Shown: in pieces, positions 1 to 42,736 of the stretch | How positions within the stretch are numbered: position 1 is the first letter of the stretch | Layout: every line of letters begins with the position of its first letter | Origin: a virus | Direction: 5' to 3' (one strand) | UHGV virus genome: UHGV-0389216 | Length of the DNA stretch: 42,736 nt | The notes under the pieces: model-generated | Databases searched by the model: none | The model's input: the letters and a program-made list of their open reading frames with translations, nothing else | What the model was told of the DNA's origin: nothing | Translations under genes and position numbers: made by a program

Positions 1-1
1 T

Positions 2-169
2 AAGGCTGCCGTGGCAGGAATTAGTGGCAAAGTGACAGAGGTTAACCAGCAAAATACCTACCACATTTACGGTGGCGGAGATCCGCACGCTGTCGGTAAT
101 GAGGTTGCACGTCGGCAACAGTCTGCAAATGCTCAGGTCATGCGAAGTAATCAGGTGAGGGTGGGTTAG
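2..169 (+). CDS. 3' end of an upstream tail-module gene (partial, start lies outside window)
   Basis: Frame is open from the window edge to TAG at 167-169, and the stop overlaps the GTG start of the next ORF (TAGTG coupling). No start codon in window. Confidence 0.35.
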   Translation, partial: KAAVAGISGKVTEVNQQNTYHIYGGGDPHAVGNEVARRQQSANAQVMRSNQVRVG

Positions 170-756
170 TGGATATTCTCTCTACACTTTTTCATCAGCA
201 GAGCAGAAAAATAGGAATGATTGTTCCCAGTGTTGTTATTTCAGAGAAGCATACAGATATGCTTGAAATAACAGAGCATCCGGTAGAGGTCGGGGCTGCT
301 GTCGCTGATCATGCCTATAAAAAACCGTCAGAAGTGGTGATGGAGGTTGGTTTCGCCGGTGGCGGCGCATTGCTGGATTTTGCCAGTAACCTGACGGCTA
401 CCAGCCTGCTCGGCCTGAGTCCTCAGCAGACGTATCAGGAGCTACTGGATCTGCAGGAAAGCCGTATCCCCTTCGATGTGGTAACCGGTAAACGGCTGTA
501 CAGCAACATGTTGATCCGGGCGCTGGAAGTGACGACGGACAAGACAACCGAAAACGTCCTGTCCGCCGTCCTCACCCTGAGGGAGGTCCTTATCTCCCGG
601 ACACAGCAGATCACCGTCGCTGATAAAACCAACATGAAGGAAGGGGCCAGCACGTCGGCGGTACAGAACAGCGGCAACAAAACCACAAAGCCTCCAGATA
701 CTTCACTGCTGAAAAGCATCACGGGTAACGTGGTGTCATTACTGGGAGGCGGATAA
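169..756 (+). CDS. phage tail/baseplate-module protein, function unknown
   Basis: 195-aa ORF with GTG start preceded by GAGGGTGGG; translationally coupled to flanking ORFs in a tail gene block. Confidence 0.45.
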   Translation: MDILSTLFHQQSRKIGMIVPSVVISEKHTDMLEITEHPVEVGAAVADHAYKKPSEVVMEVGFAGGGALLDFASNLTATSLLGLSPQQTYQELLDLQESRIPFDVVTGKRLYSNMLIRALEVTTDKTTENVLSAVLTLREVLISRTQQITVADKTNMKEGASTSAVQNSGNKTTKPPDTSLLKSITGNVVSLLGGG

Positions 757-1058
757 TGACAATTCAGGAAATTCCGCTGACAGCGGACAACCAGCAGTTC
801 AGCATCGTCCTGGGTGGTGTCACCTGGCGGATTAGCATCATATGGCGCGATCCTTACTGGATTATGGACCTGCAGAACGACAGAGGGGAGCCGGTAATCT
901 CCGGTATACCTCTCGTCACTGGCGCTGACCTGCTGGCGCAGTACGCCTGTATGGGACTTGGTTTTAAGCTGTTGGTGGTCTGCGATGACAACACACAGGA
1001 TTATCCCACGAAAACTGACCTGGGCGGGCGCAGTCATTTACTGGTATCAACGGAGTAA
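756..1058 (+). CDS. small tail/baseplate-module protein
   Basis: 100-aa ORF; ATG at 756 overlaps previous stop (TAATG); position in baseplate block. Confidence 0.4.
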   Translation: MTIQEIPLTADNQQFSIVLGGVTWRISIIWRDPYWIMDLQNDRGEPVISGIPLVTGADLLAQYACMGLGFKLLVVCDDNTQDYPTKTDLGGRSHLLVSTE

Positions 1059-1060
1059 GC

Positions 1061-2122
1061 ATGACACAGAACTGGATGAGACATTTCGAGCTGCAGCTTG
1101 TGGACGGGAACGGTCAGGGAATTGAGCTAAGTGATTTCAAAGTCACCTTTACGATCGACTGGTTCAACATCAGCAGCGCGTCCCGGGTAGGGACTATCAA
1201 AATTTATAACCTCTCGGCAGATACTGTGAACCGAATTACCGGGCAGGAGTTTTCGAAAGTGCGTCTGATTGCGGGTTACGATGGTATCGCGCCGGAGGTG
1301 TCGGCAAGCGATGTCGGGACCGTGCGGGAGGTTGATGCGGCGGACGTGGGCCAGAGTGATGGCCGCAACTACGGACTGATTTTCAGCGGTGAAATTCGCT
1401 ACTCGGTCACAGGAAAAGACAGCCCGGTTGATTCCTACGTCCTGATTCAGGCAGCCGATACAGATCTGGCTTTTGCCACCAGCATAACTTCGCAGACGCT
1501 GGCGGCCGGTTATACGGTCGCAGACGTGAATCGCGCGCTGATGAAAGACTTCGAGGCCAAAGGCGCGACTGAAGGTCTGACGCCTGAAATGCCTGCTACC
1601 GTTTTCCCCCGGGGCCGGGTGCTATTCGGCATGACACGTCATCTTATGGATAACGTGGCCGGACAATGTGGCGCAACATGGCAGTTCGTGGATGGTCAGC
1701 GCCAGATGGTGGCGAATAACGAATATGTTCACGACGCGATTGTGCTCAGCAGTGCCACGGGGCTTATCGGTATGCCACAGCAGACTATCGGCAACGGCGT
1801 AAACGTCCGCGCGCTGATTAACCCGAACATCCGGGTTAACGGGCTCATTCAGCTGGATCAGGCTTCAGTATTCCGCACCGCGCTGTCGAACAACGATATC
1901 GCGATGGCCGGCGGGCAGATCACCGACCAGAACACGGACGGAAATATCACGCTCAGCGGCACCACATCGCAGCCTGCCAGCATCGCAACGGATGGCGTTT
2001 ATATTGTGCGCGGGATTATGTACAGTGGCGATACAAGGGGCCAGGCGTGGTACATGGATATGATGTGCGAAGCGCGTGGCGCGGCGGATCTGTATACGCA
2101 ATCGGCTTTGCAAAGGGGATGA
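1061..2122 (+). CDS. baseplate hub-like tail protein (putative)
   Basis: 353-aa ORF, ATG 1061 with GGAG upstream; size and position upstream of spike/J-like genes. Assignment is positional. Confidence 0.45.
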   Translation: MTQNWMRHFELQLVDGNGQGIELSDFKVTFTIDWFNISSASRVGTIKIYNLSADTVNRITGQEFSKVRLIAGYDGIAPEVSASDVGTVREVDAADVGQSDGRNYGLIFSGEIRYSVTGKDSPVDSYVLIQAADTDLAFATSITSQTLAAGYTVADVNRALMKDFEAKGATEGLTPEMPATVFPRGRVLFGMTRHLMDNVAGQCGATWQFVDGQRQMVANNEYVHDAIVLSSATGLIGMPQQTIGNGVNVRALINPNIRVNGLIQLDQASVFRTALSNNDIAMAGGQITDQNTDGNITLSGTTSQPASIATDGVYIVRGIMYSGDTRGQAWYMDMMCEARGAADLYTQSALQRG

Positions 2123-2125
2123 GCA

Positions 2126-2467
2126 ATGAGGGGTATTATTTTTCTGTTAGCTGTCTTTTCTGCGTGCAGCGCGTGGGCGGATGGCTTCACGGTTAAATGC
2201 GGTGGCTACACTATGGTTGCAAACCAGGGCGAGTTATCGACAATCAACGGTGAAAGAGTTACCTCTCAAAAAATCACCGAACTGGGTACCAATGGTTTGA
2301 AAGTAGACATGGGGCTTATGCCTGCCAAAGACGGTAACAACTACGGCTTTGAATACATTCGTCGCCCTGGTACCGAAACGCGATTCCTGAATGTCCAACT
2401 GCTGCAGAACAGCATGGATGCGCCGAAAATCATCGGTTCCTTTCCATGCAAAAAGATTGTTGATTAA
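2126..2467 (+). CDS. small secreted protein / possible lipoprotein (moron)
   Basis: 113 aa; N-terminal signal peptide MRGIIFLLAVFSACSAW with lipobox-like FSAC; inserted between baseplate genes. Confidence 0.5.
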   Translation: MRGIIFLLAVFSACSAWADGFTVKCGGYTMVANQGELSTINGERVTSQKITELGTNGLKVDMGLMPAKDGNNYGFEYIRRPGTETRFLNVQLLQNSMDAPKIIGSFPCKKIVD

Positions 2468-2520
2468 TCACTCGTAATTATAATGTGATACTTCTACTTT
2501 CACGATAAGGAATTTGTCGC

Positions 2521-2760
2521 ATGTTCGGATTTGATAAATTAATAACTCCAAAAATCATCAACGTTCTGTATGGCATCACAATGTTACTTCTGGTTGTTGC
2601 CGCCATTATAACGTTTGTTAATGGGAAGGCTGCTGGCGCTTTAGTGCTTTTGTTATGTGCTGTATTTTGCCGAATATTCTTTGAGTGCATCATGGTTTCA
2701 TTTAAAAACAATGAGTATCTTCGCCGAATAGCTGAAGCGTTAGAAGCAAACAAGCAGTAA
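2521..2760 (+). CDS. small two-helix membrane protein (moron)
   Basis: 79 aa with two hydrophobic segments (ITMLLLVVAAIITFV; ALVLLLCAVFCRIFF); AT-rich upstream region; followed by terminator. Confidence 0.45.
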   Translation: MFGFDKLITPKIINVLYGITMLLLVVAAIITFVNGKAAGALVLLLCAVFCRIFFECIMVSFKNNEYLRRIAEALEANKQ

Positions 2761-2778
2761 TGAAACTTCAATAATGAA

Positions 2779-2800
2779 CCCGCCACCCGGCGGGTTTTTT
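2779..2800 (+). terminator. rho-independent terminator
   Basis: CCCGCC-ACCC-GGCGGG hairpin followed by TTTTTT. Confidence 0.7.
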
Positions 2801-2819
2801 GCTTTCTGGAGCCTACTAA

Positions 2820-3572
2820 ATGGCAGTATCTGACCAGACCCGCAGCGGCGACCTTGCTGAAACATTCAAATCTGAACGGGAAACAACAAAGAACCAGATC
2901 CGTGTCGCCTTGCCTGGCATTGTTCAGTCATTCGATCCCGACGCGGTGACGGCGGTTGTGCAGCCAGCTATCCGTTCGGTTGAAAAGGATAACGACGGTA
3001 ACCGCATTACCAAAAATTACCCGTTGCTGGTGGATGTGCCAGTGGTATTTCCGCGCGGCGGAGGCTGTACGTTGACTTTTCCGGTTAAAGCCGGGGATGA
3101 GTGTCTTGTCGTTTTTGCCGATCGTTGTATTGATTTCTGGTGGCAGAGCGGTGGGATACAGGAGCCGGTCGATGACAGAATGCATGATTTATCGGATGCG
3201 TTTTGTATTGTCGGTCCCCAGTCGCAGGCGAGGAAGATTAGCGGTATTAATACCAGTGCTACACAGTTGCGTAGTGACGACGGCAGCACCTATTTTGAGC
3301 TTAATCCTGATACCAGGAAAATTAAAATTGTCGCTCCGGGGGGCCTTGATGTGGTTGCCCCTCTGGCTGATTTTTCTGAGAAAGTAACCATTCATGGCCT
3401 GTTAACCTGGATGGGGGGCATGGTGGGGTCTGTTGTTTCTGGTGTAGCTTCAAAAATCACTGGTGCTGTTGAGTTTTTGGGTAGCGTGAAGGCTAACGGC
3501 AAGCCAATCGATGATACGCACACTCATGGCGGTGTTCAGCGCGGTGGAAGCAATACCGATGGGGTAAACTGA
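2820..3572 (+). CDS. baseplate assembly/spike protein (gpV-like, putative)
   Basis: 250-aa ORF, ATG 2820 after CTGGAG; position before small baseplate protein and J-like gene; Gly-rich C-terminus. Confidence 0.5.
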   Translation: MAVSDQTRSGDLAETFKSERETTKNQIRVALPGIVQSFDPDAVTAVVQPAIRSVEKDNDGNRITKNYPLLVDVPVVFPRGGGCTLTFPVKAGDECLVVFADRCIDFWWQSGGIQEPVDDRMHDLSDAFCIVGPQSQARKISGINTSATQLRSDDGSTYFELNPDTRKIKIVAPGGLDVVAPLADFSEKVTIHGLLTWMGGMVGSVVSGVASKITGAVEFLGSVKANGKPIDDTHTHGGVQRGGSNTDGVN

Positions 3573-3925
3573 TGCGATACAGACGTGAAGACGCCGATGG
3601 CGATTACACCTTTGGCAGCGGTGATGACACCTGGCTGATTAACTCACCGGAGGCCGTGGCGCAGGCGGTAAAAACGCGATTCGAATTGTGGTATGGGCAA
3701 TGGTTTCTCGACACCACCGAAGGGACTCCGTGGATCCAGTCCGTGCTCGGTAAGCAGAAGCCGGAAACCTACAACCTGGCGATCCGTAAGCGCATCCTCG
3801 AAACGCAGGGCGTTAAATCAATCCTCTCTTTCAATACGACGGTGGATACCACGACCCGACGTGTCATGTTTTCCGCTGAAATCGACACTCTTTATGGAAT
3901 AACGACTGTTACATCGGAGGCGTAA
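3572..3925 (+). CDS. small baseplate protein (gpW/gp25-like, putative)
   Basis: 117 aa; start overlaps previous stop (TGATG); conserved V-W-J-I type order. Confidence 0.45.
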   Translation: MRYRREDADGDYTFGSGDDTWLINSPEAVAQAVKTRFELWYGQWFLDTTEGTPWIQSVLGKQKPETYNLAIRKRILETQGVKSILSFNTTVDTTTRRVMFSAEIDTLYGITTVTSEA

Positions 3926-5124
3926 TGGCTCTGAACCTTGATTCTCTCGGTTTATCTGCAAAGGTAACCGCGGAGGGGATCAGTGCGCCTGATTATCAGA
4001 CGATACTCAGCACCCTGATTAGCTATTTTCAGCAGATTTATGGCAGTGATGCCTACCTCGAACCGGACAGCAAAGACGGCCAGATGGTGGCTCTGATGGC
4101 GCTGGCGATTCATGATGCCAATAATATGGCGATAACTGTCTACAACTGTTTTTCACCGGCAACCGGCTATGGGGCCGCACTGACCAGTAACGTGAAAATA
4201 AATGGTATTTCACGTAAAGGCGCGACGAATTCTACGGTTGATTTGCTTCTTACAGGAACTGCCGGAACAACCATCATTAATGGCAGCGTGAAAGACAGTA
4301 ATAATGTGATATGGCGTTTGCCTGTTTCAGTGGTGGTCGGCGTGGATGGTACAGTGATGGTGACCGCAACATGTTCCGTCAGTGGTGCAGTGGCGGCGCT
4401 GGCTGGAACAATCACTGAAATTAATACGCCAACCCGTGGCTGGGTTTCGGTAACTAATCCTGCTGCGGCTACTGTTGGCTCTCCGGCAGAAACTGATGCT
4501 GAGTTACGTATCCGCCAGTCGCAAAGTGTTGCGTTGCCATCAATAACCCCATTTGAAGCACTGGATGGTGCTGTTTCTAATGTTGTCGGTGTAACCCGCC
4601 ACAAACTCTATGAAAACGATACTGGTTCGGAGGACGGTAACGGGTTACCGCCACACTCTGTTGCTGTAATTGTGGATGGTGGTGATGTGACGGATATTGC
4701 TCAGGCTATCAGAGGGAATAAAGGCCAGGGGACAGCCACTCACGGTACAACATCCGTTACGGTTCCGGATAAATACGGCAATCCCCATGTAATCAAATTC
4801 TCGCGTTCCAGTGATGTGCCTGTTTATGCCCGGATTAAATTAAAAGTTTTTACGGGTTATACCTCACAGATAGGGCAGCAGATCCAGCAGGCTATTTCCG
4901 ACTATATCAATAGTCTGATGATTGGTGATTCGGTCCTTTTAAGTCGCATTTACTCACCGGCGAATCTTGGCGTGGTGAGTGGCGGGAATGCACGCTATTA
5001 CGATATTCAGGAACTGACGATTGGTAAATCCCCGGGGGCTTTGTCGTCATCAAACATTGATATCAGATACAACGAATCTGCGTCCTGTACCCCGGAAAAT
5101 ATCGTTATAACGGTGGAGTCATGA
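3925..5124 (+). CDS. baseplate J-like protein
   Basis: 399 aa; ATG 3925 after GGAGG, overlaps previous stop; size and order typical of baseplate J. Confidence 0.55.
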   Translation: MALNLDSLGLSAKVTAEGISAPDYQTILSTLISYFQQIYGSDAYLEPDSKDGQMVALMALAIHDANNMAITVYNCFSPATGYGAALTSNVKINGISRKGATNSTVDLLLTGTAGTTIINGSVKDSNNVIWRLPVSVVVGVDGTVMVTATCSVSGAVAALAGTITEINTPTRGWVSVTNPAAATVGSPAETDAELRIRQSQSVALPSITPFEALDGAVSNVVGVTRHKLYENDTGSEDGNGLPPHSVAVIVDGGDVTDIAQAIRGNKGQGTATHGTTSVTVPDKYGNPHVIKFSRSSDVPVYARIKLKVFTGYTSQIGQQIQQAISDYINSLMIGDSVLLSRIYSPANLGVVSGGNARYYDIQELTIGKSPGALSSSNIDIRYNESASCTPENIVITVES

Positions 5125-5801
5125 GCAAATACACCGAACTAATCACGAACTACCACGCCACCAAACCTAAATTTCTTGCACATGTTGATCTGATGACCCG
5201 GCCGCTTATTGATGTTGCGGCTGCCACCAGAGGGCTGATTACTGCATTTGATATTGACTCTGCGGTTGGTGTGCAACTTGACATTCTGGGATTGTGGATC
5301 GGACGTAGCCGTGTTGTCAGCCAGCCTATCTCAGGTGTCTATTTCAGCTGGGATACCGACGGGCTTGGATATGATCAGGGTGTATGGCAGGGACCATACG
5401 ATCCTGATTTAGGATACATGTATCTCAGCGATGAAACTTATCGTGTCATTCTTAAAGCGAAGATTGCGATTAATAACTGGGACGGACGGAATGATTCGCT
5501 TCCGGCAATTCTTGACGCGGCAACAGCAGGATCCGGGCTGCGAATGCAGATAGTCGATAACCAGGACATGACGATATCGGTCTGGGTCTTTCCTGATACT
5601 GATATTTCAGATGTATCGCGTGAGTTAATTGCGGCAATTAAACAGGGGTATCTCACAGTAAAAGCCGCCGGGGTATGGGCGGGTGGCATTGAAACACCTT
5701 CTGTGGAAACCCCATCGGAAGGTTCAAAATTTTTTGGTTTTGATATGGATAACGAATTCATCAGTGGTTTTGATGTAGGGGCATGGGGAGTATTACTCTG
5801 A
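5121..5801 (+). CDS. baseplate/tail protein I-like
   Basis: 226 aa; ATGA overlap with J-like gene; precedes tail fibre gene. Confidence 0.45.
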   Translation: MSKYTELITNYHATKPKFLAHVDLMTRPLIDVAAATRGLITAFDIDSAVGVQLDILGLWIGRSRVVSQPISGVYFSWDTDGLGYDQGVWQGPYDPDLGYMYLSDETYRVILKAKIAINNWDGRNDSLPAILDAATAGSGLRMQIVDNQDMTISVWVFPDTDISDVSRELIAAIKQGYLTVKAAGVWAGGIETPSVETPSEGSKFFGFDMDNEFISGFDVGAWGVLL

Positions 5802-6868
5802 TGGCAAAAAATGACTTTAAAGCATTCGCAACGGGTAAAAATGCCAATGTTATGCCGCAGGAGGAATGGGAAGCGTTGCCTGCGCTTTTATCCGGATTTA
5901 CAGCAGGGAAAGCATCCAGTGCGCAGGTGAACAAAGCCATTCGACAGGCCAGCTTTATTACGGCAGCGCTTGCACAGTACACAGCTAATAAAAGTGGGCT
6001 GGATGTGCTTGATGATGGTGACCTGAACGGGTTTATCTCCAAAATGGAAGCGGCTTTGGGGAAGGATTTCCAGGCGCTTGACGCCACGCTCACTGCACTG
6101 GCAGGCCTTGCCACTGCGGCAGACAAACTTCCGTATTTTACGGGGAATGATACAGCCAGCCTGACAACCCTGACTAACGTTGGACGGAATATTCTGGATA
6201 AAGCAAGCACACAGGCGGTTATTCAATATCTTGGTCTGAGCGATGCAAGTGGATACGTTGGACGCTGGCTGAATACCCGGGTTTTCACCTCATCAGGTAC
6301 GTACACCCCGACGCCAGGAACAAAACGGATCAGGGTCACAATAACGGGCGGCGGTGGCGGAGGGGGCGGCTGCAAGGCTACATCCAATAATGAAACGTTT
6401 TTCGGTGCTGGCGGTGGGGCCGGTGGAACAATAATTTCAATAATGACCCCGACACAGAATAGTTATCCAGTCACTATCGGCGCAGGTGGGGCCGGTGGTG
6501 TTAGTGCAACGTACGGCATCAATGGCGGTAATAGCTTATTCGCATCGTTAATTGCTCCTGGTGGCGCAGGCGGCGGAAAGTCAGGAGTCACAAACACAAA
6601 TGGTGGTAACGGAGGTGTGCCGAGTACTGGCAATATCAATATCATTGGTGGATGTGGAGGCGACGGTCAGTCCGGAAATATCGGCGTCAGCGGTGAAGGC
6701 GGAACATCGTACTGGGGAGGTGGTGGACGCGCAGGCGCTGGCGGTGGCGTTAGCGGTAAGGCATATGGTTCAGGCGGAGGTGGTGCATACGATGCTGGTT
6801 ATAGCGGAACCAGTATGACGGGCGGGAAAGGCGCTTCAGGGATTTGTATTATCGAGGAGTTTGCATAA
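5801..6868 (+). CDS. tail fibre protein with glycine-rich C-terminal domain
   Basis: ATG at 5801 overlaps previous stop (TGATG). N-terminus MAKNDFKAF...; C-terminal half is GGxGG-rich (TGGGGGGGGC...GAGGAGG...GGNGG). Confidence 0.6.
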   Translation: MAKNDFKAFATGKNANVMPQEEWEALPALLSGFTAGKASSAQVNKAIRQASFITAALAQYTANKSGLDVLDDGDLNGFISKMEAALGKDFQALDATLTALAGLATAADKLPYFTGNDTASLTTLTNVGRNILDKASTQAVIQYLGLSDASGYVGRWLNTRVFTSSGTYTPTPGTKRIRVTITGGGGGGGGCKATSNNETFFGAGGGAGGTIISIMTPTQNSYPVTIGAGGAGGVSATYGINGGNSLFASLIAPGGAGGGKSGVTNTNGGNGGVPSTGNINIIGGCGGDGQSGNIGVSGEGGTSYWGGGGRAGAGGGVSGKAYGSGGGGAYDAGYSGTSMTGGKGASGICIIEEFA

Positions 6869-7284
6869 TGAATGCGTCATATGCAGTTATTGAAAATGGG
6901 ATGGTTGTGAATGTCATTGTCTGGGATGGCGAGGCTGAATTCACAGTGCCGGATAATCAGCAGCTCATTGATATTTCTGATATCAGTGAGCATCCCGGAA
7001 TCGGCTGGGCGTATTCAGACGGGGGATTTACTGCGCCGCTCCCTCCGGAACGTTCTCATGATGAACTGGTAGCTGACGCTGAACAGAAAAAACAGTCGTT
7101 GGTAGACGCAGCAATGGTCAATATCAGCGTGATTCAGTTAAAGCTGCAGGCCGGGCGCAAACTGACGCAAGAAGAAACTACCCGACTTAACGTTGTGCTG
7201 GATTATATCGACGCTGTGACGGCAACAGATACCAGCACTGCACCGGATATTGAGTGGCCGGATGAACCGTGCTTCGCTGAATAA
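6868..7284 (+). CDS. tail fibre assembly protein (Tfa-like)
   Basis: 138 aa from ATG 6868 (TAATG overlap with fibre gene); C-terminal ...DIEWPDEP resembles Tfa chaperones; last gene of tail block. Confidence 0.5.
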   Translation: MNASYAVIENGMVVNVIVWDGEAEFTVPDNQQLIDISDISEHPGIGWAYSDGGFTAPLPPERSHDELVADAEQKKQSLVDAAMVNISVIQLKLQAGRKLTQEETTRLNVVLDYIDAVTATDTSTAPDIEWPDEPCFAE

Positions 7285-7539
7285 AATCTGTTGAGAAGTG
7301 GTTTAATTGTATCTCAATTCTTTTTGAGTAATAAAAGTAGGACAAAGCTGAGACAAATAAAGCCTCGCAATGGTTGCAGGCTTTGAACACTTCTATATTG
7401 AGTATGTGACGAGGTTTTGTTTATTTACATTCTATATATTGATCTCAATTTTTATGAATGTAGAGCATACGGATAAACCGCAGTGTGATTAGAGTCAAGG
7501 TAATAACTGTTGACTCTAATCATTGCAAAGTAACTTTAT

Positions 7540-8607
7540 TTATTGAAATTTATCTCGGATGAATTGCTGCGATGGTTTTTCAATGAATATATATGACATA
7601 TAGCTAATTGCCATTAATGTAAGCATGAATAAAATGAATACATTGGAGCTGTAAAAAAGATCGCGTCCATAGCCAATCCTGTCAGCTAAATAAACAGCAA
7701 TGATTTGCAAAGGAAAATGTAAAAGATAAGATGAATAACTGATATCACCCAACCATTCAATTTTCTTCCCAAAGTCGTTTCGCATTGCGCTAATTGATAC
7801 AAGGAAAAATATTATGGAGGTAAATCCAAATAAAATAATTGAGAATATATCTGCTACTTGCAGGATAAAAATAACTCCCCACGAGATTAATAGAAAAACA
7901 CAAGCGAAAATAAAAAATGATTTTGTGCCAATATTTTTTATGAACGCAATCGTAATTTTATAGGTCAGACCACCAATAAAGAAAGAGAATGCGCCGATCA
8001 TTATGGGATTGTTAATTTTGAAAAAGTAGTACGACAATGCAACTATTAAAATTGATATGAATGTTGTTTTTGATGTGAACTTGCATAATATAAAAAATAT
8101 CATGTACATAAGTACTTCAATCGACACGGACCATGTCGGTGCGTTGAAGGACCAACCTCGCTCAAATCCCCATGATTGAATCATCAATAAATTCAGAATG
8201 GCATGGTAAATGTCATTCATAGGATAAACAAAAAAATAATTATAACTTTTAAAGAAAATAATTTGTAATATTACCACGACAGCAAATGTAAATATATAAA
8301 GTGGATATAATCTACTGACACGGTTAACTATAAAAGTTTTTGCTGAGGTTTTATTGCTGTGTATATTGTCAGCGTATAGATAAAAAAATATGAATCCAGA
8401 AATCATAAAAAACAATTCGACAGCATATAAACCGTAATGATAAAAGACGGAAAAAAATTCATAAAAAGGTTGGCGGTTTATGATTATGTCAGATGCAGCA
8501 TTCTTTTTCATAAAAAAATGTTGCCAATGCCATAACACAACTGAAAGTGCGGCAAATCCTCTCAGAACATCTAGGGTATATATTCTTTTCCCAAAAACAT
8601 TCGTCAC
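7540..8607 (-). CDS. acyltransferase family 3 membrane protein, O-antigen acetylase-like
   Basis: 355 aa, GTG start. N-terminal LDVLRGFAALSVVLWHWQHFF motif and about 10 hydrophobic helices as in Oac/OafA-type acyltransferases; strongly AT-rich; opposite strand to tail genes. Confidence 0.75.
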   Translation of the reverse strand: MTNVFGKRIYTLDVLRGFAALSVVLWHWQHFFMKKNAASDIIINRQPFYEFFSVFYHYGLYAVELFFMISGFIFFYLYADNIHSNKTSAKTFIVNRVSRLYPLYIFTFAVVVILQIIFFKSYNYFFVYPMNDIYHAILNLLMIQSWGFERGWSFNAPTWSVSIEVLMYMIFFILCKFTSKTTFISILIVALSYYFFKINNPIMIGAFSFFIGGLTYKITIAFIKNIGTKSFFIFACVFLLISWGVIFILQVADIFSIILFGFTSIIFFLVSISAMRNDFGKKIEWLGDISYSSYLLHFPLQIIAVYLADRIGYGRDLFYSSNVFILFMLTLMAISYMSYIFIEKPSQQFIRDKFQ

Positions 8608-8849
8608 AACGAACCTCTTTTAATAAAGTCAAGTGATAATGAAAAGTAAATATTGTAAACGAAAAAACACTGGACTGGAACATATATCTCTGCCTGTAAT
8701 TTAACCAAGATAGTTTTACTAACATAATCATAATTCGTTTATATGAACACATCCCGTTTGCAAGGCATCCATTGTTATGACATTGACGGTAGGTTGCAGC
8801 TTTATATCCGGCTTTTTGCAGCCGCAAAGCTGCTAGCCCCTATGTAATT

Positions 8850-10260
8850 CGCTGACTCACACCTCATTTCCTGTGCGGGCTTTAAGCTCAAAGAATTATT
8901 CAGGTTTAGCGAGTCACGGTCTTACCTGTCGTTGTCATCACTCTGGCCGCCAGAGCAACCTTTCAGTATTCACCCTTTCATTAAAAGTTAATATTTATCG
9001 GTATCAGCGATTAATATGGTCTGATACTGACATGATTCTTGTCGTATTTACTTCCATGAGCTGCTATCGCCCATACTGTTCGTGCCAGTTTGTTTGCCAT
9101 GGCGACGATTGCCACGCTGGCTGGACGACGTTTTTTCAGTTCGGTTATCCACGGACCAGGTTCTTTGGTCAGTAATGCTGCCGCCCTTGCGCCATGAATA
9201 AACAAGGCTCGCAGATATGTATCACCACGTTTGCTTATCCCCAGCAGGCGGATTTTCCCTCCTGAGCCAGTCTGTTTGGGCACCAGACCAACATAAGCCG
9301 CGAACTCTCGCCCTGATTTAAACGCTGATGCTTCCCCCATGGTGGCCACCGCTGCCGTCGCAATAAGTGGCCCAACGCCGGGAATATCCAGCAACCGCTT
9401 ACAGGTTTCATTCTGTTTCGCCACGCTGGTAAGCTGTTTTTCAATATCCTCTATCAGTGAGTCCAGCTCATTCAGCCGGTTGTACTGGTTTTCCAGCACA
9501 GTAATGAGATACGGTGGCAGTCTCTCTTTCATCCGCTCCAGTGCTTCAGGGAACTCCCGCTCCATTGCTGCCCGACCTTTGTGAATTGTTTCACCAAATT
9601 CCAGGAGCGTGCCGTGCAGGGAGTTAATCTGCATGGTGCGGAACTTCACCAGTTGTCTGCGGGAACGATGCAGAACCAGTACCGACTGCTGTTCTTCTGT
9701 TTTGACAGCGATTTCCTTGCCGGGCTGTTGTACTGCCATCCAGATAGCCCGGGCATCCATAACATCGTTTTTATTACCCATGACGAACGCTTTAACGAAG
9801 CGGGCCTGCAACAACCGGACTTTATGACCCAGCTTTGTCAGTTCACGTGCCCAGTGCTGCGAGCCTCCACAGGCCTCCATACCAATCAGGCAGGGTTCCC
9901 GATTACAGAAGAACATCAGAAAATCCTGACGACGCAACTGCTTATCAATCACTTCACCTGTGTGCTCGTCGATGAAGTGAACCTGAATGACATGTTTTGC
10001 GATATCAACGCCAACCGGTGTATATTTCATTTGTGGAGTCTCCAGTCTGAAGGAGCTTTATGCATCCCGTATTGGGCACTATGATGCCGGAAATCTGCGA
10101 GGCTCCACACCTTCCTGTATTTCCCTTCATCTATCACTGTGCACCTTACTTAATGGGGGGGATGTGTTCATTACATTTCATGTATACCAGATGAAAGTGC
10201 ATGTTCTATGAAACAGGGTTTTGCCTGGAGTTTGAAGGGTTTTAAAGATTATACCTGTTT
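8850..10260 (-). mobile_element. IS110-family insertion sequence (boundaries approximate)
   Basis: Contains a single IS110-type transposase ORF with about 160 bp 3' and about 230 bp 5' non-coding flank. Exact ends not determinable by eye. Confidence 0.5.
9011..10030 (-). CDS. IS110-family transposase (DEDD-type)
   Basis: 339 aa starting MKYTPVGVDIAKHVIQVHFIDEHTGEV with ...GMEACGG...NDVMDARA..., the N-terminal DEDD fold pattern of IS110/IS1111 transposases; C-terminal domain follows. Confidence 0.85.
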   Translation of the reverse strand: MKYTPVGVDIAKHVIQVHFIDEHTGEVIDKQLRRQDFLMFFCNREPCLIGMEACGGSQHWARELTKLGHKVRLLQARFVKAFVMGNKNDVMDARAIWMAVQQPGKEIAVKTEEQQSVLVLHRSRRQLVKFRTMQINSLHGTLLEFGETIHKGRAAMEREFPEALERMKERLPPYLITVLENQYNRLNELDSLIEDIEKQLTSVAKQNETCKRLLDIPGVGPLIATAAVATMGEASAFKSGREFAAYVGLVPKQTGSGGKIRLLGISKRGDTYLRALFIHGARAAALLTKEPGPWITELKKRRPASVAIVAMANKLARTVWAIAAHGSKYDKNHVSIRPY

Positions 10261-10628
10261 AATCTGCTACCCATGTTTTTTGATATTATCCACCGCACAC
10301 GATACCGGATGCCAGGTAAACTGATTTGCTGGCACAAAGTCGCTGAGAATTCTTTACCAACAATATATTACCACATCTTTTCCCGCACAGTTTCGGCAAC
10401 AGAATCAGCGGGCGGCGGTCATCAATATTCACTAGACATTGATCTGCCGTACTATCTGACCTGTATTTTGCTGAGACTGCTTATTTCCAGTTTTTACTAG
10501 TGCTGTACTGGTACTGCCCAATCATGATTGGTGGGGGCGGAGTTGAGACCGCAGCCACGTCGTATGCAAGAACGTGCCACGGCTGGCTGATAAGCTTGTA
10601 AAAATCTTGAACAGGGAGTGGAGCATTT

Positions 10629-11276
10629 CTATGAAGCTAATTTGTTTAATTTCATTTGTAGCGACTTTACTTCTTGGTCGATAATGTTGAATCCCTTATT
10701 GACTGCATCTCTTAGCTCTGCATCAATATTTTTTATCCCTTGAGCATAATCTACCATTACATCTATTTTTGCATCATGTAATCTTTTATACATGGTTTTA
10801 TCTTTGTTATTGTCAGCCATACCAATAAGGATTTTTTCATAATCCTCAATGAGTTTGTTGTTTCCTTTAAATGATTGTATTAATGACCGTGAATATGTGT
10901 AGATATTAATTATTGAGTCTCTGGCAGAATCATTTAGTTTTGCAATGACATTCGCATTTTGCTCATAGAATGTGAAATTATCATCCCCTACAGGGAAAGT
11001 GAGAATTAACATCTGTCCGGGTTTGATATTATCAATGTGTGTTTTCATCCTTTTATTATATAAATTGATTAGGGTGAAAACTTCTCCCTTAACACCTTTT
11101 AATACTGAAAGTTGCAATTCAAGGGATTCTCTTTCTGTCTCTACTTTAGACAGCTTAGCTTGTTGGGTAACTCCTTTTAGGGTAAACCATCCGCCAATAA
11201 GAGTACCAACTAGAGCAGTGAGGGAGGAGGATAACCATCCAGGAATGCTATTTAAAAGATTACTAAATTCACTCAT
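10629..11276 (-). CDS. hypothetical membrane-anchored coiled-coil protein
   Basis: 215 aa; N-terminal hydrophobic helix (LSSSLTALVGTLIGGWFTL) then Lys/Glu-rich helical region; AT-rich; no family recognised. Confidence 0.45.
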   Translation of the reverse strand: MSEFSNLLNSIPGWLSSSLTALVGTLIGGWFTLKGVTQQAKLSKVETERESLELQLSVLKGVKGEVFTLINLYNKRMKTHIDNIKPGQMLILTFPVGDDNFTFYEQNANVIAKLNDSARDSIINIYTYSRSLIQSFKGNNKLIEDYEKILIGMADNNKDKTMYKRLHDAKIDVMVDYAQGIKNIDAELRDAVNKGFNIIDQEVKSLQMKLNKLAS

Positions 11277-11334
11277 TATAAGTACTCGCTAATATTGAAC
11301 GATATATATATCAAATTATTATGAAACTCGTCAG

Positions 11335-11613
11335 CTACTGGAGAAGGCTACCTGAACTTCGAGCTATTCCTGCATCCATATAGTTGATGGTCTTCTGGAG
11401 CTCTTCGATTAGGGCAACAGCTTTTGCTCGAGAAATGCATATTAGTTGATCCGGAAATTCTTGTAAGGGCCAGTTTGGTATACAGGCCATGTTATCAGTG
11501 AAGGATGCAGACAAGTAAACTTCATTGGTAACCAGAGAATAGCTTACCTCAAAATTGGTGAGTTCCGGCAAACTGCTAACGTTTGACTCTTTTCTGCGCA
11601 TAATATTATCCAT
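11335..11613 (-). CDS. hypothetical protein (start uncertain)
   Basis: Open frame runs to 11778, but the first 55 codons translate the tandem 12-mer repeat (LLNVLLNVLL). ATG at 11613 (MDNIMRRK...) is proposed as start; no clear SD. Confidence 0.35.
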   Translation of the reverse strand: MDNIMRRKESNVSSLPELTNFEVSYSLVTNEVYLSASFTDNMACIPNWPLQEFPDQLICISRAKAVALIEELQKTINYMDAGIARSSGSLLQ

Positions 11614-11750
11614 GACTGTAATTATATACAGGTGATGGTCTTCAATTTCGAAGAGGGAGTCAAGGGGAGTCTCAAATGAACCGTTATAGAAAGGGGGGGA
11701 TCTTTGTGTTGCTGAACTTATGCAAAATTTTTCGCACCATAAATCCAACA

Positions 11751-11782
11751 ACACATTCAATAACACATTCAATAACACATTA
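11751..11782. repeat. tandem direct repeat, 12-bp unit ACACATTCAATA (2.7 copies)
   Basis: ACACATTCAATA ACACATTCAATA ACACATTA read directly, in the AT-rich region upstream of int. Confidence 0.7.
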
Positions 11783-12081
11783 CCGTATCATCATGAAAAT
11801 AAATATATTTTTATTTAATTTCACACATATCACAATTAATACAGCGTTTAGTAATTAGTAAAGACATTTCAATGGATTACCGTTAAATCATTTTAAAATC
11901 AGTAAGTTGTATCGAGTTTGTATGCTTTACTGTCATTAACTTACTGTATGTTGATCCAGTGTATTTAACCTTGATAAACTCAGTCCAGCAACACAAAACC
12001 GCAACACATTGCATTTTGTCCCGTAGAAAAGACTTGTATGTGTGAGCTTGTTTTCTGCGCCTACGCAGATAAGGATTGAGA

Positions 12082-13479
12082 ATGCCGCGCACTGTAACAC
12101 ATAATCCGGATAGCCCCAATAATGACGATGTTTTAGCCGCATCTGAAAAATGGGACGCCTGTAAACCCCCCTATACCAGCGCACACATGAAAATCTGTGT
12201 TGCTGCCGCCAAAATCATCCTCGCTGCTTCCGGCGTGGCTCGCCGTTCCAAATACGAAAAAGAGAACTATCTCCGTATCGATTTCAGCAAAGCCGGTAAG
12301 GTTACATTTTACGCCGAGTTTCCAAAAAAGATGGGCCTCAAGGGTAAAAAGCTCGGCGAGTGGCCGGAGCTCGCTATCCAGCTGGCGCGCGAAAAAGCGC
12401 TAGGTATGGCTGACTGTGGCCTGCGGGCAGAGTCCGTACATGCAGCGCTGGAAATGTACCGGGATGACCTCAAAGCCAAAGTCGCCCGGCAGAAGCTGAG
12501 CCCGGACAGTTTCACAACCTACGGGGTGCGTATCGACCGGATTAAAGCAACGTTCGGCGAGCGCGAGGTGTTCAGCGACGTAACATACAATCGGCTGGTG
12601 GAAGTGCTGGACGAGTGGATCGCTACTCGCTCGAACAATAACGCCCTGGAGTTGTTTGCCGAGCTCCGTCGGTTCTGGAAGTTCTGCGCACCTACTCTTT
12701 GCAACGGCCGCAATGTTGCCGCCAGTCTGCCAGATGATTATGTTTCCTCCCGCGTACAGAAACCTACCCCCACACGGCTTTTTACCGATATTGAATCAAT
12801 CGCCCGACTCTGGCTCAATGTTGCTGCCTGCACCTCTGTACACCAGAAGAATGCTGTTCGCTTCATGATCATCACTGGCGTTCGTCCGATTAATGTCCAT
12901 AACCTGCGCTGGGACTACGTTCACGAGGAGGCTGGTGAAATTGTTTATCCGGAAGGGGTTATCGGCATGCGAGGGGCTATGAAAACACAAAAGGCTTTCC
13001 GCCTGCCGATAACGCCTGAGATCCGGCGGATTATCGACGAGCAGAAAGCCTGGCGTGATTCAGTTCCTGAGTGCAACAGGGATTATGTATTTTTGCAGCC
13101 ACGTGATCCAATGCAGCCATTTTCAAAACGATCACTGGATAAGCTGGTGAAAACATACAGCCCGGACGGGGCTGTAAAAGGAATAAAACATGATGGGACT
13201 GTTAAAGGGAAAGACGGTGCATTTAATACGATGTGCCGTAAATTCCTTAAGAGCAATGTTATTGCCTTGATGAAGGAAAGAGGCTATTCCCGATCAGACC
13301 GAAGGGAAATCAGCCTCCTTTGCCTTCACCACTCCAGTAAGTCAGATGACCCGATGGCAGAACATTACGACTTTTCTGATGAGATTTTACAGGAAGAGAT
13401 TGCGTTAAAGCGCGAAGCTTTCGAGGCTCACGAGCGGAGCATACTTGCGCAGGTGGCATTGCTACGGCGGCGAGGTTAA
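12082..13479 (+). CDS. int: tyrosine-type site-specific integrase
   Basis: ATG 12082 preceded by AAGGA. Contains ...MIITGVRPINVHNLRW... and C-terminal ...LCLHHSSKSD...AEHY consistent with R/H/Y catalytic boxes; adjacent convergent AlpA/Xis-like gene. Confidence 0.7.
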   Translation: MPRTVTHNPDSPNNDDVLAASEKWDACKPPYTSAHMKICVAAAKIILAASGVARRSKYEKENYLRIDFSKAGKVTFYAEFPKKMGLKGKKLGEWPELAIQLAREKALGMADCGLRAESVHAALEMYRDDLKAKVARQKLSPDSFTTYGVRIDRIKATFGEREVFSDVTYNRLVEVLDEWIATRSNNNALELFAELRRFWKFCAPTLCNGRNVAASLPDDYVSSRVQKPTPTRLFTDIESIARLWLNVAACTSVHQKNAVRFMIITGVRPINVHNLRWDYVHEEAGEIVYPEGVIGMRGAMKTQKAFRLPITPEIRRIIDEQKAWRDSVPECNRDYVFLQPRDPMQPFSKRSLDKLVKTYSPDGAVKGIKHDGTVKGKDGAFNTMCRKFLKSNVIALMKERGYSRSDRREISLLCLHHSSKSDDPMAEHYDFSDEILQEEIALKREAFEAHERSILAQVALLRRRG

Positions 13480-13676
13480 TACCGGCTGCGACACTTTTGA
13501 ATAAAAGCATCGACATTGCGGCGCTCATAACGAACTACTTTTGCACTGAAACGAATTGGTGCCAGGATAGCCCGATGACGATGCTTAATATTCCACTCAC
13601 ATAGCGTTTTCTGTGTAATACCTAACTTTTGGCATACTTCATCCGGGGTGAGTAAATCGTCGGGTTTCTCGCTCAT
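13476..13676 (-). CDS. AlpA/Xis-family small DNA-binding protein (putative excisionase)
   Basis: 66 aa; ...LLTPDEVCQKLGITQKTLCEW... is a MerR/AlpA-like helix-turn-helix; last gene of early-left operon, abutting int. Confidence 0.65.
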   Translation of the reverse strand: MSEKPDDLLTPDEVCQKLGITQKTLCEWNIKHRHRAILAPIRFSAKVVRYERRNVDAFIQKCRSRY

Positions 13677-15067
13677 GCTATACCTCTCTTTTTCATGGCA
13701 TCGAGCAGGATGTCCTGCACTGTTCGTTTTGAGTTGCGCCGTTCCATCACCATTTCGTCCATAGTGTCGGCGGCGATAATGTGGTGAATGAACACCGGGC
13801 GGTTGTGTCCGGCCTGTATCTGCCTGGTGGGGCCGATACGTTCAATAATTTGCTGATATTGCTCCAGGTCCCACCAGTGTGAGAAAAATACCAGTATATT
13901 TCCGCCGTCCTGCATGTTCAGACCGTGGCCCGCGCTGGCTGGGTGTGCAAAGAGAACAGGAATCTTTCCGGAATTCCAGTCGCGCAGTGTCTGTGGATCC
14001 TGGTCGAGGTGACGACCGCGAGGGAATGCTTTAAGCAAGCGTTCAAGATCGTGTTTCCAGTGATAAGCAACCAGCACAGGTGCGCCAGCTGCTTCGGTCA
14101 GTATGCTGTCCAGCGCCTGCAGTTTGGTGTCATGCAGTTCTGACCAACTTCCGGTGTCGTCTGTGTATACTGCGCCACTGGCGATTTGCAGACACTTCAG
14201 TGTCTTTGCCGCGGCGTTCGGTGCTTCGATGCCTTCGCCATTCAGCTCGAGGAACATTTCCTTTTCCATTTCACGATACTGCTGACGGGCCTTCGGCGGC
14301 ATATCCACGCGGATTACGTTATGGATGGGGTCTTTGATATCGAACCAGTCGGCCGCATCCAGCGATAGGGTCACATCGGCTAACGCTCGCTGTATTTCAC
14401 CCTGTGAGTGAGCAAACGGCTCCAGTTTGGTCCAGCTCTGCCCCGGAAACTGTATCGAGTTGAACCAGCGTGAGGTAAACGCGCCGTAAGTGCGTCCGAG
14501 ACGTTGCCCCTGGTCCACAAACCACGCTTGTCCCCACAAATCTACCAGGCCGTTCGGTGCTGGCGTACCAGTGAGATTTATCCAGCGCCGGACATACTTA
14601 TGCGCCACTTTGCCCAGCGCCGCCGCGCGCTTACCACCACCTCGCAGCCGGAAGGATTTTAGCCGGGTGCTTTCATCTGGAATGACAGTACCGAACGGCC
14701 ATCGTTCTCCCAATTCCTCAACCAGCCAGACAAGGTTATCGTAGTTGATGGTGAACACGCTCGCGTTGCTGTTCGCCAGCGCTGCAGAGCGCGCTTTGGC
14801 GTTACCAACAATAGGCTGCACCTCGATATTGCGCAGATGCCCCCATTTTAGCGCTTCATCCGGCCATGTGCTTGCTGCAACGCGTAGCGGCGCGAGGACC
14901 AGTGCGGGGCGTGTTTCTGCCCCTGCCATAAAGAGATTTTCCAGCGCAGTGAGCGTTGCCACGGTTTTACCCATTCCCATACCTGCCCAGATGTTGCCGC
15001 GCAGGGTTTCGGTTTCGTGGTTGATAATGAGATCTTGGTAGGGGCGAGGTATATATTTTGGGGGCAT
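13673..15067 (-). CDS. SNF2/DEAD-like superfamily 2 helicase
   Basis: 464 aa; Walker A GMGMGKT, Walker B/DEAD-like VIPDESTRLK, C-terminal helicase motifs; coupled to downstream gene. Confidence 0.8.
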   Translation of the reverse strand: MPPKYIPRPYQDLIINHETETLRGNIWAGMGMGKTVATLTALENLFMAGAETRPALVLAPLRVAASTWPDEALKWGHLRNIEVQPIVGNAKARSAALANSNASVFTINYDNLVWLVEELGERWPFGTVIPDESTRLKSFRLRGGGKRAAALGKVAHKYVRRWINLTGTPAPNGLVDLWGQAWFVDQGQRLGRTYGAFTSRWFNSIQFPGQSWTKLEPFAHSQGEIQRALADVTLSLDAADWFDIKDPIHNVIRVDMPPKARQQYREMEKEMFLELNGEGIEAPNAAAKTLKCLQIASGAVYTDDTGSWSELHDTKLQALDSILTEAAGAPVLVAYHWKHDLERLLKAFPRGRHLDQDPQTLRDWNSGKIPVLFAHPASAGHGLNMQDGGNILVFFSHWWDLEQYQQIIERIGPTRQIQAGHNRPVFIHHIIAADTMDEMVMERRNSKRTVQDILLDAMKKRGIA

Positions 15068-15081
15068 ATAATATGGCTCCT

Positions 15082-15117
15082 AAACAACAAAAGGCCAATT
15101 TAGGCCTTTTGTTGTTT
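15082..15117. terminator. long perfect hairpin, probable terminator for the 305-aa accessory gene
   Basis: AAACAACAAAAGGCC-AATTTA-GGCCTTTTGTTGTTT, 15-bp stem with U-rich 3' arm on either strand. Confidence 0.5.
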
Positions 15118-15129
15118 TAAAAATGTTAT

Positions 15130-16047
15130 TTATAATAGTGCTGTTACTATTGCATCTTTAAAAATATTTTCTTCTTCATTTATTAAAGGTGATGACAGAT
15201 GAATAATTACTTCTTTTCCTGTCAATACTATTTGCTCGACTTGAAATCCTGCGTTGTGTAGTCTTTGGCGTAACTTTTCTAGTGCTGATTTTGATATACT
15301 AAATCCTTCACTCCTTATAGTATAACTGGCAACTCCATTTTTAATAATATCTACAGAGTTGTCAATTTCCTGCTGCGAGTAATTTTTCGGTGAGTCGAAA
15401 AATCTGGATTTTGTCGTTGCTGTTGCCCTAAGAGATATCAATAATGATTTGATATCTTTAATCTCAGATGCCAGATACTCAGTTTCTGATACTTCTTTCT
15501 GGTCTAGTTGTGCAACTTTGAAAGTGCCAAAATGTTTGAGGAATGTTGTGTATTCAGGATCAGTTACTGACTTTAAATATGTTTCTTTTATCTTGCTCGC
15601 AAGTCTTTCTTTGAATAAATTGATTGATTGGTATCTTAAATCCGAAGGGTACTCTAAATGTTCAATTGATGAAATGTCAAAGCTATAAGGAGTGCGCTCG
15701 TCCTTAATAATTACGGTCGGTTTGTCAAATGCGAGACGCATTCCTAATTCAAACATTACATTAGCGTTTCGAGCACTTATATCGCAAACAACTATGGGGT
15801 TTTCATAAAGATTTTGAACAATTCGTTTTTGTATTACTGCAACATCATCATCTGAACTTACCAAATTTGCCTTGAATCCGGCATCATTTGATGCTTCACA
15901 AATAATGTCATGAACATTTCTCCAATGTCCAGTGGGATAACCTTCTATGTCCGCAATTGGCATAATAATGCCGCATATATGAGGTGGCATATTTTTGTTG
16001 TCTTTTACATCATCTTGGTTTATTTCTTTCGTTTGTTGCTTAGCCAT
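15130..16047 (-). CDS. accessory protein with N-terminal Rossmann-like TIR/NDT-like domain and unknown C-terminal domain
   Basis: 305 aa. Residues about 20-140 show alternating hydrophobic strand/helix pattern with ...PIVVCDISARNANVMFELGMRLAFDKPTVII..., the NV-x-x-E-x-G motif class seen in nucleoside 2-deoxyribosyltransferase-like and TIR-like folds; AT-rich; hairpin terminator downstream. Confidence 0.45.
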   Translation of the reverse strand: MAKQQTKEINQDDVKDNKNMPPHICGIIMPIADIEGYPTGHWRNVHDIICEASNDAGFKANLVSSDDDVAVIQKRIVQNLYENPIVVCDISARNANVMFELGMRLAFDKPTVIIKDERTPYSFDISSIEHLEYPSDLRYQSINLFKERLASKIKETYLKSVTDPEYTTFLKHFGTFKVAQLDQKEVSETEYLASEIKDIKSLLISLRATATTKSRFFDSPKNYSQQEIDNSVDIIKNGVASYTIRSEGFSISKSALEKLRQRLHNAGFQVEQIVLTGKEVIIHLSSPLINEEENIFKDAIVTALL

Positions 16048-16062
16048 AGCTTACACAGACTC

Positions 16063-16347
16063 CTATTGTAATTTTTTGCCTAATATACATGAAAGCTCCT
16101 TACTATCCAGTACTACCACGGTAAAGCCCAGTTTTCGCAGACGTTCATGCTCGCGCAACTGATCAGGTCGTGGTGGTTTGCCTGGTGCTTTGCATTCGAC
16201 AAAGACGATGCGACCGCCGGGTAGCAGAACAATGCGATCTGGTACCGAGCGGAGACCGGGAGATACGAACTTAAAGGCAACCCCGCCAGCCTTTTTTACT
16301 TCAGCGACGAGGTGCTTTTCGATTAGGTTTTCACGTTCATAGGCCAT
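16063..16347 (-). CDS. VRR-NUC domain nuclease
   Basis: 94 aa with ...RIVFVECKAPGKPPRPDQLREHERLRKLGFTVVVL..., characteristic of VRR-NUC (PD-(D/E)XK) proteins. Confidence 0.7.
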   Translation of the reverse strand: MAYERENLIEKHLVAEVKKAGGVAFKFVSPGLRSVPDRIVLLPGGRIVFVECKAPGKPPRPDQLREHERLRKLGFTVVVLDSKELSCILGKKLQ

Positions 16348-16541
16348 TAGCTTTCGCCTTCCTGCTTTTTGCGTTTCTTCATGCAGATAGCGCAGTTCTC
16401 AGGATGGTCATGCCATTCGTCAATCCTGATACCTGTGAACATCCATTTTCCGCATAGTGATATGGCTTCCCCCGAATTAAAGAAATGTGCTTTTTTCGAC
16501 AGGGCGGGGAACCCCCAACCTTTATTATCGATATTAGACAT
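16347..16541 (-). CDS. small Cys/His-containing protein, function unknown
   Basis: 64 aa; stop overlaps VRR-NUC start (ATGA); AAGGAGGTGGACG precedes ATG 16541; C/H cluster WHDHPENCAIC. Confidence 0.4.
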   Translation of the reverse strand: MSNIDNKGWGFPALSKKAHFFNSGEAISLCGKWMFTGIRIDEWHDHPENCAICMKKRKKQEGES

Positions 16542-16730
16542 CGTCCACCTCCTTACGCTTTTCGCGCATGTTCTGCATCAGACAAAAATCAAACCGACGT
16601 TCGCTTTGGCCCAGACCTGCATCGCCCGGTCGTACCCGCTGGACTGTTCAAGGCGCAAAGCCTCCCGCGCAGTCCGGTAATAAAGCGGACTGTCCCGGTA
16701 TTTAAATGACATAGGGTTTTTATTCCCAAA

Positions 16731-16753
16731 TAAAAAACCCCGCAATGCAGGGT
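16731..16753 (-). terminator. rho-independent terminator (minus strand) after TIR-like gene
   Basis: Minus-strand CCCTGC-ATT-GCGGGG hairpin followed by TTTTTT. Confidence 0.55.
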
Positions 16754-16776
16754 TGTAATCAACAATAAGGGGGTAA

Positions 16777-17538
16777 TTACGAGGAAGCGTTAGCTATTTG
16801 AGCTTGTGTAAATTCGAAACCAGAATTTTGTAACCGTTGCACTAGACGAGGAACTGTTTCACGTACATGGTCGTTGAAATTCAGATACAAAATCCCGTTA
16901 GCATCAGAAGGCTGTTCTAGGTGCTGTTTCTGAAGGATTGCTACATTGCTGCGCCCTAAGGACGAAAGAAGCATACCCATCTCGAGTACAACGTTCTGTC
17001 TTGCGCGGGGTTGGATTTCTGCTTCACCGGCGCGCTTTGAGTATCCCATATCATCAGGTGTCAAAAGAACAATCCCGAAACGGGTAGCAGTTTGTCCTTG
17101 CCCAATTTCACGTTCAAGCTCTTCAATAATGGTGAGTCCAGTCCCTCCCGTATTCTGCAAAATGAAATGGTCTGGTAATCCAAGTTTATGAAGGATTAGC
17201 TCAAGTTGTTCCTTTGCAGTATGGTCATGGCCGTGAACAATGAATATCTTTTTGGGAAGCTCAGATGGCTGTTCTACGGCTAGTGGTGTTGCCGTGGGGG
17301 GCGTTCCTAAATGGGACATTATTGCAGTTTCAACATTGGGACGTTCTTGAGGGTTACCTTGAAACTGAATGGTCCGGGTGGTGTAAAGGTTAACAATTAC
17401 GCCATTCGTTAAACGATAGCAGTCATAAGTCTCACGCTGTTCGTGGGAAAAATTGGTGAACCCACACTCCCTCAAAAAGTCAGGAAAAGATTCTCTCGGG
17501 TATGGATAGGTGATCGGCATTTCAGTTAGTTCCTGCAT
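16777..17538 (-). CDS. TIR-like (Cap12/PycTIR-type) nucleotide-binding domain protein with unassigned N-terminal domain
   Basis: 253 aa; C-terminal domain KKIFIVHGHDH...GIVLLTPDD...RQNVVLEMGMLLSSLGRSNVAIL matches the TIR-like predicted nucleotide-binding fold signature as I recall it; N-terminal 85 aa unassigned. Confidence 0.5.
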   Translation of the reverse strand: MQELTEMPITYPYPRESFPDFLRECGFTNFSHEQRETYDCYRLTNGVIVNLYTTRTIQFQGNPQERPNVETAIMSHLGTPPTATPLAVEQPSELPKKIFIVHGHDHTAKEQLELILHKLGLPDHFILQNTGGTGLTIIEELEREIGQGQTATRFGIVLLTPDDMGYSKRAGEAEIQPRARQNVVLEMGMLLSSLGRSNVAILQKQHLEQPSDANGILYLNFNDHVRETVPRLVQRLQNSGFEFTQAQIANASS

Positions 17539-17602
17539 AAGTATTGTTCCTTTAATTTACTCGAATTCAGCATGTCGCCATAGCTCGATAAGGTGAGTTA
17601 TA

Positions 17603-19699
17603 TCAATCTTTTTTGTAGTGGTACGCCTCAAAGCCGCCAGCGTTCAGCGGAATATCGGGTGCCCATTCGGGGTTAGTGGAGAGAAGCGCGGAAAGCGCTT
17701 TATCGTTGAAATCTTCTGTGTCTGGTGCTTCGGTGATCACCTCGTCGTGTACCGTTAGCACAATGCTGTAACCGGCACCCTCGATCAGCGGCATGTTTCT
17801 GGCCAGAACGTCGCGGGCGGCCGCCTGGGTGACGTTCTCCACCAGCTTTCCGCCGTAGGTTTTGAGTCGTTGCCATTTACGCGAATAAGAGTTAACACCC
17901 ATGTAGGTGATATTCCCTTGTTCGATAACCGGAGACGGGTAGCATACAGCGCGTCCGGATGGTAGCTGTATGCGCAGCCACGCGCCATCACGTCGGATTT
18001 TAAGATAGCCGCAATACAATGTTTTTTGCGGTGTGGCGATTGCTGTGCGGACAGTGCGCTCCAGCTCGTACCAGAAATCGCAGGTCGCCGGGTGCGCCCT
18101 GCGCCACAGGCGCTTGAGCGAGTCACATGCGATGAATACACGCTCGGACAGGCCAAAGGTCGACTTACGCTTAACCGATTCGTCGTACCAGCTTTTTGCC
18201 TCGCGGATAACATCGCGGGGAATGTTTGGCAGTGCGGCGTTCGCCAGCTCGTCGAGATCGAGACCGTAAACCAGAGCAAAAGTGATGAAAGCCGATACAC
18301 CACCTCCATAACCCAGACCGAGTTCCATGACTTTACCGATCTGACGCATGTGTTTATCAACATCATCTGGTGCAATATCGAAAGCTTTTGCATACGCCAG
18401 TTTATATAAGTCCGGACCCGTTCCAGCGTCATACTCTCTGAATGCATTCAGTTTCCATTCTTCTCCCGCCAGCCATGCCAGCATACGGCCTTCAATGTTT
18501 GACAAGTCACTTACCACTAGTTTTTTGCCTGTTGGCGCGATAATGCAGCCACGTAACGCTGAACTGGTTAGTTCCATGATATTGTCAAACAGCAGGTCTG
18601 CACATCCGGCTTTCAGTGCTTCGATGCCTTCGTCTATTTGTTCCTGTTTTAGTGAAGGGCGGGGAAGGTTCTGGGGCTGGAATAGCCGTCCGGCCCAACG
18701 ACCGGTACGTGATGCCCCGCAGAACTGTAGCGTACCGCGTAAGCGCCCGTCGTGGCTTACGCCTTTCATCAGTGCCTTGTATTTACTGGTGCTGGTAGTA
18801 CTGGCTTGCAGGCGGATAGCCAGCAGTTCTTTCACGGCAGATGATAAATCGGGGTCGGCCATACGACGTTCCAGGGTACTGCGTTGCATGTCTGGTAGCT
18901 CCACACCGTAGGATTCAACGATGTGCTTAATCAACGCGTCCCGTTGTGTGGCTGCCTGCACTTCGCCATCAGTCATTTCCTGTGTACGCTTTGCCAGGCG
19001 CTTTTGCTCCTGGTCTACCGCTTCGATCGCAGCGCGCGCGAGTTGCATGTCCATGCAGACGCCCCGGTCGTTGATCTGCTGATCACGATGCCAGAGCGCC
19101 AGCTCTGTCCCCTGATAATTCCACTTCGGCAGACGTTTATAGACTTCGCGCATTGCTTCGATATCCAGTCCGGCGTAAGCAACAAAGCGCCGCCATTCTT
19201 CCGGATGGGTTTTACTGGTGGCCCGACGCAGTTTGCTGTTTTTCGGACGTGGCTTACAGAACAGCTGGATCAGCGCTTTACCTTCTTTGTCCTTCGCTTT
19301 GTCTTGCGGGACGCCTAGTACTTCGCAGAGTTCCCCCAGAGACCCCGGGAGACCGTGCGCCAGCGCCTGCACCATCGTGTCGCGCCAACGTTCGACTGGC
19401 GGTGCCAGTCGCGGCATTGCATAACGCAGAACGGTGCGGTCGAAGTGAGAGTTATGGAAATAAAGCAGGGTTTCAGGGTCTGCGATTGCTTCGTATAAGC
19501 CGTGTGGAATACCACCACCGGCAGTGATATCCCACACGTTTACTGGCCCGTCGTTGATAGCCCATGCGAAAAGCATCACTTCAACGCCTTCGGCATACGC
19601 ATGGGTACCGTTCGTAATAGGGATTTCGCAATAGGTTTCCAGGTCGCCCCAGAGAATACTTTGATGTTGTTTATTTGAGGGGACTATATTATTTTTCAT
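17603..19699 (-). CDS. family A DNA polymerase with 3'-5' exonuclease domain
   Basis: 698 aa; Exo [10 protein letters not shown]; Pol motif A DLSNIEGR, motif [17 protein letters not shown], motif C VHDEV. Confidence 0.85.
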
Positions 19700-19733
19700 A
19701 TGGGCAAACTAGCTAATAAAGTTGAGGAAAAAA

Positions 19734-19937
19734 ATGTCTGAATCTAAGTTCAAACCTGGAGACCGCGTACAACATCTTTCTGGTGGGCCTGTTCTTGTGG
19801 TTGTTAGCACAGGATATATTCCTGCAACAGCTTTTAATGGCGACTTCATTCGCGTAACTTGTGAATTTTGGGATGAATCTAAAAAAGCTTTCGTAAAACA
19901 GGATTTTGTTGAAACTTCTCTTGAAGATTACGAATAA
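19734..19937 (+). CDS. DUF2158/YodC-like small protein
   Basis: ATG 19734 preceded by GAGG; KPGDRVQHLSGGPVLVVVS motif; only plus-strand gene inside the minus-strand operon. Confidence 0.55.
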   Translation: MSESKFKPGDRVQHLSGGPVLVVVSTGYIPATAFNGDFIRVTCEFWDESKKAFVKQDFVETSLEDYE

Positions 19938-19954
19938 CTCATAACACAATCCTC

Positions 19955-19976
19955 AAAGCGCCCCTAAGGGCGCTTT
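19955..19976. terminator. bidirectional hairpin terminator
   Basis: AAAGCGCCC-CTAA-GGGCGCTTT perfect 9-bp stem between convergent gene ends. Confidence 0.55.
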
Positions 19977-19981
19977 GGCGT

Positions 19982-20530
19982 TTAAATCAGTGCTTCAGCA
20001 TCAGCACCTTCGCTGATATCGTCGAAATCGTCAGCGCTTGCCACTCCGCCGCCAGCGAATGCATCGCCGTCTCGCAGGAACTGGACTCCGCCGAGTGAGG
20101 CATTAATGCGTTTACCGAAATTATTGTCCTGTGCCCAGATATCGATAACGGCGTTTACATAGCACCCTGCATAGGGACGTCCATCAGCCTGAATTAGTGG
20201 CGAACGATCACGATCAAGAACAGCTGGGCGCGCTTTGTTAGCAGCATTCAGGAAGAAATTACCGGGAAAGCCTTCATACTCTGCTTTTTCATCACCATCA
20301 TGCAGGCACAGATTGAGTTTTTTCTCCAGCTGGTTATAAATGGACTCCCACTTCTCCCCCCATTTTTCCTTCGCTACCTGCTTCATAGCTTTACGGATTT
20401 CTTCCAGTTGTGGGTGTTTGGGAGACATTAAAAATACTGCGGAGAAACGCGGATCGCCTTCGCCGTTTACAGTTTTAGCTTCAAACAGAGACGGGAAGGC
20501 CAGACGAACATTGTTCAGCTTCAGTTTCAT
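19982..20530 (-). CDS. phage replication-module protein (DUF2815-like, possible ssDNA-binding)
   Basis: 182 aa with acidic C-terminal tail (DDFDDISEGADAEALI) as in SSB-like proteins; sits between polymerase and nuclease. Confidence 0.5.
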   Translation of the reverse strand: MKLKLNNVRLAFPSLFEAKTVNGEGDPRFSAVFLMSPKHPQLEEIRKAMKQVAKEKWGEKWESIYNQLEKKLNLCLHDGDEKAEYEGFPGNFFLNAANKARPAVLDRDRSPLIQADGRPYAGCYVNAVIDIWAQDNNFGKRINASLGGVQFLRDGDAFAGGGVASADDFDDISEGADAEALI

Positions 20531-20545
20531 GGGGATTTCCTTAAA

Positions 20546-21847
20546 TCAGATGAGGTCTGCGGTTAGTGTATCGTCGGATACGTCGTCGAAATCATTTACA
20601 GGGTTGATATTGAGTGCGGGGCGTGGGTCTGACTCGGGAACGATGGTGGGTTTACCATCAGCTCGTGTTATCAGTGCCTCGACTTTTGACCAACGGCGCG
20701 GACTGGCCTTTTTGATAAGTTTTTCGGCTTTTGTGGGGCTAATAAGTTTAAAGTCGAATACTTCTTCAGTTTTGTACCTGAACTGGTCCTTCAGAAGTGC
20801 GCGAGCTGCCTCTTCATCACTCCAGGCCCGGTTACCTTGTTTTCCTGTTACCAGTTTAAACCCCGGTACCGGATGTCCGGCATTGAGTTCATTGTGAACC
20901 CGGTCTCGTACTGCCTTTAGCCAGGATTCAATAAAGTCGGCCTGGCTATAGATCTCCGCAAGCTGCTCAATGGTTAACAGAGGTACACGTGCGCTGGCAT
21001 TGGTGATTATTTCGCTGACAGGCTTTGTCAGATCTTCAAAATCGCTGGCCGCTGTTTGTAAATGCTGCATTTTCTGGGCAGTGCAAATAGCTTTTGCTTT
21101 ACAGAAGCGGCACTGTTTTTCTCCAGGTATGAAGTTTTCCAGCGGTAGTGTCTCAATGCCTTCGCATTCAGCAATATTGAGAACAAGGATCGCACTGGTT
21201 GCGGCCTCCTGTGCCCGTTCACCGAACGCCTGGAGCTCTTCCACCGTCAGAGCCCACTCTGAAACGTGGTTAAGCCGCGGCTGGTGGATGAACAGGCGCA
21301 CCGTCTCGAAGTCGTACAGCATGCTGAATTGTTCGAGCGCACCCAGAGCATACAGTTGTAGTTGCTCATTTTGTTCTGCATCAATGCGGACGCCTTTGCC
21401 ATATTTCAGGTCGTGGATTTGTAATTCGTTACCCGCGATGATTATGCCGTCGGCAGTTCCGAAAGATTCTTCCACACCCGTTATATGTGAGAAATCAACA
21501 CGTTGTTCAACCAATAGTTCATTATTCTTTGCAAGAGTCCAGACCGTATCAACATACCGGCCGACGGCTTCGACCATTTCATCATCCACCTGTGGGCCAG
21601 ATGTATCATCAGGATTTTCGCGAAGGGGGTATGAGCCGAGAAACATAGAAACATTGCATCCGGCGTAGTGTTCCGGGTGGCTTTGCCTGTTTCGTAGAAC
21701 TTTTTCAGCAAGCGCGTGCGCTGCAGTGCCCTCGATTGCAAAAGTTGTTTCTTTATCCGGTTGTGTGGCCTCCAGCGCCAGACTTCCTGGGCAGCGCATC
21801 CATCGATGCGCTGATGATGGCGAAAGTTGTGCGTGAACGTCTGGCAT
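20546..21847 (-). CDS. PD-(D/E)XK Cas4/RecB-like nuclease (DUF2800-like)
   Basis: 433 aa; N-terminal [14 protein letters not shown]; ...IHDLKYGKG... nuclease core; C-terminal Cys cluster [12 protein letters not shown]. Confidence 0.65.
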
Positions 21848-21849
21848 GA

Positions 21850-22752
21850 TTAACCCTCCAGTGCTTTTTCAGCTAGGGTGATTACTTCAGCGAGATTTTC
21901 ATCCGTTACTTCACCAAGTTTCCTGGCTCCCTGTTTTTCCAGAATTGCAATAGCTTCTGCCCGGTAGCCCCCTTTTGCTAACTGGAGGATCAACCCTTCA
22001 GCTTGTTTGCGTAGTGCCGCGAAATCAATTGTATGGTCATCTTTTGCGTCATTATTCTGGCTGGAATTTGCTGCGTCTCTGCGTGCAAATTCTTCCTGCA
22101 GCTGAAGGTACTCAACACGGTTGATCTCGATATGGCCTTTTTTCAGCATCTCGTTCAACTTGCGTAAGGTGTGGAGTTCACTGGCTGCTGTGCCGGATAC
22201 ATTTTTGACGTAAAACGGCCCCGTGCGTTCTCCATCTTTGTTACTGGCCTTTTTCGGCTTAACTTCATCACGCCCATCCGCAGGTGCATCAAGTAGCTGC
22301 TCGGCAAAAGCACGTCGCTCGCCGATGGTTGGCAGGTCGTCCCAGAACTTAAGGATGTTACGGGACAGGTCCAGGAGAGCAGGTTTAAGCAGCGCCCTGG
22401 CTCGTTTGACGCCCTGCAATGCGCTGTCGAGAGCATCAATCTGAACTACTCGTTTATCGCCTTCAGCATCACGGTAGGCAACAGCACGTTGCAGCATGTC
22501 TTCTGTGATAGGGGTGGCTACCGGGTAGAAACCAGCCAGTGCGATAACGTCGCTGAACTCCAGATCATCCAGTGTCATTGCCGCTGACATATTTTCAGTT
22601 TCAGTTGCTGTATCCCGACATTCCTGCACTCGTGAAATCGTGTCAGGATGCATAACAATGCCTGATGCCATTGTGCAGATAAGACGTTCAAGCAGCGCAT
22701 TATGTTGTGCCAGAAGTTGATTATTAAGTTCTAGACTGGTTTCTAAACTCAT
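21850..22752 (-). CDS. hypothetical early-operon protein
   Basis: 300-aa ORF coupled to flanking genes; no family recognised. Confidence 0.45.
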
Positions 22753-22931
22753 ACTGTGGTCCTCGCTACAAGGAGAATGAAAGTGATGATCAGACCGAGC
22801 GCAGTGGCAACGGCCAGACCGGTCATCAAATCGAAGTTTTTACGGCGATAACGGAGAACATCGCGCCCCGTCAGTCGATGGATGTGTTCAGGTTTCATCG
22901 GTTGTATTCCTTTTTTCATATCGGGGAGCAC
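22749..22931 (-). CDS. small C-terminally membrane-anchored protein
   Basis: 60 aa; basic N-terminus, C-terminal helix LAVATALGLIITFILLV; first ORF of early-left operon. Confidence 0.35.
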   Translation of the reverse strand: MLPDMKKGIQPMKPEHIHRLTGRDVLRYRRKNFDLMTGLAVATALGLIITFILLVARTTV

Positions 22932-22956
22932 GCTGTTGCGAGTGCGCTTTCAGACA

Positions 22957-22984
22957 TAAAAAAGCCCGTCACTTGAGGCGGGCA
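22957..22984 (-). terminator. rho-independent terminator (minus strand), tL1-like position
   Basis: Minus-strand GCCCGCC...GGCGGGC hairpin followed by TTTTTT, between the zinc-ribbon gene and the early-left operon. Confidence 0.55.
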
Positions 22985-23014
22985 AAGACTACACACAGCA
23001 ATTACATGGATGAT

Positions 23015-23209
23015 TCAGTTGGTATTGTGCGTACGTGGTACCACAAGGTTGAAGCGGACACGCCAGTGCGTTGCAATGGTATGCAGGAAAGCACCACATC
23101 CAGGGCAGTGCTCATAACATTCGTTGATTTGGTATCGTTTTGGCTTTGGTGTCAGAAGCTGTGTTTGGCAAGCAGGGCATTCACCTTTGAGCGGTTTATA
23201 CGTTTTCAC
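23015..23209 (-). CDS. zinc-ribbon protein in the lambda N position
   Basis: 64 aa; CPAC...CYEHCPGC four-Cys ribbon; located between the CI-like gene and the terminator. Confidence 0.4.
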   Translation of the reverse strand: MKTYKPLKGECPACQTQLLTPKPKRYQINECYEHCPGCGAFLHTIATHWRVRFNLVVPRTHNTN

Positions 23210-23531
23210 GCCGTTTCCTCATTCAGTTCACTTTGGTGGTTCGGCGGCTTCGACTTGTATCAGTAGACAGTGCTTCGCCGCACCCCAAAGGGAACTTACT
23301 GACCCGTATTGCCGACATCCTGTCCCGCCACGGTCCCGACGCATGGTTTAGAGTCGCGCCGTTCGACTTGTGGCTAAAGATACAATTTGAGTTGTATTAT
23401 GTAAACCACAAATGTGGTATTTTGTGGGGTGTTAATACTACTTTATTGATATTTAAGTGAATTTAATTTGTAAGACTTTACAAATGGGGTAAGGGAGGCT
23501 GTTACACCTCCCGATATTTACGGTGGGAATA

Positions 23532-24155
23532 CTAACGTTTACGGCGGTAAATACGGTGTTCGATCATTACACCTATGATCTGTAAGTTCATATCTGCACT
23601 ACGAAAAATAGGGTAATCAGGATTTAGGGGGATTAATTCAAAGTCGTCGATGCCGATTCCTAATGGACGGTATTTTTTAAATGTAGCTTCGTGACCGTCG
23701 TTTTTGGCGACAACAAACTCCCCTGGTGCAGGACATAGATCAGGATCGATGATAACAATGTCTCCTTCTTTAAACTCTGGTTGCATGCTGTCGCCATCGA
23801 TACGTAATGCGAAGCATGTTTCTGGAATGTCAGAGTCTGCCAAAATATATTCAAATTCCCCTGTCAGATCTGTTATGTCTCTTGCTTCTGTAAGCTCTCC
23901 TGCCTGAACGTAACTTAATATAGGTATGCGTCTGGTACTTATCTCCGCGAGAGGCATAATATTTTTACCGTTCAGTAGCCAGTCTGGGCTACATTTCAAG
24001 GCCTTAGCCAGATCCAGAAGATTGCGTGGCTTTCTGGTTCGTCCACTTTCGATGGATTCTATGGATTGTTGGCTAACCCCTGCAGAATTCGCTACTTCCA
24101 CTTGAGTCATTCCTAATTCCAAACGACGTGCTTTAAAACGGGCTGCGAGAGACAT
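23532..24155 (-). CDS. CI-like repressor (HTH plus S24 LexA-like peptidase domain)
   Basis: ATG 24155 with AGGA upstream; HTH MTQVEVANSAGVSQQSIESIESG; peptidase motif RIDGDSMQPEF; divergent from Cro-like gene. Confidence 0.85.
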   Translation of the reverse strand: MSLAARFKARRLELGMTQVEVANSAGVSQQSIESIESGRTRKPRNLLDLAKALKCSPDWLLNGKNIMPLAEISTRRIPILSYVQAGELTEARDITDLTGEFEYILADSDIPETCFALRIDGDSMQPEFKEGDIVIIDPDLCPAPGEFVVAKNDGHEATFKKYRPLGIGIDDFELIPLNPDYPIFRSADMNLQIIGVMIEHRIYRRKR

Positions 24156-24178
24156 GGGATTAGTCCTTCTGGGTTGTA

Positions 24179-24256
24179 TTAATGTGTATCCCCACATTAA
24201 AAACAATTTTTGTTGTATTTGACAAACCTCGTTTGTTGTTGCTAAATACCACTAAA
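24179..24256. promoter_or_regulatory. operator palindrome plus PR-like promoter of the immunity switch
   Basis: Perfect inverted repeat TTAATGTG-N6-CACATTAA (24179-24200); TTGACA (24219-24224), 18-bp spacer, TAAATA (24243-24248), then Cro start. Confidence 0.5.
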
Positions 24257-24275
24257 ATTGTATGAGGTGAAAGCA

Positions 24276-24488
24276 ATGACCTTAGCGACCCGAGTAAAAG
24301 AACGACGTAAAGAACTCAAAATGACGCAAGTTACGTTGGCTGAGCTCACAGGAGTGAGCCAGCAGGCAATAAACAGAATTGAAAGTGGTGTTATTGCTCG
24401 GCCACGTTATCTTCTTGAAATGTCTATAGCATTGGATTGCGACCCTAATTGGCTGTTGTATGGCTCACAAAACGATAAAAAGGCTTAA
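24276..24488 (+). CDS. Cro-like HTH regulator
   Basis: ATG 24276 preceded by GAGGTG; HTH MTQVTLAELTGVSQQAINRIESG; 71 aa. Confidence 0.7.
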   Translation: MTLATRVKERRKELKMTQVTLAELTGVSQQAINRIESGVIARPRYLLEMSIALDCDPNWLLYGSQNDKKA

Positions 24489-24491
24489 CCC

Positions 24492-26684
24492 ATGTCCGAT
24501 AGCAAACCATGGGGAGCTACGCCTGATGAGTGGTTTCATTTCGACCTGGTATTGGGGAGAACTGATCATCTTCTCCCAGTTGTATGTAACCCCAGTGCGA
24601 CCATATCCCCTGATAGTAAACTGAAAGCGTTGGGTAAGACGCCGAGTCGCTATAACCGGGACCGCCAGGTCACCGGTATTGCTCAATGGACTGGGCATGT
24701 TGTTACTGAGCATGATTTTGCCCGCTGGTCGAATGAACCGGATTATGGCATCTGCGTGCGTACAGGCCATGGCTGGCTGGCGCTGGACTGCGATAGCGAA
24801 GATGAAGACATTCAGGCAGATATTCGCAAAACGCTTGTGCAACTTCTGGGGGAGTTGCCGCCGCGACGCTGGCGAGCAAACAGTAATAAGTGTCTGTATC
24901 TGCTGGCCGTTGATGGTGATTTCCGTAAACGTATCCATCGCCTGGCGGGGGATATGGGCATTATCGAGTTGCTGGCGAACGGGCAGCAGTTCGTTGCCTG
25001 CGGTACGCACAGCAGCGGCGCGCGTATTGAATGGGACGGCGGTTTGCCGGATGAACCTCCGGCTATTACTGGTGAGCAGCTTGAAACGCTGTGGCAGCGC
25101 CTGGCTGAACAACTCCCTGTGTCGGTAACCACCGAAGCGGGCAACACGAAGATGCGCGACCGATCAGCATTCACGCCCGGCGCGACGGATGATACAGCTG
25201 AATATCTTGATGCCAATGGCTGGACGCTGCTGGATGGCGCAAATGGTGAACGATATATCCGCTGTCCGTTTGAAGACGGCCACAGTAGCGGGGGCGATCC
25301 AACAAGCACAGTTTATTTTCCTGCGGGAACCGCGGGCTTTGAGCAGGGGCATTTTAAATGCCTGCATGCCAGTTGTGCGCATCGTGATGACGGAGATTTC
25401 CTTAATGCCATCGGGATCCGCAACGACGATTTCGAAGATCTGACCAGCATCGAAGTGGCGGAACCTTTACCGCTGCCTGCTTTCGAGCGTGATAAATGGG
25501 GGCGTATCGAGGCAACCATCAGCAACGCAGCCAAAGCAGTAGTACGCCCTGATTTTGTGGACATCGATATTCGCTTTGACCAGTTCCGCGACGAAATCAT
25601 GTTTGCCCCTGCAGGATCCGGACAATGGCGGGCATTCACCGATGCGGATTATGCGCGCCTGCGCATCACGATGGAAAAGCGGGGATTTAAACCTGTTGGC
25701 CGTGAACTTATTCGCGATGTGGTGTTACTTGCAGCCGATGAACAACCATTCGATTCAGCGATCACCTGGCTGAACGGACTGGAGTGGGATGGCGTGCCGC
25801 GCATCGAATGTTTCTACCATACGCACTTCGGTACCGCCGACACGCCTTATACCCGTGCGGTGTCTATGTACATGTGGACCGCGTTGGCGGGGCGAGTACT
25901 GGAGCCAGGCATCAAAGCGGATATGGTGCCGATCCTCGTTGGTCCGCAGGGCTGCGGTAAGTCTTCCGGAGTGGAGGCACTGAGCCCTGATCCTGCGTTT
26001 TTTACTGAAATCTCTTTTGCCGAAAAAGACGATGATCTCGCTCGAAAAATGCGTGGTCGGCTGGTGGCAGAGATTGGTGAACTGCGCGGACTTAATACCA
26101 AAGAGCTGGAGTCAATCAAAGCGTTTGTGACGCGTACTCACGAAAACTGGATCCCGAAATACCGGGAGTTCGCCACCCAGTTTCCTCGTCGCCTGGTGTT
26201 CGTTGGTACCACCAATGAGGACGAATTCCTTGCGGACAAGACTGGTAACCGTCGCTGGCTCCCCGTGGAAGTGTCGAAAGTCGACGTGAAAGCGATAAAA
26301 AGAGATCTCCTTTTACTTTGGGCTGAGGCTCGTGAGGTGTTTCAGCGTCTGGGGGGTATCCAGTTCCGTGAGGCTGAACAACTGGCAGCGAGTGTCCATG
26401 AACAGTACACCATCAAGGATGCTTGGCTTGAAACGGTAGAGAAATGGCTCGACACGCCAGACCTGATGACTAATGAACTTCCGCGAAATTGCGAATTTTT
26501 ACGCGCAAGTGATGTTTTGCGTGATGCGATTGGGCTAAATCCTGACCGCATCGGAAAACGCGAAGAAATGCGAATTAGTAATGTTTTGCAAAATTGCGGG
26601 TATAAGCGTGTTCAACGTCGTGTTGACGGAAAAATGACTCGAATTTTTGAGGCGGTGTCCCAACCTGTACCAGCCTCAAAATAG
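24492..26684 (+). CDS. bifunctional primase / P-loop NTPase (primase-helicase, P4 alpha-like)
   Basis: 730 aa; N-terminal prim-pol-like region, Cys/His cluster; C-terminal Walker A VGPQGCGKSS with downstream NTPase motifs. Confidence 0.8.
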   Translation: MSDSKPWGATPDEWFHFDLVLGRTDHLLPVVCNPSATISPDSKLKALGKTPSRYNRDRQVTGIAQWTGHVVTEHDFARWSNEPDYGICVRTGHGWLALDCDSEDEDIQADIRKTLVQLLGELPPRRWRANSNKCLYLLAVDGDFRKRIHRLAGDMGIIELLANGQQFVACGTHSSGARIEWDGGLPDEPPAITGEQLETLWQRLAEQLPVSVTTEAGNTKMRDRSAFTPGATDDTAEYLDANGWTLLDGANGERYIRCPFEDGHSSGGDPTSTVYFPAGTAGFEQGHFKCLHASCAHRDDGDFLNAIGIRNDDFEDLTSIEVAEPLPLPAFERDKWGRIEATISNAAKAVVRPDFVDIDIRFDQFRDEIMFAPAGSGQWRAFTDADYARLRITMEKRGFKPVGRELIRDVVLLAADEQPFDSAITWLNGLEWDGVPRIECFYHTHFGTADTPYTRAVSMYMWTALAGRVLEPGIKADMVPILVGPQGCGKSSGVEALSPDPAFFTEISFAEKDDDLARKMRGRLVAEIGELRGLNTKELESIKAFVTRTHENWIPKYREFATQFPRRLVFVGTTNEDEFLADKTGNRRWLPVEVSKVDVKAIKRDLLLLWAEAREVFQRLGGIQFREAEQLAASVHEQYTIKDAWLETVEKWLDTPDLMTNELPRNCEFLRASDVLRDAIGLNPDRIGKREEMRISNVLQNCGYKRVQRRVDGKMTRIFEAVSQPVPASK

Positions 26685-26836
26685 AGGTTGGTACATTTAA
26701 CTAATTGAATTTAAAGGCCAGTACCAACTGTACCAACTGTACCAACCTAATTACTAAGAACCCCATATATATATATAAGTCGCTTGGGGAAAAGGTTTGA
26801 AAAGAGCTGGTACAGGTGGGTACAGGCTGGTACAGG
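26664..26836. repeat. iteron cluster with AT-rich spacer (candidate replication origin)
   Basis: GTACCAAC three times at 9-bp spacing (26721, 26730, 26739), inverted copy GGTTGGTAC (26686-26694), (TA)n tract 26765-26777, GGTACAGG three times at 10-bp spacing (26809, 26819, 26829), inverted copy CCTGTACCA (26664-26672). Confidence 0.6.
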
Positions 26837-26964
26837 CCGAACAAGGAATTTTTTGCACATAACAGCGTGTAATAAGCGAATCGAAACTGCGTTATCCACA
26901 CCCACGGATAAACAGACGTAGTTCTCAGAAAATTTTTTCGTAGCAAAACGTAGAGGTCAGAGCT

Positions 26965-27387
26965 ATGCGTAATATTCAACAGGTTTTAGAGCGCTGGGGT
27001 GGCTGGGCAGCGAGTGAAGGTGGTAGCGTCTACTTTCCTCCTGTTGCAGCTGGGTTTAAGAATCTGCTACCCGCGACGCACTCTGGAAGGCTGAAATGCA
27101 GTGACAATGACGGTCTTATCATCAACTCCGCTATGAGCTGCCTGAAGAAAAAAGATCCGTATCTGTGCACGCTCCTTGAGTGGCATTACGTCCAGGCCAT
27201 GCCCGTGCGGACGATGGGTGAGAAGCTCGGCGTATCTCACACCCACGTTCTGAAGAGGCTTCAGGCGGCAGAGGGATTTATTGACGGTTGCTTAGCCATG
27301 CTGGATGTGGTGCTCGAAATGGATCAGTCGGTTCAGTCAAAGCCTCAGGCTATCAGGACATTGCGTAGGAGCTGCTCGGCGGCATAA
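26965..27387 (+). CDS. late-gene antiterminator Q-like protein
   Basis: 140 aa starting MRNIQQVLERWGGWAASEGG, similar as I recall to Q-type antiterminator N-termini; upstream of the lysis cassette. Confidence 0.55.
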   Translation: MRNIQQVLERWGGWAASEGGSVYFPPVAAGFKNLLPATHSGRLKCSDNDGLIINSAMSCLKKKDPYLCTLLEWHYVQAMPVRTMGEKLGVSHTHVLKRLQAAEGFIDGCLAMLDVVLEMDQSVQSKPQAIRTLRRSCSAA

Positions 27388-27418
27388 TATCCAGCAATCA
27401 ATCACGTAAGGGAACCAG

Positions 27419-27760
27419 ATGGCTCTGATCAGCGTTCGCAACAGATTTGAAAGCTTCATGGAACAGAGGTATCCAGACTTGTCGTTGCAGGTCAAAGGTA
27501 ATATTGGCGCATCAATGAAGGCTCAACTTGGCATCAGGATTGAACGAGAATTGTACAGTGAAGATGTTACTTATTGTGATTCAGCAGTTCAGTTGATGTG
27601 GACACTCTTTCAGGCAGGTGTTCTGGCCGAACGAAGAGCTACCAGCGTTACGCTTCCTGCGCTGAAGGCAAAGCCGGATAGCTTCTACGATGCGGGTTAT
27701 AACGAAGGTATTCAGGACTGTCGTAAACATCTGACGGCATCAGGCATCAAGGTAAGATAA
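27419..27760 (+). CDS. hypothetical protein
   Basis: 113-aa ORF between Q-like gene and first late-region terminator. Confidence 0.4.
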   Translation: MALISVRNRFESFMEQRYPDLSLQVKGNIGASMKAQLGIRIERELYSEDVTYCDSAVQLMWTLFQAGVLAERRATSVTLPALKAKPDSFYDAGYNEGIQDCRKHLTASGIKVR

Positions 27761-27828
27761 AAAATAGTTGTGGAATTCCAAAAAGCCGATTAGCCTAATA
27801 TCTGTTGAAAACAGTTCATCACGAAGAG

Positions 27829-27850
27829 GCTCCCGCAAGGGGGCTTTTTT
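27829..27850 (+). terminator. rho-independent terminator
   Basis: GCTCCC-GCAA-GGGGGC hairpin followed by TTTTTT. Confidence 0.6.
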
Positions 27851-28080
27851 AATGCTCTATTCTCAGTAAAAGTTAATAAAACAGGGTTTTCGTCGCGAAA
27901 AAACGCTATGCAGTTTTTGCCCTTTTTTATGCACCTTTTATTCACTCGAATTTCGCCATTCTGGACCACTTAAGTTGATTAAATAGGCCTTTCATCGCAA
28001 ATCTATTGCGAGCGGGGATCGTGTGGTTCCTATAACGTACATTATGTTAAATAACCTTCTTTTTTAACAAATTTAACAAG

Positions 28081-28103
28081 GTTCGCTATGGCGAACTTTT
28101 TTT
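28081..28103 (+). terminator. rho-independent terminator (tR'-like, before lysis genes)
   Basis: GTTCGC-TATG-GCGAAC hairpin followed by TTTTTTT, about 100 bp upstream of the holin start. Confidence 0.6.
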
Positions 28104-28204
28104 GTATTCAGGGCCCACCGAAGGACGGCTCATAACCCAATTCTACGGGCGTATACGCAGGGCCCGCCTTTCAACAACACCCCGTAATGGCGGAGGTGGG
28201 AAGT

Positions 28205-28546
28205 ATGAAAATGCACAATGCTCCTCATTCCTGGCCTGACTTACTGGAACTCTTACAAAGTTGGTGGCGTGGAGATACGCCGTTGGGCGCAGTGGTTATG
28301 TCAATTGTTATGGCTGGTTTGCGCATTGCCTATTTTGGCGGTGGCGGCGGCTGGAAACGAAAAACGCTTGAGATTTTGCTCTGTGGTGCTCTGACGCTGA
28401 CCTTTGCATCCGCTCTTGAGTATGTTGGATGGCCTAAATCGCTTTCTGTTGCCATTGGTGGTGGTGTTGGGCTGATCGGTGTCGATGCTATTCGTGGGGC
28501 TGCAATGCGAGTAATCGGTAACAAGTTTGGTGGCTCTAAGGAGTAA
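28205..28546 (+). CDS. holin (three predicted TM segments, dual-start MKM)
   Basis: GGAGG 9 nt upstream of ATG 28205; Met-Lys-Met dual start; three hydrophobic helices; immediately upstream of endolysin. The ORF-track start at 28187 has no SD. Confidence 0.7.
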   Translation: MKMHNAPHSWPDLLELLQSWWRGDTPLGAVVMSIVMAGLRIAYFGGGGGWKRKTLEILLCGALTLTFASALEYVGWPKSLSVAIGGGVGLIGVDAIRGAAMRVIGNKFGGSKE

Positions 28547-28549
28547 TTC

Positions 28550-29026
28550 ATGCAGACACTAAATTCCCAACGTAAAGCTTTCCTGGATATGGTGGCATGG
28601 TCAGAAGGAACGGATAACGGGCGACAACCAACACGTAATCACGGTTATGACGTTATCGTCGGAGGTGAGTTGTTCACTGATTACTCCGATCACCCTCGCA
28701 AACTTGTCACGCTAAACCCGAAGCTTAAATCAACAGCTGCAGGCCGGTATCAGCTTCTTTCACGCTGGTGGGATGCCTACCGCAAGCAGCTTGGCCTGAA
28801 AGATTTTTCGCCAGAAAGTCAGGACGCTGTGGCGCTGCAGCAGATTAAAGAGCGTGGCGCTTTACCGATGATTGAACGTGGCGATATTCGTCAGGCAATC
28901 GACCGTTGCAGCAATATCTGGGCGTCGTTACCTGGTGCAGGTTACGGTCAGTATGAACATAAAATCGGTGACCTGATTTCCAAGTTTAAAGATGCTGGTG
29001 GGGTGGTAAATGAAGCTGACTTATAA
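28550..29026 (+). CDS. R: endolysin, lambda R-type lytic transglycosylase
   Basis: 158 aa; ...NQRKAFLDM.AWSEGTDNGRQ.TRNHGYDVIVGGELFTDYSDHPRKLVTLNPKLKST.AGRYQLLSRWWDAYRKQLGLKDFSP... is near-identical over long stretches to lambda R as I remember it. Confidence 0.9.
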   Translation: MQTLNSQRKAFLDMVAWSEGTDNGRQPTRNHGYDVIVGGELFTDYSDHPRKLVTLNPKLKSTAAGRYQLLSRWWDAYRKQLGLKDFSPESQDAVALQQIKERGALPMIERGDIRQAIDRCSNIWASLPGAGYGQYEHKIGDLISKFKDAGGVVNEADL

Positions 29027-29534
29027 GATTGTCATCGCGGCACTTTTCTTCTCTGCCCTTGGGGCGCTCGTCTGGTCTGCAAACCATTACCACAGCAAGT
29101 ATCAGGCAGAAAAGTTGCGGGCTGATAAAGCGGAAGGTGAAGCTGAATATCAAGGGAAAGTGATAGTTAATCAGGCATTAAACTTCAATCGTTTTAACCA
29201 GATAGCAGAAAACGCAAGCCGATTAAATTCTCTGGTCGACATCGGTCACGAGAAGACAGTCATCAAATACCGTGAGGTTCTGCTCCGTGAAAAGAACTGT
29301 GATTTCCCTGTTCCTGCTGATATTGCTGTCGGGTTGCTCAACTACGCGAACCGTTTACGCGCCAGCGCATTGCACGCCGATTCCGGGGACATTGACTCAG
29401 CCAGTGATCGTGCCACTACCACCAGAACGTTGACATATTGCCAGGCTGTTCTGTGGATTAACCCACTGTTGGCAGCCATCGAGAAGGCGAATAACCAGTT
29501 GGCTGGTGTCCGACAAATAGAACAATCCCGGTAA
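29010..29534 (+). CDS. Rz: Rz-like inner-membrane spanin (i-spanin)
   Basis: 174 aa; N-terminal TM helix IVIAALFFSALGALVW then coiled-coil periplasmic domain; overlaps endolysin end; contains embedded +1-frame lipoprotein ORF. Confidence 0.65.
   Translation: MKLTYKIVIAALFFSALGALVWSANHYHSKYQAEKLRADKAEGEAEYQGKVIVNQALNFNRFNQIAENASRLNSLVDIGHEKTVIKYREVLLREKNCDFPVPADIAVGLLNYANRLRASALHADSGDIDSASDRATTTRTLTYCQAVLWINPLLAAIEKANNQLAGVRQIEQSR
29287..29433 (+). CDS. Rz1: Rz1-like outer-membrane lipoprotein spanin (o-spanin), embedded, GTG start
   Basis: +1 frame inside Rz: GAGG then GTG 29287; translation MKRTVISLFLLILLSGC STTRTVYAPAHCTPIPGTLTQPVIVPLPPER gives a signal peptide, LSGC lipobox and Pro-rich mature part. 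Confidence 0.6.
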   Translation: MKRTVISLFLLILLSGCSTTRTVYAPAHCTPIPGTLTQPVIVPLPPER

Positions 29535-29595
29535 TAGCATTACAGAAGCTCTTCCAGGAGGGGCTTCGATAATGACCTGATAACTGGAAAATAAA

Positions 29596-30168
29596 ATGAC
29601 TAAGAAGCTGAAAGCAAAACACGAGGTGTTTTGTCGCGAGTTTCTTGTCGATCTTAATGCTACACAAGCAGCTATTCGCGCAGGCTACGCCTCCAGGCGA
29701 GCACATGTTACGGGGGCTGAACTATACGGTAAACCTGAGATACGCGCCCGCATCAACGAGCTAAAGCAGGAGCGTATTGATCAACTGGGCATTGATGCGA
29801 ATTATGTGCTGATGCGACTGGTTGAGATCGACAGGCTCGATGTGGCTGACATCCTGGAGGACGATTTAAGTATTAAGCCTCTGTCTGCGTGGCCGGAATC
29901 GTGGCGTCGGTACCTGAGTGGATTTAACCTCGCTGAAATGTTTGAGGGGCGAGGAGATGACAGAGAAATGGTCGGGATCCTTAAAAAGATTAAGTGGCCT
30001 GATAAGGTTAAAAACCTTGAGTTGCTTGGGCGTCATGTTTCTGTTCAGGCGTTTAAAGACAACGTCAAAAATGAAGTGACTGGCGCTGATGGAGGACCAG
30101 TCAGAACAGAAATTACCAACTTAACGCCGGAGCAGGTTGCAGAAGCGTATAGAAAAATGATGGGCTAA
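29596..30168 (+). CDS. terminase small subunit
   Basis: 190 aa; N-terminal DNA-binding-like region [25 protein letters not shown]; immediately precedes large terminase. Confidence 0.65.
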
Positions 30169-30170
30169 GT

Positions 30171-31793
30171 ATGCCGTTACCATTCCCCTTCGATTTTAAA
30201 CATCCTGATTACCAGATGGTTTTTGAATGGCGGATGGAACGCCTACAGCGCATTCGCCAGAATCCTGAAATATTGCCTGCACTAAAACAGTTTTACCGAA
30301 CCAATCCGGCTCAGTTCATCATCGACTGGGGCATGACAACGGACCCGCGTAATATTGATTATGGCCTGCCGGTGACCATTCCGTTTTTACTCTTCCCTAA
30401 GCAGGAGGAGTGGATCCACTGGATTATGGAACGCTGGAGCAATCGGGAGAATGGTATTACCGAAAAATCCCGTGAAATGGGGCTCAGTTGGACCGCGATC
30501 GGACTGGCATGCTCGCTTTGTCTCTTCAACAAAGAAATGGTTATCGGTTTTGGCTCCCGTAAAGAGGAATACGTCGACAGCACTGGTGACCCGAAAGCAT
30601 TGTTCTGGAAGGCGCGCAAGTTCGTGGAAACGCTACCTGTAGAGTTTCGCGGTTCGTGGAGTGAGAAGAAGCACGCGCCATATATGCGTGTTGAGTTTCC
30701 TGAAACTGGTGCCGTTATCAAAGGCGAGGCTGGCGATAATATTGGTCGTGGTGACCGTACCACGCTTTATCTGGTTGATGAGGCTGCATTCCTTCAGCGT
30801 CCTCTGCTGATTGATGCGGCGTTGTCACAAACGACGCGTTGCCGTATCGACCTGAGTTCAGTTAACGGCATGGCTAACCCGTTCGCTCAGAAGCGTCATG
30901 GCGGGAAGATACCGGTATTCACATTCCACTGGCGGGATGATCCTCGCAAGGATGAAGAGTGGTATCGCAGGGAATGCGAGAAAATCGATAATCCGGTGGT
31001 GGTGGCACAGGAACTTGATCTGAACTACAGCGCATCAGCGGAAGGCGTCCTGATTCCATCCGAATGGGTACAGGCTGCCGTTGATGCGCATATCAAACTG
31101 GGTATCCAGCCAACAGGCAAACGACTTGGCGCGATGGATGTCGCCGACGAAGGCAGGGACAAAAATGCCTTTTCCACCCGTCATGGCTTCCTCCTGGAAA
31201 ATGTGCGGGAATGGTCCGGTGTGGGCAGCGACATTTATCAGTCCGTCGAGAAGGTTTTCGGCTTTTGCGAACAGGATAACCTCGAAGAGTTTCGCTTTGA
31301 CGAGGACGGACTGGGCGCTGGCGTTCGCGGCGATGCACGCGCTATCAACGAACTGCGTAACGCTGCGCGTCGACCGTCAATACTCGCCACACCGTTTCGA
31401 GGTAGTGGCGCGGTATTTGATCCGGATGATGAAGCTGTTCGCGGGGACAACGGGCAAGCCGCACGTCTTAACAAGGACTTCTTCGCTAACGCCAAAGCCC
31501 AGAGCTGGTGGCGGTTACGTAAACTTTTTCAGAATACCTGGCGCGCCGTGGTTGAAGGTATGGCTTACAACCCGGACGAAATCATCTCAATCAGCAGTAG
31601 CATGGCACTCAAAGATAAACTCATCATCGAGCTTTCGCAGCCGACCTATTCCATTAATAGTGTGGGAAAAATCGTTATTGATAAACAGCCTGATGGAACC
31701 CGGTCGCCAAACCTTGCCGACTCGGTGATGATCAACTATGCCCCAATGAATTCAGCCCTGAACATCTGGGAGCTGCTAGGGAGACAGGCCTGA
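30171..31793 (+). CDS. terminase large subunit
   Basis: 540 aa; Walker B-like [11 protein letters not shown] in N-terminal ATPase part, C-terminal nuclease-like region; order small terminase, large terminase, portal. Confidence 0.8.
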
Positions 31794-33259
31794 TGGCACG
31801 AAACAAACGAGCCCTGCGGCGAACTGCGCAGGCCACAGCTGATGGTTATGAGAATTTTATTGCCCGCGTAGGGATGCAGACACCTAACCAGCACTCAGCA
31901 TCCACCTACCGGGCTAATTTCACCAGTCGTAACCGCATGCTGGTGGAATGGTCCTATCGTTCATCCTGGATCATCGGCGAAGCAGTCGATGCTATCCCGG
32001 ATGATATGACCCGCAAAGGCATTCGCATCACTTCGGAAATTGATGCAAAAGATCGTGGCATTCTCGAATCACAACTGGATGAGTTGCAAATCTGGGATGC
32101 GCTGAATGACGTGCTGAAATGGTCGCGCCTCTACGGCGGCGCGGTGGGTTTCATCATGATTGAGGGGCAGGCACCAATGACCCCGCTGCGACCCGAAACC
32201 ATCGGTAAGGGCAAGTTTAAGGGGATTCTCCCGCTCGACCGCTGGATGATTGACCCGGTACTGACCCGCCGCATTAAAGATATGGGGCCGGACCTGGGTA
32301 AACCTGAGTTTTACGATGTGGTGACCACAGCAACGGGAATTCCTGCCTGGCGCATTCATCACAGTCGACTGATTCGCTTTGATGGCGTCACGCTGCCATT
32401 TCAGCAGAAGATGACCGAGAACGAATGGGGAATGTCGGTTGTAGAGCGTATCTGGGATCGTCTTACCGCGTTCGACAGCGCTACTGTCGGCGCGGCGCAG
32501 CTGGTCTACAAAGCGCATTTGCGTACCTACAGCGTGGAGAAGCTACGCGAGCTTATCGCACTTGGTGGTCCTGCGTATGAAGCGTTGCTGAAGAATATCG
32601 ACCTGATTCGACAGTTCCAGAGCAATGAAGGCATGACGCTCATGGACTCGCGGGATAAGTTTGAAACCCATCAGTACAGCTTCAGTGGTCTGGATGACAT
32701 CCTTTCACAGTTTGCAGAACAGATTAGTGGCGCTGTTGGTATCCCACTGGTGCGGTTGTTCGGACAGTCCCCGAAGGGATTTTCTACCGGCGATGCAGAC
32801 CTTGCCAACTATTACGACCGGGTAAGCTCGTTGCAGGAGAGGCGTTTACGTCTTCCGGTGCGGCGGATACTGGACATCATGCATCGTTCGGAACTTGGCA
32901 AGCCGCTCCCGGATGATTTCACGTTTGAGTTTAACCCGCTCTGGCAAATGTCTGATGTCGATCGTTCAACGGTGGCGTTAAATACCACCAACGCAATCAG
33001 TACAGCGCTGGGTGATGGTCTGATGACACTGAAAGCCGCTATGACTGATTTGCGCGAAAATTCTGACGTAACCGGCATCGGGGCATCCATTACCGACGAG
33101 GACATCGAGAATGCCGAAGATGAAGCGCCGCCCGGCATCGGCGAACCTGATGACGAACCGCAGGAACCGTCAGGCGGAAATCCGCTATCGAACCAGCCTA
33201 CGCAGGATAGCGCGGGCGGTCGGAGACATCGTAAATGGTCGCTACGATGGTTCAAATGA
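31793..33259 (+). CDS. portal protein
   Basis: 488 aa; ATGA overlap with terminase; acidic C-terminus; position. Confidence 0.7.
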   Translation: MARNKRALRRTAQATADGYENFIARVGMQTPNQHSASTYRANFTSRNRMLVEWSYRSSWIIGEAVDAIPDDMTRKGIRITSEIDAKDRGILESQLDELQIWDALNDVLKWSRLYGGAVGFIMIEGQAPMTPLRPETIGKGKFKGILPLDRWMIDPVLTRRIKDMGPDLGKPEFYDVVTTATGIPAWRIHHSRLIRFDGVTLPFQQKMTENEWGMSVVERIWDRLTAFDSATVGAAQLVYKAHLRTYSVEKLRELIALGGPAYEALLKNIDLIRQFQSNEGMTLMDSRDKFETHQYSFSGLDDILSQFAEQISGAVGIPLVRLFGQSPKGFSTGDADLANYYDRVSSLQERRLRLPVRRILDIMHRSELGKPLPDDFTFEFNPLWQMSDVDRSTVALNTTNAISTALGDGLMTLKAAMTDLRENSDVTGIGASITDEDIENAEDEAPPGIGEPDDEPQEPSGGNPLSNQPTQDSAGGRRHRKWSLRWFK

Positions 33260-33884
33260 CAGTATCACGGAAATTATTGAGGTGCTGGAACGCTACAGTG
33301 AAATCATCACCCCCTGGGCGACAAAGGTCGCGGAAAACTTTACTGCGGACCTGACCCGGCAGAACGAGAAAGTTTGGCGGCAACACAGCAAGAACATCAG
33401 TCGCGAGCTCCGCAATCTTGTGGAAAGCGCTCCTGTGGGCCAGGTGATGCAATCCATCATCGCCGAACAGGTCAAGTACATCAAATCGCTCCCCCTCGAG
33501 GCGGCTGACAGGGTGTACGACATCCAGAATCGGGCGATAGAAGCTGTTGTGACCGGTGGGAGAGCAGAACATTTTGCTAAAGAAATTGCAGCATCGGGTG
33601 ATATAGCAAAGTCCAGAGCTGACCTGATTGCCCGTACTGAACTTGGACGTGCAACCGGCGCGCTGGATCAGGCACGTGCGCTGTCAATTGGTTCGAATGG
33701 TTATATCTGGCGTACAGCCGAAGATGGTGACGTCAGGCATTCTCATCGGGAAATGGAAGGTAAATTTGTCGAATGGGGCAAACCTCCAACGCTTGACGGC
33801 ATGACCGGTCACGCTGGCGAGCTCCCGAATTGTCGCTGTTATAAAGAAATCGTTTTTCCCACCTCCCATTCTTATCCCGCCTGA
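33111..33884 (+). CDS. head morphogenesis protein (Mu F-like / SPP1 gp7-like); start uncertain
   Basis: C-terminal ...HSHREMEGKFVEWGKPP...ELPNCRCYKE as in F-like minor head proteins. The ORF overlaps the portal 3' end by about 150 nt, so the true start is probably internal or non-ATG. Confidence 0.55.
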   Translation: MPKMKRRPASANLMTNRRNRQAEIRYRTSLRRIARAVGDIVNGRYDGSNDSITEIIEVLERYSEIITPWATKVAENFTADLTRQNEKVWRQHSKNISRELRNLVESAPVGQVMQSIIAEQVKYIKSLPLEAADRVYDIQNRAIEAVVTGGRAEHFAKEIAASGDIAKSRADLIARTELGRATGALDQARALSIGSNGYIWRTAEDGDVRHSHREMEGKFVEWGKPPTLDGMTGHAGELPNCRCYKEIVFPTSHSYPA

Positions 33885-33898
33885 ATCGCAGGTAACAC

Positions 33899-35119
33899 AT
33901 GAAATATTTTTTCAATACCCGGCTGGGGGAAACCCGCTATCAGCTGGCTGACGGCTCGTTGCTGTGCAAAGACGTGCCGATAGGACGAACAGGTAAGCAG
34001 CTCTATGGTGCTGATGACCTGCCAAAACTGAAACCCGATAAGTTCGGTGAAATAGTCGTCACGCGTTCTCCTGAGCAGGTATTCCATCCCGCCACGCTTG
34101 CCTCATTCGAAGGAATGAGTATCACGGTGTTGCATCCCGAGGATGAAAACGGGGATGTGCGGCTGGTGAATCCAGAGAACTGGAAAGAGCTCGCGGTCGG
34201 GCATCTTCAGAATGTCCGGCGCGGGGCGGGTGTGCAGTCTGATTTGATGCTGGCTGACCTTATCGTCAAAGACGAAAACGCCATTCAGCTGATCGAAGAT
34301 GGCCTGCGCGAAGTGTCGTGTGGCTATGACGCGGAATATAAACAGGCTGAGCCGGGTAAGGCTCAGCAGGTCGATATTACCGGAAACCATGTGGCTCTTG
34401 TCCCTAAAGGCAGAGCCGGAAATCGTTGTGCAATTGGAGACAGAGACACAATGGCAAATCAAAAGAAAAGCTGGTGGACCCGCATGCGCACGGCCATCAA
34501 AACGGGTGACGCTGACACCATGAACGAACTGGTGGAGTCGGCTCCCGCATCGGTTACAGGAGATGAGGGGGATTTGCCGCAGGGCGTTAATCTCAACATC
34601 AACCTGTCCCCGCAGCAACCGCTACCGGACAAAGCACCAGAGATGGGCGGAGGTCCAACCGGCGACAGTGATGATGACCTCAAAACATTACTGAAAGCCC
34701 TGCTGGCTAAGCTGGAAGGAAATGCGACGGGCGATAACGACAATAAGCCTGACGATAATCCGACCGGTGACGGCGAGGACGATGAAGAGGAAACCACGAT
34801 TACTGGTGACTCAGCCTGGCGTGCCGAAGTTATCGTTCCGGGTATCGATCTGAGCCGTAAGATGAAACCGACCGCGTTCAAACGTGAGGTTCTGGCTTCT
34901 GCTGACAAAACGCTGGTTCGCCAGATAGTCGGTGATGCGGATATCCGCAAATTACCGAAACAATCGGTCGACATGGCGTTTAATGCCGTGTCTGAGATTG
35001 CCAAAGGGCGAAACACCCGCGCCACCACCGGCGATGCACAGCGCCCAAACATGGGCATGACCAGTATCGCTTCCCTGAACAAACAAAACGCTGAATTCTG
35101 GGCAAACCGTAAAGGGTAA
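33899..35119 (+). CDS. putative scaffold/prohead-protease-like head protein
   Basis: 406 aa; acidic, low-complexity middle (GDSDDDL...GDGEDDEEE); position between F-like and major capsid genes. Confidence 0.45.
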   Translation: MKYFFNTRLGETRYQLADGSLLCKDVPIGRTGKQLYGADDLPKLKPDKFGEIVVTRSPEQVFHPATLASFEGMSITVLHPEDENGDVRLVNPENWKELAVGHLQNVRRGAGVQSDLMLADLIVKDENAIQLIEDGLREVSCGYDAEYKQAEPGKAQQVDITGNHVALVPKGRAGNRCAIGDRDTMANQKKSWWTRMRTAIKTGDADTMNELVESAPASVTGDEGDLPQGVNLNINLSPQQPLPDKAPEMGGGPTGDSDDDLKTLLKALLAKLEGNATGDNDNKPDDNPTGDGEDDEEETTITGDSAWRAEVIVPGIDLSRKMKPTAFKREVLASADKTLVRQIVGDADIRKLPKQSVDMAFNAVSEIAKGRNTRATTGDAQRPNMGMTSIASLNKQNAEFWANRKG

Positions 35120-35122
35120 AAA

Positions 35123-35629
35123 ATGAATAATGTATTTCTGTACCGGATGCCTGTTGGCATTGCCGGGGCCGTCTCTCGCCCGCAGGACTTAACCGTCGAA
35201 CCGGTGGTCCTTAAATCCGATAACGCCTTCGCTGCCTATGGCCTGGCTGGTAAATACGATGATGACGGTTTTTTCGTGCCGCTGGCAGATGGTGATACCG
35301 CAGACAAGGTGAAGGGGATCTACGTGCGCCCTTATCCGACCACTTCGCAGCCGGACATGGTTCGCCAGGTGGGGACTGGCAAGAACTTCCCGGGCGACGC
35401 CATGAAGCGTGGCTACGTGACCGTTAATCTCGGTTCTGATTTTGATGCCAGCACCATCAAAAAAGGCGACCCGGTATACGTTGTCGTCTCCACTGATGAA
35501 TCCATCAAAGTGCCGCTGGGTGGATTCATGGCCACGTCAGTCAGTGGCAAAAACGTGGTGCTGACCAACGCTGAATTCACAGGTGCCGGAGATGCTGACG
35601 GCAATGCAGAAATTTCCTGGAAGATTTAA
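35123..35629 (+). CDS. head structural/decoration-like protein
   Basis: 168-aa ORF immediately upstream of major capsid gene. Confidence 0.4.
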   Translation: MNNVFLYRMPVGIAGAVSRPQDLTVEPVVLKSDNAFAAYGLAGKYDDDGFFVPLADGDTADKVKGIYVRPYPTTSQPDMVRQVGTGKNFPGDAMKRGYVTVNLGSDFDASTIKKGDPVYVVVSTDESIKVPLGGFMATSVSGKNVVLTNAEFTGAGDADGNAEISWKI

Positions 35630-35640
35630 GGAACAGACGA

Positions 35641-36582
35641 ATGATTACTTTTGATCAGGCAACCGTTGACAGCTCTGGTGCCTTTCTCATCGGGGAGCTG
35701 GAGCGACTCGACCAGACGCTGAACCTGCCACTGGTGGGGTACACCTGGACCCGCGATATTCAGTTGCGTGAAGATGTCTCCATCGCAGATGACATTTCCA
35801 GCTGGACGAATACCAGCTTCGCCGCTGCGGGTACTGGTGCAAATCCGAATGGCAAAAACTGGGTAGGCAAAGACTCAACCGCTATTGCTGGCGTGAACGT
35901 GGATATCGGCAAATCCGGTAACCCGATGAACCTGTGGGGGATGGAACTTGGCTGGACGGTCATAGAATTGCAGGCTGCTCAGCAGGTCGGACGCCCGATT
36001 GATACGCAGAAGTATGACGGGATGCAACTGAAATGGCAGATGGATAACGATGAACAGGTATATGTTGGCGATTCCGCATTAAACCTGAAAGGTCTTGTTA
36101 CCCTGGACGGCGTGCCTGTCAACAACGCTGCCAAAACGTGGGCAACCTCAACACCGGACGAAATCCGCGCAAGCATTAACCAGGTGCTGTCTGATGCGTG
36201 GGCCGCTTCCGGTTACTCTGTGGTTCCGCGTGATTTGCTGATCCCGCCTGAGCAGTTTGCTCTGTTGTCCAGCATCATCGTTTCATCTGCGGGTAACCAG
36301 TCCCTGTTGACGTACCTTCAGACCAACACCATCAGCTATCACCAGAACGGTGTTCCGCTGAATATCCGCGCGGTTAAATGGCTGAAAGGCCGTGGTGTGG
36401 GGAATAAGGATCGCATGGTTGCGTACACCAACGATAAAAAATACGTCCGCTACCCGCTGGTTCCGCTTCAGAGCGTGCCGGTGCAGTATCGCGGTCTGTA
36501 TCAGATCGTCACTTACTACGGCAAGCTGGGTGCAGTCGAGTCAGTGTACAAAGAAACCATTTCGTACGTTGATGGCATTTAA
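35641..36582 (+). CDS. major capsid protein (putative)
   Basis: 313 aa; position after scaffold-like gene; size typical of Mu T-like major head proteins. Confidence 0.6.
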   Translation: MITFDQATVDSSGAFLIGELERLDQTLNLPLVGYTWTRDIQLREDVSIADDISSWTNTSFAAAGTGANPNGKNWVGKDSTAIAGVNVDIGKSGNPMNLWGMELGWTVIELQAAQQVGRPIDTQKYDGMQLKWQMDNDEQVYVGDSALNLKGLVTLDGVPVNNAAKTWATSTPDEIRASINQVLSDAWAASGYSVVPRDLLIPPEQFALLSSIIVSSAGNQSLLTYLQTNTISYHQNGVPLNIRAVKWLKGRGVGNKDRMVAYTNDKKYVRYPLVPLQSVPVQYRGLYQIVTYYGKLGAVESVYKETISYVDGI

Positions 36583-36623
36583 CAGCCACATGGCCCCCTG
36601 GCGGGGCCATTAAGGATGACCCG

Positions 36624-36845
36624 ATGGCAAAAAATAATGCAGTAATATACGTACATACCCCGTTTGTGCTCACGCTTCCCGACGGTTCACGGCGCGAGTT
36701 TGTTAAAGGCCGTCATGCTGTGGAGGAAGACGTTGCCACGCACTGGTTCACTCGTGCGCACGCGGAAGTATCCGTTGGCAAAGCCACAGACGCGCGTAAC
36801 GAGGTAAAAAATGCCAAAGAATCAAAGTCTGCCAGCGGTAAGTGA
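36624..36845 (+). CDS. small hypothetical head-module protein
   Basis: 73-aa ORF overlapping start of next gene. Confidence 0.3.
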
Positions 36846-37218
36846 TTTTCGCCGCGACTTCCCGCAGTTTGCTGACCCTGCCAAATATCCCGAAGCGCAA
36901 ATCCAGTTTCGTCTGAATCTGGCCGATGAACTGCTGAGCGAAAACGTCACCGGCAAAAAGTTGTTTCCGTACTTTGCCGGGTTGTTCGTTGCGCACTACA
37001 TGACGCTCTGGGCGGCAGACAGCCGGGCGATGCTGGCTGGCGAGCCGGGCGGTTCAACCAATGGTGTTCAGTCCTCAAAGTCCGTGGATAAGGTAAGCGT
37101 CAGTTATGACACCAGCGCGACGCTGAATCCTGATGCAGGTTTCTGGAATAACACCCGATATGGCGCTGAATTTTATCAGTTGATCACGATGTTCGGTGCA
37201 GGTGGTCGCCAGCTATGA
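36811..37218 (+). CDS. head-tail connector/neck protein (putative)
   Basis: 135 aa; GAGG then ATG 36811; position after capsid gene. Confidence 0.4.
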
Positions 37219-37769
37219 GTTTCAAAAGCGGTGTAACAACGAGGGTGGATAACGCTAAGGCTATTCTGGATGCGCTCAGGTCGTTAACCAAAAAAGATGT
37301 GCTGGTCGGCATCCCTTCGGAAGACAGCGAGCGGGATGATGTTCCGTTTGGTAATGCGGGCATCGGTTACCTCAACGAATACGGCTCACCAGAGCAGAAC
37401 ATCCCGCCACGACCTCACCTGGTCCCCGGCGTTAAATCGGCAGAAGAGCAGACGGTGCCGCAGCTCAAAGCCGCGGCGCAGGCTGCACTTGATGGTAATG
37501 CTGCGGGAGCAGAAAGCGCACTCAACCGTGCCGGAACACTGGCCGCTAATGGCGTCAGGCGTTACATGACCATTACCGGCTTTACGCCGCTTGCTGACAG
37601 TACTGTTGAAGCCCGGGCTCGTCGGGGGCGCAAGGGGGCAACACTGGAACTTGCCCGGCGTGCTGCTGGCGAATCCCCGGGAACCGAACTGGCGAAACCA
37701 TTAATTGACACCGGGCAATATCGCAGAGCGATTACCCATGTTGTGAGGGATAAAAATGCCGACTCTTGA
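37215..37769 (+). CDS. neck/head completion protein (putative)
   Basis: 184 aa; ATGA overlap with previous gene. Confidence 0.4.
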
Positions 37770-38145
37770 TGTAACAGATGTGCTTTTTGACCCCGATTTT
37801 TGCGACTTCAATTTGTGGGTAACACGCCGTGTGCAAACGGTGGATGAGGACGGGATCGGCAGCGACAGCGAAGTTAAAAAGCAGTTTGCCGGAGTCGTAA
37901 CTGTTGATCGCTCTCTGGAAAACCGTCGTATGCAGGCCGGGCAGGTAATCAGCGGTGCAATTCTGATTGTGACGACTGAGCGACTGACGCAGGGACAGAC
38001 TGGCCGTGATGCCGATATCGTGACGTATCAGGGCCGTGATTATCGTGTGACTTTCGTCGACCCGTATACAGCGTATGGTGCCGGATTCGTTCAGGCGCAT
38101 TGTGAGTTGCTGCCGTTTGATGGGGGAATTCCGGTTGAGCAATAA
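37756..38145 (+). CDS. neck/tail completion protein (putative)
   Basis: 129 aa; overlapping coupled ORF. Confidence 0.4.
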   Translation: MPTLDVTDVLFDPDFCDFNLWVTRRVQTVDEDGIGSDSEVKKQFAGVVTVDRSLENRRMQAGQVISGAILIVTTERLTQGQTGRDADIVTYQGRDYRVTFVDPYTAYGAGFVQAHCELLPFDGGIPVEQ

Positions 38146-38683
38146 CACCAGCACAGAGCGCGGATGGCTGATACCAACCAGTGGCGATCCGGATTATGAC
38201 GAAGCGCTCGACAGGCTGTTAAGCCAGTGGATGCGTAACGTTTCCGGTCTGTCTGCCGGGATGGTTCGCCCGCGCTGGCAGAAAGAGCAGCCGCCACTGC
38301 TACCGGCTGAAACGAACTGGTGTGCGTTTGGGGTTATCGGATGGTCAGGTGATGACAGTCCGGCATTCACCAGACAGACTGATGATGGCTCTCAGCTCTG
38401 GCGGCATGAAACGATTGAGTGTATGGCTTCGTTTTATGGTCCGGCGGGGATGGTGTATGCGTCCCGGTTTCGTGACGGTATATCTGTACCGCAGAACAAC
38501 GCAGCACTGAATGTGCTGGGGCTGTCTCTTGGCGATTACACAGGTCTGACTCCCTTCCCTGAACTTATTAATCAGCAATGGGTCCGCCGCTACGATATGA
38601 CGGTGCGTCTGCGCCGGAAGGTTGTGCGCGAGTACGGTATTAAATCGCTGGTGGAAGCACCAGTCATCTTTTTCGGAGATTAA
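38120..38683 (+). CDS. tail completion protein (putative)
   Basis: In-frame ATG at 38120 overlapping previous gene end; ORF ends 38683. Confidence 0.4.
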   Translation: MGEFRLSNNTSTERGWLIPTSGDPDYDEALDRLLSQWMRNVSGLSAGMVRPRWQKEQPPLLPAETNWCAFGVIGWSGDDSPAFTRQTDDGSQLWRHETIECMASFYGPAGMVYASRFRDGISVPQNNAALNVLGLSLGDYTGLTPFPELINQQWVRRYDMTVRLRRKVVREYGIKSLVEAPVIFFGD

Positions 38684-38686
38684 GCT

Positions 38687-39832
38687 ATGGCACAGGGCTT
38701 GCCTGTATCAAACGTTGTTAATGTTGATGTGATCATGTCGCCGCGTGCAGCATCAGGGCGAAATTTTGGTGCATTACTCATTCTCGGCCCGTCCACAATC
38801 ATTCCGGTAAGTGAGCGCATTCGCCGTTATTCTGCCGCGGAAGATATTGGAAAAGATTTTGGCGTGGAATCACCAGAATATAAGGCTGCGCAGGTGTTTT
38901 TCTCTCAATCACCGAAACCTCAGGAGGTTTTTGTTGGTCGTTGGGTGAAAACGAAGGGAGACAGCGAACAGGCCACGCCTGAGACGCTGGAGCAGGCTGT
39001 GAATGCCATGCTCGATTATACTTCATGGTATGGGCTGGGGATTGCAGACGATGCAGATATTCCGGATGCAGACTGGCTGAAAGTGGCTGCGGCGATCGAA
39101 TCCTCTTCTGTAAGCCGTATTCTGGCGATTACGACAAGCGATGAGAAATGCCTGCAGACTGCATCCAGCGATGATTTGGCATCAAAACTGAAAACCGCCG
39201 GATATTCACGCAGTTTTATTCAGTATTCATCGGGTAATAAATACGCTGCGTTATCTGCATTTGGCCGGGCATTCACGGTTAATTTCAATGGCAGTAATAC
39301 CGCGATTACGCTCAAGTTTAAGCAGGCGCCGGGCGTCGGGTATGAAACACTGACAGTCAGCCAGGCATCGGCACTTGATGCAAAAAACTGCAATGTATTC
39401 GTGTACTACCAGAATGATACGGCTATCCTCCAGCAGGGAGTGATGGCTAACGGCGATTTCTTTGATGAACGCCACGGCCTGGACTGGTTACAGAATTATG
39501 TGCAGACCAACCTCTATAACCTGCTTTATACCAGCACCACGAAAGTACCCCAGACTGAAGCCGGTATTACCAGACTGTTATCAAGTGTTGAAAAATCACT
39601 GGATCAGGCCGTTCAGAATGGACTGATTGCTCCGGGCGTATGGAACGGTGGCGACCTGGGTCAGTTGTCATCAGGTGACACGCTGCCCAAAGGTTATTAC
39701 GTATACGCCCAGCCACTGGATGAACAGGCACAATCAGAACGTGAAGCCCGTAAGGCTCCGGTGATTCAGGCTGCAATAAAACTTGCAGGCGCGGTTCATT
39801 ACGCTGACGTACAGATTAACGTTGTTCGCTAA
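38687..39832 (+). CDS. tail sheath protein (putative)
   Basis: 381 aa; first and largest of the sheath, tube, chaperone, tape-measure series. Confidence 0.55.
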
Positions 39833-39842
39833 GGGGAAGTGA

Positions 39843-40283
39843 ATGTCTACCTATTCTTTTATGGATGTCACTGCGACGCTGACCGGGCCGACCGGTTCGA
39901 TTGACCTCGGGTACGGTTCGGCAAGTTCTGAAGAGGGGATTGTGGTTGCGATGGGCGGTCCTAAAAACACCATGACCATCGGTGCTGATGGCGAAGTGAT
40001 GCACAGTCTCCATGCAGATAAAAGCGGGACGATTACCGTTAACCTTCTGAAGACATCACCGACAAATAAAAAATTGTCGCTGGCGTATAACGCACAGAGC
40101 CAGTCTTCTGCCACATGGGGGAATAACGTTATCGTGATCCGCAACAAGGTCAGCGGCGACATCATCACGGCACGCAGTGTTGCGTTCCAGAAACAACCGG
40201 ATAACGCCAACGCTAAAACCGGTAATACGATGCCGTGGGTGTTTGACTGCGGCAAGATTGACCAGGTTCTCGGGGAGTTTTAA
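39843..40283 (+). CDS. tail tube protein (putative)
   Basis: 146 aa; GGGGAAG upstream; between sheath-like gene and chaperone. Confidence 0.55.
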   Translation: MSTYSFMDVTATLTGPTGSIDLGYGSASSEEGIVVAMGGPKNTMTIGADGEVMHSLHADKSGTITVNLLKTSPTNKKLSLAYNAQSQSSATWGNNVIVIRNKVSGDIITARSVAFQKQPDNANAKTGNTMPWVFDCGKIDQVLGEF

Positions 40284-40286
40284 TAC

Positions 40287-40739
40287 ATGGAGTTCGAAAT
40301 CAAAGGCGTGAAATATCGCGTGGCAAAACTCAGCGTTTTTGACCAACTGAAAGTGACCCGCAAACTTCTGCCGGTGCTGGCAGGAATGATGTCAGATTTC
40401 GGGAGCATTCGCTCCCGTTTGCCTGCTGATGGCAAAATCGACACCGTGAAATTCGAGCAGTTAAAACCGGTGTTTGAAACCATGCTCCCGCGTATCGCTG
40501 AGGAACTGTCTTCCCTGACCGAAGATGACACCAGTGCGATTATTCATCCCTGTCTTGCGGTGGTATCGCGGCGTCATATGGACGGATGGGTTCCGGTATT
40601 TACCCAGGGCGAACTGATGTTTGATGATATTGACTTGCTGGTCATGCTGCAGCTGGTGGCGCGGGTGGTCGCCGATTCGCTGGGAAATTTTTTGCCTACA
40701 CCCCTTACCAGCACGACGCAGAGCCTGCAACAGGGCTGA
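40287..40739 (+). CDS. tail assembly chaperone (with candidate -1 frameshift extension to 40927)
   Basis: 150 aa immediately upstream of tape measure; slippery run GGGAAATTTTTTG near 3' end; -1 frame open from 40682 to TGA 40925-40927. Confidence 0.5.
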   Translation: MEFEIKGVKYRVAKLSVFDQLKVTRKLLPVLAGMMSDFGSIRSRLPADGKIDTVKFEQLKPVFETMLPRIAEELSSLTEDDTSAIIHPCLAVVSRRHMDGWVPVFTQGELMFDDIDLLVMLQLVARVVADSLGNFLPTPLTSTTQSLQQG

Positions 40740-40916
40740 CGTTTAACAGCCTGCCGGACGGGCTGTCCTACCTTCTCAATCCGGTTGACGCCGGGTTAAT
40801 TCCTTATACAGCACTTAAAGATGGCTCTGTCGATTTGTACGATATTGCTCTTTTGAATGACCATCTGGCGGTAAAAGCGGATAACCAGCGGCGCATTGAG
40901 AAATGGAGAGAGGATA

Positions 40917-42736
40917 ATGAACGCTGAAACTATTAAAGATTTCCTCGTCTCGCTTGGCTTCAGTGTGGATGATGCAGGAGCGAAAAAGTTCGGTTCTGTC
41001 CTCGCCGGTACAACTGCAAATGTCATCAAAATGGGGCTGGCCGTTGAAGGAGCCGCGCTGTCCGTGGTGGCCTTCACGGCTAAGATCGCCTCCGGTCTGG
41101 ATAATCTTTACTGGGCGTCACAGCGCACTGGAGCGACAGTCCAGGGAATTCAGTCTATTGGCTATGCGGTTTCGCAGGTTGGCGGCAGCGTGGACGCTGC
41201 GCGATCTTCTCTGGAAAGCCTCTCCCGGTTTATTCGTAATAATCCCGGTGCAGAGGGATTTCTGAATCGCCTGGGGGTACAGACACGGGATGCCAGCGGT
41301 AACATGCGTGACATGGCCGCTATTTTTACAGGTGTAGGCCAGAAGCTCAGCGGCATGCCGTATTACCGGGCTAACCAGTATGCGCAGATGCTGGGCATTG
41401 ACGAAAATACCCTTATGGCGATGCGTCGGGGTGTGGGTGGTTTCTCCGGGCAGTACAGCGCAATGGCGAAAGCTATCGGCTTCAATGCTGACGAGGCGGC
41501 CAGAAGCTCCAACAAATTTATGACCTCCCTGCGTGAGTTTAGCGCGATGGCAGGCATGGCCCGTGACAAAATCGGCTCTAATCTTGCGGGTGGGCTTGCG
41601 GGTTCGCTGGACACCCTGCGCCGCCATATCCTGGACAACTTCCCTCGTATCGAGCTGACCCTGACGAAAGCCATAAAAGGCATTCTGGCGCTCGGGGATA
41701 TTATCGGGCGGCTGTTCTTCAGACTGATTGAAGGAACATCAGGTCTCATCACCTGGTGGCAATCGCTGGATAAGCAAACGCGGCAGTTGATCTCGCTGTT
41801 TGGCGCACTGACGATTGCGCTGCGCATTCTGAACAGTACGTTCTGGATGTCGCCGATTGGCCTTATTACTGCGCTGGCGGCGGGGATTGCCCTTCTGTGG
41901 GAGGACTATCAGACCTGGAAGGAAGGCGGCGACAGCCTGATTGACTGGGGCAAGTGGAAACCGGAGGTCGATGCCGCGTTGAAGATGGTTCGTGACCTTA
42001 AAACAACCGTTAACGACCTGGCGAAAGCGCTGGCGAAACTGCTCAATATTGACCCCAAATCATGGTCCCTGAAGTGGGATTTCAGCAACTTCATCGACCA
42101 GATGGGCGAATTCAGCAAAATGCTGAACATGATCGCCGACCTGCTCAACGCTATCAAAGATGGCCGCTGGGCTGATGCCGTCAGCATCAGCAAACAGATA
42201 CTTAATCAGGGCAGTGAAAATCCGTCAGCGATGCCGATGGTTACAGACAGCGCTAACAGTACTGCCGACTGGATTAAAGAGCACTGGGGATTCGATCCTC
42301 GCAGCGTGGGCCGGACGGTACGCGGCTGGTTTGGTGATGATGAGCCGGAACAATATGCACAGGCTACGAAACGAGGAGAACGGAATAACAATCCGGGAAA
42401 CCTTAATTTTGCTGGTCAGGCAGGGGCTTCTCTTGAACGCCCGGGCGGGCGATTTGCCAGATTTGAAACTGCTTTTGATGGATTACGGGCTCTTGCTCGT
42501 CAGTTAATGCTGTACGCCGGACGGGGAATAAACAGTGTGGAGAAAATTATCTCTACCTGGGCACCTGCGTCTGATAATAACAACACAACTGCGTATATCA
42601 GGGCTGTATCGCAACGACTGGGAGTGGATCCCCGGGCTGCCCTGAATATGAGCGATCCGCAAACCATGTCAGCATTGATGAGCAGCATTATCCAGCATGA
42701 AAATGGAAGAAATATCTATTCCCGAGAGCTGATTAA
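40917..42736 (+). CDS. tail tape measure protein (partial, continues beyond window)
   Basis: ATG 40917 preceded by GGAGAGAGGA; 606 codons open to window end; Ala/Gly-rich helical N-terminus with hydrophobic segments. Not in ORF track because no stop in window. Confidence 0.7.
   Translation, partial: MNAETIKDFLVSLGFSVDDAGAKKFGSVLAGTTANVIKMGLAVEGAALSVVAFTAKIASGLDNLYWASQRTGATVQGIQSIGYAVSQVGGSVDAARSSLESLSRFIRNNPGAEGFLNRLGVQTRDASGNMRDMAAIFTGVGQKLSGMPYYRANQYAQMLGIDENTLMAMRRGVGGFSGQYSAMAKAIGFNADEAARSSNKFMTSLREFSAMAGMARDKIGSNLAGGLAGSLDTLRRHILDNFPRIELTLTKAIKGILALGDIIGRLFFRLIEGTSGLITWWQSLDKQTRQLISLFGALTIALRILNSTFWMSPIGLITALAAGIALLWEDYQTWKEGGDSLIDWGKWKPEVDAALKMVRDLKTTVNDLAKALAKLLNIDPKSWSLKWDFSNFIDQMGEFSKMLNMIADLLNAIKDGRWADAVSISKQILNQGSENPSAMPMVTDSANSTADWIKEHWGFDPRSVGRTVRGWFGDDEPEQYAQATKRGERNNNPGNLNFAGQAGASLERPGGRFARFETAFDGLRALARQLMLYAGRGINSVEKIISTWAPASDNNNTTAYIRAVSQRLGVDPRAALNMSDPQTMSALMSSIIQHENGRNIYSRELI

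What the first reader, a model, noticed from the sequence alone, without database searches (positions are those of the whole stretch)
1..42736. Vegetative gene order with int in the middle: not a canonical integrated prophage view
Tail genes lie on both sides of the integrase (baseplate/fibre at 0.2-7.3 kb; sheath/tube/tape measure at 38.7-42.7 kb). The order tail, cargo, int, xis, early genes, cI/cro, replication, Q, lysis, terminase, head, tail is the circular/vegetative map. In a prophage integrated through an attP next to int, int would lie at one end. The window therefore probably comes from a phage genome record, an episomal phage, tandem prophages, or integration via a different site; the edges fall inside tail genes rather than host DNA.
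Basis: inference. Interest (0 to 1): 0.45.

Follow-up and report, generated by a model that had tools for sequence, protein, structure and literature searches.

The report
Complete circular temperate phage genome
The window is one complete copy of a temperate E. coli phage genome written as a closed circle that was cut open inside its tail tape-measure gene, so the "integrase in the middle" gene order is the ordinary free-phage map, not an anomaly.

Summary
The last base of the window joins its first base inside codon 607 of a 662-aa tape-measure gene. That join is base-exact in two chromosomal prophages, so the 42,736 bases are exactly one genome unit with no host DNA. The attachment site attP lies at 11820-11837 (18-bp core TTCACACATATCACAATT), 244 bp upstream of a tyrosine integrase gene (12082-13479). 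In E. coli chromosomes the same phage type sits between yfhL and yfhH with int at the extreme left end: 13 of 13 loci examined have the same attL. The prophage map is a circular permutation of the window, as in the Campbell model. No complete E. coli genome (0 of 5,426) has an intact attP, and none carries the site on a plasmid, so the tandem-prophage and plasmid-like readings are disfavoured. Two IMG/VR contigs carry the same attP. The virion module resembles Salmonella phage SEN34, whose record has the same order. The large terminase resembles that of Sf6, which suggests headful packaging and explains an arbitrary opening point. Side observations: integration rebuilds rather than disrupts yfhL, an ISEc66-type IS sits in the cargo region, and the early operon holds accessory-gene hot spots.

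The parts
40917..42736 (+). Tape-measure gene, first 606 codons plus 2 nt; it continues at window base 1
   Evidence: Join of end to start gives a 662-aa ORF. It is 99.1% identical with 0 gaps to the prophage tape-measure protein, and L003 34991|34992 are adjacent. Weak PhageMin_Tail hit.
1..169 (+).
169..7284 (+). Baseplate, spike, wedge, tail fibre and fibre-assembly genes
   Evidence: Baseplate_J, Gly_rich_2 and Caudo_TAP; PGAP names in the homologous prophage.
7540..8607 (-). Cargo: Acyl_transf_3 acyltransferase (34-38% GC), likely an O-antigen acetylase as annotated in SEN34
   Evidence: Pfam 4e-23; composition; SEN34 carries an O-acetyltransferase at the same map position.
8743..10176 (-). 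ISEc66-type IS110-family insertion sequence (transposase 9011-10030)
   Evidence: DEDD_Tnp_IS110 plus Transposase_20; absent from the otherwise collinear prophage L007; 98.8% identical over 1,434 bp to annotated ISEc66 copies.
10629..11601 (-). Two conserved small genes of unknown function next to attP (215 aa at 10629-11276; about 88 aa at 11335-11601)
   Evidence: Present at the attR end of prophages L002, L003, L007, L008; phrog_17793.
11703..11781 (.). attP left arm: three tandem 12-bp repeats ending in AACACATT, plus an inverted GCAACACA copy; candidate integrase arm-type sites
   Evidence: All 4 AACACATT in the window lie at 11750-12010.
11820..11837 (.). attP core TTCACACATATCACAATT, identical in attB, attL and attR; presumed crossover region
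   Evidence: Four-way alignment; unique in the window and present at every junction examined.
11838..11867 (-). Phage-borne imperfect copy of yfhL codons 1-10; after integration it becomes the new 5' end of yfhL
   Evidence: YfhL remains 86 aa in lysogens, with A2S and K8R from the phage copy.
11984..12010 (.). attP right arm: two further CAACACA(TT) repeats
12082..13479 (+). Tyrosine integrase (465 aa)
   Evidence: Phage_integrase 30.4 bits, cut-off 27.1; PGAP names it tyrosine-type recombinase; the identical protein lies next to yfhL in 10 of 10 places shown.
13476..13676 (-). HTH_17 / AlpA-like small DNA-binding protein, candidate excisionase
   Evidence: HTH_17 25.8 bits, just below the cut-off of 27; phrog_4745 and weak excisionase PHROGs; SEN34 has an AlpA-family gene in the same place.
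13673..22931 (-). Leftward early operon: SNF2 helicase, 305-aa low-GC accessory gene, VRR-NUC, TIR protein, family A DNA polymerase, DUF2815 ssDNA-binding protein, DUF2800 PD-(D/E)XK nuclease, phrog_6784 protein
   Evidence: PGAP names.
23532..24488 (.). Divergent repressor pair: cI-like HTH_3 plus Peptidase_S24 (23532-24206, -) and cro-like HTH_3 (24258-24488, +)
24492..27387 (+). VapE-type primase/helicase (24492-26684) and antiterminator Q (26965-27387)
28187..29534 (+). Lysis cassette: lambda-family holin, GH24 endolysin, Rz-like spanin
   Evidence: Phage_holin_3_1; PGAP and GenBank names; 88.6% DNA identity to the SfV lysis genes.
29596..31793 (+). Small (Terminase_2) and large terminase subunits
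   Evidence: The TerL nuclease domain matches PDB 4idh/5c12 'Gene 2 protein' at 1.6e-27.
31793..38683 (+). Portal, head-morphogenesis protein, protease/scaffold, decoration protein, major capsid protein, neck genes
   Evidence: Phage_portal_3; phrog_324, phrog_1961, phrog_264; PGAP names.
38687..40739 (+). Tail sheath, tail tube, tail assembly chaperone
   Evidence: DUF3383 and KPP10_Orf10; SEN34 and PGAP annotation.

Best explanation
The window is the whole genome of a temperate E. coli myovirus in its free, attP-bearing form, deposited or assembled as a circle and linearised at an arbitrary base inside the tape-measure gene. It follows the Campbell model. The integrase recombines the 18-bp attP core (11820-11837) with the identical sequence at codons 11-16 of the host gene yfhL. 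The prophage map therefore starts at int and ends at the cargo genes, and the tail genes that are split between the window's edges are contiguous in the prophage. The phage carries its own copy of yfhL codons 1-10, so integration replaces the 5' end of yfhL instead of destroying it. Shown: exact closure, the attP/attB/attL/attR relationships, and the permuted prophage order. Inferred: crossover within the 18-bp core, arm-site and excisionase roles, and headful packaging giving circularly permuted virion DNA, which would make any assembly circular and its opening point arbitrary.
For: Closure: a 662-aa ORF runs across the join. Window bases 42736 and 1 are adjacent in prophages L003 and L007. 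The aligned tape-measure proteins have 0 gaps. There is no terminal repeat. att sites: chromosomal matches start at 11820 or end at 11857. The four-way alignment of attP, attL, attR and K-12 attB shows the shared 18-bp core with hybrid flanks. The core is unique in the window. An identical attL occurs in 13 of 13 integrated loci, attR in L002, L003 and L008, and attP in IMG/VR contigs L005 and L006. Int is next to attP. The exact Int protein is indexed in 2,496 collection blocks, and all 10 places shown have the context rseABC-lepAB-rnc-era-recO-pdxJ-acpS-shoB-yfhL|int. The attP arms are found in 160 complete E. coli genomes, always as separate chromosomal places. SEN34, a sequenced plaque-purified phage whose record is marked circular, has the same module order. 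yfhL is a published prophage site. The TerL nuclease domain resembles PDB 4idh/5c12; from my own knowledge these are gp2 of Sf6, a headful packager. TerS belongs to Terminase_2.
Against: No metadata or reads are available, so virion DNA cannot be told apart from an excised circle in an induced culture or a metagenome. The whole window was not found as such in any collection. The best phage records cover no more than 83% of the right part. The attP pattern is absent from genome contigs and metagenome contigs. Headful packaging rests only on terminase similarity; the packaging site of SEN34 was reported as not identified. The IS insertion suggests a long residence as a prophage, so this copy may be a recently excised element whose infectivity is untested.
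Confidence: 0.92

Rival explanations
1. The window is a slice of a bacterial chromosome that carries two head-to-tail copies of the prophage (a polylysogen). It would run from the tape-measure gene of copy 1 across the inter-copy attP to the tape-measure gene of copy 2.
For: A tandem array would also place an attP-type junction next to int, with tail genes on both sides. Nothing else favours this reading.
Against: The window is exactly one unit long to the base, which has a probability of about 1 in 42,736 for an arbitrary slice. None of 5,426 complete E. coli genomes has an intact attP, although 160 carry the attP arms on the chromosome.
Confidence: 0.01
2. The phage is maintained as a stable extrachromosomal circle (phage-plasmid or carrier state), and the window is that replicon.
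For: The sequence is a closed circle with its own DNA polymerase, primase and helicases. The source is unknown.
Against: No partition, plasmid-replication-initiator or telomere-resolvase gene appears in the Pfam and PHROG results or in the PGAP annotation of relatives. The phage has an intact int, attP and an S24-type cI repressor. All 322 matches to the att region in complete genomes are chromosomal and 0 are on plasmids. The identical integrase is found integrated at yfhL in every place shown.
Confidence: 0.03
3. The phage is integrated through a different (secondary or non-int) site, and the window lies wholly inside that prophage.
Against: The ends of the window are adjacent bases of one gene, so there is no room for a second junction. 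There is no host DNA in the window other than the 48-nt yfhL-like segment of attP.
Confidence: 0.01
4. The circle is an assembly or pipeline artefact, for example a prophage region circularised in silico or a chimera of related prophages.
For: Some deposited 'complete phage genomes' of this group are really prophage cut-outs with host genes (ON470588), so record quality in this group is uneven. The particular module combination was not found whole elsewhere.
Against: The attP junction is exactly what attL x attR recombination predicts, and it is seen independently in two IMG/VR contigs. A cut-out would begin at att, not inside the tape-measure gene. Collinearity with real prophages is unbroken apart from known variable cassettes.
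Confidence: 0.03

Closest known systems
Phage lambda and the Campbell model of integration (own knowledge of the lambda map)
   Same: Module order: packaging, head, tail, non-essential cargo ('b region'), attP, int, xis, leftward early genes, cI, cro, rightward replication genes, Q, lysis. A tyrosine integrase next to attP. The prophage map is a circular permutation of the free map with int at one end. An S24-type repressor and a Q antiterminator.
   Different: Contractile tail (sheath and baseplate) instead of a siphovirus tail. int is transcribed towards the xis-like gene (convergent) rather than co-transcribed with it. Replication uses PolA, VapE, SNF2 and DUF2800/DUF2815 instead of O/P. 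attB lies inside a gene. The terminase is of a pac type rather than cos (inference).
Salmonella phage SEN34 (Brunovirus SEN34, NC_028699)
   Same: Temperate myovirus with lambda-like regulation. About 80-83% DNA identity over the terminase, head and tail modules. Same order: terS through tail fibre, O-acetyltransferase, int(+), AlpA-like(-), early genes, cI/cro, replication, Q, lysis. The record is marked circular.
   Different: The early region is lambda-like in SEN34 (Red exo/RecT/Gam, O/P, nin genes), whereas here it holds PolA, VapE and SNF2. The integrase is different (394 vs 465 aa by gene length). Overall similarity is roughly 32% of the genome by my estimate; a relative of this phage scored 31.3 against SEN34 in PMC12945033.
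yfhL-integrated prophages of E. coli (e.g. IAI1 NC_011741, Rb-50 NZ_AP025682, ETEC H10407, O103:H2 12009)
   Same: 95-99% DNA identity over most modules, the identical integrase and the identical attL and attR. These are the integrated form of the same phage type.
   Different: They are in the prophage permutation, flanked by yfhL and yfhH. They differ in accessory cassettes, for example a pin invertase with an invertible fibre, SIR2, BstA or Nmad5 where the window has an acyltransferase, an IS and a TIR gene.
Sf6/P22-type headful-packaging terminases (PDB 4idh, 5c12)
   Same: TerL residues 249-521 align with the Sf6 gp2 ATPase-nuclease region at E = 1.6e-27. The small subunit belongs to Terminase_2.
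   Different: Only the C-terminal half is detectably similar. The N-terminal ATPase has no Pfam match. No pac site or permutation data exist for this phage or for SEN34.

Membership tests
Campbell-type (lambda-like) integrating temperate phage, free attP form | Tyrosine or serine integrase gene adjacent to attP | tested here: met
   Phage_integrase domain in 12082-13479. The attP core at 11820-11837 lies 244 bp upstream.
Campbell-type (lambda-like) integrating temperate phage, free attP form | attP shares a core with a bacterial attB, and lysogens carry hybrid attL and attR | tested here: met
   The 18-bp core is identical in the window, K-12 attB, attL and attR, with hybrid flanks.
Campbell-type (lambda-like) integrating temperate phage, free attP form | The prophage gene order is the circular permutation of the free genome, broken at att | tested here: met
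   Window 11820-42736 followed by 1-11857 is collinear with L003 2693-45009.
Campbell-type (lambda-like) integrating temperate phage, free attP form | Integrase and excisionase activities, and crossover within the core | not testable with these tools
   Only sequence evidence is available. The xis-like gene scores below the Pfam cut-off (25.8 vs 27).
Genus Brunovirus (SEN34) | At least 70% nucleotide similarity over the whole genome (ICTV genus criterion, own knowledge) | tested here: not met
   SEN34 covers 22% of window 1-25000 at 80.0% identity and 64% of 25001-42736 at 82.5%, about 32% overall by my estimate. Related, but not a member by this criterion.
Headful (pac) packaging phages | Large terminase groups with known headful terminases | tested here: inconclusive
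   The nuclease half matches Sf6 gp2 at 1.6e-27. No phylogeny was built and the N-terminal half is unassigned.
Headful (pac) packaging phages | Virion DNA is terminally redundant and circularly permuted | not testable with these tools
   This needs reads or restriction analysis. The sequence has no terminal repeat, which fits a collapsed permuted genome but does not prove one.
Phage-plasmids / episomal prophages (P1, N15, SSU5 types) | Plasmid partition and replication-initiation genes | tested here: not met
   None appear among the Pfam and PHROG hits or the PGAP names for the homologous prophages.
Phage-plasmids / episomal prophages (P1, N15, SSU5 types) | Found as a separate replicon in complete assemblies | tested here: not met
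   All 322 att-region matches in complete E. coli genomes are chromosomal and 0 are on plasmids.
Tandem prophage array | An attP-type junction inside a chromosome between two phage copies | tested here: not met
   0 of 5,426 genomes have a place covering at least 80% of the attP region. The window is exactly one unit.

The most novel reading that the evidence does not exclude
The circle is not just virion or transiently excised DNA. Instead this polymerase- and primase-encoding phage would persist as an autonomously replicating episome (carrier state) in its source population. A more modest variant is also open: because integration swaps the first 10 codons and the whole upstream region of yfhL for phage DNA, lysogeny may put a conserved host ferredoxin under phage transcriptional control.
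Probability: 0.04. Interest if true: 0.4.

Novelty: already known. Interest (0 to 1): 0.08.

Why it matters
It matters mainly for bookkeeping. The window should be treated as a complete, circularly closed temperate phage genome and not as a prophage with missing ends. Its tail genes at both edges are one contiguous module. The work also fixes attP, attB and the integration mechanism for a prophage type whose att-region arms occur in 160 of 5,426 complete E. coli genomes. It shows that yfhL, listed in the literature as disrupted by prophage integration, is in fact rebuilt with a phage-supplied 5' end. None of this challenges current understanding.

Tried and rejected
(1) I first took ON470579 (42,743 bp) and ON470588 (42,739 bp) to be unit-length virion genomes because their lengths are so close to the window's. 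I rejected this: ON470588 starts at the helicase gene, lacks int and ends in the host genes yfhH, pgpC and tadA, so it is a prophage cut-out and the length match is a coincidence.
(2) Integration at a tRNA gene: the window has no tRNA or tmRNA, and attB lies in yfhL.
(3) I treated the megablast overlap 11820-11857 as the core. The four-way alignment reduced exact identity to 18 bp (11820-11837); the rest is an imperfect copy of the yfhL 5' end.
(4) The attP junction pattern found nothing in genome contigs or metagenome contigs and only two contigs in IMG/VR, so the window's own source record was not identified.
(5) An exact-protein look-up of the acyltransferase returned only two 2.3-kb metagenome contigs.
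(6) Rfam at gathering thresholds gave no hit.
(7) A promoter/terminator scan of 11550-12150 found nothing above chance, and nothing on the minus strand that could drive the rebuilt yfhL.
(8) The total counts of AACACATT and GCAACACA in the window are not above chance; only their clustering at attP is notable.


Full report
**What was checked.** The finding concerns the layout of the whole 42,736-base window: tail genes at both edges and the integrase in the middle.

- ORF listing, Pfam and PHROG scans of the window's own proteins and the PGAP annotation of 97-99% identical chromosomal prophages (mapped) give the following map.
- Tape-measure C-terminus 1-169; baseplate, spike, wedge, fibre and fibre-assembly genes 169-7284.
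- Cargo: Acyl_transf_3 acyltransferase 7540-8607 (-), an IS110-family element at 8743-10176, and two small conserved genes at 10629-11601 (-).
- attP at about 11700-12010; tyrosine integrase 12082-13479 (+); HTH_17/AlpA-like candidate excisionase 13476-13676 (-).
- Leftward early operon 13673-22931 (-): SNF2 helicase, VRR-NUC, TIR protein, family A DNA polymerase, DUF2815 ssDNA-binding protein, DUF2800 nuclease.
- cI-like repressor with S24 peptidase 23532-24206 (-); cro-like 24258-24488 (+); VapE primase 24492-26684; Q 26965-27387; holin, endolysin and Rz 28187-29534.
- TerS 29596-30168; TerL 30171-31793; portal, head and neck genes 31793-38683; sheath 38687-39832; tube 39843-40283; chaperone 40287-40739; tape measure from 40917 to the window end.
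Two details need correcting: most replication genes lie left of cI, not right of cro, and int and the xis-like gene are convergent.

**The window closes on itself exactly.**
- Joining base 42736 to base 1 gives one open frame of 676 codons, with a 662-aa tape-measure protein from its ATG. The join falls inside codon 607.
- This protein aligns over 661 residues with 0 gaps and 99.1% identity to the tape-measure protein of the prophage in E. coli Rb-50. Window bases 42736 and 1 correspond to adjacent bases 34991 and 34992 of that locus.
- The same adjacency is seen in strain JNEC-KY175 (L007 1500|1501).
- There is no terminal repeat of 8 nt or more.
- The window is therefore exactly one genome unit with nothing missing or duplicated. 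For an arbitrary slice of a longer molecule that would be about a 1 in 42,736 coincidence.

**Where the phage integrates.**
- In complete E. coli genomes, matches to the int side begin at window 11820 and matches to the tail and cargo side end at 11857.
- Aligning the window with attL and attR of Rb-50 and the empty site of K-12 MG1655 shows an 18-bp core, TTCACACATATCACAATT (11820-11837), identical in all four, with the hybrid flanks expected from site-specific recombination.
- The core corresponds to codons 11-16 of the host ferredoxin gene yfhL.
- The next 30 phage bases (11838-11867, minus strand) are an imperfect copy of yfhL codons 1-10.
- After integration the gene is rebuilt. PGAP annotates an intact 261-nt yfhL in lysogens, and the Rb-50 protein is 86 aa, with only A2S and K8R coming from the phage part. 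The native 5' end stays at attR next to yfhH.
- In 13 of 13 integrated loci examined the attL junction is identical, and int is the first phage gene.
- The identical 465-aa integrase is indexed in 2,496 blocks of the assembly collection. All 10 places shown have the context rseABC-lepAB-rnc-era-recO-pdxJ-acpS-shoB-yfhL|int.
- The prophage order is window 11820-42736 followed by 1-11857.

**attP anatomy.**
- Three tandem 12-bp repeats ending in AACACATT lie 40-70 bp left of the core. Further CAACACA copies lie 165-190 bp to the right, and an inverted copy lies at 11705-11712.
- All four AACACATT and four of five GCAACACA occurrences in the window fall within 11705-12203.
- The total counts are not above chance, but the clustering is what integrase arm-type sites would look like. 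This is an inference.
- A consensus promoter scan of the attP-int spacer found nothing above chance, so how the rebuilt yfhL is transcribed remains unknown.

**Rivals.**
- *Tandem prophages or a plasmid-like episome.* A 441-bp query spanning attP matched 160 of 5,426 complete E. coli genomes. The matches were always separate chromosomal places (322 places, none on plasmids), and no place covered 80% or more of the query. An intact attP therefore does not occur in finished genomes. No partition or plasmid-replication genes were seen.
- *Integration through another site.* This is excluded because the window contains no second junction and no host DNA.
- *An in-silico artefact.* This is unlikely. 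The attP junction is exactly the recombination product, and it is seen independently in two IMG/VR contigs; one reads through window 10544-20926 at 98.7% identity.

**Comparison with known phages.**
- The arrangement packaging, head, tail, cargo, attP, int, xis, early-left, cI, cro, replication, Q, lysis is the lambda map (own knowledge).
- The closest classified phage is Salmonella phage SEN34 (Brunovirus), a temperate myovirus with lambda-like regulation. Its record is marked circular and has the same order, down to an O-acetyltransferase followed by int(+) and an AlpA-like gene(-).
- DNA similarity to SEN34 is about 80-83% and is confined to the virion and cargo modules, roughly 32% of the genome by my estimate. 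A relative of this phage scored 31.3 against SEN34 in PMC12945033. The window is a mosaic relative, not a member of that genus.
- yfhL is already a published prophage site. Bobay et al. listed it among "disrupted" genes, and it has been reported for Stx2b prophages.

**Why the record opens inside a gene.**
- Residues 249-521 of TerL match PDB entries 4idh and 5c12 (E = 1.6e-27). From my own knowledge these are the large terminase of Sf6, a headful packager. TerS belongs to Terminase_2.
- Headful packaging yields circularly permuted, terminally redundant DNA that assembles into a circle with no natural ends, so any opening point is arbitrary.
- This step is inferred. The packaging site of SEN34 was reported as not identified. 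An excised circle from an induced culture or a metagenome would give the same sequence.

**Dead ends and corrections.**
- The GenBank "complete genomes" ON470579 and ON470588 have almost the window's length, but ON470588 is a prophage cut-out that lacks int and ends in the host genes yfhH, pgpC and tadA.
- The attP pattern was absent from the species-representative genomes and the JGI metagenome contigs.
- There were no tRNA and no Rfam hits.
- The window's exact acyltransferase occurs only on two short metagenome contigs.

**Verdict.** The explanation is textbook: a complete temperate phage genome in its free attP form. The phenomenon is already known and interest is low.

Noticed in passing
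window 11820-11867 (minus strand); L003 2480-2740; L004 3664-3924: Integration does not disrupt yfhL as the literature states (PMC3603311). The phage supplies a replacement for codons 1-10 plus all upstream DNA, and YfhL stays 86 aa with A2S and K8R. The native 5' end and the yfhH-yfhL linkage are moved about 42 kb away. No promoter-like site was found for the rebuilt gene.
   Followed up: partly
window 8743-10176: An ISEc66-type IS110-family element (1,434 bp; transposase 9011-10030, minus strand; 13-nt inverted ends ATGAACACATCCC / GGGATGTGTTCAT) is inserted between the acyltransferase and the 215-aa gene. It is absent from the collinear prophage of strain JNEC-KY175. Two short ENA metagenome contigs that encode the identical acyltransferase end about 980 bp upstream of it, with a truncated gene at the edge, which may be the same insertion; I did not align them to check.
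   Followed up: partly
window 16777-17538 (minus strand): A TIR-domain protein (Pfam CAP12-PCTIR_TIR 2.9e-31; PADLOC candidate system PDC-S35 1.3e-108) sits inside the leftward replication operon between VRR-NUC and the DNA polymerase. It is conserved in many but not all relatives.
   Followed up: no
window 15130-16047 and 19700-19981; loci L012-L021: There are two accessory-gene hot spots in the early-left operon, one between the helicase and the polymerase and one between PolA and DUF2815. Relatives carry different cargo there: SIR2, BstA, Nmad5, DNA methylases, an HATPase protein, AntA/Bro-N, Arc repressors, DUF6338. The window has a 35% GC 305-aa gene with a weak TIR hit at the first spot and only a short spacer at the second.
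   Followed up: no
L008 (ON470588.1) 40486-42739: The GenBank 'complete genome' of Escherichia phage vB_EcoM-611R5 contains the host genes yfhH, pgpC and tadA at its right end and lacks the integrase. It is a mis-delimited prophage region, not a phage genome.
   Followed up: yes
window 5783-8607 versus L003 40792-43705: The tail-fibre end is modular. The window has a glycine-rich fibre, one assembly gene and an O-antigen-type acyltransferase (34-38% GC). Relatives instead carry an invertible fibre segment with two opposed assembly genes and a pin-type DNA invertase.
   Followed up: no
window 12082-13676: int (+) and the xis-like HTH_17 gene (-) are convergent and overlap by 4 nt at their 3' ends, unlike lambda's co-transcribed int-xis. 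SEN34 has the same convergent int/AlpA arrangement.
   Followed up: no

What the first reader, a model, noticed from the sequence alone, without database searches (positions are those of the whole stretch)
2126..2800. Two-gene moron (secreted/lipoprotein plus small membrane protein) inserted in the baseplate operon with its own terminator
Between the hub-like gene and the gpV-like gene, where tail operons are normally contiguous, there is a signal-peptide protein (lipobox-like FSAC) and a 79-aa two-helix membrane protein. The second gene has an AT-rich leader and is followed by a strong intrinsic terminator (2779-2800). Envelope-targeted morons in late operons are often superinfection-exclusion or host-modifying factors expressed from the prophage.
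Basis: partly seen in the sequence, partly recalled or inferred. Interest (0 to 1): 0.55.

Follow-up and report, generated by a model that had tools for sequence, protein, structure and literature searches.

The report
Accessory envelope genes in tail operon
Between two baseplate genes of a temperate E. coli phage sit two separate accessory genes, an old exported periplasmic protein and a swappable small inner-membrane protein, in a cargo hotspot closed by a terminator that belongs to the phage backbone; this is an ordinary kind of phage 'moron' site, and neither protein has a known function.

Summary
The sequence features are real: ORF1 (2126-2467, signal peptide), ORF2 (2521-2760, two-helix membrane protein, Pfam DUF4282), an AT-rich cassette (36% GC) and a hairpin plus T-run terminator (2776-2800). 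The reading as one two-gene moron with its own terminator is only partly right.

- **Two units.** Homology with relatives breaks at the end of ORF1 and resumes at the terminator, so only ORF2 and its leader (about 2468-2775) is the swapped cassette. At least 12 other cargos fill that position in 79 close relatives.
- **ORF1 is older.** It is the usual first occupant of the slot (67/79 close loci; 43/51 occupied slots in a one-per-species sample). It is kept down to 27% identity. It is a Sec/SPase I periplasmic beta-barrel, not a lipoprotein.
- **The terminator is backbone.** It is also present in 13 of 17 short cargo-free hub-spike junctions. The phage encodes a Q antiterminator.
- **ORF2 looks self-contained.** It has a strong candidate promoter (TTGTTG-16-TATAAT), and DUF4282 genes recur at other late-operon sites in unrelated prophages.

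Function is inferred only. Prophage-expressed envelope factors, probably superinfection exclusion, is the most likely role. This is a new member of a known kind, of moderate interest.

The parts
1061..2122 (+). Baseplate hub gene (context). This is the left border of the cargo slot.
   Evidence: Pfam E217_GP41 at 4e-05 and NCBIfam orf58_phage_fam at 3.7e-47. It is conserved in all relatives.
1998..2026 (+). Candidate internal sigma-70 promoter inside the hub 3' end (TTTATA-17-TACAGT), about 100 nt upstream of ORF1. Inferred, not shown.
   Evidence: PWM score 10.2, the 99.99th percentile of the window. An element at the same position occurs in all relatives checked. The synonymous sites Val313 GTT (6/6) and Thr322 ACT (5/5) are fully conserved, against a background of 8.4%. 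The score is at least 9 in 25/51 occupied slots and 0/17 empty slots. This comparison is confounded by phylogeny.
2126..2467 (+). ORF1: exported 113-aa protein with a mature part of about 95 aa. It belongs to phrog_3443, a narrow uncharacterised family.
   Evidence: The AlphaFold2 model is an 8-stranded up-and-down beta-barrel at pLDDT 72. C25 and C108 are invariant. dN/dS is 0.09-0.13.
2126..2179 (+). Signal peptide of ORF1 (residues 1-18, predicted cleavage after A-W-A).
   Evidence: Sequence inspection and hydropathy. A18 is invariant and A16 at least 90% conserved, while the h-region sequence varies. Cys14 is not conserved.
2457..2484 (+). Candidate promoter of ORF2: -35 TTGTTG (2457-2462), 16-bp spacer, -10 TATAAT (2479-2484). 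Inferred.
   Evidence: PWM score 11.5, the 99.996th percentile of the + strand, and the only top-25 site apart from 1998-2026 that lies inside the structural late region. In 6 of 8 independent genomic contexts, DUF4282 genes have a site scoring at least 9.2 whose -10 ends 30-37 nt before the ATG.
2468..2775 (+). The exchanged cassette (ORF2 with its leader and 3' spacer), 36% GC.
   Evidence: blastn breakpoints against six relatives. GC values. The cassette is present in 83 E. coli genomes, whereas the last 45 nt of the query (terminator and RBS) are present in 225.
2507..2511 (+). Shine-Dalgarno sequence AAGGA of ORF2, 9 nt before the ATG.
   Evidence: Read from the sequence.
2521..2760 (+). 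ORF2: 79-aa DUF4282 protein, a two-helix membrane hairpin with a conserved N-terminal motif and a conserved C-terminal amphipathic extension.
   Evidence: Pfam PF14110 at 1.2e-10 and phrog_12129. Alignment shows invariant F4, I8, T9, P10, R51, E55, F61, K62, E65, Y66, L67, R69 and I70. AlphaFold2 pLDDT is 85.8. dN/dS is 0.18.
2776..2805 (+). Intrinsic terminator (hairpin 2776-2797, T-run 2795-2800). It is a backbone feature of the hub-spike junction.
   Evidence: The stem is conserved and the loop varies among cassette types. It is present in 50/51 occupied slots and 13/17 short empty slots.
2806..2819 (+). RBS region of the spike gene (GGAG at 2808-2811). It is conserved together with the terminator.
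2820..3572 (+). Spike gene (gpV/gp138 type, Apex motif). This is the right border of the slot.
   Evidence: Pfam PF18352 at 1.7e-44 and Apex at 9.9e-05.
26965..27387 (+). Q-type late antiterminator. It explains how late transcription can pass the terminator at 2776-2800.
   Evidence: Pfam Phage_antitermQ at 7.9e-42. SEN34-type phages have a lambdoid genome organisation and myovirus morphology (PMC5261728).

Best explanation
The interval holds two independent accessory modules. They sit in a recombination hotspot between the hub and spike genes of a SEN34-like (Brunovirus-type) temperate myovirus with lambdoid regulation.

**Module 1 (ORF1).** This encodes a Sec/SPase I-exported periplasmic beta-barrel of about 95 aa, probably closed by a disulfide between C25 and C108. 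It is the ancient and usual first occupant of the slot and is tightly coupled to the hub gene. It exists as divergent allelic types shuffled between near-identical tail modules.

**Module 2 (ORF2).** This is a self-contained promoter-SD-gene cassette for a 79-aa DUF4282 inner-membrane helical hairpin. It is one of many alternative cargos at the second position.

**The terminator.** Both modules are closed by an intrinsic terminator that belongs to the backbone hub-spike junction.

**Proposed mechanism (inferred).**
- In the lysogen, the ORF2 promoter fires, and possibly also a promoter inside the hub 3' end that would serve ORF1.
- Those transcripts stop at the backbone terminator, so the spike and baseplate genes stay silent.
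- After induction, Q-modified RNA polymerase reads through the terminator.

**Proposed function (inferred, least certain).** The two envelope proteins protect the lysogen against incoming phages after adsorption. ORF1 would act in the periplasm and ORF2 in the inner membrane, in the manner of HK97 gp15, T4 Imm or P1 Sim.
For: **Shown: the swapped unit is ORF2 only**
- Homology breakpoints lie at about 2454-2467 and about 2774-2777.
- Census of 79 close slots: ORF1 family in 67, DUF4282 in 12, and at least 12 other second-position cargos. These include a YafO toxin-antitoxin pair and a DUF2335 membrane protein.

**Shown: ORF1 is old and usually first**
- One-per-species census: 22/73 slots are empty, and 43/51 occupied slots carry an ORF1-family gene, nearly always first.
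- ORF1 homologues sit right after the hub even at 27% identity.
- When ORF1 is replaced, the substitute is again an exported protein: a 154-aa secreted protein or an LTSC lipoprotein.
- Mature ORF1 has a median identity of 77% to the window copy. Hub and spike in the same loci are 96.6% and 98%.

**Shown: the terminator is backbone**
- It is shared by slots with different cargo and by empty slots.
- The phage encodes a Q antiterminator.

**Shown or suggested: ORF2 is a mobile, self-contained gene**
- DUF4282 genes recur right after the tape-measure gene in Klebsiella siphophage-type prophages and in Edwardsiella GF-2.
- They also recur after the lysis genes in a Pantoea prophage.
- They occupy the same hub-spike slot in Erwinia, Pectobacterium and Hafnia.
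- Each copy has a downstream terminator, and most have a promoter-like site 30-37 nt upstream.
- The candidate ORF2 promoter is in the 99.996th percentile of the window.
- Composition is deviant: 36% GC and GC3 of 0.39.

**Precedent**
Small inner-membrane moron proteins in tail operons can block DNA entry, as HK97 gp15 does (PMC3594210).
Against: - No expression data exist. The promoters are consensus predictions from an approximate PWM that I built.
- No sequence or profile similarity links either protein to any known exclusion or defence family (Pfam, PHROGs, PADLOC, NCBIfam).
- ORF1 has no terminator or clear promoter of its own in the window, where the hub-internal -10 is the weaker TACAGT. 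It may be made only late in the lytic cycle.
- The ORF1 + DUF4282 pair also occurs in Erwinia and Pectobacterium at about 67% identity. DUF4282 is therefore an old resident of the slot, not a recent insertion.
- Part of the low GC of ORF2 reflects its Ile/Leu/Phe/Lys-rich composition.
- The association of the hub-internal promoter motif with occupied slots is confounded by phylogeny.
Confidence: 0.6

Rival explanations
1. One reading: one recently inserted two-gene moron, a lipoprotein plus a membrane protein, that brought its own terminator.
For: Both genes are absent from relatives with contiguous hub and spike. The region has lower GC than its flanks. A terminator follows ORF2.
Against: Breakpoints separate ORF1 from ORF2. 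ORF1 and DUF4282 occur independently of each other. The terminator is present in cargo-free junctions and downstream of unrelated cargo. The lipobox Cys is not conserved, whereas the A-x-A site is.
Confidence: 0.07
2. ORF1 is not a lysogenic-conversion gene. It is a late-expressed periplasmic helper of the phage's own lytic cycle, for example modulating lysis, protecting the infected cell from secondary adsorption or lysis from without, or conditioning the envelope. It would be transcribed only with the Q-dependent late operon.
For: It starts 3 nt after the hub stop, with no intervening terminator or strong promoter in the window. It keeps its position down to 27% identity. It is under strong purifying selection.
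Against: It is dispensable. 22/73 relatives lack any gene there, and Hafnia has only DUF4282. It is replaced by unrelated exported proteins in 12/79 close loci. Its alleles are far more divergent than the flanking structural genes, and one slot holds three paralogues. That pattern is typical of conflict genes. A conserved promoter-like element lies 100 nt upstream.
Confidence: 0.22
3. ORF2 is a membrane-damaging effector, such as a class II holin or antiholin-like protein, an abortive-infection effector or a type I toxin-like peptide. It would not be a passive injection block.
For: It has two transmembrane helices with both ends predicted cytoplasmic and a charged C-terminal tail, which is class II holin-like architecture. 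R51 and E55 are invariant inside the second helix. In Pantoea the homologue lies just downstream of the lysis cassette.
Against: No holin or defence profile matches at E <= 0.1. The phage has its own holin at 28187-28546. The gene appears to have a constitutive-type promoter and no partner or antitoxin gene. It also occurs as a lone chromosomal gene in Franconibacter.
Confidence: 0.1
4. ORF1 is a PliC/MliC-like periplasmic inhibitor of the peptidoglycan hydrolase carried at the C-terminus of the tape-measure protein. It would be analogous to T4 Spackle inhibiting the gp5 lysozyme.
Against: The fold matches are weak and generic; avidins and outer-membrane barrels score as high or higher. There is no Pfam or PDB sequence match. 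ORF1 types do not co-vary with the lytic domain type: 42 loci are endolysin-like and 17 are SLT, and the SLT set includes ORF1 alleles 95% and 98% identical to the window copy. The alternative first-position genes occur with the same tape-measure type.
Confidence: 0.05

Closest known systems
HK97 gp15 moron (superinfection-exclusion inner-membrane protein in the tail operon)
   Same: Both are small inner-membrane proteins encoded inside the late tail operon of a temperate phage with Q-type late regulation. Both show deviant base composition, a promoter-gene-terminator layout and homologues in bacterial chromosomes. DUF4282 genes in other prophages even sit next to the tape-measure gene (PMC3594210).
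   Different: There is no sequence relationship. gp15 belongs to the YebO family, and ORF2 matches only DUF4282, plus weakly YbhQ. ORF2 has two helices. The terminator it uses is resident in the backbone. Its function is untested.
T4 Imm and P22 SieA (inner-membrane injection blocks); P1 Sim and T4 Spackle (periplasmic exclusion proteins)
   Same: They share cell compartments and size class with ORF2 (inner membrane) and ORF1 (periplasm, signal-peptide processed).
   Different: No Pfam, PHROG or PADLOC match to any of them. Spackle is reported to be helical (my recollection), whereas ORF1 is an all-beta barrel. No exclusion phenotype is known for either ORF.
Lambda lom/bor, phi80/N15 cor and T5 llp (envelope proteins encoded beside tail genes)
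   Same: They are exported proteins encoded within or at the end of tail gene clusters, dispensable for virion assembly.
   Different: Those are outer-membrane barrels or lipoproteins. ORF1 lacks a conserved lipobox. At about 95 aa it is too small for a known outer-membrane barrel. No profile match was found.
Cargo or defence hotspots of temperate phages (for example P2-like and P4-like hotspots; Pseudomonas phage morons such as Tab)
   Same: A fixed position between conserved genes carries many alternative, mostly uncharacterised low-GC genes. These include a toxin-antitoxin pair and membrane proteins (PMC10884400).
   Different: The position (hub-spike junction of an E217/Pam3-type baseplate) has a constant first gene for an exported protein and a resident terminator. 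PADLOC (2023) recognises almost none of the cargo; the one match is a weak PycTM hit at 9e-4.
Pfam DUF4282 (PF14110)
   Same: ORF2 scores above the gathering threshold over the whole domain.
   Different: The family has no known function. No paper in the searchable library mentions it.

Membership tests
Moron (Juhala/Hendrix definition as given in PMC3594210) | Extra DNA compared with related phages | tested here: met
   22/73 relatives have hub and spike 0-86 bp apart. The ORF2 cassette is replaced by at least 12 other cargos in close relatives.
Moron (Juhala/Hendrix definition as given in PMC3594210) | Base composition different from neighbouring genes | tested here: met
   The cassette is 36% GC with GC3 of 0.39, against 51-56% GC and GC3 of 0.51-0.65 in the flanks. 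ORF1 is intermediate at 47%.
Moron (Juhala/Hendrix definition as given in PMC3594210) | Own promoter | tested here: inconclusive
   TTGTTG-16-TATAAT at 2457-2484 is in the 99.996th percentile by PWM. Comparable sites lie 30-37 nt upstream of DUF4282 genes in 6/8 contexts. The tool's stricter scan did not list it. No transcript data exist.
Moron (Juhala/Hendrix definition as given in PMC3594210) | Own terminator | tested here: not met
   A good terminator follows ORF2, but it belongs to the backbone. It is shared by slots with other cargo and by 13/17 short empty junctions. Functionally the transcription unit is still closed.
Moron (Juhala/Hendrix definition as given in PMC3594210) | Expressed from the repressed prophage | not testable with these tools
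   This needs lysogen RNA-seq or 5' RACE.
Pfam DUF4282 (PF14110), for ORF2 | HMM score above the gathering cut-off | tested here: met
   42.2 bits against a cut-off of 27, E 1.2e-10, covering profile positions 2-85 of 86.
Bacterial lipoprotein (SPase II substrate), for ORF1 | Lipobox [LVI][ASTVI][GAS]C at the end of the signal peptide, conserved in homologues | tested here: not met
   FSAC has Phe at position -3. Cys14 is absent from most of 30 homologues, while A16-x-A18 is conserved. Some distant family members are true lipoproteins with an extra N-terminal domain.
Sec/SPase I secreted protein, for ORF1 | Positive n-region, hydrophobic h-region and an A-x-A cleavage motif, conserved in position but not in sequence | tested here: met
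   Sequence inspection, hydropathy and alignment. No dedicated predictor such as SignalP was available.
Known superinfection-exclusion families (YebO/gp15, Imm_superinfect, SieB, Cor, Llp, Bor, Lom) | Profile match to the family model | tested here: not met
   Pfam scans at E <= 0.1 returned only DUF4282 and YbhQ for ORF2 and nothing for ORF1. Both PHROGs are 'unknown function'. PADLOC returned nothing.
PliC/MliC periplasmic lysozyme inhibitors, for ORF1 | Sequence or fold membership, and pairing with a cognate muramidase | tested here: not met
Virion structural protein | Present in all members of the tail module, cytoplasmic, detected in particles | tested here: not met
   Both genes are absent from many relatives. 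Both products are envelope-targeted. Virion proteomics is not available.

The most novel reading that the evidence does not exclude
The hub-spike junction of this phage lineage would be a conserved 'expression dock'. A promoter embedded in the hub coding sequence and a resident terminator would bracket a slot whose first gene is almost always an exported protein. The ORF1 family would be a new class of periplasmic, fast-diversifying exclusion proteins aimed at the membrane-puncturing apparatus of related phages. DUF4282 would be a new inner-membrane injection-blocking family that moves between tail operons of unrelated phages.
Probability: 0.25. Interest if true: 0.6.

Novelty: new member of a known kind. 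Interest (0 to 1): 0.38.

Why it matters
Morons and cargo hotspots in temperate phages are a main source of undiscovered anti-phage and host-modifying functions.

This site is common. It occurs in 353 of 5,426 complete E. coli genomes, including EPEC and STEC strains. It is precisely bounded and carries dozens of uncharacterised cargos.

Two of those cargos can be tested directly:
- a narrow family of periplasmic barrels tied to the baseplate genes;
- DUF4282, a Pfam family with no function assigned and no literature.

The resident terminator and the possible hub-internal promoter would also show how a late operon tolerates and expresses cargo. If the proteins turn out to be exclusion factors, they would add two families to a short list of injection-stage defences. 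If not, the finding remains an ordinary accessory locus.

Tried and rejected
1. **Lipoprotein reading of ORF1.** Rejected. Cys14 is not conserved and A-x-A is.
2. **PliC-like inhibitor paired with the tape-measure lytic domain.** Tested by cross-tabulating ORF1 type against endolysin-like or SLT tape-measure C-termini. There is no association.
4. **Profile search of 1.84 billion representatives with the ORF1 alignment.** Only 40 hits. The multi-kb repetitive proteins among them are chance matches to a Gly/Asp/Tyr-rich repeat. No link to a named family emerged. The PDB sequence search was empty.
5. **The second secreted protein (C13, strain P4) as a paralogue of ORF1.** hhalign probability is 9.5%, so not supported.
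6. **PADLOC and Pfam on the alternative cargos.** Only a weak PycTM hit (9e-4) for one membrane protein.
7. **Literature.** No paper mentions DUF4282 or PF14110. The SEN34 paper has no virion proteomics.
8. **Rfam scan of 1900-3100.** Only a spurious sub-threshold snoRNA match.
9. **The longer antisense ORF 2478-2786 (102 aa).** My first greedy ORF caller preferred it. I rejected it because the + strand frame has the Pfam match, cross-genus conservation and dN/dS of 0.18.
10. **Tape-measure protein lytic domain.** Pfam and NCBIfam do not detect one in the window's tape-measure protein. Only the PDB sequence search does.
Full report
**1. What is in the sequence**

The window looks like a complete temperate phage genome, circularly permuted.
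- It has a CI-like repressor at 23532-24206 (-), a Q antiterminator at 26965-27387 and a holin at 28187-28546.
- It also has head and tail genes, and a tape-measure gene that runs across the window ends.

The finding lies in the baseplate cluster. The gene order is as follows:

| Gene | Coordinates |
|---|---|
| Dit-like | 169-756 |
| Plug | 756-1058 |
| Hub | 1061-2122 |
| ORF1 | 2126-2467 |
| ORF2 | 2521-2760 |
| Spike | 2820-3572 |
| gpW-like | 3572-3925 |
| gpJ | 3925-5124 |

- **ORF1** has a typical signal peptide.
- **ORF2** matches Pfam DUF4282 above threshold. It is predicted to be a helical hairpin at pLDDT 85.8.
- **Composition.** GC falls to 36% over 2468-2775.
- **Terminator.** A 9-bp G+C-rich hairpin with a T-run lies at 2776-2800. 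It folds at -18.6 kcal/mol, z = -3.6.

The one exception is the 'lipobox'.

**2. Relatives and breakpoints**

The module is that of Salmonella phage SEN34 (Brunovirus), the E. coli phages vB_EcoM-689R2, 606R2 and 611R5, and Yersinia phage YP3. It is present in 353 of 5,426 complete E. coli genomes.

All these relatives keep a homologue of ORF1 (phrog_3443) directly after the hub, but they carry a different second gene. In SEN34 the ORF1 homologue is annotated too short. The full-length frame with a signal peptide starts upstream.

Pairwise blastn places the end of homology at window position about 2454-2467 and its resumption at about 2774-2777. The exchanged unit is therefore ORF2 with its leader. 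It is not ORF1 and it is not the terminator.

In E. coli genomes the DUF4282 cassette occurs in 83 genomes. The 45 nt comprising the terminator and spike RBS occur in 225 genomes, downstream of other cargo such as a YafO toxin or a DUF2335 protein.

**3. Census of the slot**

*Close relatives.* I analysed 79 hub-to-spike intervals: the window, six annotated relatives and 72 IMG/VR contigs.

| First-position gene | Loci (of 79) |
|---|---|
| ORF1 family | 67 |
| 154-aa secreted protein | 5-6 |
| Lipoprotein with an LTSC lipobox | 7 |

The first-position gene is thus always for an exported protein. The second position holds at least 12 unrelated alternatives:
- DUF4282 in 12 loci
- a two-gene set in about 30
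- a YafO-type toxin-antitoxin pair in 5
- DUF2335 in 4
- several other membrane or cytoplasmic proteins

*One genome per species across Enterobacterales*.

| Slot state | Loci |
|---|---|
| Empty (0-86 bp) | 22 of 73 |
| Occupied | 51 of 73 |
| Occupied, with an ORF1-family gene (almost always first) | 43 of 51 |
| Occupied, with DUF4282 | 1 of 51 |

Additional look-ups show the ORF1 + DUF4282 pair in Erwinia and Pectobacterium prophages, with DUF4282 at 67-68% identity. They show DUF4282 alone in the slot in Hafnia. ORF1 and ORF2 therefore have separate histories, and both are dispensable for the tail.

**4. The terminator is a backbone feature**

The hairpin stem, the T-run and the spike RBS are conserved behind 12 of 14 cassette types, while the loop varies.

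A terminator of the same design precedes the spike gene in 50/51 occupied slots. It also precedes the spike in 13 of the 17 cargo-free junctions of 36-86 bp. Cargo is therefore inserted upstream of a resident terminator.

The phage encodes a Q antiterminator. SEN34-type phages are lambdoid in organisation (PMC5261728). This explains how late transcription can pass the terminator. That step is inferred from established knowledge of Q-dependent late operons.

**5. ORF2 as a transcription unit**

I scored sigma-70 promoters with an approximate position weight matrix built from textbook hexamer frequencies (my own knowledge).
- TTGTTG-16-TATAAT at 2457-2484 falls in the 99.996th percentile of the + strand.
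- Only two of the 25 best sites lie inside the structural late region: this one and the site at 1998-2026.
- The tool's stricter scan missed the site at 2457-2484 because its -35 has only 3 of 6 matches.

DUF4282 genes recur in eight independent contexts:
- this slot in four genera
- directly after the tape-measure gene in Klebsiella prophages and in Edwardsiella phage GF-2
- after the lysis genes in Pantoea
- a non-phage chromosomal site in Franconibacter

Six of the eight have a site scoring at least 9.2 whose -10 ends 30-37 nt before the ATG. Each phage-borne copy checked is followed by an intrinsic terminator. Several other second-position cargos also begin with strong promoter-like sites.

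ORF2 thus fits the moron definition in PMC3594210, except that its terminator is borrowed from the backbone. Expression in the lysogen is untested.

**6. ORF1**

- **Export.** An alignment of 31 homologues shows a variable signal peptide, an invariant A18 and a nearly invariant A16. Cys14 is not conserved. C25 and C108 are invariant. ORF1 is therefore a secreted periplasmic protein, probably disulfide-bonded.
- **Family size.** There are 396 clusters at 90% identity, all enterobacterial. Only 40 representatives appear among 1.84 billion. No name is attached to any of them.
- **Variants.** Distant members keep the pattern of signal peptide, CGP(F/Y) and a C-terminal Cys. Some are lipoproteins with an added N-terminal domain. 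One slot holds three paralogues.
- **Diversity.** Among loci whose hub and spike are at least 90% identical to the window, 20 of 50 have a mature ORF1 below 75% identity. Medians are 77% for ORF1 against 96.6% and 98% for hub and spike. dN/dS is 0.09-0.13. The pattern is of distinct, functional allelic types shuffled by recombination.
- **Inhibitor idea tested.** I tested whether ORF1 inhibits the lytic domain at the tape-measure C-terminus. That domain is endolysin-like in the window and SLT in relatives. There is no co-variation.

**7. A possible promoter for ORF1**

A promoter-like element (TTTATA-17-TACAGT in the window, usually TATACT or TACACT elsewhere) lies about 100 nt before the hub stop in all relatives examined.
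- Its critical T residues fall on synonymous positions. Val313 is GTT in 6/6 and Thr322 is ACT in 5/5, against a background of 8.4%.
- It scores at least 9 in 25/51 occupied slots and in 0/17 empty slots, although the hub amino-acid motif is similar.

This is suggestive, but it is confounded by phylogeny and by the Thr/Ser/Asn difference at that codon.

**8. Function**

Nothing links either protein to a characterised family, and there is no literature on DUF4282.

Three lines of argument point to prophage-encoded protection at the envelope:
- *Compartment:* one protein is periplasmic and the other sits in the inner membrane.
- *Genomic habit:* cargo sites next to tape-measure, hub and spike genes, allelic diversity, and replacement by other exported proteins, a toxin-antitoxin pair and membrane proteins.
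- *Precedent:* HK97 gp15 (PMC3594210) and other morons (PMC10884400).

The most likely role is therefore a block of genome entry. My confidence is about 0.85 in the architecture and about 0.35 in this function.

The main rival for ORF1 is a late, lytic-cycle periplasmic role. For ORF2 it is a membrane-damaging effector.

**9. Verdict**

This is a new member of a known kind: accessory or moron cargo in a late-operon hotspot. Three refinements are worth recording:
- there are two independent modules rather than one;
- the terminator is resident in the backbone;
- the first gene, for an exported protein, is nearly constant.

Interest is moderate.

Noticed in passing
window 2776-2819; L134, L136, L151, L154, L175 and other empty slots: An intrinsic terminator sits between the hub and spike genes even in relatives with no cargo (13 of the 17 junctions of 36-86 bp). 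It is a conserved intra-operon terminator of unknown purpose in the cargo-free phages.
   Followed up: partly
window 1998-2026 (inside the hub gene): A promoter-like element with conserved synonymous sites lies about 100 nt upstream of the slot. It scores at least 9 in 25/51 occupied slots and in 0/17 empty slots.
   Followed up: partly
window ~42380-42736 + 1-169 (C-terminal ~175 residues of the tape-measure protein, whose frame opens at 40875 and runs across the window ends): The tape-measure C-terminus is homologous to an endolysin (PDB 7q47, E 1e-13; 9vvp Gp29, 1.8e-20). Close relatives (SEN34, YP3 and many IMG/VR contigs) instead carry an SLT lytic transglycosylase domain. The lytic domain has been swapped within one phage lineage.
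   Followed up: partly
L003 (Salmonella phage SEN34) 3632-3973: SEN34_20 is annotated as 77 aa starting at an internal Met. The full 113-aa frame with a signal peptide starts about 108 nt upstream at a TTG or GTG codon.
   Followed up: yes
L004 1291-1348 and L006 1520-1561: A 42-58-nt remnant of the 3' end of ORF1 (window 2413-2470) survives just downstream of the 154-aa secreted-protein gene that replaces ORF1. It is a scar of the replacement event.
   Followed up: partly
L156 (Pseudescherichia vulneris), slot between hub and spike: Three ORF1-family paralogues, one of them truncated, lie in a single slot.
   Followed up: partly
L114 and L181, first gene after the hub: These are 288-296-aa lipoproteins (AGC or TGC lipobox) with an ORF1-family domain at the C-terminus and an unknown N-terminal domain of about 190 aa.
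   Followed up: no
window 7540-8607 (-) and 9011-10030 (-): An Acyl_transf_3 acyltransferase (a candidate surface-polysaccharide-modifying conversion gene) and an IS110-family transposase lie downstream of the tail-fibre genes. This region also holds most of the strongest promoter-like sites of the window.
   Followed up: no
window 2478-2786 (-): A 102-aa antisense ORF is longer than the real DUF4282 gene it overlaps. It misled a longest-ORF gene call and has no supporting evidence.
   Followed up: yes
L040, L058 and L061, second gene of the slot (184 aa, several TM helices): This alternative cargo protein has a weak match to the Pycsar TM effector model (PADLOC PycTM, E 9e-4).
   Followed up: no
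L015 and about 30 other loci, second and third genes of the slot: The commonest alternative cargo is a two-gene set of 243-266 aa plus 123-142 aa, with no Pfam or PADLOC match. It is preceded by a near-consensus promoter-like site (TTGACT-18-TAAAAT).
   Followed up: no

What the first reader, a model, noticed from the sequence alone, without database searches (positions are those of the whole stretch)
5801..6868. Tail fibre with an unusually glycine-rich C-terminal half
The C-terminal 180 aa is dominated by GG(x)GG runs (TGGGGGGGGC, GAGGGAGG, GGAGGG...), ending in ...GICIIEEFA. Such Gly-rich distal fibre domains are candidate receptor-binding or host-range-variable segments.
Basis: seen in the sequence. 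Interest (0 to 1): 0.35.

Follow-up and report, generated by a model that had tools for sequence, protein, structure and literature searches.

The report
Ordinary glycine-rich phage tail-fibre tip
The gene encodes a short prophage tail fibre whose glycine-rich end is a well-known, widespread host-recognition domain that phages trade among themselves as a cassette, so it is real but ordinary.

Summary
Window 5801-6868 (+) is an intact 355-aa ORF. Its last 180 residues are 35% glycine, against 7% in the N-terminal 143. No other ORF in the window comes close.

The gene follows the baseplate-wedge genes and is followed by a tail-fibre assembly chaperone. The domain and its chaperone also occur, at about 90-96% DNA identity, on P1-like, P2-like and Mu/e14-like fibres. 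The closest sequenced phages are 97-99% identical over most of the genome. They carry a different distal fibre part with an invertase switch.

The receptor is unknown; LPS is likely by analogy with Klebsiella homologues.

The only mildly new point is that the domain, its chaperone and a low-GC acyltransferase gene move together as one 2.5-kb unit.

The parts
5801..6868 (+). Tail-fibre gene (355 aa), complete
   Evidence: ORF and translation. PHROG tail-fibre families, E down to 8.6e-94. 97.2% nt identity over its full length to a prophage of E. coli O8:H8, where the ORF is also intact.
5801..6025 (+). N-terminal anchor (aa 1-75), shared with the closest phages; presumed attachment to the baseplate wedge
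   Evidence: Homology to vB_EcoM-611R5 runs unbroken from the baseplate genes to window 6025 and then stops. With the O103:H2 prophage it stops at 5978. Protein alignment. Predicted helical, but at low confidence (pLDDT below 55).
6080..6229 (+). Junction block (aa 94-143, ...LTALAGLATAADKLPYFTG...IQY) of the P2 gpH / P1 S type
   Evidence: tblastn matches aa 109-154 to P2 gpH and to the P1/P7 S gene at the annotated Sc/Sv boundary and cixR site. P2-like E. coli prophage fibres share the DNA from nt 280 of the gene onward.
6226..6245 (+). Degenerate relic of a Din-invertase crossover site, encoding YLGLSD at the start of the glycine-rich domain
   Evidence: Relatives that carry pinE have the inverted repeat AAACCTTGGTTTGGGAGAAG, encoding NLGLGE, inside the fibre gene. 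The window has ATATCTTGGTCTGAGCGATG, a 14/20 match by my own count from the sequence. No site within 3 mismatches exists anywhere in the window. Homology with the StfP-type prophage begins exactly at 6230.
6230..6865 (+). Distal TNF-like plus glycine-rich (polyglycine-II type) domain, aa 144-355; presumed receptor-binding domain
6868..7284 (+). Tail-fibre assembly chaperone (Tfa, 138 aa), inherited together with the glycine-rich domain
   Evidence: Pfam Caudo_TAP, E 2.1e-20. In hundreds of E. coli records the megablast match to window 6230-9200 runs through to about nt 1020 (window about 7250), so it covers the domain and most of tfa. The 5' two-thirds of tfa are nearly identical on the P1-like, P2-like, StfP-type and this backbone; the 3' end differs.
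7540..8607 (-). Acyltransferase_3 membrane protein (presumed O-acetyltransferase moron), linked to the fibre cassette
   Evidence: Pfam Acyl_transf_3, E 4e-23, and PHROG O-acetyltransferase, E 2e-40. GC 31% against 49-55% in the neighbouring genes. Window 6230-8739 is shared as one block with StfP-type prophages at 94% identity; 47 genomes cover at least 80% of window 6230-9200.
5121..5801 (+). DUF2612 baseplate-wedge protein, immediately upstream; likely docking partner of the fibre
   Evidence: Pfam DUF2612, E 5e-47. PDB sequence matches to wedge proteins: gp89 of 9zd7 (E 1e-5), gp17 of 7kh1 (E 1e-4), and weakly Pam3 wedge gp23 (E 0.25).

Best explanation
This is the single short tail fibre of a temperate contractile-tailed phage of Escherichia coli.

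Architecture. The first ~75 residues are specific to this phage lineage and presumably anchor a trimer on the baseplate wedge. Residues 94-143 are a junction block common to P2 H and P1 S type fibres. Residues 144-355 fold into a TNF-like beta-sandwich. Its strands continue into about twelve glycine-rich extended segments packed as a lattice, as in cyanophage Pam3 gp24. The glycines are needed for that tight packing and are conserved.

Function. The connecting loops and one set of exposed strand positions vary, and presumably contact the host receptor. Lipopolysaccharide is the most likely receptor. The downstream Tfa chaperone probably grips the domain with its N-terminal part while the fibre trimerises.

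Host-range variation. It comes mainly from swapping the whole domain-plus-chaperone cassette at the conserved 'LGL' junction. In relatives this junction is a site-specific inversion site. Allelic changes in a few surface patches add a second, smaller source of variation. In this phage there is no invertase, so the fibre is fixed in one form.

Shown here: gene order, family membership, predicted fold, mosaic distribution and cassette boundaries. Inferred: trimer formation, chaperone contacts, receptor binding and receptor identity.
For: Identity and position: tail-fibre PHROGs, and flanking baseplate J, DUF2612 and Caudo_TAP genes.

Family: Pfam Gly_rich_2 above threshold. A weak sequence match to Pam3 fibre covers aa 157-354.

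Pam3 gp24 structure: a helical shaft, a TNF-like domain and a 12-motif glycine lattice. It has a proposed receptor-binding tip and a 3:3 chaperone complex (PMC9608196).

Conservation pattern: among 121 close homologues, Gly columns have entropy 0.04 bits against 0.27 for other columns. Variation is confined to aa 211-220, 238-250, 256, 261, 278-285, 295 and 346. Among 142 distant representatives, Gly columns have 1.19 bits against 2.60. Insertions fall between glycine motifs.

Cassette exchange: the same domain ends fibres on P1-like plasmids, a P2-like prophage, a Mu/e14-like StfP prophage, and 308-aa and 344-aa proteins. The nearest phages carry Stf-tfa-tfa'-Stf'-invertase instead.

Chaperone: the 5' part of tfa travels with the domain.
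Against: No binding, adsorption or host-range data exist for this protein or for any E. coli member at this level of identity.

The structure is a monomer prediction. The N-terminal 150 residues are low confidence. Neither the trimer nor the chaperone complex was modelled.

Placing the variable positions on loops or exposed strand faces therefore rests on secondary structure and on the Pam3 description, not on a measured surface.

Some variable positions (211-220, 244-250, 278-282) lie in TNF-like strands rather than at the distal tips, so the binding surface may be lateral.

The patch dN/dS values near or above 1 are biased upward, because the patches were chosen for being variable.

Identity to Pam3 gp24 is only 31%. 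The LPS precedent comes from other hosts.
Confidence: 0.8

Rival explanations
1. The glycine-rich half is a flexible, disordered or collagen-like spacer (a shaft or hinge), not a folded recognition domain.
For: Low-complexity composition: 35% Gly in the last 180 aa, and 67% G+A+S+T+N. BLAST's low-complexity filter masks much of it. Some giant-virus proteins with this fold are named 'collagen-like'.
Confidence: 0.03
2. It is a T2/S16 gp38-type adhesin: a polyglycine-II sandwich that binds an outer-membrane porin through hypervariable loops.
Confidence: 0.07
3. The domain is an enzyme, as the frequent database name 'carbohydrate kinase' suggests, or a depolymerase acting on surface polysaccharide.
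For: Dozens of 308-aa E. coli proteins with a domain 89-98% identical to this one are named 'carbohydrate kinase' in NCBI records. The authors of the Klebsiella TFP_Y study leave open whether it hydrolyses LPS. A few polar residues are invariant in the subfamily.
Confidence: 0.03
4. The fibre is one arm of an active invertible host-range switch, as in P1 Cin, Mu Gin or e14 Pin.
For: Relatives with the same baseplate carry pinE, an inverted second tfa and an alternative fibre end. They also have 20-bp inverted crossover sites in the fibre gene. The glycine-rich domain begins exactly at the equivalent codons. Degraded copies of the glycine-rich cassette lie beside recombinase remnants.
Against: In this window there is no invertase among the ORFs scanned around the fibre. 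No crossover site exists within 3 mismatches. No inverted second tfa or fibre end is present, and the inverted repeats found in 5700-8800 are short and AT-rich. Only a 14/20 relic remains. The slot holds an acyltransferase instead.
Confidence: 0.02

Closest known systems
Cyanophage Pam3 tail fibre gp24 with chaperone gp25 (PDB 7YPX, 7YFW; PMC9608196)
   Different: The N-terminal part is unrelated in sequence and about 60 residues longer, and it includes a P2 H / P1 S type junction block. The host is an enterobacterium. The subfamily has its own invariant residues (C191, DGQ 288-290, R310, YD 330-331). The trimer and the 3:3 chaperone complex were not tested here.
Klebsiella myophage tail fibre TFP_Y, described by the authors as a Pam3 gp24 homologue (PMC12671077)
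   Same: A small fibre with a TNF-like plus glycine-rich distal domain in an enterobacterial myophage. It gives the experimental link between this domain, host-range mutations and LPS.
   Different: I did not have the TFP_Y sequence to compare, so the relationship is through Pam3 only. That phage also uses capsule and a depolymerase.
Mycobacteriophage Bxb1 gp33 'tail wing brush' and gp29 tail spike subdomain (PDB 9D93)
   Different: A siphophage of a Gram-positive-type host. The domains decorate the tail tip rather than ending a baseplate fibre.
Variable C-terminal segments of P1 S, Mu S and P2 H fibres with their Tfa (U/G) partners
   Same: The same junction block and 'LGL' crossover codons. 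The same logic of a constant shaft plus an exchangeable end and a matched chaperone. In E. coli the very same glycine-rich domain ends P1-like and P2-like fibres.
   Different: The reference P1, Mu and P2 matches stop at the junction, about aa 154. This may partly reflect low-complexity masking. There is no inversion system in this window.
Salmonella phage S16 / T2-type gp38 adhesin (PDB 6F45)
   Same: A polyglycine-II lattice with variable connecting loops used for host recognition.
   Different: A separate monomeric tip protein with a different middle domain and ten motifs in three layers. It was not recovered by either fold search here.
ALK/LTK extracellular TNF-like plus glycine-rich ('TG') domain
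   Different: An animal receptor kinase, with 12-24% identity across the alignments, 14 helices in human ALK, and no fibre context.

Membership tests
Pfam PF21722 Gly_rich_2 | Whole-protein HMM score above the curated gathering threshold | tested here: met
   52.9 bits against a cut-off of 24.3, E 6.5e-14. The match covers aa 164-352 and profile positions 2-224 of 226.
Pam3 gp24-type fibre tip (TNF-like plus glycine-rich domain) | TNF-like beta-sandwich whose strands extend into a glycine-rich lattice | tested here: met
Pam3 gp24-type fibre tip (TNF-like plus glycine-rich domain) | About twelve glycine-rich motifs arranged as six loops | tested here: met
   Twelve Gly-rich stretches counted in aa 183-345 of the translation. 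The layer arrangement could not be checked without coordinates.
Pam3 gp24-type fibre tip (TNF-like plus glycine-rich domain) | Domain at the distal (C-terminal) end of a baseplate-attached fibre, with an N-terminal helical shaft | tested here: inconclusive
   The C-terminal position and the gene order after the wedge genes are met. The N-terminus is predicted helical but with pLDDT 35-57.
Pam3 gp24-type fibre tip (TNF-like plus glycine-rich domain) | Dedicated Tfa-like chaperone encoded immediately downstream | tested here: met
   Caudo_TAP gene at 6868-7284, co-inherited with the domain.
Pam3 gp24-type fibre tip (TNF-like plus glycine-rich domain) | Homotrimer forming a 3:3 complex with the chaperone | not testable with these tools
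   Only monomer prediction was available.
Pam3 gp24-type fibre tip (TNF-like plus glycine-rich domain) | Binds the host receptor | not testable with these tools
   Inferred from PMC9608196 and PMC12671077 only.
S16/T2 gp38 polyglycine-II adhesins | Structural match to the gp38 fold (beta-helix plus three-layer polyglycine-II sandwich) | tested here: not met
S16/T2 gp38 polyglycine-II adhesins | Separate small protein that caps a gp37-type fibre | tested here: not met
   The domain is fused in one ORF to the fibre's baseplate-proximal part.
Din-invertase-controlled invertible fibre segment (P1 C, Mu G, e14 P) | Serine invertase gene next to the fibre genes | tested here: not met
   No resolvase/invertase domain in the ORFs scanned. 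The slot is occupied by an acyltransferase.
Din-invertase-controlled invertible fibre segment (P1 C, Mu G, e14 P) | Pair of inverted crossover sites, one inside the fibre gene | tested here: not met
   No match within 3 mismatches to the relatives' site. Only a 14/20 relic at 6226-6245.
Din-invertase-controlled invertible fibre segment (P1 C, Mu G, e14 P) | Second, inverted fibre end and tfa | tested here: not met
   None in 6868-11300. Present in relatives.

The most novel reading that the evidence does not exclude
The receptor-binding domain, its chaperone and the low-GC acyltransferase (window 6230-8739) may form one mobile three-gene unit that couples 'which surface sugar I bind' with 'modify that sugar once I am a prophage'. 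Whichever phage backbone acquires the cassette would then gain both a host range and exclusion of phages carrying the same tip.

The block is shared at 94% identity with Mu/e14-like StfP prophages, whose tail modules are unrelated. A diverged pairing occupies the same slot in another relative: fibre 49%, tfa 37% and acyltransferase 23% identical.
Probability: 0.3. Interest if true: 0.45.

Novelty: already known. Interest (0 to 1): 0.15.

Why it matters
Little rests on it. It confirms that this prophage's host specificity is set by a Pam3-type glycine-lattice tip.

It also gives exact, natural cassette boundaries: 6230 on the left and the end of tfa on the right. These could guide fibre swaps when engineering E. 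coli phages, phage-plasmids or tailocins.

Two annotation errors are worth flagging. The NCBI name 'carbohydrate kinase' for the 308-aa copies is a misnomer. The pseudogene call on an intact fibre gene in E. coli O8:H8 is also wrong.

If the linkage with the acyltransferase is functional, it would be a tidy example of receptor recognition and receptor masking travelling together.

Tried and rejected
- Megablast of the gene against the phage collection found nothing. tblastn found only the N-terminal and junction parts, because the low-complexity filter masks most of the glycine domain.
- NCBIfam gave no hit for the fibre or its neighbours.
- A second word-indexed homologue search, using a profile of distant representatives, returned essentially the same close E. 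coli clusters and added no diversity. The diverse sequences used for structure prediction came from the representative search.
- The PDB sequence search with Tfa gave nothing useful.
- Model coordinates are not exposed, so I could not map variable residues onto the surface or measure backbone angles to prove polyglycine-II geometry.
- The patch-wise dN/dS calculation is reported only as description, because the patches were picked for variability.
- I considered an active inversion switch and rejected it.
- I considered the 5783 start codon and rejected it in favour of 5801, on homologue starts and ribosome-binding-site spacing.
- The full-length AF2 run did not give a usable N-terminal model.

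Full report
**1. The observation**

Window 5801-6868 on the + strand is one open reading frame of 355 codons.
- Its ATG overlaps the stop of the upstream gene (ATGA).
- It is preceded by GGGGAG at a suitable distance.
- It matches the start MAKNDFKAF of homologues.

All quoted strings are present.
- Glycine makes up 7.0% of residues 1-143, 32.1% of residues 144-355 and 35.0% of the last 180.
- The richest 100-residue stretch is 42% glycine. The next-best of 62 ORFs in all six frames reaches 19%.

The feature is real and is not a chance fluctuation.

**2. What the gene is**

The upstream genes match Baseplate_J and DUF2612, and the downstream gene matches the tail-fibre assembly family Caudo_TAP. 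PHROG tail-fibre families match the protein down to E 8.6e-94.

The two upstream proteins match solved baseplate-wedge proteins of other myophages. These include, weakly, Pam3 gp22 and gp23.

The window as a whole is a circularly permuted temperate myophage genome.
- Lysis, terminase, head and tail genes run from about 28.2 kb to the end and continue from position 1 to the fibre.
- An integrase, a repressor, a family A polymerase and other early genes lie between.

Its nearest sequenced relatives are Escherichia phages vB_EcoM-611R5, 606R2, 689R2 and 683R1, at 97-99% identity over most of the genome. An almost collinear prophage sits next to yfhH in E. coli O8:H8.

**3. What the glycine-rich half is**

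Residues 164-352 match Pfam Gly_rich_2 (PF21722) at 52.9 bits against a threshold of 24.3. A sequence search of the PDB gives a weak match over residues 157-354 to the cyanophage Pam3 fibre.

The family is very large.
- 6,939 cluster representatives match at E up to 0.001, and 1,043 at up to 1e-10.
- The domain ends at the very C-terminus in nearly all of the best 150.

I aligned the window domain with 19 diverse representatives. AlphaFold2 then gave a model with mean pLDDT 93.5 and pTM 0.89.
- Foldseek gives the same order.
- In a library of viral models, 263 entries match at E up to 0.001. They include the jumbo phage Goslar fibre (71% identity, TM 0.97), cyanophage, Xanthomonas and mycobacteriophage proteins, and giant-virus 'collagen-like' proteins.

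The published Pam3 structure describes three things (PMC9608196):
- a TNF-like sandwich whose strands extend into six loops, each with two glycine-rich motifs, stacked as a lattice;
- a variable distal tip proposed to bind the host;
- a chaperone whose N-terminal domain holds the side of the domain.

I count twelve glycine-rich motifs here as well. Other authors classify the Pam3 and Bxb1 domains as polyproline-II/polyglycine-II helical bundles (PMC13243192).

S16 gp38, the classic polyglycine adhesin, did not appear in either fold search. This protein therefore belongs with Pam3 gp24 rather than with gp38.

**4. Is the domain variable?**

*Whole-cassette replacement.*
- Homology with vB_EcoM-611R5 stops at window 6025 (residue 75) and resumes at 11320. 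With the O103:H2 prophage it stops at 5978 and resumes at 10544.
- Those relatives carry a different fibre end, two opposed tfa genes, an alternative fibre end and an invertase.
- Their 20-bp inverted crossover sites encode NLGLGE inside the fibre gene.
- In the window the equivalent codons (YLGLSD, 6226-6245) match that site at 14 of 20 positions. The glycine-rich domain begins exactly there.

*The same domain on other backbones.* At roughly 90-96% DNA identity it ends:
- fibres of P1-like phage-plasmids (677 and 1,060 aa);
- a P2-like prophage fibre (695 aa);
- a Mu/e14-like StfP fibre;
- 308-aa and 344-aa proteins.

Homology with the StfP-type prophage starts precisely at 6230. In most of these places the match continues through most of tfa. 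The 5' two-thirds of tfa are almost invariant across backbones, while the 3' end differs. This fits the Pam3 finding that the chaperone's N-terminal domain is the part that binds the fibre tip.

*Variation within the domain.*
- Among 121 close homologues the glycine columns are almost fixed (0.04 bits) and residues 296-355 are nearly invariant.
- Substitutions cluster at 211-220, 238-250, 256, 261, 278-285, 295 and 346.
- Several of these follow an every-other-residue pattern on predicted strands, which suggests one exposed face.
- Among 142 distant representatives, glycine columns again are the conserved ones (1.19 against 2.60 bits). Insertions fall between motifs.
- In six nucleotide alleles the pre-selected patch positions hold most non-synonymous changes: 10 of 12 against the closest prophage. 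Patch dN/dS is mostly 1 to 1.6 (range 0.6-3.0), against 0.03-0.21 elsewhere.
- The patches were chosen for variability, so this is description and not proof of selection.
- The chaperone's fibre-binding part does not vary with the patches. The patches are therefore more likely to face the receptor than the chaperone.

**5. Mechanism**

Best explanation, at about 0.8 confidence for the overall picture. A trimeric short fibre is anchored on the wedge by its N-terminus. It presents three TNF-like/glycine-lattice domains whose variable surface binds a host envelope component.

The receptor is not known. LPS is favoured, at roughly 0.4 confidence, for three reasons:
- A Klebsiella myophage homologue of Pam3 gp24 interacts with LPS.
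- Its host-range mutations map to the glycine-rich domain.
- A second such case is cited in the same paper (PMC12671077).

The adjacent acyltransferase is also suggestive. Trimerisation, chaperone contacts and binding are all inferred.

**6. Rivals**

- A disordered or collagen-like spacer is excluded by the confident compact model and by conserved non-glycine residues.
- A gp38-type porin adhesin is not supported by fold or gene organisation, though a protein receptor remains possible.
- The database name 'carbohydrate kinase', borne by many 308-aa copies, has no support from any family or fold match.
- An active inversion switch is absent here. There is no invertase, no intact site and no inverted partner.

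**7. The linked acyltransferase**

Directly after tfa, on the opposite strand, lies an Acyl_transf_3 gene (7540-8607) with 31% GC against 49-55% around it.
- Window 6230-8739 is shared as one block, at 94% identity, with StfP-type prophages whose tail genes are otherwise unrelated.
- 47 genomes hold a place covering at least 80% of window 6230-9200, that is up to about window 8740.
- Another relative has, in the same slot, a glycine-rich fibre 49% identical, a tfa 37% identical and an acyltransferase only 23% identical.
- Salmonella phage SEN34 also has an acyltransferase beside its fibre gene.

It is established knowledge that temperate phages carry O-antigen-modifying genes. Whether this enzyme masks the receptor of this particular tip is untested. 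That is the most novel reading the data allow, at a probability of about 0.3.

**8. Verdict**

The object is a member of a curated, structurally solved and very common family. Identical or near-identical copies are already in public E. coli genomes. It is ordinary.

Novelty: already known. Interest: 0.15.

Noticed in passing
window 8740-10176: An IS110-family insertion sequence (transposase ORF 9011-10030 on the - strand; Pfam DEDD_Tnp_IS110 and Transposase_20). It is absent from the otherwise collinear prophage in E. coli O8:H8. It sits 132 bp upstream of the acyltransferase start codon, so it may cut off or replace that gene's promoter.
   Followed up: partly
window 7540-8607 (- strand), with 6230-7284: A low-GC (31%) Acyl_transf_3 gene travels with the glycine-rich domain and tfa as one 2.5-kb block into unrelated Mu/e14-like StfP prophages. 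A diverged fibre/tfa/acyltransferase trio occupies the same slot in E. coli DEF10 (L006).
   Followed up: partly
window 16777-17538 (- strand): A 253-aa protein with a CAP12/Pycsar-effector-type TIR domain (E 2.9e-31), lying between an SNF2-type helicase and a family A DNA polymerase. The near-identical phages annotate it as 'TIR-like domain-containing protein'. It may be a defence or counter-defence gene.
   Followed up: no
proteins P0003-P0120; L001 12001-13068: Annotation errors in public records. Dozens of 308-aa E. coli proteins ending in this same domain are named 'carbohydrate kinase'. The intact fibre gene of the E. coli O8:H8 prophage is annotated as a pseudogene 'missing N-terminus', although it translates without a stop.
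   Followed up: yes
L008 3833-3852 and 5690-5709; L007 3833-3852 and 5683-5702: Relatives with the same baseplate carry a complete Pin-type invertible fibre switch with 20-bp crossover repeats (AAACCTTGGTTTGGGAGAAG). The window keeps only a 14/20 relic at 6226-6245.
   Followed up: yes
window 6868-7284 against L003, L004 and L005 (alignment A4): The tfa gene is itself mosaic. The first ~250 nt are almost invariant on every backbone that carries the glycine-rich tip. The last ~150 nt diverge with the backbone (P1-like, P2-like). This agrees with an N-terminal fibre-binding part and a separately evolving C-terminal part.
   Followed up: partly
window 1-42736: The window is a whole, circularly permuted temperate myophage genome of about 42.7 kb. 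Late genes run from about 28.2 kb through the end into 1-7284. The integrase is at 12076-13479 and an S24/HTH repressor at 23532-24206. It is the same length class as vB_EcoM-611R5 and 606R2 (42,739 and 42,743 bp).
   Followed up: partly

What the first reader, a model, noticed from the sequence alone, without database searches (positions are those of the whole stretch)
7487..7521. Perfect 12-bp inverted repeat between convergent tail-fibre and acyltransferase genes
GATTAGAGTCAA-N11-TTGACTCTAATC lies just downstream of the acyltransferase stop, in the gap between convergent transcription units. It may be a bidirectional terminator or a protein-binding site marking the cargo boundary.
Basis: seen in the sequence. 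Interest (0 to 1): 0.3.

Follow-up and report, generated by a model that had tools for sequence, protein, structure and literature searches.

The report
Conserved stem-loop after prophage acyltransferase gene
The palindrome is real and selectively maintained, but it is most likely an ordinary RNA stem-loop in the 3' untranslated tail of a phage-borne acyltransferase cargo gene. It is neither a bidirectional terminator nor the cargo boundary, both of which fit a second hairpin about 125 bases further on.

Summary
The inverted repeat exists and is slightly longer than reported: perfect 13-bp arms at 7486-7498 and 7510-7522 with an 11-nt loop, 17 nt past the stop of an Acyl_transf_3 gene (7540..8607, minus). 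It is far beyond chance. It has no U-tract on either strand, a 31% GC stem and an 11-nt loop, so it fails the definition of an intrinsic or bidirectional terminator. It is also not the cargo boundary. The low-GC acyltransferase cassette runs on to about 7342-7382 and ends just past a second, GC-richer hairpin (7359-7384) followed by a T-run on the acyltransferase strand; that hairpin is the likely terminator. The palindrome travels with the cassette through at least four phage backbones in E. coli, Citrobacter and an unidentified host. Its stem is kept while the loop and flanks vary: one compensatory A:T to G:C change and one change that leaves a U.G pair on the acyltransferase strand only. 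The more distant orthologues that have downstream intergenic space carry unrelated long hairpins at the same position. Best reading (about 45%): a U-less stem-loop in the acyltransferase 3' UTR that blocks 3' exonucleases. This is an ordinary feature of low interest.

The parts
7486..7522 (-). Hairpin 1, the finding: 13-bp perfect arms 7486-7498 and 7510-7522 with loop 7499-7509. Read as an RNA stem-loop in the acyltransferase 3' UTR.
   Evidence: existence and significance. (stem conserved, loop variable, compensatory change, independent RNAalifold prediction).
7468..7482 (-). Mini-hairpin directly 3' of hairpin 1 on the acyltransferase strand (UGCGG-UUUAU-CCGUA).
   Evidence: Predicted. Kept with changes in the L034 type (UGCGAA-UUA-UUCGCA: G.U to G-C, G-C to A-U) and in Citrobacter. 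L024 has a hairpin in a shifted register.
7350..7384 (-). Hairpin 2 (AAAGCCTCGCAA-TGG-TTGCAGGCTTT, 7359-7384) followed on the minus strand by TTTATTTGTCTC. Likely intrinsic terminator of the acyltransferase transcript and the true cargo-boundary element.
   Evidence: The Citrobacter version is canonical (GCCUUGC-N8-GCAAGGC-UUUUU). Cassette homology ends just outside it. The simple scanner did not call it in the three loci where it was run (window, L002, L023). That looks like a limit of the scanner's rules (a bulged stem here, greedy G.T extension into the T-run in L023), but this was not tested.
7540..8607 (-). Acyl_transf_3 (AT3, OafA/Oac-like) membrane acyltransferase, 355 aa, about 30% GC.
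   Evidence: Pfam PF01757, E = 4e-23. Composition. Annotated 'acyltransferase family protein' in E. coli genomes.
7342..8742 (-). Minimal mobile cargo cassette: promoter region, acyltransferase, 3' UTR with hairpin 1, and terminator hairpin 2.
   Evidence: Shared at 80-99% identity between SEN34-like, Mu-like-tail and other prophage backbones and species. Absent from the closest sequenced phages.
6844..7284 (+). Tail-fibre assembly gene (Caudo_TAP), convergent with the cassette.
8743..10176 (-). ISEc66-like IS110-family insertion sequence upstream of the acyltransferase. It is a neighbour, not part of the hairpin element.

Best explanation
Hairpin 1 is a cis-acting RNA stem-loop in the 3' untranslated region of the acyltransferase cargo (moron) transcript. 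The gene is transcribed leftwards on the minus strand. Transcription passes the stop codon (7540), hairpin 1 (7522 to 7486) and an AU-rich spacer of about 100 nt. It ends at the GC-richer hairpin 2 with its U-run (7384 to 7350), or by Rho in the spacer.

The long perfect stem, which has no U-tract, then acts as a barrier to 3'-to-5' exonucleases (PNPase, RNase II) once the distal UTR has been cut or trimmed. That would fix a stable 3' end about 20-55 nt after the stop and prolong the life of the mRNA in the lysogen.

Shown: the hairpin exists, is non-random, belongs to the cassette, and has a conserved stem with a free loop. Inferred: that it acts as RNA, on the acyltransferase strand, as an exonuclease barrier.
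For: (1) Very stable fold on the acyltransferase strand: -20.2 kcal/mol, z = -6.5.

(2) The hairpin always accompanies the acyltransferase. All 11 viral contigs and all genuine metagenome hits with the palindrome carry the gene, in at least four prophage backbones and in Citrobacter.

(3) Across 8 distinct variants, 4 of 22 stem-core columns vary, against 9 of 11 loop columns and 38 of 65 loop-plus-flank columns (Fisher p = 0.0012).

(4) Three of the four variable stem-core columns keep pairing; the fourth is a lost loop-closing pair in L024. Citrobacter has A:U to G:C changed on both sides. L024 has U-A to U.G, which pairs only on the acyltransferase strand. The L034 type loses the two outer pairs but gains an inner one, keeping 12 bp.

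(5) RNAalifold on the whole 3' UTR independently returns hairpin 1 and hairpin 2 as the conserved helices.

(6) The two orthologues of 56-58% identity examined have unrelated sequences but perfect 11- to 13-bp AT-rich hairpins with 12- to 15-nt loops 9-21 nt after their stops. They are Kluyvera L026 and P0008 L045.

(7) In the L034/PD7 type, hairpin 2 has decayed (two mismatches) while hairpin 1 stays perfect.

(8) There is a described class that fits. Stable stem-loops without U-rich tails sit at the steady-state 3' ends of E. coli Rho-dependent transcripts and protect them from PNPase and RNase II, with mild C-over-G enrichment downstream (PMC6061677). Downstream C:G here is 19:13, and 26:13 in Citrobacter, against 172:162 in the coding sequence.
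Against: There are no expression or 3'-end data.

Covariation is thin. Only about four independent lineages exist; 8 of 14 stem pairs never vary and only 1 pair has changes on both sides. Shuffles that reached the observed value: 2/500 for the covariation score, 3/500 for cells changed on both sides, 14/500 for percentage of cells paired and 27/500 for pairs changed on both sides. Related sequences can inflate these.

One peripheral change in the L034 type (G to A) is wobble-compatible only on the opposite strand.

The spacer is A/U-rich rather than C-rich, so it is not a convincing rut site.

More distant orthologues (46-51% identity) have no hairpin because the convergent gene abuts the stop.

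Conserved arms with a free spacer would also fit a dimeric DNA-binding site.
Confidence: 0.45

Rival explanations
1. Hairpin 1 is itself a weak, non-canonical transcription terminator or pause hairpin for the acyltransferase gene. It would be the first of two tandem terminators, with hairpin 2 as the back-up.
For: It sits 17 nt after the stop, where a gene's terminator is expected, and has a strong stem. The analogous hairpin of the P0008 orthologue is followed by AUUUUG. Cargo genes of this kind classically carry their own terminator (own knowledge of the 'moron' concept).
Against: The 10 nt after the stem on the minus strand (CACACUGCGG) contain a single U. The loop is 11 nt and the stem 31% GC. 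The consensus scan does not call it. The U-tract is a defining requirement of intrinsic termination in E. coli (PMC6061677). A canonical hairpin plus U-run exists about 125 nt downstream.
Confidence: 0.15
2. The hairpin has no function of its own. It would be a relic, for example a former terminator from the low-GC donor of the gene, that hitch-hikes with a recently spread cassette.
For: Total divergence among the available copies is small (80-99% DNA identity) and 8 of 14 pairs never vary. Conservation could therefore partly reflect recent common ancestry.
Against: The loop and immediate flanks of the same element have diverged heavily (82% and 41-59% variable columns) while the stem core has not (18%; p = 0.0012). 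Three of the four stem-core columns that changed preserve pairing. Distant orthologues keep a hairpin of different sequence at the same place.
Confidence: 0.2
3. The palindrome acts as double-stranded DNA: a binding site for a dimeric host or phage protein, as an operator, a roadblock to convergent transcription, or a nucleoid-protein site.
For: It has perfect dyad symmetry with conserved half-sites and a variable 11-bp spacer. The Citrobacter change is symmetric in both half-sites.
Against: There is a single copy, and the half-site occurs no more often in the window than chance predicts (5 hits against 2.9 expected). It lies at a gene's 3' end, not at a promoter. It moves with a cassette that encodes no DNA-binding protein, across unrelated phage backbones and hosts. 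L024 breaks the DNA symmetry but keeps RNA pairing as U.G. Orthologues of 56-58% identity keep hairpin geometry but not sequence. By eye, the flanking and overlapping sequence gave no convincing CRP or LexA match conserved across the variants; this was visual inspection, with no scoring matrix run.
Confidence: 0.1
4. It is a bidirectional intrinsic terminator that insulates the tail operon and the acyltransferase gene from each other.
For: Its position between convergent units and its symmetric stem.
Against: There is no A-tract/U-tract pair flanking the stem on either strand. Compare the textbook example in the same window at 15082-15117, AAACAACAAAAGGCC-N6-GGCCTTTTGTTGTTT. The scan does not call it.
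Confidence: 0.05

Closest known systems
U-less protective stem-loops at the steady-state 3' ends of Rho-dependent or processed E. coli transcripts (Dar and Sorek 2018, PMC6061677)
   Same: An energetically stable stem-loop downstream of a coding sequence, with no U-rich tail and no upstream A-tract, and a mild C-over-G bias downstream. The proposed role is protection against PNPase and RNase II.
   Different: Neither the 3' end nor Rho dependence has been mapped here. The loop (11 nt) and stem (13 bp perfect, AT-rich) look long and AT-rich to me for a terminator-like hairpin; this was not compared with the paper's distributions. A canonical terminator follows about 125 nt downstream, so trimming would have to start from there or from an internal cleavage.
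Intrinsic (Rho-independent) terminator, including the bidirectional type
   Same: A hairpin just after a stop codon, between convergent genes.
   Different: No U-tract on either strand, an AT-rich stem and a large loop. Hairpin 2 (7350-7384) fits this class on the acyltransferase strand much better.
3' 'positive retroregulator' and REP-type mRNA-stabilising hairpins (B. thuringiensis cry 3' inverted repeat; REP in malE-malF). Own knowledge.
   Same: A 3' inverted repeat that would work like them, by stalling 3' exonucleases to raise mRNA half-life.
   Different: No sequence relationship. It is single-copy per genome and always linked to this gene, unlike REP, which is dispersed. No Rfam family matches.
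Phage 'moron' cargo cassettes: promoter, gene and terminator, with atypical GC, between the tail-fibre genes and attP. Own knowledge of the HK97/HK022 concept.
   Same: The surrounding unit fits. It has 30% GC against about 50% for the phage, is absent from the closest phages, has its own terminator-like hairpin 2, and lies next to the prophage end.
   Different: The finding is an extra internal 3' UTR hairpin, not the terminator that delimits the cassette.

Membership tests
Intrinsic terminator | G+C-rich stem of about 5-14 bp with a short (3-8 nt) loop | tested here: not met
   13-bp stem with only 4 G:C pairs; 11-nt loop. Not called by the scan.
Intrinsic terminator | U-rich tract immediately 3' of the stem | tested here: not met
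   Minus strand: CACACUGCGGUUUAU. Plus strand: AUUGCAAAGUAACUU. The same holds in the Citrobacter, L024 and L034 variants.
Bidirectional terminator | A-tract 5' and T-tract 3' of a symmetric stem, so that both strands read hairpin plus U-run | tested here: not met
   Neither flank is A- or T-rich next to the stem. Contrast 15082-15117 in the same window.
U-less protective 3' stem-loop (Dar and Sorek class) | Stable stem-loop not followed by uridines | tested here: met
   -20.2 kcal/mol, z = -6.5 on the gene's strand; no U-tract. Class definition from PMC6061677.
U-less protective 3' stem-loop (Dar and Sorek class) | Mild C-over-G enrichment (rut-like) downstream | tested here: inconclusive
   C:G is 19:13 in the window, 26:13 in Citrobacter and 70:50 in L024, against 172:162 in the coding sequence. 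The region is mainly A/U-rich.
U-less protective 3' stem-loop (Dar and Sorek class) | Precise steady-state RNA 3' end just after the stem, sensitive to PNPase/RNase II and to Rho inhibition | not testable with these tools
   Needs Term-seq or 3' RACE in a lysogen, with and without bicyclomycin, and in pnp/rnb mutants.
Structured RNA element (general) | Base pairs maintained by compensatory or wobble substitutions across homologues | tested here: inconclusive
   One pair changed on both sides, two pairs with single-side wobble changes, and 91% of helix-1 cells paired. Shuffles reaching the observed value: 2/500 for covariation score, 27/500 for pairs changed on both sides. Only 8 variants from about 4 lineages. 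RNAalifold predicts the helix.
Palindromic operator or DNA-binding site | Half-site recurs, lies at or near a promoter, and a cognate regulator is encoded in the same mobile unit | tested here: not met
   Half-site frequency is not above chance. It lies at a 3' end. The cassette encodes only an AT3 membrane protein.
REP/BIME or other dispersed palindromic repeats | Many dispersed copies per genome with a family consensus | tested here: not met
   In 5,426 E. coli genomes the full interval occurs only with the cassette, in 48 genomes and usually once each. No Rfam hit.
Recombination hairpin at a cassette boundary (attC-like) | Lies exactly at the junction where cassette homology ends | tested here: not met
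   Homology with other backbones continues 105-145 nt past the hairpin, to 7342 or 7380-7382.
Phage moron cassette (surrounding unit) | Atypical composition, presence/absence among related phages, own terminator, location near the tail-fibre genes and attP | tested here: met
   GC 0.29-0.36 against about 0.5. The closest phages lack it. Hairpin 2 plus T-run. Adjacent to prophage ends.

The most novel reading that the evidence does not exclude
Hairpin 1, with its adjoining mini-hairpin, is not just an exonuclease barrier. It would be a dedicated recognition structure that belongs to the acyltransferase cassette. One version: a site for a host RNA-binding protein or RNase III that couples O-antigen acylation to the phage's lysogenic or lytic state, through convergent late transcription. 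Another version: a single-strand hairpin used to move the cassette between unrelated phage backbones.
Probability: 0.05. Interest if true: 0.6.

Novelty: new member of a known kind. Interest (0 to 1): 0.15.

Why it matters
Very little beyond annotation. The result corrects where the cargo boundary and the probable terminator lie: hairpin 2 at 7350-7384, not the palindrome. It also shows that a lysogenic-conversion acyltransferase cassette carries a selectively maintained 3' UTR stem-loop as it moves between phage backbones and enterobacterial species. If the stabiliser role is confirmed, it would be one more example of U-less 3' stem-loops setting mRNA ends. It would also be a handy, portable 3' stabiliser element.

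Tried and rejected
- **Rfam.** A search of 6800-9200 at E <= 1 found nothing.
- **Terminator scan.** It calls neither hairpin in the window, L002 or L023. Hairpin 2 was judged by eye and by folding. The scanner probably misses it because of a bulged stem in the window and greedy G.T extension into the T-run in L023; this was not tested.
- **Small ORFs.** The 40-codon plus-strand ORF 7370..7492 starts in the hairpin 2 loop, where the DS26-1 type has a 2-nt insertion. The 23-codon minus-strand ORF starting at ATG 7523 has no start codon in Citrobacter or the L034 type. Both are rejected as genes.
- **Promoter reading of the TTGACT arms.** No acceptable -10 at 16-18 nt on either strand (inspection). 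The promoter-like hit at 7458-7429 is split by insertions in Citrobacter and L034.
- **CRP or LexA-like sites at or overlapping the palindrome.** I saw no convincing match on reading the sequences, and the CRP-like TGTGA just left of the stem is not conserved across variants. No matrix scan was run.
- **Same palindrome at other junctions.** Pattern scans of the viral and metagenome collections gave only copies linked to the acyltransferase. The few unrelated matches in other organisms (L029, L031-L033, L036, L037, L039, L040, L042) look like chance hits.
- **Genome-contig scan with the protein.** It returned only distant (21-47% identity) relatives from Planctomycetes and other phyla, of no use for the hairpin.
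- **Divergent phage orthologues (36-51% identity).** There is no homologous hairpin. In several the convergent gene abuts the stop.
- **Literature.** A search on prophage acyltransferase cargo genes gave nothing on 3' elements.

Full report
**Observation**

The sequence GATTAGAGTCAA-N11-TTGACTCTAATC is at 7487-7521 as reported. One further pair (T7486/A7522) makes it a perfect 13-bp inverted repeat with an 11-nt loop.

- It is not a chance feature. No dinucleotide shuffle of the window contains the pattern, even with 3 mismatches.
- Perfect inverted repeats with arms of 12 or more average 0.03 per shuffled window, against 2 observed. Only 1 of 500 shuffles of the AT-rich cassette alone has one.
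- As RNA it folds at -22.6 kcal/mol (plus strand) or -20.2 kcal/mol (minus strand), z about -7 and -6.5.

A Gly_rich_2 tail fibre (5783..6868, +) and a Caudo_TAP tail-fibre assembly gene (6844..7284, +) converge on an Acyl_transf_3 gene (7540..8607, -). The repeat starts 17 nt after that gene's stop.

**What the surroundings are**

The window is a temperate phage genome. It is 96-97% identical over bases 1-6034 to the induced E. coli phages vB_EcoM-606R2/611R5, and related to Salmonella phage SEN34. The integrase is at 12076..13479.

Bases about 7285-8742 are a low-GC island (0.29-0.36 against about 0.5). No record in the phage collection holds it. It is present in 48-58 of 5,426 complete E. 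coli genomes.

There it sits in different prophage backbones:
- a SEN34-like one in IAI1;
- Mu-like-tail prophages in DS26-1 and PD7.

Orthologues occur in a Citrobacter freundii Mu-like-tail prophage (84% amino-acid identity) and in a prophage of a different type from an unidentified host (78%). All lie at the prophage end, next to the tail-fibre genes. This is a classic cargo ('moron') cassette.

Relative to IAI1, the window also carries a 1,434-bp ISEc66-like IS110-family element at 8743-10176, about 135 nt upstream of the acyltransferase start.

**Where the cargo boundary and the terminator are**

Homology of the cassette in foreign backbones does not stop at the palindrome. It continues to window 7342 in Citrobacter and to 7380-7382 in the PD7/L034 type.

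Just inside that boundary lies a second hairpin, AAAGCCTCGCAA-TGG-TTGCAGGCTTT (7359-7384). On the acyltransferase strand it is followed by UUUAUUUGUCUC. In Citrobacter the same element is a textbook terminator, GCCUUGC-N8-GCAAGGC-UUUUU (-19.7 kcal/mol). In the DS26-1 type it forms a 9-bp stem (-20.0 kcal/mol).

The simple scanner did not call it in the three loci where it was run. This is probably because of a bulge in the window's stem and greedy G.T extension into the T-run in L023, but I did not test that.

So the acyltransferase has a 3' UTR of about 185 nt. It begins with hairpin 1 (the finding) and ends with hairpin 2, the likely terminator and the true boundary element.

**Is hairpin 1 a terminator?**

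No, not by the defining features. The 10 nt after the stem hold one U on the minus strand (CACACUGCGG) and three non-contiguous U's on the plus strand (AUUGCAAAGU). The stem has 4 G:C pairs of 13 and the loop is 11 nt. The window contains a genuine bidirectional terminator for comparison at 15082-15117.

**Is it conserved, and how?**

Exact and degenerate pattern scans of the viral and metagenome collections found the palindrome only next to this acyltransferase. The remaining hits are unrelated palindromes in other organisms.

I collected eight distinct variants of the stop-to-mini-hairpin segment:
- 4 of 22 stem-core columns vary, against 9 of 11 loop columns and 38 of 65 loop-plus-flank columns (Fisher p = 0.0012).
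- Three of the four variable stem-core columns preserve pairing; the fourth is a lost loop-closing pair in L024. Citrobacter has A:U to G:C changed on both sides. L024 has an A-to-G change giving U.G on the acyltransferase strand; it would be C.A on the other strand.
- The L034/PD7 type loses the two outer pairs but gains an inner one, keeping 12 perfect pairs.

A 5-bp mini-hairpin directly 3' of the stem also changes in a pairing-preserving way in the L034 type. RNAalifold on the complete 3' UTR alignment independently predicts hairpin 1 and hairpin 2 as the conserved helices.

In the L034/PD7 type, hairpin 2 has two mismatches while hairpin 1 stays perfect. The two orthologues of 56-58% identity examined (Kluyvera, chromosomal; P0008, in a prophage with contractile-tail sheath and tube genes) have unrelated sequences. 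Both nevertheless carry perfect 11- and 13-bp AT-rich hairpins with 12- to 15-nt loops 9-21 nt after their stops. Orthologues of 36-51% identity have none; in several the convergent gene abuts the stop.

The covariation statistics are modest because only about four independent lineages exist. One pair has changes on both sides. Shuffles reaching the observed value were 2/500 for covariation score, 3/500 for cells changed on both sides, 14/500 for percentage of cells paired and 27/500 for pairs changed on both sides.

**Mechanism**

The element belongs to the cassette, not to any phage backbone, and the cassette encodes only a membrane enzyme. A cis role on the acyltransferase transcript is therefore the most economical reading.

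The closest described class is the stable, U-less stem-loop found at the steady-state 3' ends of Rho-dependent E. coli transcripts. Those protect the transcripts from PNPase and RNase II and are followed by a mild C-over-G bias (PMC6061677). The bias here is mild: 19:13 in the window and 26:13 in Citrobacter, against 172:162 in the coding sequence. The spacer is mainly A/U-rich, which would also suit RNase E cleavage.

I therefore propose that the transcript ends at hairpin 2, or by Rho in the spacer, is trimmed back, and is stabilised by hairpin 1. Confidence is about 0.45.

Rivals:
- a weak, non-canonical first terminator (0.15);
- a functionless relic (0.2; the contrast between stem and loop argues against it);
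- a double-stranded DNA protein-binding site (0.1; single copy, half-site not enriched, wrong location, no cognate regulator, DNA symmetry broken in L024);

**Other readings rejected**

See 'tried and rejected' for the small ORFs, promoter, CRP/LexA, REP and attC-like readings.

**Verdict**

It is an ordinary 3' UTR stem-loop of a mobile acyltransferase cassette, a new member of a known kind and of low interest.

Noticed in passing
window 8743-10176: An ISEc66-like IS110-family insertion sequence (transposase 9011..10030, minus; 98.8% identical to annotated ISEc66). Subterminal inverted repeats are ATGAACACATCC/GGATGTGTTCAT. Relative to the IAI1 prophage it is inserted about 135 nt upstream of the acyltransferase start, so it may affect the gene's promoter.
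   Followed up: partly
window 7321-7384 (hairpin 2 and flank); L003 3001-3067: This 64-nt stretch, which includes the terminator-like hairpin 2, is 85-90% identical to a site between ompT and envY in E. coli K-12. That site lies about 80 nt inside the DLP12 prophage end, next to the tRNA-Arg fragment (pauD/attR). It is present in about 1,190 of 5,426 E. coli genomes (1,193 matched the 261-nt query, about 48 of them through the whole cassette). It appears to be a recurrent terminator module at prophage cargo ends.
   Followed up: partly
window 15082-15117: A textbook bidirectional terminator, AAACAACAAAAGGCC-N6-GGCCTTTTGTTGTTT. It lies between the convergent SNF2-type helicase gene (13673..15067, minus) and ORF 15130..16047.
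   Followed up: no
window 16777-17538 (minus): A 253-aa protein with a CAP12/Pycsar-effector TIR domain (PF10137, E = 3e-31). It is a candidate phage-borne defence or counter-defence gene.
   Followed up: no
window 10629-11778 (minus): Two further low-GC cargo ORFs (215 aa and 147 aa) with no Pfam match lie between the IS and the probable attP (about 11857). The 215-aa ORF is also annotated in the IAI1 prophage end, and homology to IAI1 runs on to 11857.
   Followed up: no
L026 about 5081-5114; L045 about 3483-3523: Acyltransferase orthologues of 56-58% identity carry unrelated but similarly built hairpins just after their stop codons: perfect 11- to 13-bp AT-rich stems with 12- to 15-nt loops. 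This hints that the architecture, not the sequence, is what is kept.
   Followed up: partly
E. coli AH02 and CT01 records NZ_CP081704.1 and NZ_CP081794.1: The cassette also occurs on records of about 43.7 kb filed as plasmids, in strains whose chromosomes carry it as well. These are probably excised circular phage genomes.
   Followed up: no

What the first reader, a model, noticed from the sequence alone, without database searches (positions are those of the whole stretch)
8850..10260. IS110-family element inside the phage cargo region; flanking non-coding DNA may encode its guide (bridge/seek) RNA
A complete 339-aa DEDD-type IS110-family transposase is flanked by about 230 bp of non-coding DNA on its 5' side (10031-10260) and about 160 bp on its 3' side (8850-9010). 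IS110/IS1111 elements are known to encode a structured non-coding RNA in one of these flanks that programs target and donor recognition. The only ORFs in these flanks are short, overlapping and unconvincing, consistent with RNA rather than protein. The element may have inserted into, and possibly inactivated, a former cargo gene.
Basis: partly seen in the sequence, partly recalled or inferred. Interest (0 to 1): 0.55.

Follow-up and report, generated by a model that had tools for sequence, protein, structure and literature searches.

The report
ISEc66 insertion sequence with its guide RNA
This is an intact copy of a catalogued jumping gene (ISEc66, a close relative of the experimentally studied ISEc11) sitting between two genes of a phage. 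It carries the known kind of guide RNA downstream of its transposase gene, so the finding is real but ordinary.

Summary
The 339-aa DEDD transposase ORF (9011-10030, minus strand) is real. It is 99.4% identical to ISEc66 and 94% to TnpEc11, whose seekRNA has been shown experimentally. The element spans about 8738-10178 (1,441 bp with an AA core at each end; 1,439 bp net insert). It has 13-bp subterminal inverted repeats, which places it in the IS1111 group.

The guide RNA lies only in the 3' non-coding region (about 8792-8960). Nothing comparable lies in the 149-nt 5' region.

In 49 distinct relatives the RNA folds into a closing helix plus two stem-loops. 98.6% of cells are paired and 11 pairs show compensatory changes. 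Its four loop segments match the right target, the left target plus core, the left end and the right end. Across relatives they co-vary with the flanks and ends (0 of 20,000 permutations reach the observed match).

Empty sites in related E. coli prophages show an intergenic insertion at TACATG-AA-CGAATTATGA, a near-cognate target. No gene was disrupted.

Durrant et al. already list ISEc66 in the ISEc11 cluster with a right-end bridge RNA. This is already known and of low interest. One side observation: this clade inserts preferentially between Shine-Dalgarno-like sequences and ATG.

The parts
8738..10178 (-). Whole ISEc66 copy (IS1111 group of the IS110 family), counted with an AA core at each end (10178-10177 and 8739-8738). 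Net inserted DNA is 1,439 bp. Ends are uncertain by 1-2 nt because the core is shared with the target.
   Evidence: 98.6-98.8% identity to annotated ISEc66 copies. Junctions compared at four sites. Empty phage site TATACATG-AA-CGAATTATGA. 17 differences from the RM14721 copy.
9011..10030 (-). Transposase gene, 339 aa. By position, the catalytic residues are D9, E52, D89 and D92, and the motif G248-L-x-P-x4-S256-G257 is present.
   Evidence: ORF. Pfam PF01548 and PF02371. 337/339 identical to ISEc66 Tnp. 319/339 identical to TnpEc11. Catalytic residues are assigned by analogy with the motifs in PMC11187229, not tested.
10159..10171 (-). Left subterminal inverted repeat, ATGAACACATCCC.
   Evidence: Read from the sequence. 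It is the reverse complement of 8743-8755.
8743..8755 (-). Right subterminal inverted repeat, GGGATGTGTTCAT.
   Evidence: Conserved in 68 related loci.
8792..8960 (-). seekRNA / bridge RNA, delimited by the closing helix GGUUGC (8955-8960) paired with GCAACC (8792-8797).
   Evidence: RNAalifold consensus on 49 distinct relatives. 98.6% of cells paired, 11 compensatory pairs, 0/500 shuffles reach the observed values, slid controls 38% or less. The only significant covariance-model hit in the window is 8789-8964 at 180.8 bits, though the window's own sequence is in that model. Homologous to the ISEc11 NCR given in the supplement of PMC11187229.
8856..8913 (-). Target-binding stem-loop: stem CUCGC/GUGAG plus CCU/AGG, and an inner hairpin at 8877-8889 (GAGC/GCCC, with an A.C mismatch).
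   Evidence: All five pairs of the CUCGC/GUGAG stem show compensatory changes.
8890..8900 (-). 5' target guide AAUAAUUCUUU, complementary to the top strand of the right target (ideal AA-GAATTAT).
   Evidence: Matches 8 of 9 positions in the flanks of three ISEc66 sites. Equivalent to the ISEc11 'T' match CAGUAUUUU for target AAAATACTG.
8865..8875 (-). 3' target guide CACAGGAAAUG, identical to the top strand of left target + AA core + the first bases of the left end.
   Evidence: 5-7 of 7 matches at three ISEc66 sites. Across the family, cognate sites score 5.33/7 against 2.28 for non-cognate, with 0/20,000 permutations reaching the observed value.
8801..8848 (-). Donor-binding stem-loop: 5' guide AUUACAU (8842-8848, complementary to the left end ATGTAAT), stem GGCU.GCAG/CUGC..AGCC (8810-8838), and 3' guide AUAUAAA (8801-8807, identical to the right end ATATAA plus core).
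   Evidence: Both guides co-vary with the left and right ends in 22 distinct combinations, with 0/20,000 permutations each. The stem has 3 compensatory pairs.
8758..8763 (-). TTGCAA, a candidate -35 box. Joining the ends as a circle (CATATA-AA-ATGTAAT) would place it 16 nt upstream of TAAAAT.
   Evidence: Inferred from the sequence and from the junction deduced. A junction promoter is reported for ISEc11 in PMC11187229. No internal minus-strand promoter was predicted.
10033..10108 (-). 5' non-coding region helix (10095-10108 paired with 10033-10045) that covers the transposase Shine-Dalgarno GGAG. It is not a guide RNA.
   Evidence: Weak consensus fold of -2.86 kcal/mol with 4 pairs showing compensatory changes. 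The single-sequence fold is no better than shuffles, z = -0.23.

Best explanation
The region is an intact, probably active copy of ISEc66. ISEc66 belongs to the IS1111 group of the IS110 family and is a natural retargeted sibling of ISEc11.

Its 3' non-coding region encodes a seekRNA / bridge RNA of about 170 nt. The proposed mechanism follows ISEc11 and IS621. The DEDD transposase binds this RNA. Two internal-loop segments of the first stem-loop pair with the two strands of the target: one is complementary to the right target's top strand, and the other is identical to left target + AA core. Two segments of the second stem-loop pair in the same way with the element's own left and right ends. 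The element leaves as a circle whose joined ends would create a promoter (TTGCAA-16-TAAAAT). It recombines at the AA core without a target duplication.

Shown here: the identity of the element, its ends and empty site, the conserved RNA structure, and the guide-to-flank and guide-to-end correspondence.

Inferred from ISEc11 and IS621 experiments: RNA expression, binding to the transposase, the circle and the junction promoter.

In this phage the IS landed in an intergenic spacer 130 bp upstream of an acyltransferase gene, at a near-cognate site. There is one mismatch in the left target, and the right target is displaced by one base.
For: - Pfam DEDD and Transposase_20 domains.
- 99.4% protein identity to ISEc66 and 94% to TnpEc11.
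- 13-bp subterminal repeats, and a 3' NCR longer than the 5' NCR.
- The ISEc11 NCR from PMC11187229 aligns throughout, and the differences cluster in the two guide segments.
- Structure: 98.6% of cells paired, 11 compensatory pairs, 0/500 shuffles.
- Target guides match cognate flanks at 5.33/7 and 6.61/9, against 2.28 and 3.73 for non-cognate, with 0/20,000 permutations.
- Donor guides co-vary with the left and right ends, 0/20,000.
- Three empty sites define the AA core and show no duplication.
- 15 of the 17 differences from the reference lie in tnp, yet only 2 change an amino acid.
- Durrant et al. list cluster 'ISEc11;ISEc66;ISSso1' as IS1111 with the bridge RNA in the right end.
Against: - No expression data exist for this copy, and no internal promoter is predicted.
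- Rfam 15 has no matching family.
- The inner hairpin of the target loop carries an A.C mismatch in ISEc66 only.
- The phage target fits the guides imperfectly: one left-target mismatch and a 1-nt register shift on the right.
- One base is missing just inside the left repeat compared with the reference copies.
Confidence: 0.93

Rival explanations
1. The guide RNA is encoded in the 5' flank (upstream of the transposase gene), as in IS110-group elements such as IS621, or in both flanks.
For: A few IS1111 relatives are reported to have an upstream or a double NCR (PMC11187229).
Against: Only 149 nt of that flank belong to the IS. Its fold is no better than shuffles, z = -0.23. The consensus fold is -2.86 kcal/mol and is a single helix over the ribosome-binding site. 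None of the segments matching flanks or ends lie there. All four are in the 3' region.
Confidence: 0.02
2. The conserved 3' region acts only as DNA (transposase-binding sites or end sequences), and no RNA is involved.
For: There is no expression evidence for this copy, and no internal promoter is predicted.
Against: Eleven helix positions keep pairing through changes on both sides. A double-stranded DNA site would not require that. For the 94%-identical ISEc11, RNAs of 82 and 154 nt from this region co-purify with the transposase, complement a deletion of the NCR in trans, and can be reprogrammed (PMC11187229).
Confidence: 0.03
3. The copy is an inactive relic in the phage.
For: It shows a one-base loss next to the left repeat, an A.C mismatch in the RNA hairpin and two amino-acid changes. 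It sits at an imperfect target.
Against: The ORF, both repeats and all four guides are intact. The A.C mismatch is shared with the ISEc66 copies of strain RM14721, which holds at least three copies at different sites. The changes in tnp are mostly synonymous.
Confidence: 0.12
4. The IS interrupted a former cargo gene of the phage.
For: An 80-codon ORF starts at the ATG just right of the insertion.
Against: The uninterrupted site in two E. coli prophages lies in an unannotated spacer of about 580 bp between the acyltransferase gene and the 215-aa ORF. The 80-codon ORF overlaps the start of the acyltransferase gene in another frame and is not annotated in the two related prophages examined.
Confidence: 0.03

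Closest known systems
ISEc66 (ISfinder entry; PGAP name 'IS110-like element ISEc66 family transposase')
   Same: 98.6-98.8% DNA identity over the full length and 337/339 identical residues. The guide segments and ends are identical.
   Different: 17 nucleotide differences, including a 1-nt loss next to the left repeat and one change in the apical loop of the donor stem-loop. The location is new: no complete E. coli genome or INPHARED phage in the collections searched has it at this site.
ISEc11 and its seekRNA (Siddiquee et al. 2024, PMC11187229)
   Same: 94% identical transposase of the same length. Same subterminal repeats and the same 3' NCR architecture. The order of guides is the same: the top-strand match lies 5' of the bottom-strand match.
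   Different: The two target guides differ (AAUAAUUCUUU and CACAGGAAAUG against ACAGUAUUUU and CGUGAAAAU). The preferred target is therefore about CACAGG-AA-GAATTAT instead of GTGAAAATACTG. This is natural retargeting of the kind the paper describes for ISEc11 and ISXne4.
IS621 bridge RNA (Durrant et al. 2024, PMC11208160; Hiraizumi et al. 2024, PMC11208158)
   Same: One RNA has a target-binding and a donor-binding internal loop. Each loop reads both strands around a 2-nt core. The guide extends past the core into the partner DNA, which I interpret as handshake-like.
   Different: The RNA is in the right end, downstream of the gene, not in the left end. The repeats are long (13 bp) and subterminal. 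The strand order of the guides is reversed. The core is AA, not CT. A closing helix encloses both loops.
IS900 / IS901 / IS902 / IS116 (actinobacterial IS110-group elements said to insert between the ribosome-binding site and the start codon; recalled from memory, not checked here)
   Same: Most members of this clade sit between a Shine-Dalgarno-like sequence and an ATG 7-9 nt downstream, in the orientation of the gene.
   Different: A different subgroup (IS1111-type with a 3' RNA) in Gamma- and Betaproteobacteria. The preference here can be read directly from the guide loops.

Membership tests
IS110 family, IS1111 group | DEDD (RuvC-like) N-terminal transposase domain | tested here: met
   PF01548, E = 3.4e-11, residues 6-144.
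IS110 family, IS1111 group | C-terminal PF02371 domain with the GL-P----S/T-G motif | tested here: met
   PF02371, E = 7.3e-22. G248-L-V-P-K-Q-T-G-S256-G257 read from the translation. The motif is as defined in PMC11187229.
IS110 family, IS1111 group | Subterminal inverted repeats of 7-17 bp, set in from both tips | tested here: met
   13 bp, ATGAACACATCCC / GGGATGTGTTCAT, set in 8 nt and 4 nt from the ends as first delimited (8739-10179). The length range is from PMC11208160.
IS110 family, IS1111 group | The longer non-coding region lies downstream of the transposase gene | tested here: met
   About 272 nt downstream against 149 nt upstream.
IS110 family, IS1111 group | Site- and orientation-specific insertion without a target duplication | tested here: met
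   Three occupied/empty pairs (phage, yhdW upstream, plasmid) share CA(G/T)G-A(A/G)-...ATTATGA. Only the 2-nt core is present at both junctions.
IS110 family, IS1111 group | Circular intermediate with a promoter formed at the joined ends | not testable with these tools
   The sequence predicts TTGCAA-16 nt-TAAAAT at the deduced junction. This is shown experimentally only for ISEc11.
seekRNA / bridge RNA | Conserved structured RNA in the long non-coding end | tested here: met
   29 pairs, 98.6% of cells paired, 11 compensatory pairs, 0/500 shuffles, slid controls 38% or less.
seekRNA / bridge RNA | [quoted passage not shown] | tested here: met
   The positive control ISEc11 reproduces the published target GTGAAAATACTG.
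seekRNA / bridge RNA | Second loop complementary to the element's own ends (donor recognition) | tested here: met
   AUUACAU pairs with the left end ATGTAAT, and AUAUAA equals the right end. Both co-vary across 22 combinations.
seekRNA / bridge RNA | The RNA is expressed, binds the transposase and is required for transposition | not testable with these tools
   Shown for ISEc11 (PMC11187229), not for this copy.
Rfam families | Match to a curated covariance model | tested here: not met
   No match with E below 0.6 in 8000-11500. No Rfam 15 family reached threshold, so this does not count against the RNA.

The most novel reading that the evidence does not exclude
The ISEc11/ISEc66-like clade of IS1111 elements may be specialised for translation-initiation regions. 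Its variable left-target guides mostly spell Shine-Dalgarno-like sequences. An ATG(A) lies 5-6 nt beyond the core in 50 of 57 independent sites. The G of that ATG is not paired by the RNA. The ATGA mirrors the ATGAAC that starts the left subterminal repeat in the donor, so the protein may read it directly. Such elements would cut a gene's ribosome-binding site away from its start codon in an RNA-programmed way. The phage copy would be a near-cognate, bulge-tolerant off-target event.
Probability: 0.4. Interest if true: 0.4.

Novelty: already known. Interest (0 to 1): 0.18.

Why it matters
It matters little beyond correct annotation. The phage carries an RNA-guided IS that is already catalogued. 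The IS is a close sibling of the element on which seekRNAs were demonstrated.

The practical gains are these:
- exact ends, core and guide segments for ISEc66, with a predicted preferred target of about CACAGG-AA-GAATTAT;
- a documented natural retargeting within 6% protein divergence;
- an example of a near-cognate insertion with a shifted half-site;
- the finding that the phage's acyltransferase gene was not disrupted, although it is now separated from upstream DNA by 1.44 kb.

The clade-wide preference for sites between a Shine-Dalgarno-like sequence and an ATG could interest people who study IS110 target choice.

Tried and rejected
- Rfam search at a permissive threshold over 8000-11500: only chance-level hits.
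- 5' flank as the RNA source: rejected.
- Internal promoter for the RNA: none predicted on the minus strand.
- Related phages in INPHARED lacking the IS: none share this accessory region. Only tail genes and a 46-bp piece match. Empty sites were therefore taken from E. coli prophages.
- My first end assignment (8739-10179) was shifted by one base once the empty sites showed that G10179 belongs to the target and A8738 is the second core base.
- A fixed register for the right-hand guide did not fit all relatives, so offsets 0-2 were allowed in the permutation test.
- A first regex extraction of the donor guides failed and was redone from alignment columns.
- The idea that the ATG next to the phage insertion starts a real gene was not supported.
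- IMG/VR was scanned for the same phage or IS: only relatives of 94% identity or less, with other guides.

Full report
**Observation**

The window holds a complete 339-aa ORF at 9011-10030 on the minus strand. It carries the two Pfam domains of IS110-family transposases: PF01548 (DEDD_Tnp_IS110) and PF02371 (Transposase_20). The flanks contain only short overlapping ORFs. The core of the observation therefore holds. The coordinates of the element and of its non-coding flanks do not.

**Identity and ends**

- Megablast against complete E. coli genomes gives 98.6-98.8% identity to copies annotated 'IS110-like element ISEc66 family transposase'.
- The protein is 337/339 identical to that transposase.
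- It is 319/339 (94%) identical to the transposase of ISEc11 (locus L089). ISEc11 is the element on which Siddiquee et al. demonstrated seekRNAs (PMC11187229).
- Comparing junctions at four insertion sites shows a left end GAAATGTA-ATGAACACATCCC and a right end GGGATGTGTTCAT-ATAA. These are 13-bp subterminal inverted repeats, the hallmark of the IS1111 group.

**Empty sites and the core**

- Related prophages in E. coli JNE23-001 and IAI1 have the uninterrupted sequence TATACATG-AA-CGAATTATGA.
- The two ISEc66 sites of strain RM14721 have empty counterparts CTCACAGG-AA-GCATTATG (upstream of yhdW) and GATACAGG-AG-GAATTATG (a plasmid).
- Together these define a 2-nt core (AA) present at both junctions and no other duplication.
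- The element including both cores is 8738-10178 (1,441 bp). The net insert is 1,439 bp.
- The 5' non-coding part is thus 149 nt and the 3' part about 272 nt. This is the IS1111 arrangement.

**The RNA**

- The ISEc11 non-coding region printed in the supplement of PMC11187229 aligns along its whole length with the window's 3' region. The differences are concentrated in two short segments.
- A genome-wide scan returned 80 related loci from Enterobacterales and Burkholderiales. Further copies came from E. coli records.
- From 49 distinct 3' regions I built alignment A3.
- RNAalifold predicts a closing helix (GGUUGC/GCAACC), a small hairpin, a first stem-loop (CUCGC/GUGAG, CCU/AGG, inner hairpin GAGC/GCUC) and a second stem-loop (GGCC/GGCC, GCAG/CUGC).
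- Counting pairs on that structure gives 98.6% of cells paired and 11 pairs with changes on both sides. No shuffle out of 500 reaches the observed values for four of the five measures (1 of 500 for pair types). At most 38% of cells pair when the partners are slid.
- A covariance model built from A3 finds one significant site in the whole window, 8789-8964 on the minus strand. The window's own sequence is in the model, so this shows only that there is no second copy.
- Rfam 15 has no matching family.

**Guides**

The unpaired segments of the two stem-loops carry the specificity.

- First loop, 5' segment: AAUAAUUCUUU (8890-8900) is the reverse complement of the right target.
- First loop, 3' segment: CACAGGAAAUG (8865-8875) equals left target + AA core + the first bases of the left end.
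- As a control, the same two columns in ISEc11 read ACAGUAUUUU and CGUGAAAAU. These reproduce its published target GTGAAAATACTG.
- Across 36 distinct guide pairs, cognate flanks match 5.33/7 (left) and 6.61/9 (right). Non-cognate flanks match 2.28 and 3.73. None of 20,000 permutations reaches the observed sums.
- Second loop: AUUACAU (8842-8848) is complementary to the left end ATGTAAT. AUAUAAA (8801-8807) equals the right end.
- Across the family these co-vary with the ends. Examples are ATGAGAT, ATAAGAT and ATGTCAT on the left, and ATATAG, ATACAG, ATACAT and ATAGAG on the right. Again 0 of 20,000 permutations reach the observed value.

This is the bridge-RNA layout of a target loop plus a donor loop. 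The strand order is the one Siddiquee et al. report for IS1111 types. The short 82-nt seekRNA of ISEc11 probably corresponds to the first stem-loop and the 154-nt form to both. That mapping is my inference.

**The 5' flank**

The 149-nt 5' region folds no better than shuffled sequence (z = -0.23). Its consensus fold is weak at -2.86 kcal/mol. The fold is a single helix that pairs 10095-10108 with 10033-10045 and covers the transposase Shine-Dalgarno sequence. It is not a guide RNA. Bases 10180-10260 are phage DNA.

**Mechanism**

What is shown here: the element's identity, its ends, the core, the RNA structure and the four-way guide correspondence.

What is inferred from ISEc11 and IS621 work: the RNA is made, binds the transposase, and directs recombination between a circular form and the target.

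The junction deduced from the empty sites is CATATA-AA-ATGTAAT. It would place TTGCAA 16 nt upstream of TAAAAT. This fits the junction promoter reported for ISEc11. No internal minus-strand promoter is predicted, in line with the paper's remark that none is seen.

**State of this copy**

- It differs from the RM14721 copy at 17 positions. Fifteen are in the gene, with only two amino-acid changes (V14 and L67). One is in an apical RNA loop, and one is a missing base next to the left repeat.
- The inner hairpin of the target loop has an A.C mismatch. ISEc66 copies share this mismatch, and the other 47 relatives do not have it.
- Strain RM14721 carries at least three ISEc66 copies at different sites, so the mismatch seems to be tolerated.

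**Effect on the phage**

- The neighbourhood is: tail fibre, tail-fibre assembly, an Acyl_transf_3 gene (7540-8607, minus), the IS, a 215-aa ORF, a 147-aa ORF, then an integrase (12076-13479). The 'cargo region' description is therefore fair.
- The insertion lies in an unannotated spacer 130 bp upstream of the acyltransferase start, in the same orientation. No gene is interrupted.
- The site is near-cognate. The left target is ACATG where the guide reads ACAGG. The right target GAATTAT is displaced by one base (an extra C) relative to the two other ISEc66 sites.
- Recent IS621 work describes insertion at sites that match only half of the bridge RNA (bioRxiv 10.64898/2026.08.31.748434). Whether that applies here is untested.
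- No complete E. coli genome and no INPHARED phage in the collections has the IS at this position.

**Novelty**

ISEc66 is catalogued. Durrant et al. list the cluster 'ISEc11;ISEc66;ISSso1' as IS1111-type with the bridge RNA in the right end. ISEc11 has direct experimental support. This is an already-known kind of element and a known element. The only new points are this location and the explicit reading of ISEc66's guides.

**Side observations**

1. Among 57 unique sites of this clade, 50 have an ATG (mostly ATGA) starting 4-15 nt (mostly 8-10) after the conserved TCATA, against 19% by chance. Thirty-five have AGG/GGA/GAG at the left junction, against 14% by chance. Many enterobacterial sites are true gene starts: yhdW, a plasmid ORF, a DNA methylase and a DUF4942 gene. 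The G of the ATG is not paired by the RNA. The ATGA sits where the donor has the first bases of its left repeat.
2. A decayed 3' fragment that includes the RNA region lies near yoeA/IS5/cobU in K-12. It scores 62 bits with several broken pairs. The same fragment matches in most of the 3,778 of 5,426 E. coli genomes that gave any hit.
3. IMG/VR contigs carry a 94%-identical relative with yet another guide pair that matches its own flanks.

Noticed in passing
L001-L089 and window 8720-8740 / 10179-10190: Across 57 unique insertion sites of ISEc11/ISEc66-like elements, 50 have an ATG (mostly ATGA) starting 4-15 nt (mostly 8-10) after the conserved right-end TCATA (chance 19%). Thirty-five have a Shine-Dalgarno-like triplet at the left junction (chance 14%). 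Many enterobacterial sites are real gene starts. The clade seems to insert between the ribosome-binding site and the start codon. The ATGA mirrors the first bases of the left subterminal repeat in the donor.
   Followed up: partly
L086 2583-2756 (E. coli K-12 MG1655, between a disrupted TonB-dependent receptor gene and IS5/cobU): A decayed 3' fragment of a related IS that includes the guide-RNA region (69% identity; 62 bits with the family model, several broken pairs). It is unannotated. The same fragment accounts for most of the matches found in 3,778 of 5,426 complete E. coli genomes.
   Followed up: partly
window 10544-10589: A 46-bp stretch containing the palindrome CCAATCATGATTGG matches HK97, HK106 and many Stx-converting phages at 91-95% identity. 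It is the only shared piece in this accessory region. It might be a module boundary or a terminator.
   Followed up: no
window 8877-8889: The inner hairpin of the target-binding loop reads GAGC...GCCC in ISEc66, giving an A.C mismatch. The other 47 distinct relatives keep a standard pair at that position.
   Followed up: partly
window 10033-10045 with 10095-10108: A helix in the 5' non-coding region pairs with the transposase Shine-Dalgarno sequence and shows some compensatory changes in relatives. It may restrain translation.
   Followed up: partly
window 8728-8738 and 10179-10185: The phage target TACATG-AA-CGAATTATGA matches the guides with one left-target mismatch. The right half is displaced by one base relative to the two other ISEc66 sites. 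This is a near-cognate insertion.
   Followed up: yes
L092-L096 (IMG/VR contigs): A relative with a 94%-identical transposase carries different guides (CGCAGUA, and the complement of AAAACCCCAT). It sits at TTTCGCAGTA / AATCCCATGACAG in five viral contigs. This is another natural retargeting.
   Followed up: partly
window 11300-13479; L084: An integrase gene lies at 12076-13479 (+). Related E. coli prophages end just beyond the homologue of the 215-aa ORF, next to yfhH. The phage attachment site therefore probably lies between about 11300 and 12076, and the window is an excised phage genome.
   Followed up: no
window 10172-10176 and relatives: The left end of every relative keeps ATG-NNN-TGA (here ATGTAATGA) directly after the captured Shine-Dalgarno-like target bases. 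It may simply reflect the guide-paired bases plus the repeat, or it may be a start-stop mini-ORF.
   Followed up: no

What the first reader, a model, noticed from the sequence alone, without database searches (positions are those of the whole stretch)
10629..11778. Unknown AT-rich two-gene cassette beside int (candidate exclusion/defence or toxin-antitoxin module)
Two co-oriented minus-strand genes of no family I recognise sit in the cargo slot between tail-fibre genes and int, a classic position for lysogenic-conversion and defence genes. One (215 aa) has an N-terminal TM helix followed by a long charged coiled-coil-like region; the upstream one is about 92 aa if started at ATG 11613. Both are clearly more AT-rich than the phage core. 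The upstream ORF's 5' end runs through a tandem 12-mer repeat, suggesting the repeat is regulatory rather than coding.
Basis: inference. Interest (0 to 1): 0.65.

Follow-up and report, generated by a model that had tools for sequence, protein, structure and literature searches.

The report
SOS-controlled gene pair at prophage end
These are two unrelated, uncharacterised phage genes rather than a toxin-antitoxin or defence pair: a small gene behind a conserved DNA-damage (LexA) switch next to the phage attachment site, followed by a wandering membrane-anchored cargo gene of unknown function.

Summary
Both ORFs are real, conserved genes on the minus strand. Gene A is 10629-11276 (215 aa). Gene B is 11335-11601 (88 aa; the start is ATG 11601, not 11613).

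They are not an obligate pair. A belongs to a large unannotated family (673 clusters) that occurs alone in prophages, an ICE-like region, plasmids and chromosomal islets. B is the outermost backbone gene of one prophage group, and the cargo behind it varies.

The window is a circular permutation, so the attP core (about 11820-11857) lies between B and int. The tandem 12-mer (11746-11781) is non-coding attP-arm DNA and is probably a set of integrase arm-type sites.

The main new result is a high-scoring LexA (SOS) box at 11614-11633, just downstream of a TTGACT -35 and immediately upstream of B. It is conserved in every B homologue, including two distant ones that are followed by dinI. A second box lies upstream of int.

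My best reading is an SOS-inducible unit, P(LexA)-B-A. It is analogous, but not homologous, to the tum-orf97 SOS operon of coliphage 186.

The biochemical roles of A and B are unresolved. A is a candidate exclusion protein. B is a candidate SOS or repressor modulator.

The parts
10629..11276 (-). Gene A, 215 aa. Probable N-out/C-in membrane anchor (residues about 14-33) followed by a cytoplasmic helical bundle. Member of a large unannotated family. Mobile single-gene cargo.
   Evidence: ORF. Homologues. AF2 model. Hydropathy and charge bias. No family hits. No fold match beyond generic helical bundles.
11277..11334 (-). 58-bp B-A spacer with no terminator-like hairpin and no consensus promoter. 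Read-through from the B promoter is inferred.
   Evidence: Fold is weaker than shuffles, z = +1.3. Promoter/terminator scan found nothing here.
11335..11601 (-). Gene B, 88 aa, acidic (pI 4.7). phrog_17793, unknown function. Outermost backbone gene of this prophage group.
   Evidence: Start codon. pI. Always next to host DNA or attP.
11614..11633 (.). LexA (SOS) box, GACTGTAATTATATACAGGT. It is the best-scoring site in the window and lies directly upstream of B.
   Evidence: Only CTGT-N8-ACAG match in the window. PWM score 19.4 against 12.4-27.5 for known sites. 0 of 40 shuffles reach it. Conserved in all B homologues.
11635..11663 (-). Putative promoter of B: -35 TTGACT (11663-11658), 17-nt spacer, weak -10 GACCAT (11640-11635).
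   Evidence: Read. TTGACT is conserved in 6 of 8 aligned homologue upstreams. It falls below the threshold of the generic promoter scan.
11746..11781 (.). Tandem 12-mer (CAATAACACATT x3) in the attP arm. Candidate arm-type integrase-binding sites.
   Evidence: TRF. 3 copies here against 2 in a relative. All four AACACATT in the window lie in the attP region, three here and one at 12003-12010.
11820..11857 (.). attP overlap region (the core is about 11820-11838, TTCACACATATCACAATTA), shared by attL and attR of the integrated prophage between yfhH and yfhL.
   Evidence: The attR match ends at 11857 and the attL match begins at 11820. Flanking host genes.
11942..11961 (.). Second LexA-box-like site, TACTGTATGTTGATCCAGTG, 121 bp upstream of the int start codon.
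   Evidence: PWM score 18.3, second best in the window. 0 of 40 shuffles reach it, and it is conserved in attL of NZ_AP045064.
12082..13479 (+). Tyrosine integrase, 465 aa, divergent from B across attP.
   Evidence: Pfam Phage_integrase. PGAP annotation of the orthologue.
10544..10589 (.). 45-bp conserved stretch downstream of A. It is the right-hand homology anchor of the cargo slot. The same sequence lies downstream of tfa in HK97 and near the right ends of Stx phages.
8743..10176 (-). IS110-family insertion between the acyltransferase gene and gene A. It is not part of the unit.
   Evidence: Absent from NZ_AP045064. Transposase domains.

Best explanation
The region is not a co-evolved two-gene system. 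It is the attachment-site-proximal end of a SEN34/606R2-like temperate myovirus, and it holds a LexA-repressed transcription unit.

Shown:
1. Gene B (88 aa) is a conserved backbone gene that always lies next to attP or attR.
2. B is preceded by a TTGACT -35 and a canonical SOS box that begins a few bases after the -10. This box is kept in every homologue examined, down to 29.5% protein identity.
3. Gene A is an independently mobile single gene that has been recombined into the cargo slot behind B.

Inferred:
1. In the lysogen, LexA keeps the B promoter shut.
2. DNA damage leads to LexA self-cleavage and opens the promoter. A second box upstream suggests int is opened at the same time.
3. B is then made. 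Because there is neither a terminator nor a recognisable promoter in the 58-bp spacer, A is made by read-through.
4. B most likely acts as a small SOS-phase modulator, either an antirepressor or a RecA/repressor-directed factor. Distant homologues sit directly upstream of dinI, which matches the split tum arrangement of PSP3 and Fels-2.
5. A is tethered to the inner membrane with its helical bundle in the cytoplasm. I guess that it is a superinfection-exclusion or abortive-infection-type protein, by analogy with Orf97 of coliphage 186.
6. The tandem 12-mer is part of the attP arm and probably binds the integrase.

Rough probabilities:
- A and B are not an obligate pair: 0.9.
- LexA controls B: 0.8.
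- The 12-mer is non-coding: 0.95.
- The 12-mer is a set of arm-type sites: 0.6.
- A is co-transcribed with B: 0.5.
- A is an exclusion or defence protein: 0.3.

The overall confidence of 0.55 refers to the core claim: an SOS-controlled unit made of two unrelated genes.
For: Independence of A and B:
- tblastn co-occurrence is limited to one E. coli lineage.
- No neighbour family of A recurs in more than 3 of 20 loci.
- A occurs alone next to HigBA, next to CcdAB in an ICE-like region, downstream of cI-HSDR_N in Providencia prophages, on plasmids of about 110 kb, beside TIR and DUF5677 genes, and in Pantoea prophages.
- B homologues carry different cargo behind them.
- The identity profile shows a recombination joint inside B at about 11465-11500 and another at about 10560.

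SOS control:
- The only CTGT-N8-ACAG in 42.7 kb lies at 11616-11631.
- It is the top PWM hit in the window at 19.4. The annotated 186 p95 LexA site scores 27.8 as a positive control, and 0 of 40 shuffles reach 18.3.
- Boxes scoring 18-26 lie upstream of B homologues in 606R2, other E. coli lineages, Salmonella, SEN34, Citrobacter, Fostie and YeP1.
- In the alignment of these upstream regions, the invariant columns are the box half-sites and the start codon.

dinI adjacency.

The 186 analogue is p95 with a LexA site, then tum, a partial terminator, and orf97. The record notes that orf97 'expression from plasmid blocks 186 infection'. Orf97 has N-terminal hydrophobic segments. The operon is cited in PMC5322425. 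LexA-controlled small antirepressors are described in PMC3121763.

B-A linkage: no hairpin in the spacer and no promoter or terminator called there.

Topology of A: K/R bias after the hydrophobic segment in 35/35 close and 50/59 distant relatives.

attP and the repeat.
Against: - No experiment or expression data were available, so LexA binding is predicted only.
- The -10 of the B promoter is poor in the window (GACCAT), and the generic scan did not call it.
- B shows no detectable similarity to Tum, GftA or DinI (hhalign probability below 1%).
- The phage's own CI has an intact S24 autocleavage module, with an Ala-Gly site, GDSM and a lysine. An antirepressor is therefore not needed for its induction.
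- A is not homologous to Orf97 or IrsA. It hits no PADLOC model.
- A was not found by tblastn in 50,697 deposited phage genomes.
- Elsewhere A has its own promoter region or sits in a cI operon. SOS control is therefore not intrinsic to A.
- The window copy has the least hydrophobic anchor of its family.
Confidence: 0.55

Rival explanations
1. A and B form one co-evolved two-gene module, either a toxin-antitoxin or a two-component defence or exclusion system, expressed constitutively in lysogens.
For: - The genes are co-oriented, 58 bp apart and have no terminator between them.
- They sit in a cargo slot.
- The size pattern, a small acidic protein followed by a larger basic membrane protein, superficially resembles an antitoxin-toxin pair.
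Against: - Co-occurrence is restricted to one lineage.
- A mosaic joint lies inside B.
- A has no conserved neighbour in 20 loci.
- B is paired with other cargo or with dinI elsewhere.
- There are no toxin-antitoxin or defence family hits.
- A LexA box argues against constitutive expression.
Confidence: 0.04
2. A is an autonomous single-gene moron with its own weak promoter. It is expressed in the lysogen and acts as a stand-alone membrane exclusion or abortive-infection factor. B is functionally unrelated and merely provides a homology anchor for cargo exchange.
For: - In other genomes A carries its own upstream region of about 150 bp with a TATAAT/TATAGT element, or it lies in the cI operon.
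- A is always solitary.
- It is found in typical defence or accessory neighbourhoods, with HigBA, CcdAB, HSDR_N, TIR and AbiTii nearby.
- It is AT-rich, as expected for horizontally acquired cargo.
Against: - The window copy has lost that upstream region. Only 58 bp separate it from B, with no promoter called.
- There are no PADLOC or PHROG functional hits.
- There is no phenotype evidence.
Confidence: 0.3
3. B is a recombination-directionality or excision accessory factor. It would be co-induced with int by LexA and act at the adjacent attP/attR arm.
For: - B always abuts the attachment site.
- In the window, LexA-box-like sites flank attP on both sides, one before B and one before int.
- The arm next to B carries the repeated motif.
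Against: - B homologues are kept next to quite different integrases: 465 aa here, 393 aa in SEN34, 336 aa in Fostie with its own annotated excisionase.
- B is acidic (pI 4.7), whereas, from general knowledge, known directionality factors are small basic DNA binders.
- An HTH_17 Xis/AlpA-like gene already lies next to int.
- The box before int was not seen in SEN34.
Confidence: 0.1
4. The ORFs or the 12-mer repeat are chance features, or the long 147-aa frame is the true B protein with a repeat-encoded N-terminus.
For: The open frame does run from GTG 11778 through the repeat, and some gene callers report proteins of 140-145 aa.
Against: - Orthologues in three genera are 87-88 aa.
- A 1-nt indel and a 12-nt copy-number change occur in the extension in a 97.6%-identical relative.
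- The promoter and the SOS box lie inside the supposed extension.
- Both genes are conserved across genera.
Confidence: 0.02

Closest known systems
SOS operon of coliphage 186 (p95 - tum - orf97)
   Same: - A LexA box overlaps the promoter.
- The first gene is a small SOS-phase protein.
- It is followed, without a full terminator, by a membrane protein gene. Expression of that gene from a plasmid blocks infection by 186 (record annotation; translation; PMC5322425).
- The unit lies outside the immunity region, at the right end of the 186 genome record.
   Different: - There is no detectable sequence similarity: B against Tum and A against Orf97 both give hhalign probability 0.4%.
- B has no DinI-like half.
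- 186 CI is non-cleavable and needs Tum, whereas this phage's CI has an intact S24 module.
- A is a mobile gene that is also found outside any SOS context.
LexA-controlled dinI-antirepressor-irsA operons of Gifsy prophages, and the split tum of PSP3 and Fels-2 (PMC3121763)
   Same: - Small genes of about 70-90 aa lie outside the immunity region under direct LexA control.
- Distant B homologues in phages Fostie and YeP1 lie immediately upstream of dinI. The paper describes the same order, antirepressor then dinI, for PSP3.
   Different: - B is not similar to GftA, and A is not similar to the IrsA homologue.
- The window phage has no dinI next to B.
- B occurs with cleavable repressors (window, YeP1) as well as with a short CI-like repressor (Fostie).
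Prophage superinfection-exclusion and abortive-infection morons (for example lambda RexAB, SieB, HK97 gp15, lactococcal Sie2009; recalled from general knowledge)
   Same: A is a small membrane-associated protein in cargo slots. These slots lie next to att, or directly downstream of cI as in the Providencia prophages. A is AT-rich and patchily distributed.
   Different: - There is no sequence or fold relationship to any of them (Pfam, PHROG and PADLOC negative).
- The fold is a generic helical bundle.
- The phenotype is untested.
Arm-type integrase-binding sites of lambda-like attP (P and P' arms; general knowledge)
   Same: - Short direct repeats lie about 40-75 bp from the core.
- The same 8-mer recurs on the int-side arm.
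- A related phage with another integrase has a different repeated motif, TGTACTCA, in the equivalent positions.
   Different: - The units here are in perfect 12-bp tandem, and the copy number varies between 2 and 3.
- No binding data exist.
- No arm-binding domain was detected in the integrase by Pfam.

Membership tests
Type II toxin-antitoxin module | The two genes are conserved together as a pair across genomes | tested here: not met
   A and B co-occur only in one E. coli prophage lineage. No conserved neighbour of A in 20 loci. B has other downstream genes elsewhere.
Type II toxin-antitoxin module | Homology to known toxin or antitoxin families | tested here: not met
   Pfam, NCBIfam and PADLOC give no hits for either protein or for their relatives.
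Type II toxin-antitoxin module | The toxin arrests growth and the cognate antitoxin neutralises it | not testable with these tools
   This needs cloning and expression of A with and without B.
Known anti-phage defence systems (PADLOC-DB v2) | Match to a defence protein HMM | tested here: not met
   No family at E<=1 for A or B. Only scattered single weak hits among 59 distant relatives of A.
LexA (SOS) regulon | A 20-bp SOS box (CTGT-N8-ACAG core) overlapping or abutting the promoter | tested here: met
   Box at 11614-11633. It is the only core match in the window, the top PWM hit at 19.4 and within the range of known sites, and 0 of 40 shuffles reach it. It lies 1-4 nt after the putative -10.
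LexA (SOS) regulon | The box is conserved upstream of orthologues while the flanks diverge | tested here: met
   Boxes scoring 18-26 lie upstream of B homologues in eight lineages, down to 29.5% protein identity. The half-sites are invariant in the alignment.
LexA (SOS) regulon | LexA binding and DNA-damage induction | not testable with these tools
   Requires EMSA or ChIP, and reporter assays or RNA-seq with and without mitomycin C.
Coliphage 186 SOS operon (tum/orf97) | Sequence homology of the two products to Tum and Orf97 | tested here: not met
   hhalign probability is 0.4% for both comparisons.
Coliphage 186 SOS operon (tum/orf97) | A LexA-repressed promoter driving a small gene and then a membrane protein gene | tested here: inconclusive
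   The box, the gene order and the probable membrane anchor are present. Co-transcription is inferred only from the lack of a terminator or promoter in the spacer.
Gifsy-type LexA-controlled antirepressors (GfoA/GftA) | Sequence similarity to GftA | tested here: not met
   hhalign probability 0.1%. tblastn of B finds no Gifsy phage.
Gifsy-type LexA-controlled antirepressors (GfoA/GftA) | The cognate repressor is non-cleavable (no S24 domain) | tested here: not met
   The window CI (23532..24206) has HTH_3 plus Peptidase_S24 with Ala-Gly, GDSM and a lysine. YeP1 also has a LexA-like repressor. Fostie has a short CI-like repressor of 130 aa.
DinI family | Similarity of B to DinI | tested here: not met
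   hhalign probability 0.4%. No Pfam DinI hit.
attP arm-type integrase-binding sites (for the 12-mer repeat) | Repeated motif located in both attP arms, outside the core | tested here: met
   Core at about 11820-11857. Repeat at 11746-11781. All four AACACATT in the window lie in the attP region, including 12003-12010 on the int side.
attP arm-type integrase-binding sites (for the 12-mer repeat) | The motif changes with the integrase in related phages | tested here: inconclusive
   SEN34 has a different integrase and TGTACTCA three times, all within its int-B intergenic region. This is a single comparison.
attP arm-type integrase-binding sites (for the 12-mer repeat) | Binding by the integrase N-terminal domain | not testable with these tools
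   Needs footprinting. Pfam finds only the catalytic domain in the integrase.

The most novel reading that the evidence does not exclude
Two undescribed families are joined here.

B (phrog_17793 and its distant relatives next to dinI) would be a new class of LexA-controlled phage switch proteins. It might be an antirepressor or a RecA/LexA modulator that can act in trans on co-resident prophages.

The A family has 673 clusters at 50% identity and no annotation anywhere. It would be a new single-gene, membrane-tethered anti-phage or exclusion factor. In this phage it would be deployed only during the SOS or induction window. It would move between elements as a discrete module of about 1 kb bounded by inverted repeats.
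Probability: 0.2. Interest if true: 0.7.

Novelty: new variant of a known kind. Interest (0 to 1): 0.45.

Why it matters
If the reading is right, this prophage group connects part of its cargo, and probably its integrase, directly to the host SOS repressor, in addition to having a cleavable CI. That is the logic known from 186, Gifsy and N15, but built here from unrelated proteins.

It would make two orphan families directly testable:
- B is a small SOS-box-linked protein that sits next to dinI in other phages.
- A belongs to a widespread unannotated family of membrane-anchored helical-bundle proteins that recurs in the slots where exclusion and defence genes are usually found.

The case also shows how cargo is swapped in these phages. 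The exchange uses homologous anchors, one inside B and one in a 45-bp sequence shared with lambdoid phages.

In practical terms, the finding should not be catalogued as a toxin-antitoxin or two-gene defence system.

Tried and rejected
Family and structure searches that gave nothing:
- Pfam, NCBIfam, PADLOC and PHROGs on A, on B and on alignments of their relatives gave no informative family. The only hit was phrog_17793 (unknown function) for B.
- Profile searches against PDB sequences gave nothing.
- The AF2 model of B was too poor (pLDDT 62) to search with.

Direct homology tests, all negative: B against DinI, Tum and GftA; A against Orf97 and the IrsA homologue.

Other negative checks:
- No tRNA, tmRNA or Rfam family lies in or near the region. 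I therefore dropped the idea that the sequence downstream of A is a tRNA fragment.
- No literature mentions the protein accessions.
- tblastn of A against deposited phages found nothing.
- A genome-contig scan returned only 7 loci.

Idea rejected: B as the phage's required antirepressor, because CI has an intact autocleavage module.

Left open: an integron-attC reading of the hairpin upstream of A-family modules. The stems differ between contexts and only the right-hand end is conserved.
Full report
**What is there.**
The minus strand carries two ORFs: 10629..11276 (215 aa, gene A) and an open frame 11335..11778. Both are real genes.

- A has more than 200 homologues of 215-223 aa at 60-74% identity across Enterobacterales, all labelled hypothetical.
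- A profile search finds 673 representative clusters with E<=1e-3 and 256 with E<=1e-10. Nearly all are 185-230 aa.
- B has 58 homologues in Escherichia, Salmonella and Citrobacter, almost all 87-88 aa.
- A is 33.5% GC and B is 43.4%, against 49.4% for the window.

**Start of B and the 5' extension.**
Orthologues align from ATG 11601 and have a conserved ribosome-binding site. ATG 11613 is CTG in phage vB_EcoM-606R2. A 97.6%-identical E. coli relative has a 1-nt G-tract indel and one fewer 12-mer inside the supposed N-terminal extension. B is therefore 88 aa, and the stretch 11602-11778 is non-coding.

**Genomic setting.**
- Upstream of the region lie baseplate J, DUF2612, a glycine-rich tail fibre, a tail-fibre assembly protein and an Acyl_transf_3 protein (7540..8607). 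An IS110-family element (8743-10176) follows, and a close relative lacks it.
- Downstream lie a 465-aa tyrosine integrase (12082..13479), an HTH_17 Xis-like gene and an SNF2 helicase.
- In E. coli chromosomes the same phage is integrated between yfhH and yfhL. A and B sit at the yfhH end and int at the yfhL end.
- Matches to attR stop at window 11857 and matches to attL start at 11820. The window is therefore a circular permutation, with the attP core at about 11820-11838.
- A occurs in 80 of 5426 complete E. coli genomes. This allele of B occurs in 125. Both are always chromosomal.

**Not a pair.**
- tblastn over all fetched loci shows A with B only in this E. coli lineage. A homologues at 73% identity or less lack B, and B homologues in other genera lack A.
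- Behind B, Salmonella prophages carry two small genes and a GT4 glycosyltransferase. Citrobacter prophages carry nothing before the tail-fibre invertase. 606R2 carries a 281-aa gene, and SEN34 carries an acyltransferase.
- A homologues occur alone in many settings:
  - next to HigBA in Enterobacter;
  - with CcdAB and IS110 in an ICE-like Dickeya region;
  - directly downstream of cI and an HSDR_N protein in Providencia lambdoid prophages;
  - on IncFIB plasmids of about 110 kb;
  - beside TIR and DUF5677 genes;
  - in a Pantoea prophage.
- Clustering of 265 neighbouring ORFs from 20 loci finds no partner shared by more than three loci, and those three are related prophages.
- Against E. coli prophages with a different att region, identity is about 70% in the 5' part of B. 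It jumps to 92-98% from about 11500 to about 10560.
- The cargo has therefore been exchanged by recombination between an anchor inside B and a 45-bp sequence (10544-10589). That sequence also lies just downstream of tfa in HK97 and near the right ends of Stx phages.

**The SOS box.**
- Upstream of B lies TTGACT (11663-11658), then 17 nt and a weak -10, then GACTGTAATTATATACAGGT (11614-11633).
- Its core is the only CTGT-N8-ACAG in the 42.7-kb window.
- I built a position weight matrix from E. coli SOS boxes that I recalled from memory. With it, this site is the best hit in the window, scoring 19.4 against 12.4-27.5 (median 20.6) for the known sites.
- The same matrix recovers the annotated LexA site of 186 p95 (27.8). 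None of 40 shuffles of the window reaches 18.3.
- A box scoring 18-26 lies in the same place before every B homologue examined: 606R2, three other E. coli lineages, Salmonella, SEN34, Citrobacter, phage Fostie (50% protein identity) and Yersinia phage YeP1 (29.5%).
- In the alignment of these upstream regions, the invariant columns are the two box half-sites and the start codon.
- The second-best hit in the window (11942-11961, score 18.3) lies between the attP core and int. It is conserved in attL of a lysogen.

**What B might be.**
- B is acidic (pI 4.7) and has no family assignment other than phrog_17793.
- Its AF2 model is poor (pLDDT 62).
- In Fostie and YeP1, its homologue is followed directly by dinI. 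PMC3121763 describes that order for the split tum of PSP3, where the upstream gene is the antirepressor. The same paper describes LexA-controlled dinI-antirepressor-irsA operons in Gifsy prophages.
- However, B shows no similarity to Tum, GftA or DinI.
- The phage's CI (23532..24206) has a complete S24 autocleavage module.
- B also occurs with both cleavable and short repressors.

An SOS-phase modulator is the most economical guess. A role as the phage's essential antirepressor is unlikely, and a directionality-factor role is a weaker rival.

**What A might be.**
- The AF2 model (pLDDT 83.7, pTM 0.70) has an N-terminal hydrophobic helix that runs into a long helix (13-76). A conserved loop (FPxGDDNFTFYEQNA) and two further long helices follow.
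- The hydrophobic segment reaches the usual transmembrane threshold in 90-94% of relatives. The window copy is the weakest at 1.35.
- Lysine and arginine are enriched after the segment in 35/35 close and 50/59 distant relatives. This indicates an N-out, C-in topology with a cytoplasmic bundle.
- Fold searches give only generic helical bundles.
- No defence, exclusion or other family matches.

Function therefore rests on context. A is solitary, patchy and AT-rich. It sits in prophage end or cI-proximal slots and beside toxin-antitoxin or TIR genes. This fits an exclusion or abortive-infection-type factor but does not prove it.

**Link between B and A here.**
The 58-bp spacer has no hairpin, and no promoter or terminator is called there. 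Elsewhere A has its own upstream region of about 150 bp, which this copy lacks. Read-through from the LexA-controlled promoter is therefore inferred.

**Closest analogue.**
[quoted passage not shown] It has p95 with a LexA site, then tum, a partial terminator, and orf97. orf97 encodes a protein with N-terminal hydrophobic segments, and the record notes that its expression from a plasmid 'blocks 186 infection'. The resemblance is architectural only, because neither product is homologous.

**The 12-mer.**
- The 12-mer has three copies here and two in relatives. It lies about 40-75 bp from the core.
- All four AACACATT in the window are in the attP region, three in the repeat and one on the int side.
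- SEN34, which has a different integrase, carries TGTACTCA three times in its int-B intergenic region.
- Integrase arm-type sites are the best explanation, but this is untested.

**Verdict.**
The toxin-antitoxin or two-gene-defence interpretation is not supported. The region is best described as a LexA-controlled prophage-end unit made of a conserved small gene and a swapped-in orphan membrane protein gene. This is a new variant of a known regulatory layout, and the biochemical functions are unresolved.

Noticed in passing
window 16777-17538 (-) and 15130-16047 (-): A 253-aa protein with a CAP12/Pycsar-effector TIR domain (Pfam E = 2.9e-31) lies in the early region. Next to it is an AT-rich (34-36% GC) 305-aa ORF with no Pfam hit. 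Together they may form a second defence or counter-defence cargo spot.
   Followed up: no
window 11942-11961: A second LexA-box-like site (TACTGTATGTTGATCCAGTG, PWM 18.3) lies 121 bp upstream of the int start codon. It is conserved in attL of NZ_AP045064. The integrase may be under direct SOS control.
   Followed up: partly
window 8743-10176: An IS110-family insertion of 1434 bp (transposase 9011..10030) lies between the O-antigen-type acyltransferase gene and gene A. It is absent from NZ_AP045064.
   Followed up: partly
L010 5775-5850 and 6655-6680; L004, L014, L037, L043 equivalents: In other genomes the A-family gene lies in a module of about 0.9-1 kb. Its homology begins at GCCAGAAGCGGAAGTTAAAC and ends about 25 bp after the stop codon at GGTTACTTCCGCTCTTCGC, and these ends are imperfect inverted repeats. 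In Dickeya a second right-end-like arm makes a palindrome with 28-nt arms. In Providencia the internal promoter region is deleted. This looks like a discrete mobile cassette of unknown mechanism. The window copy lacks these ends.
   Followed up: partly
window 10544-10589: A 45-bp stretch is shared at 91-95% identity with HK97 and HK106, where it lies just downstream of tfa and before sib/attP. It is also shared with many Stx phages near their right ends. It marks the right boundary of the exchanged A segment.
   Followed up: partly
window 11693-11699: A G7 tract lies between the 12-mer repeat and the -35 of the B promoter. It is G8 in NZ_AP045064, so there is length variation in a homopolymer just upstream of a promoter.
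   Followed up: no
L062 (phage Fostie) 3431-4008; L064 (Yersinia phage YeP1) 3495-4026: Distant B homologues are immediately followed by dinI. Each is preceded by a strong SOS box (scores 20.6 and 26.3). This forms an unannotated B-dinI SOS unit next to the attachment region in unrelated phages.
   Followed up: partly
E. coli RefSeq genomes, e.g. NC_017633.1 2952704-2953050: Gene B is often left unannotated in RefSeq records ('none' under the match), although it is conserved.
   Followed up: no
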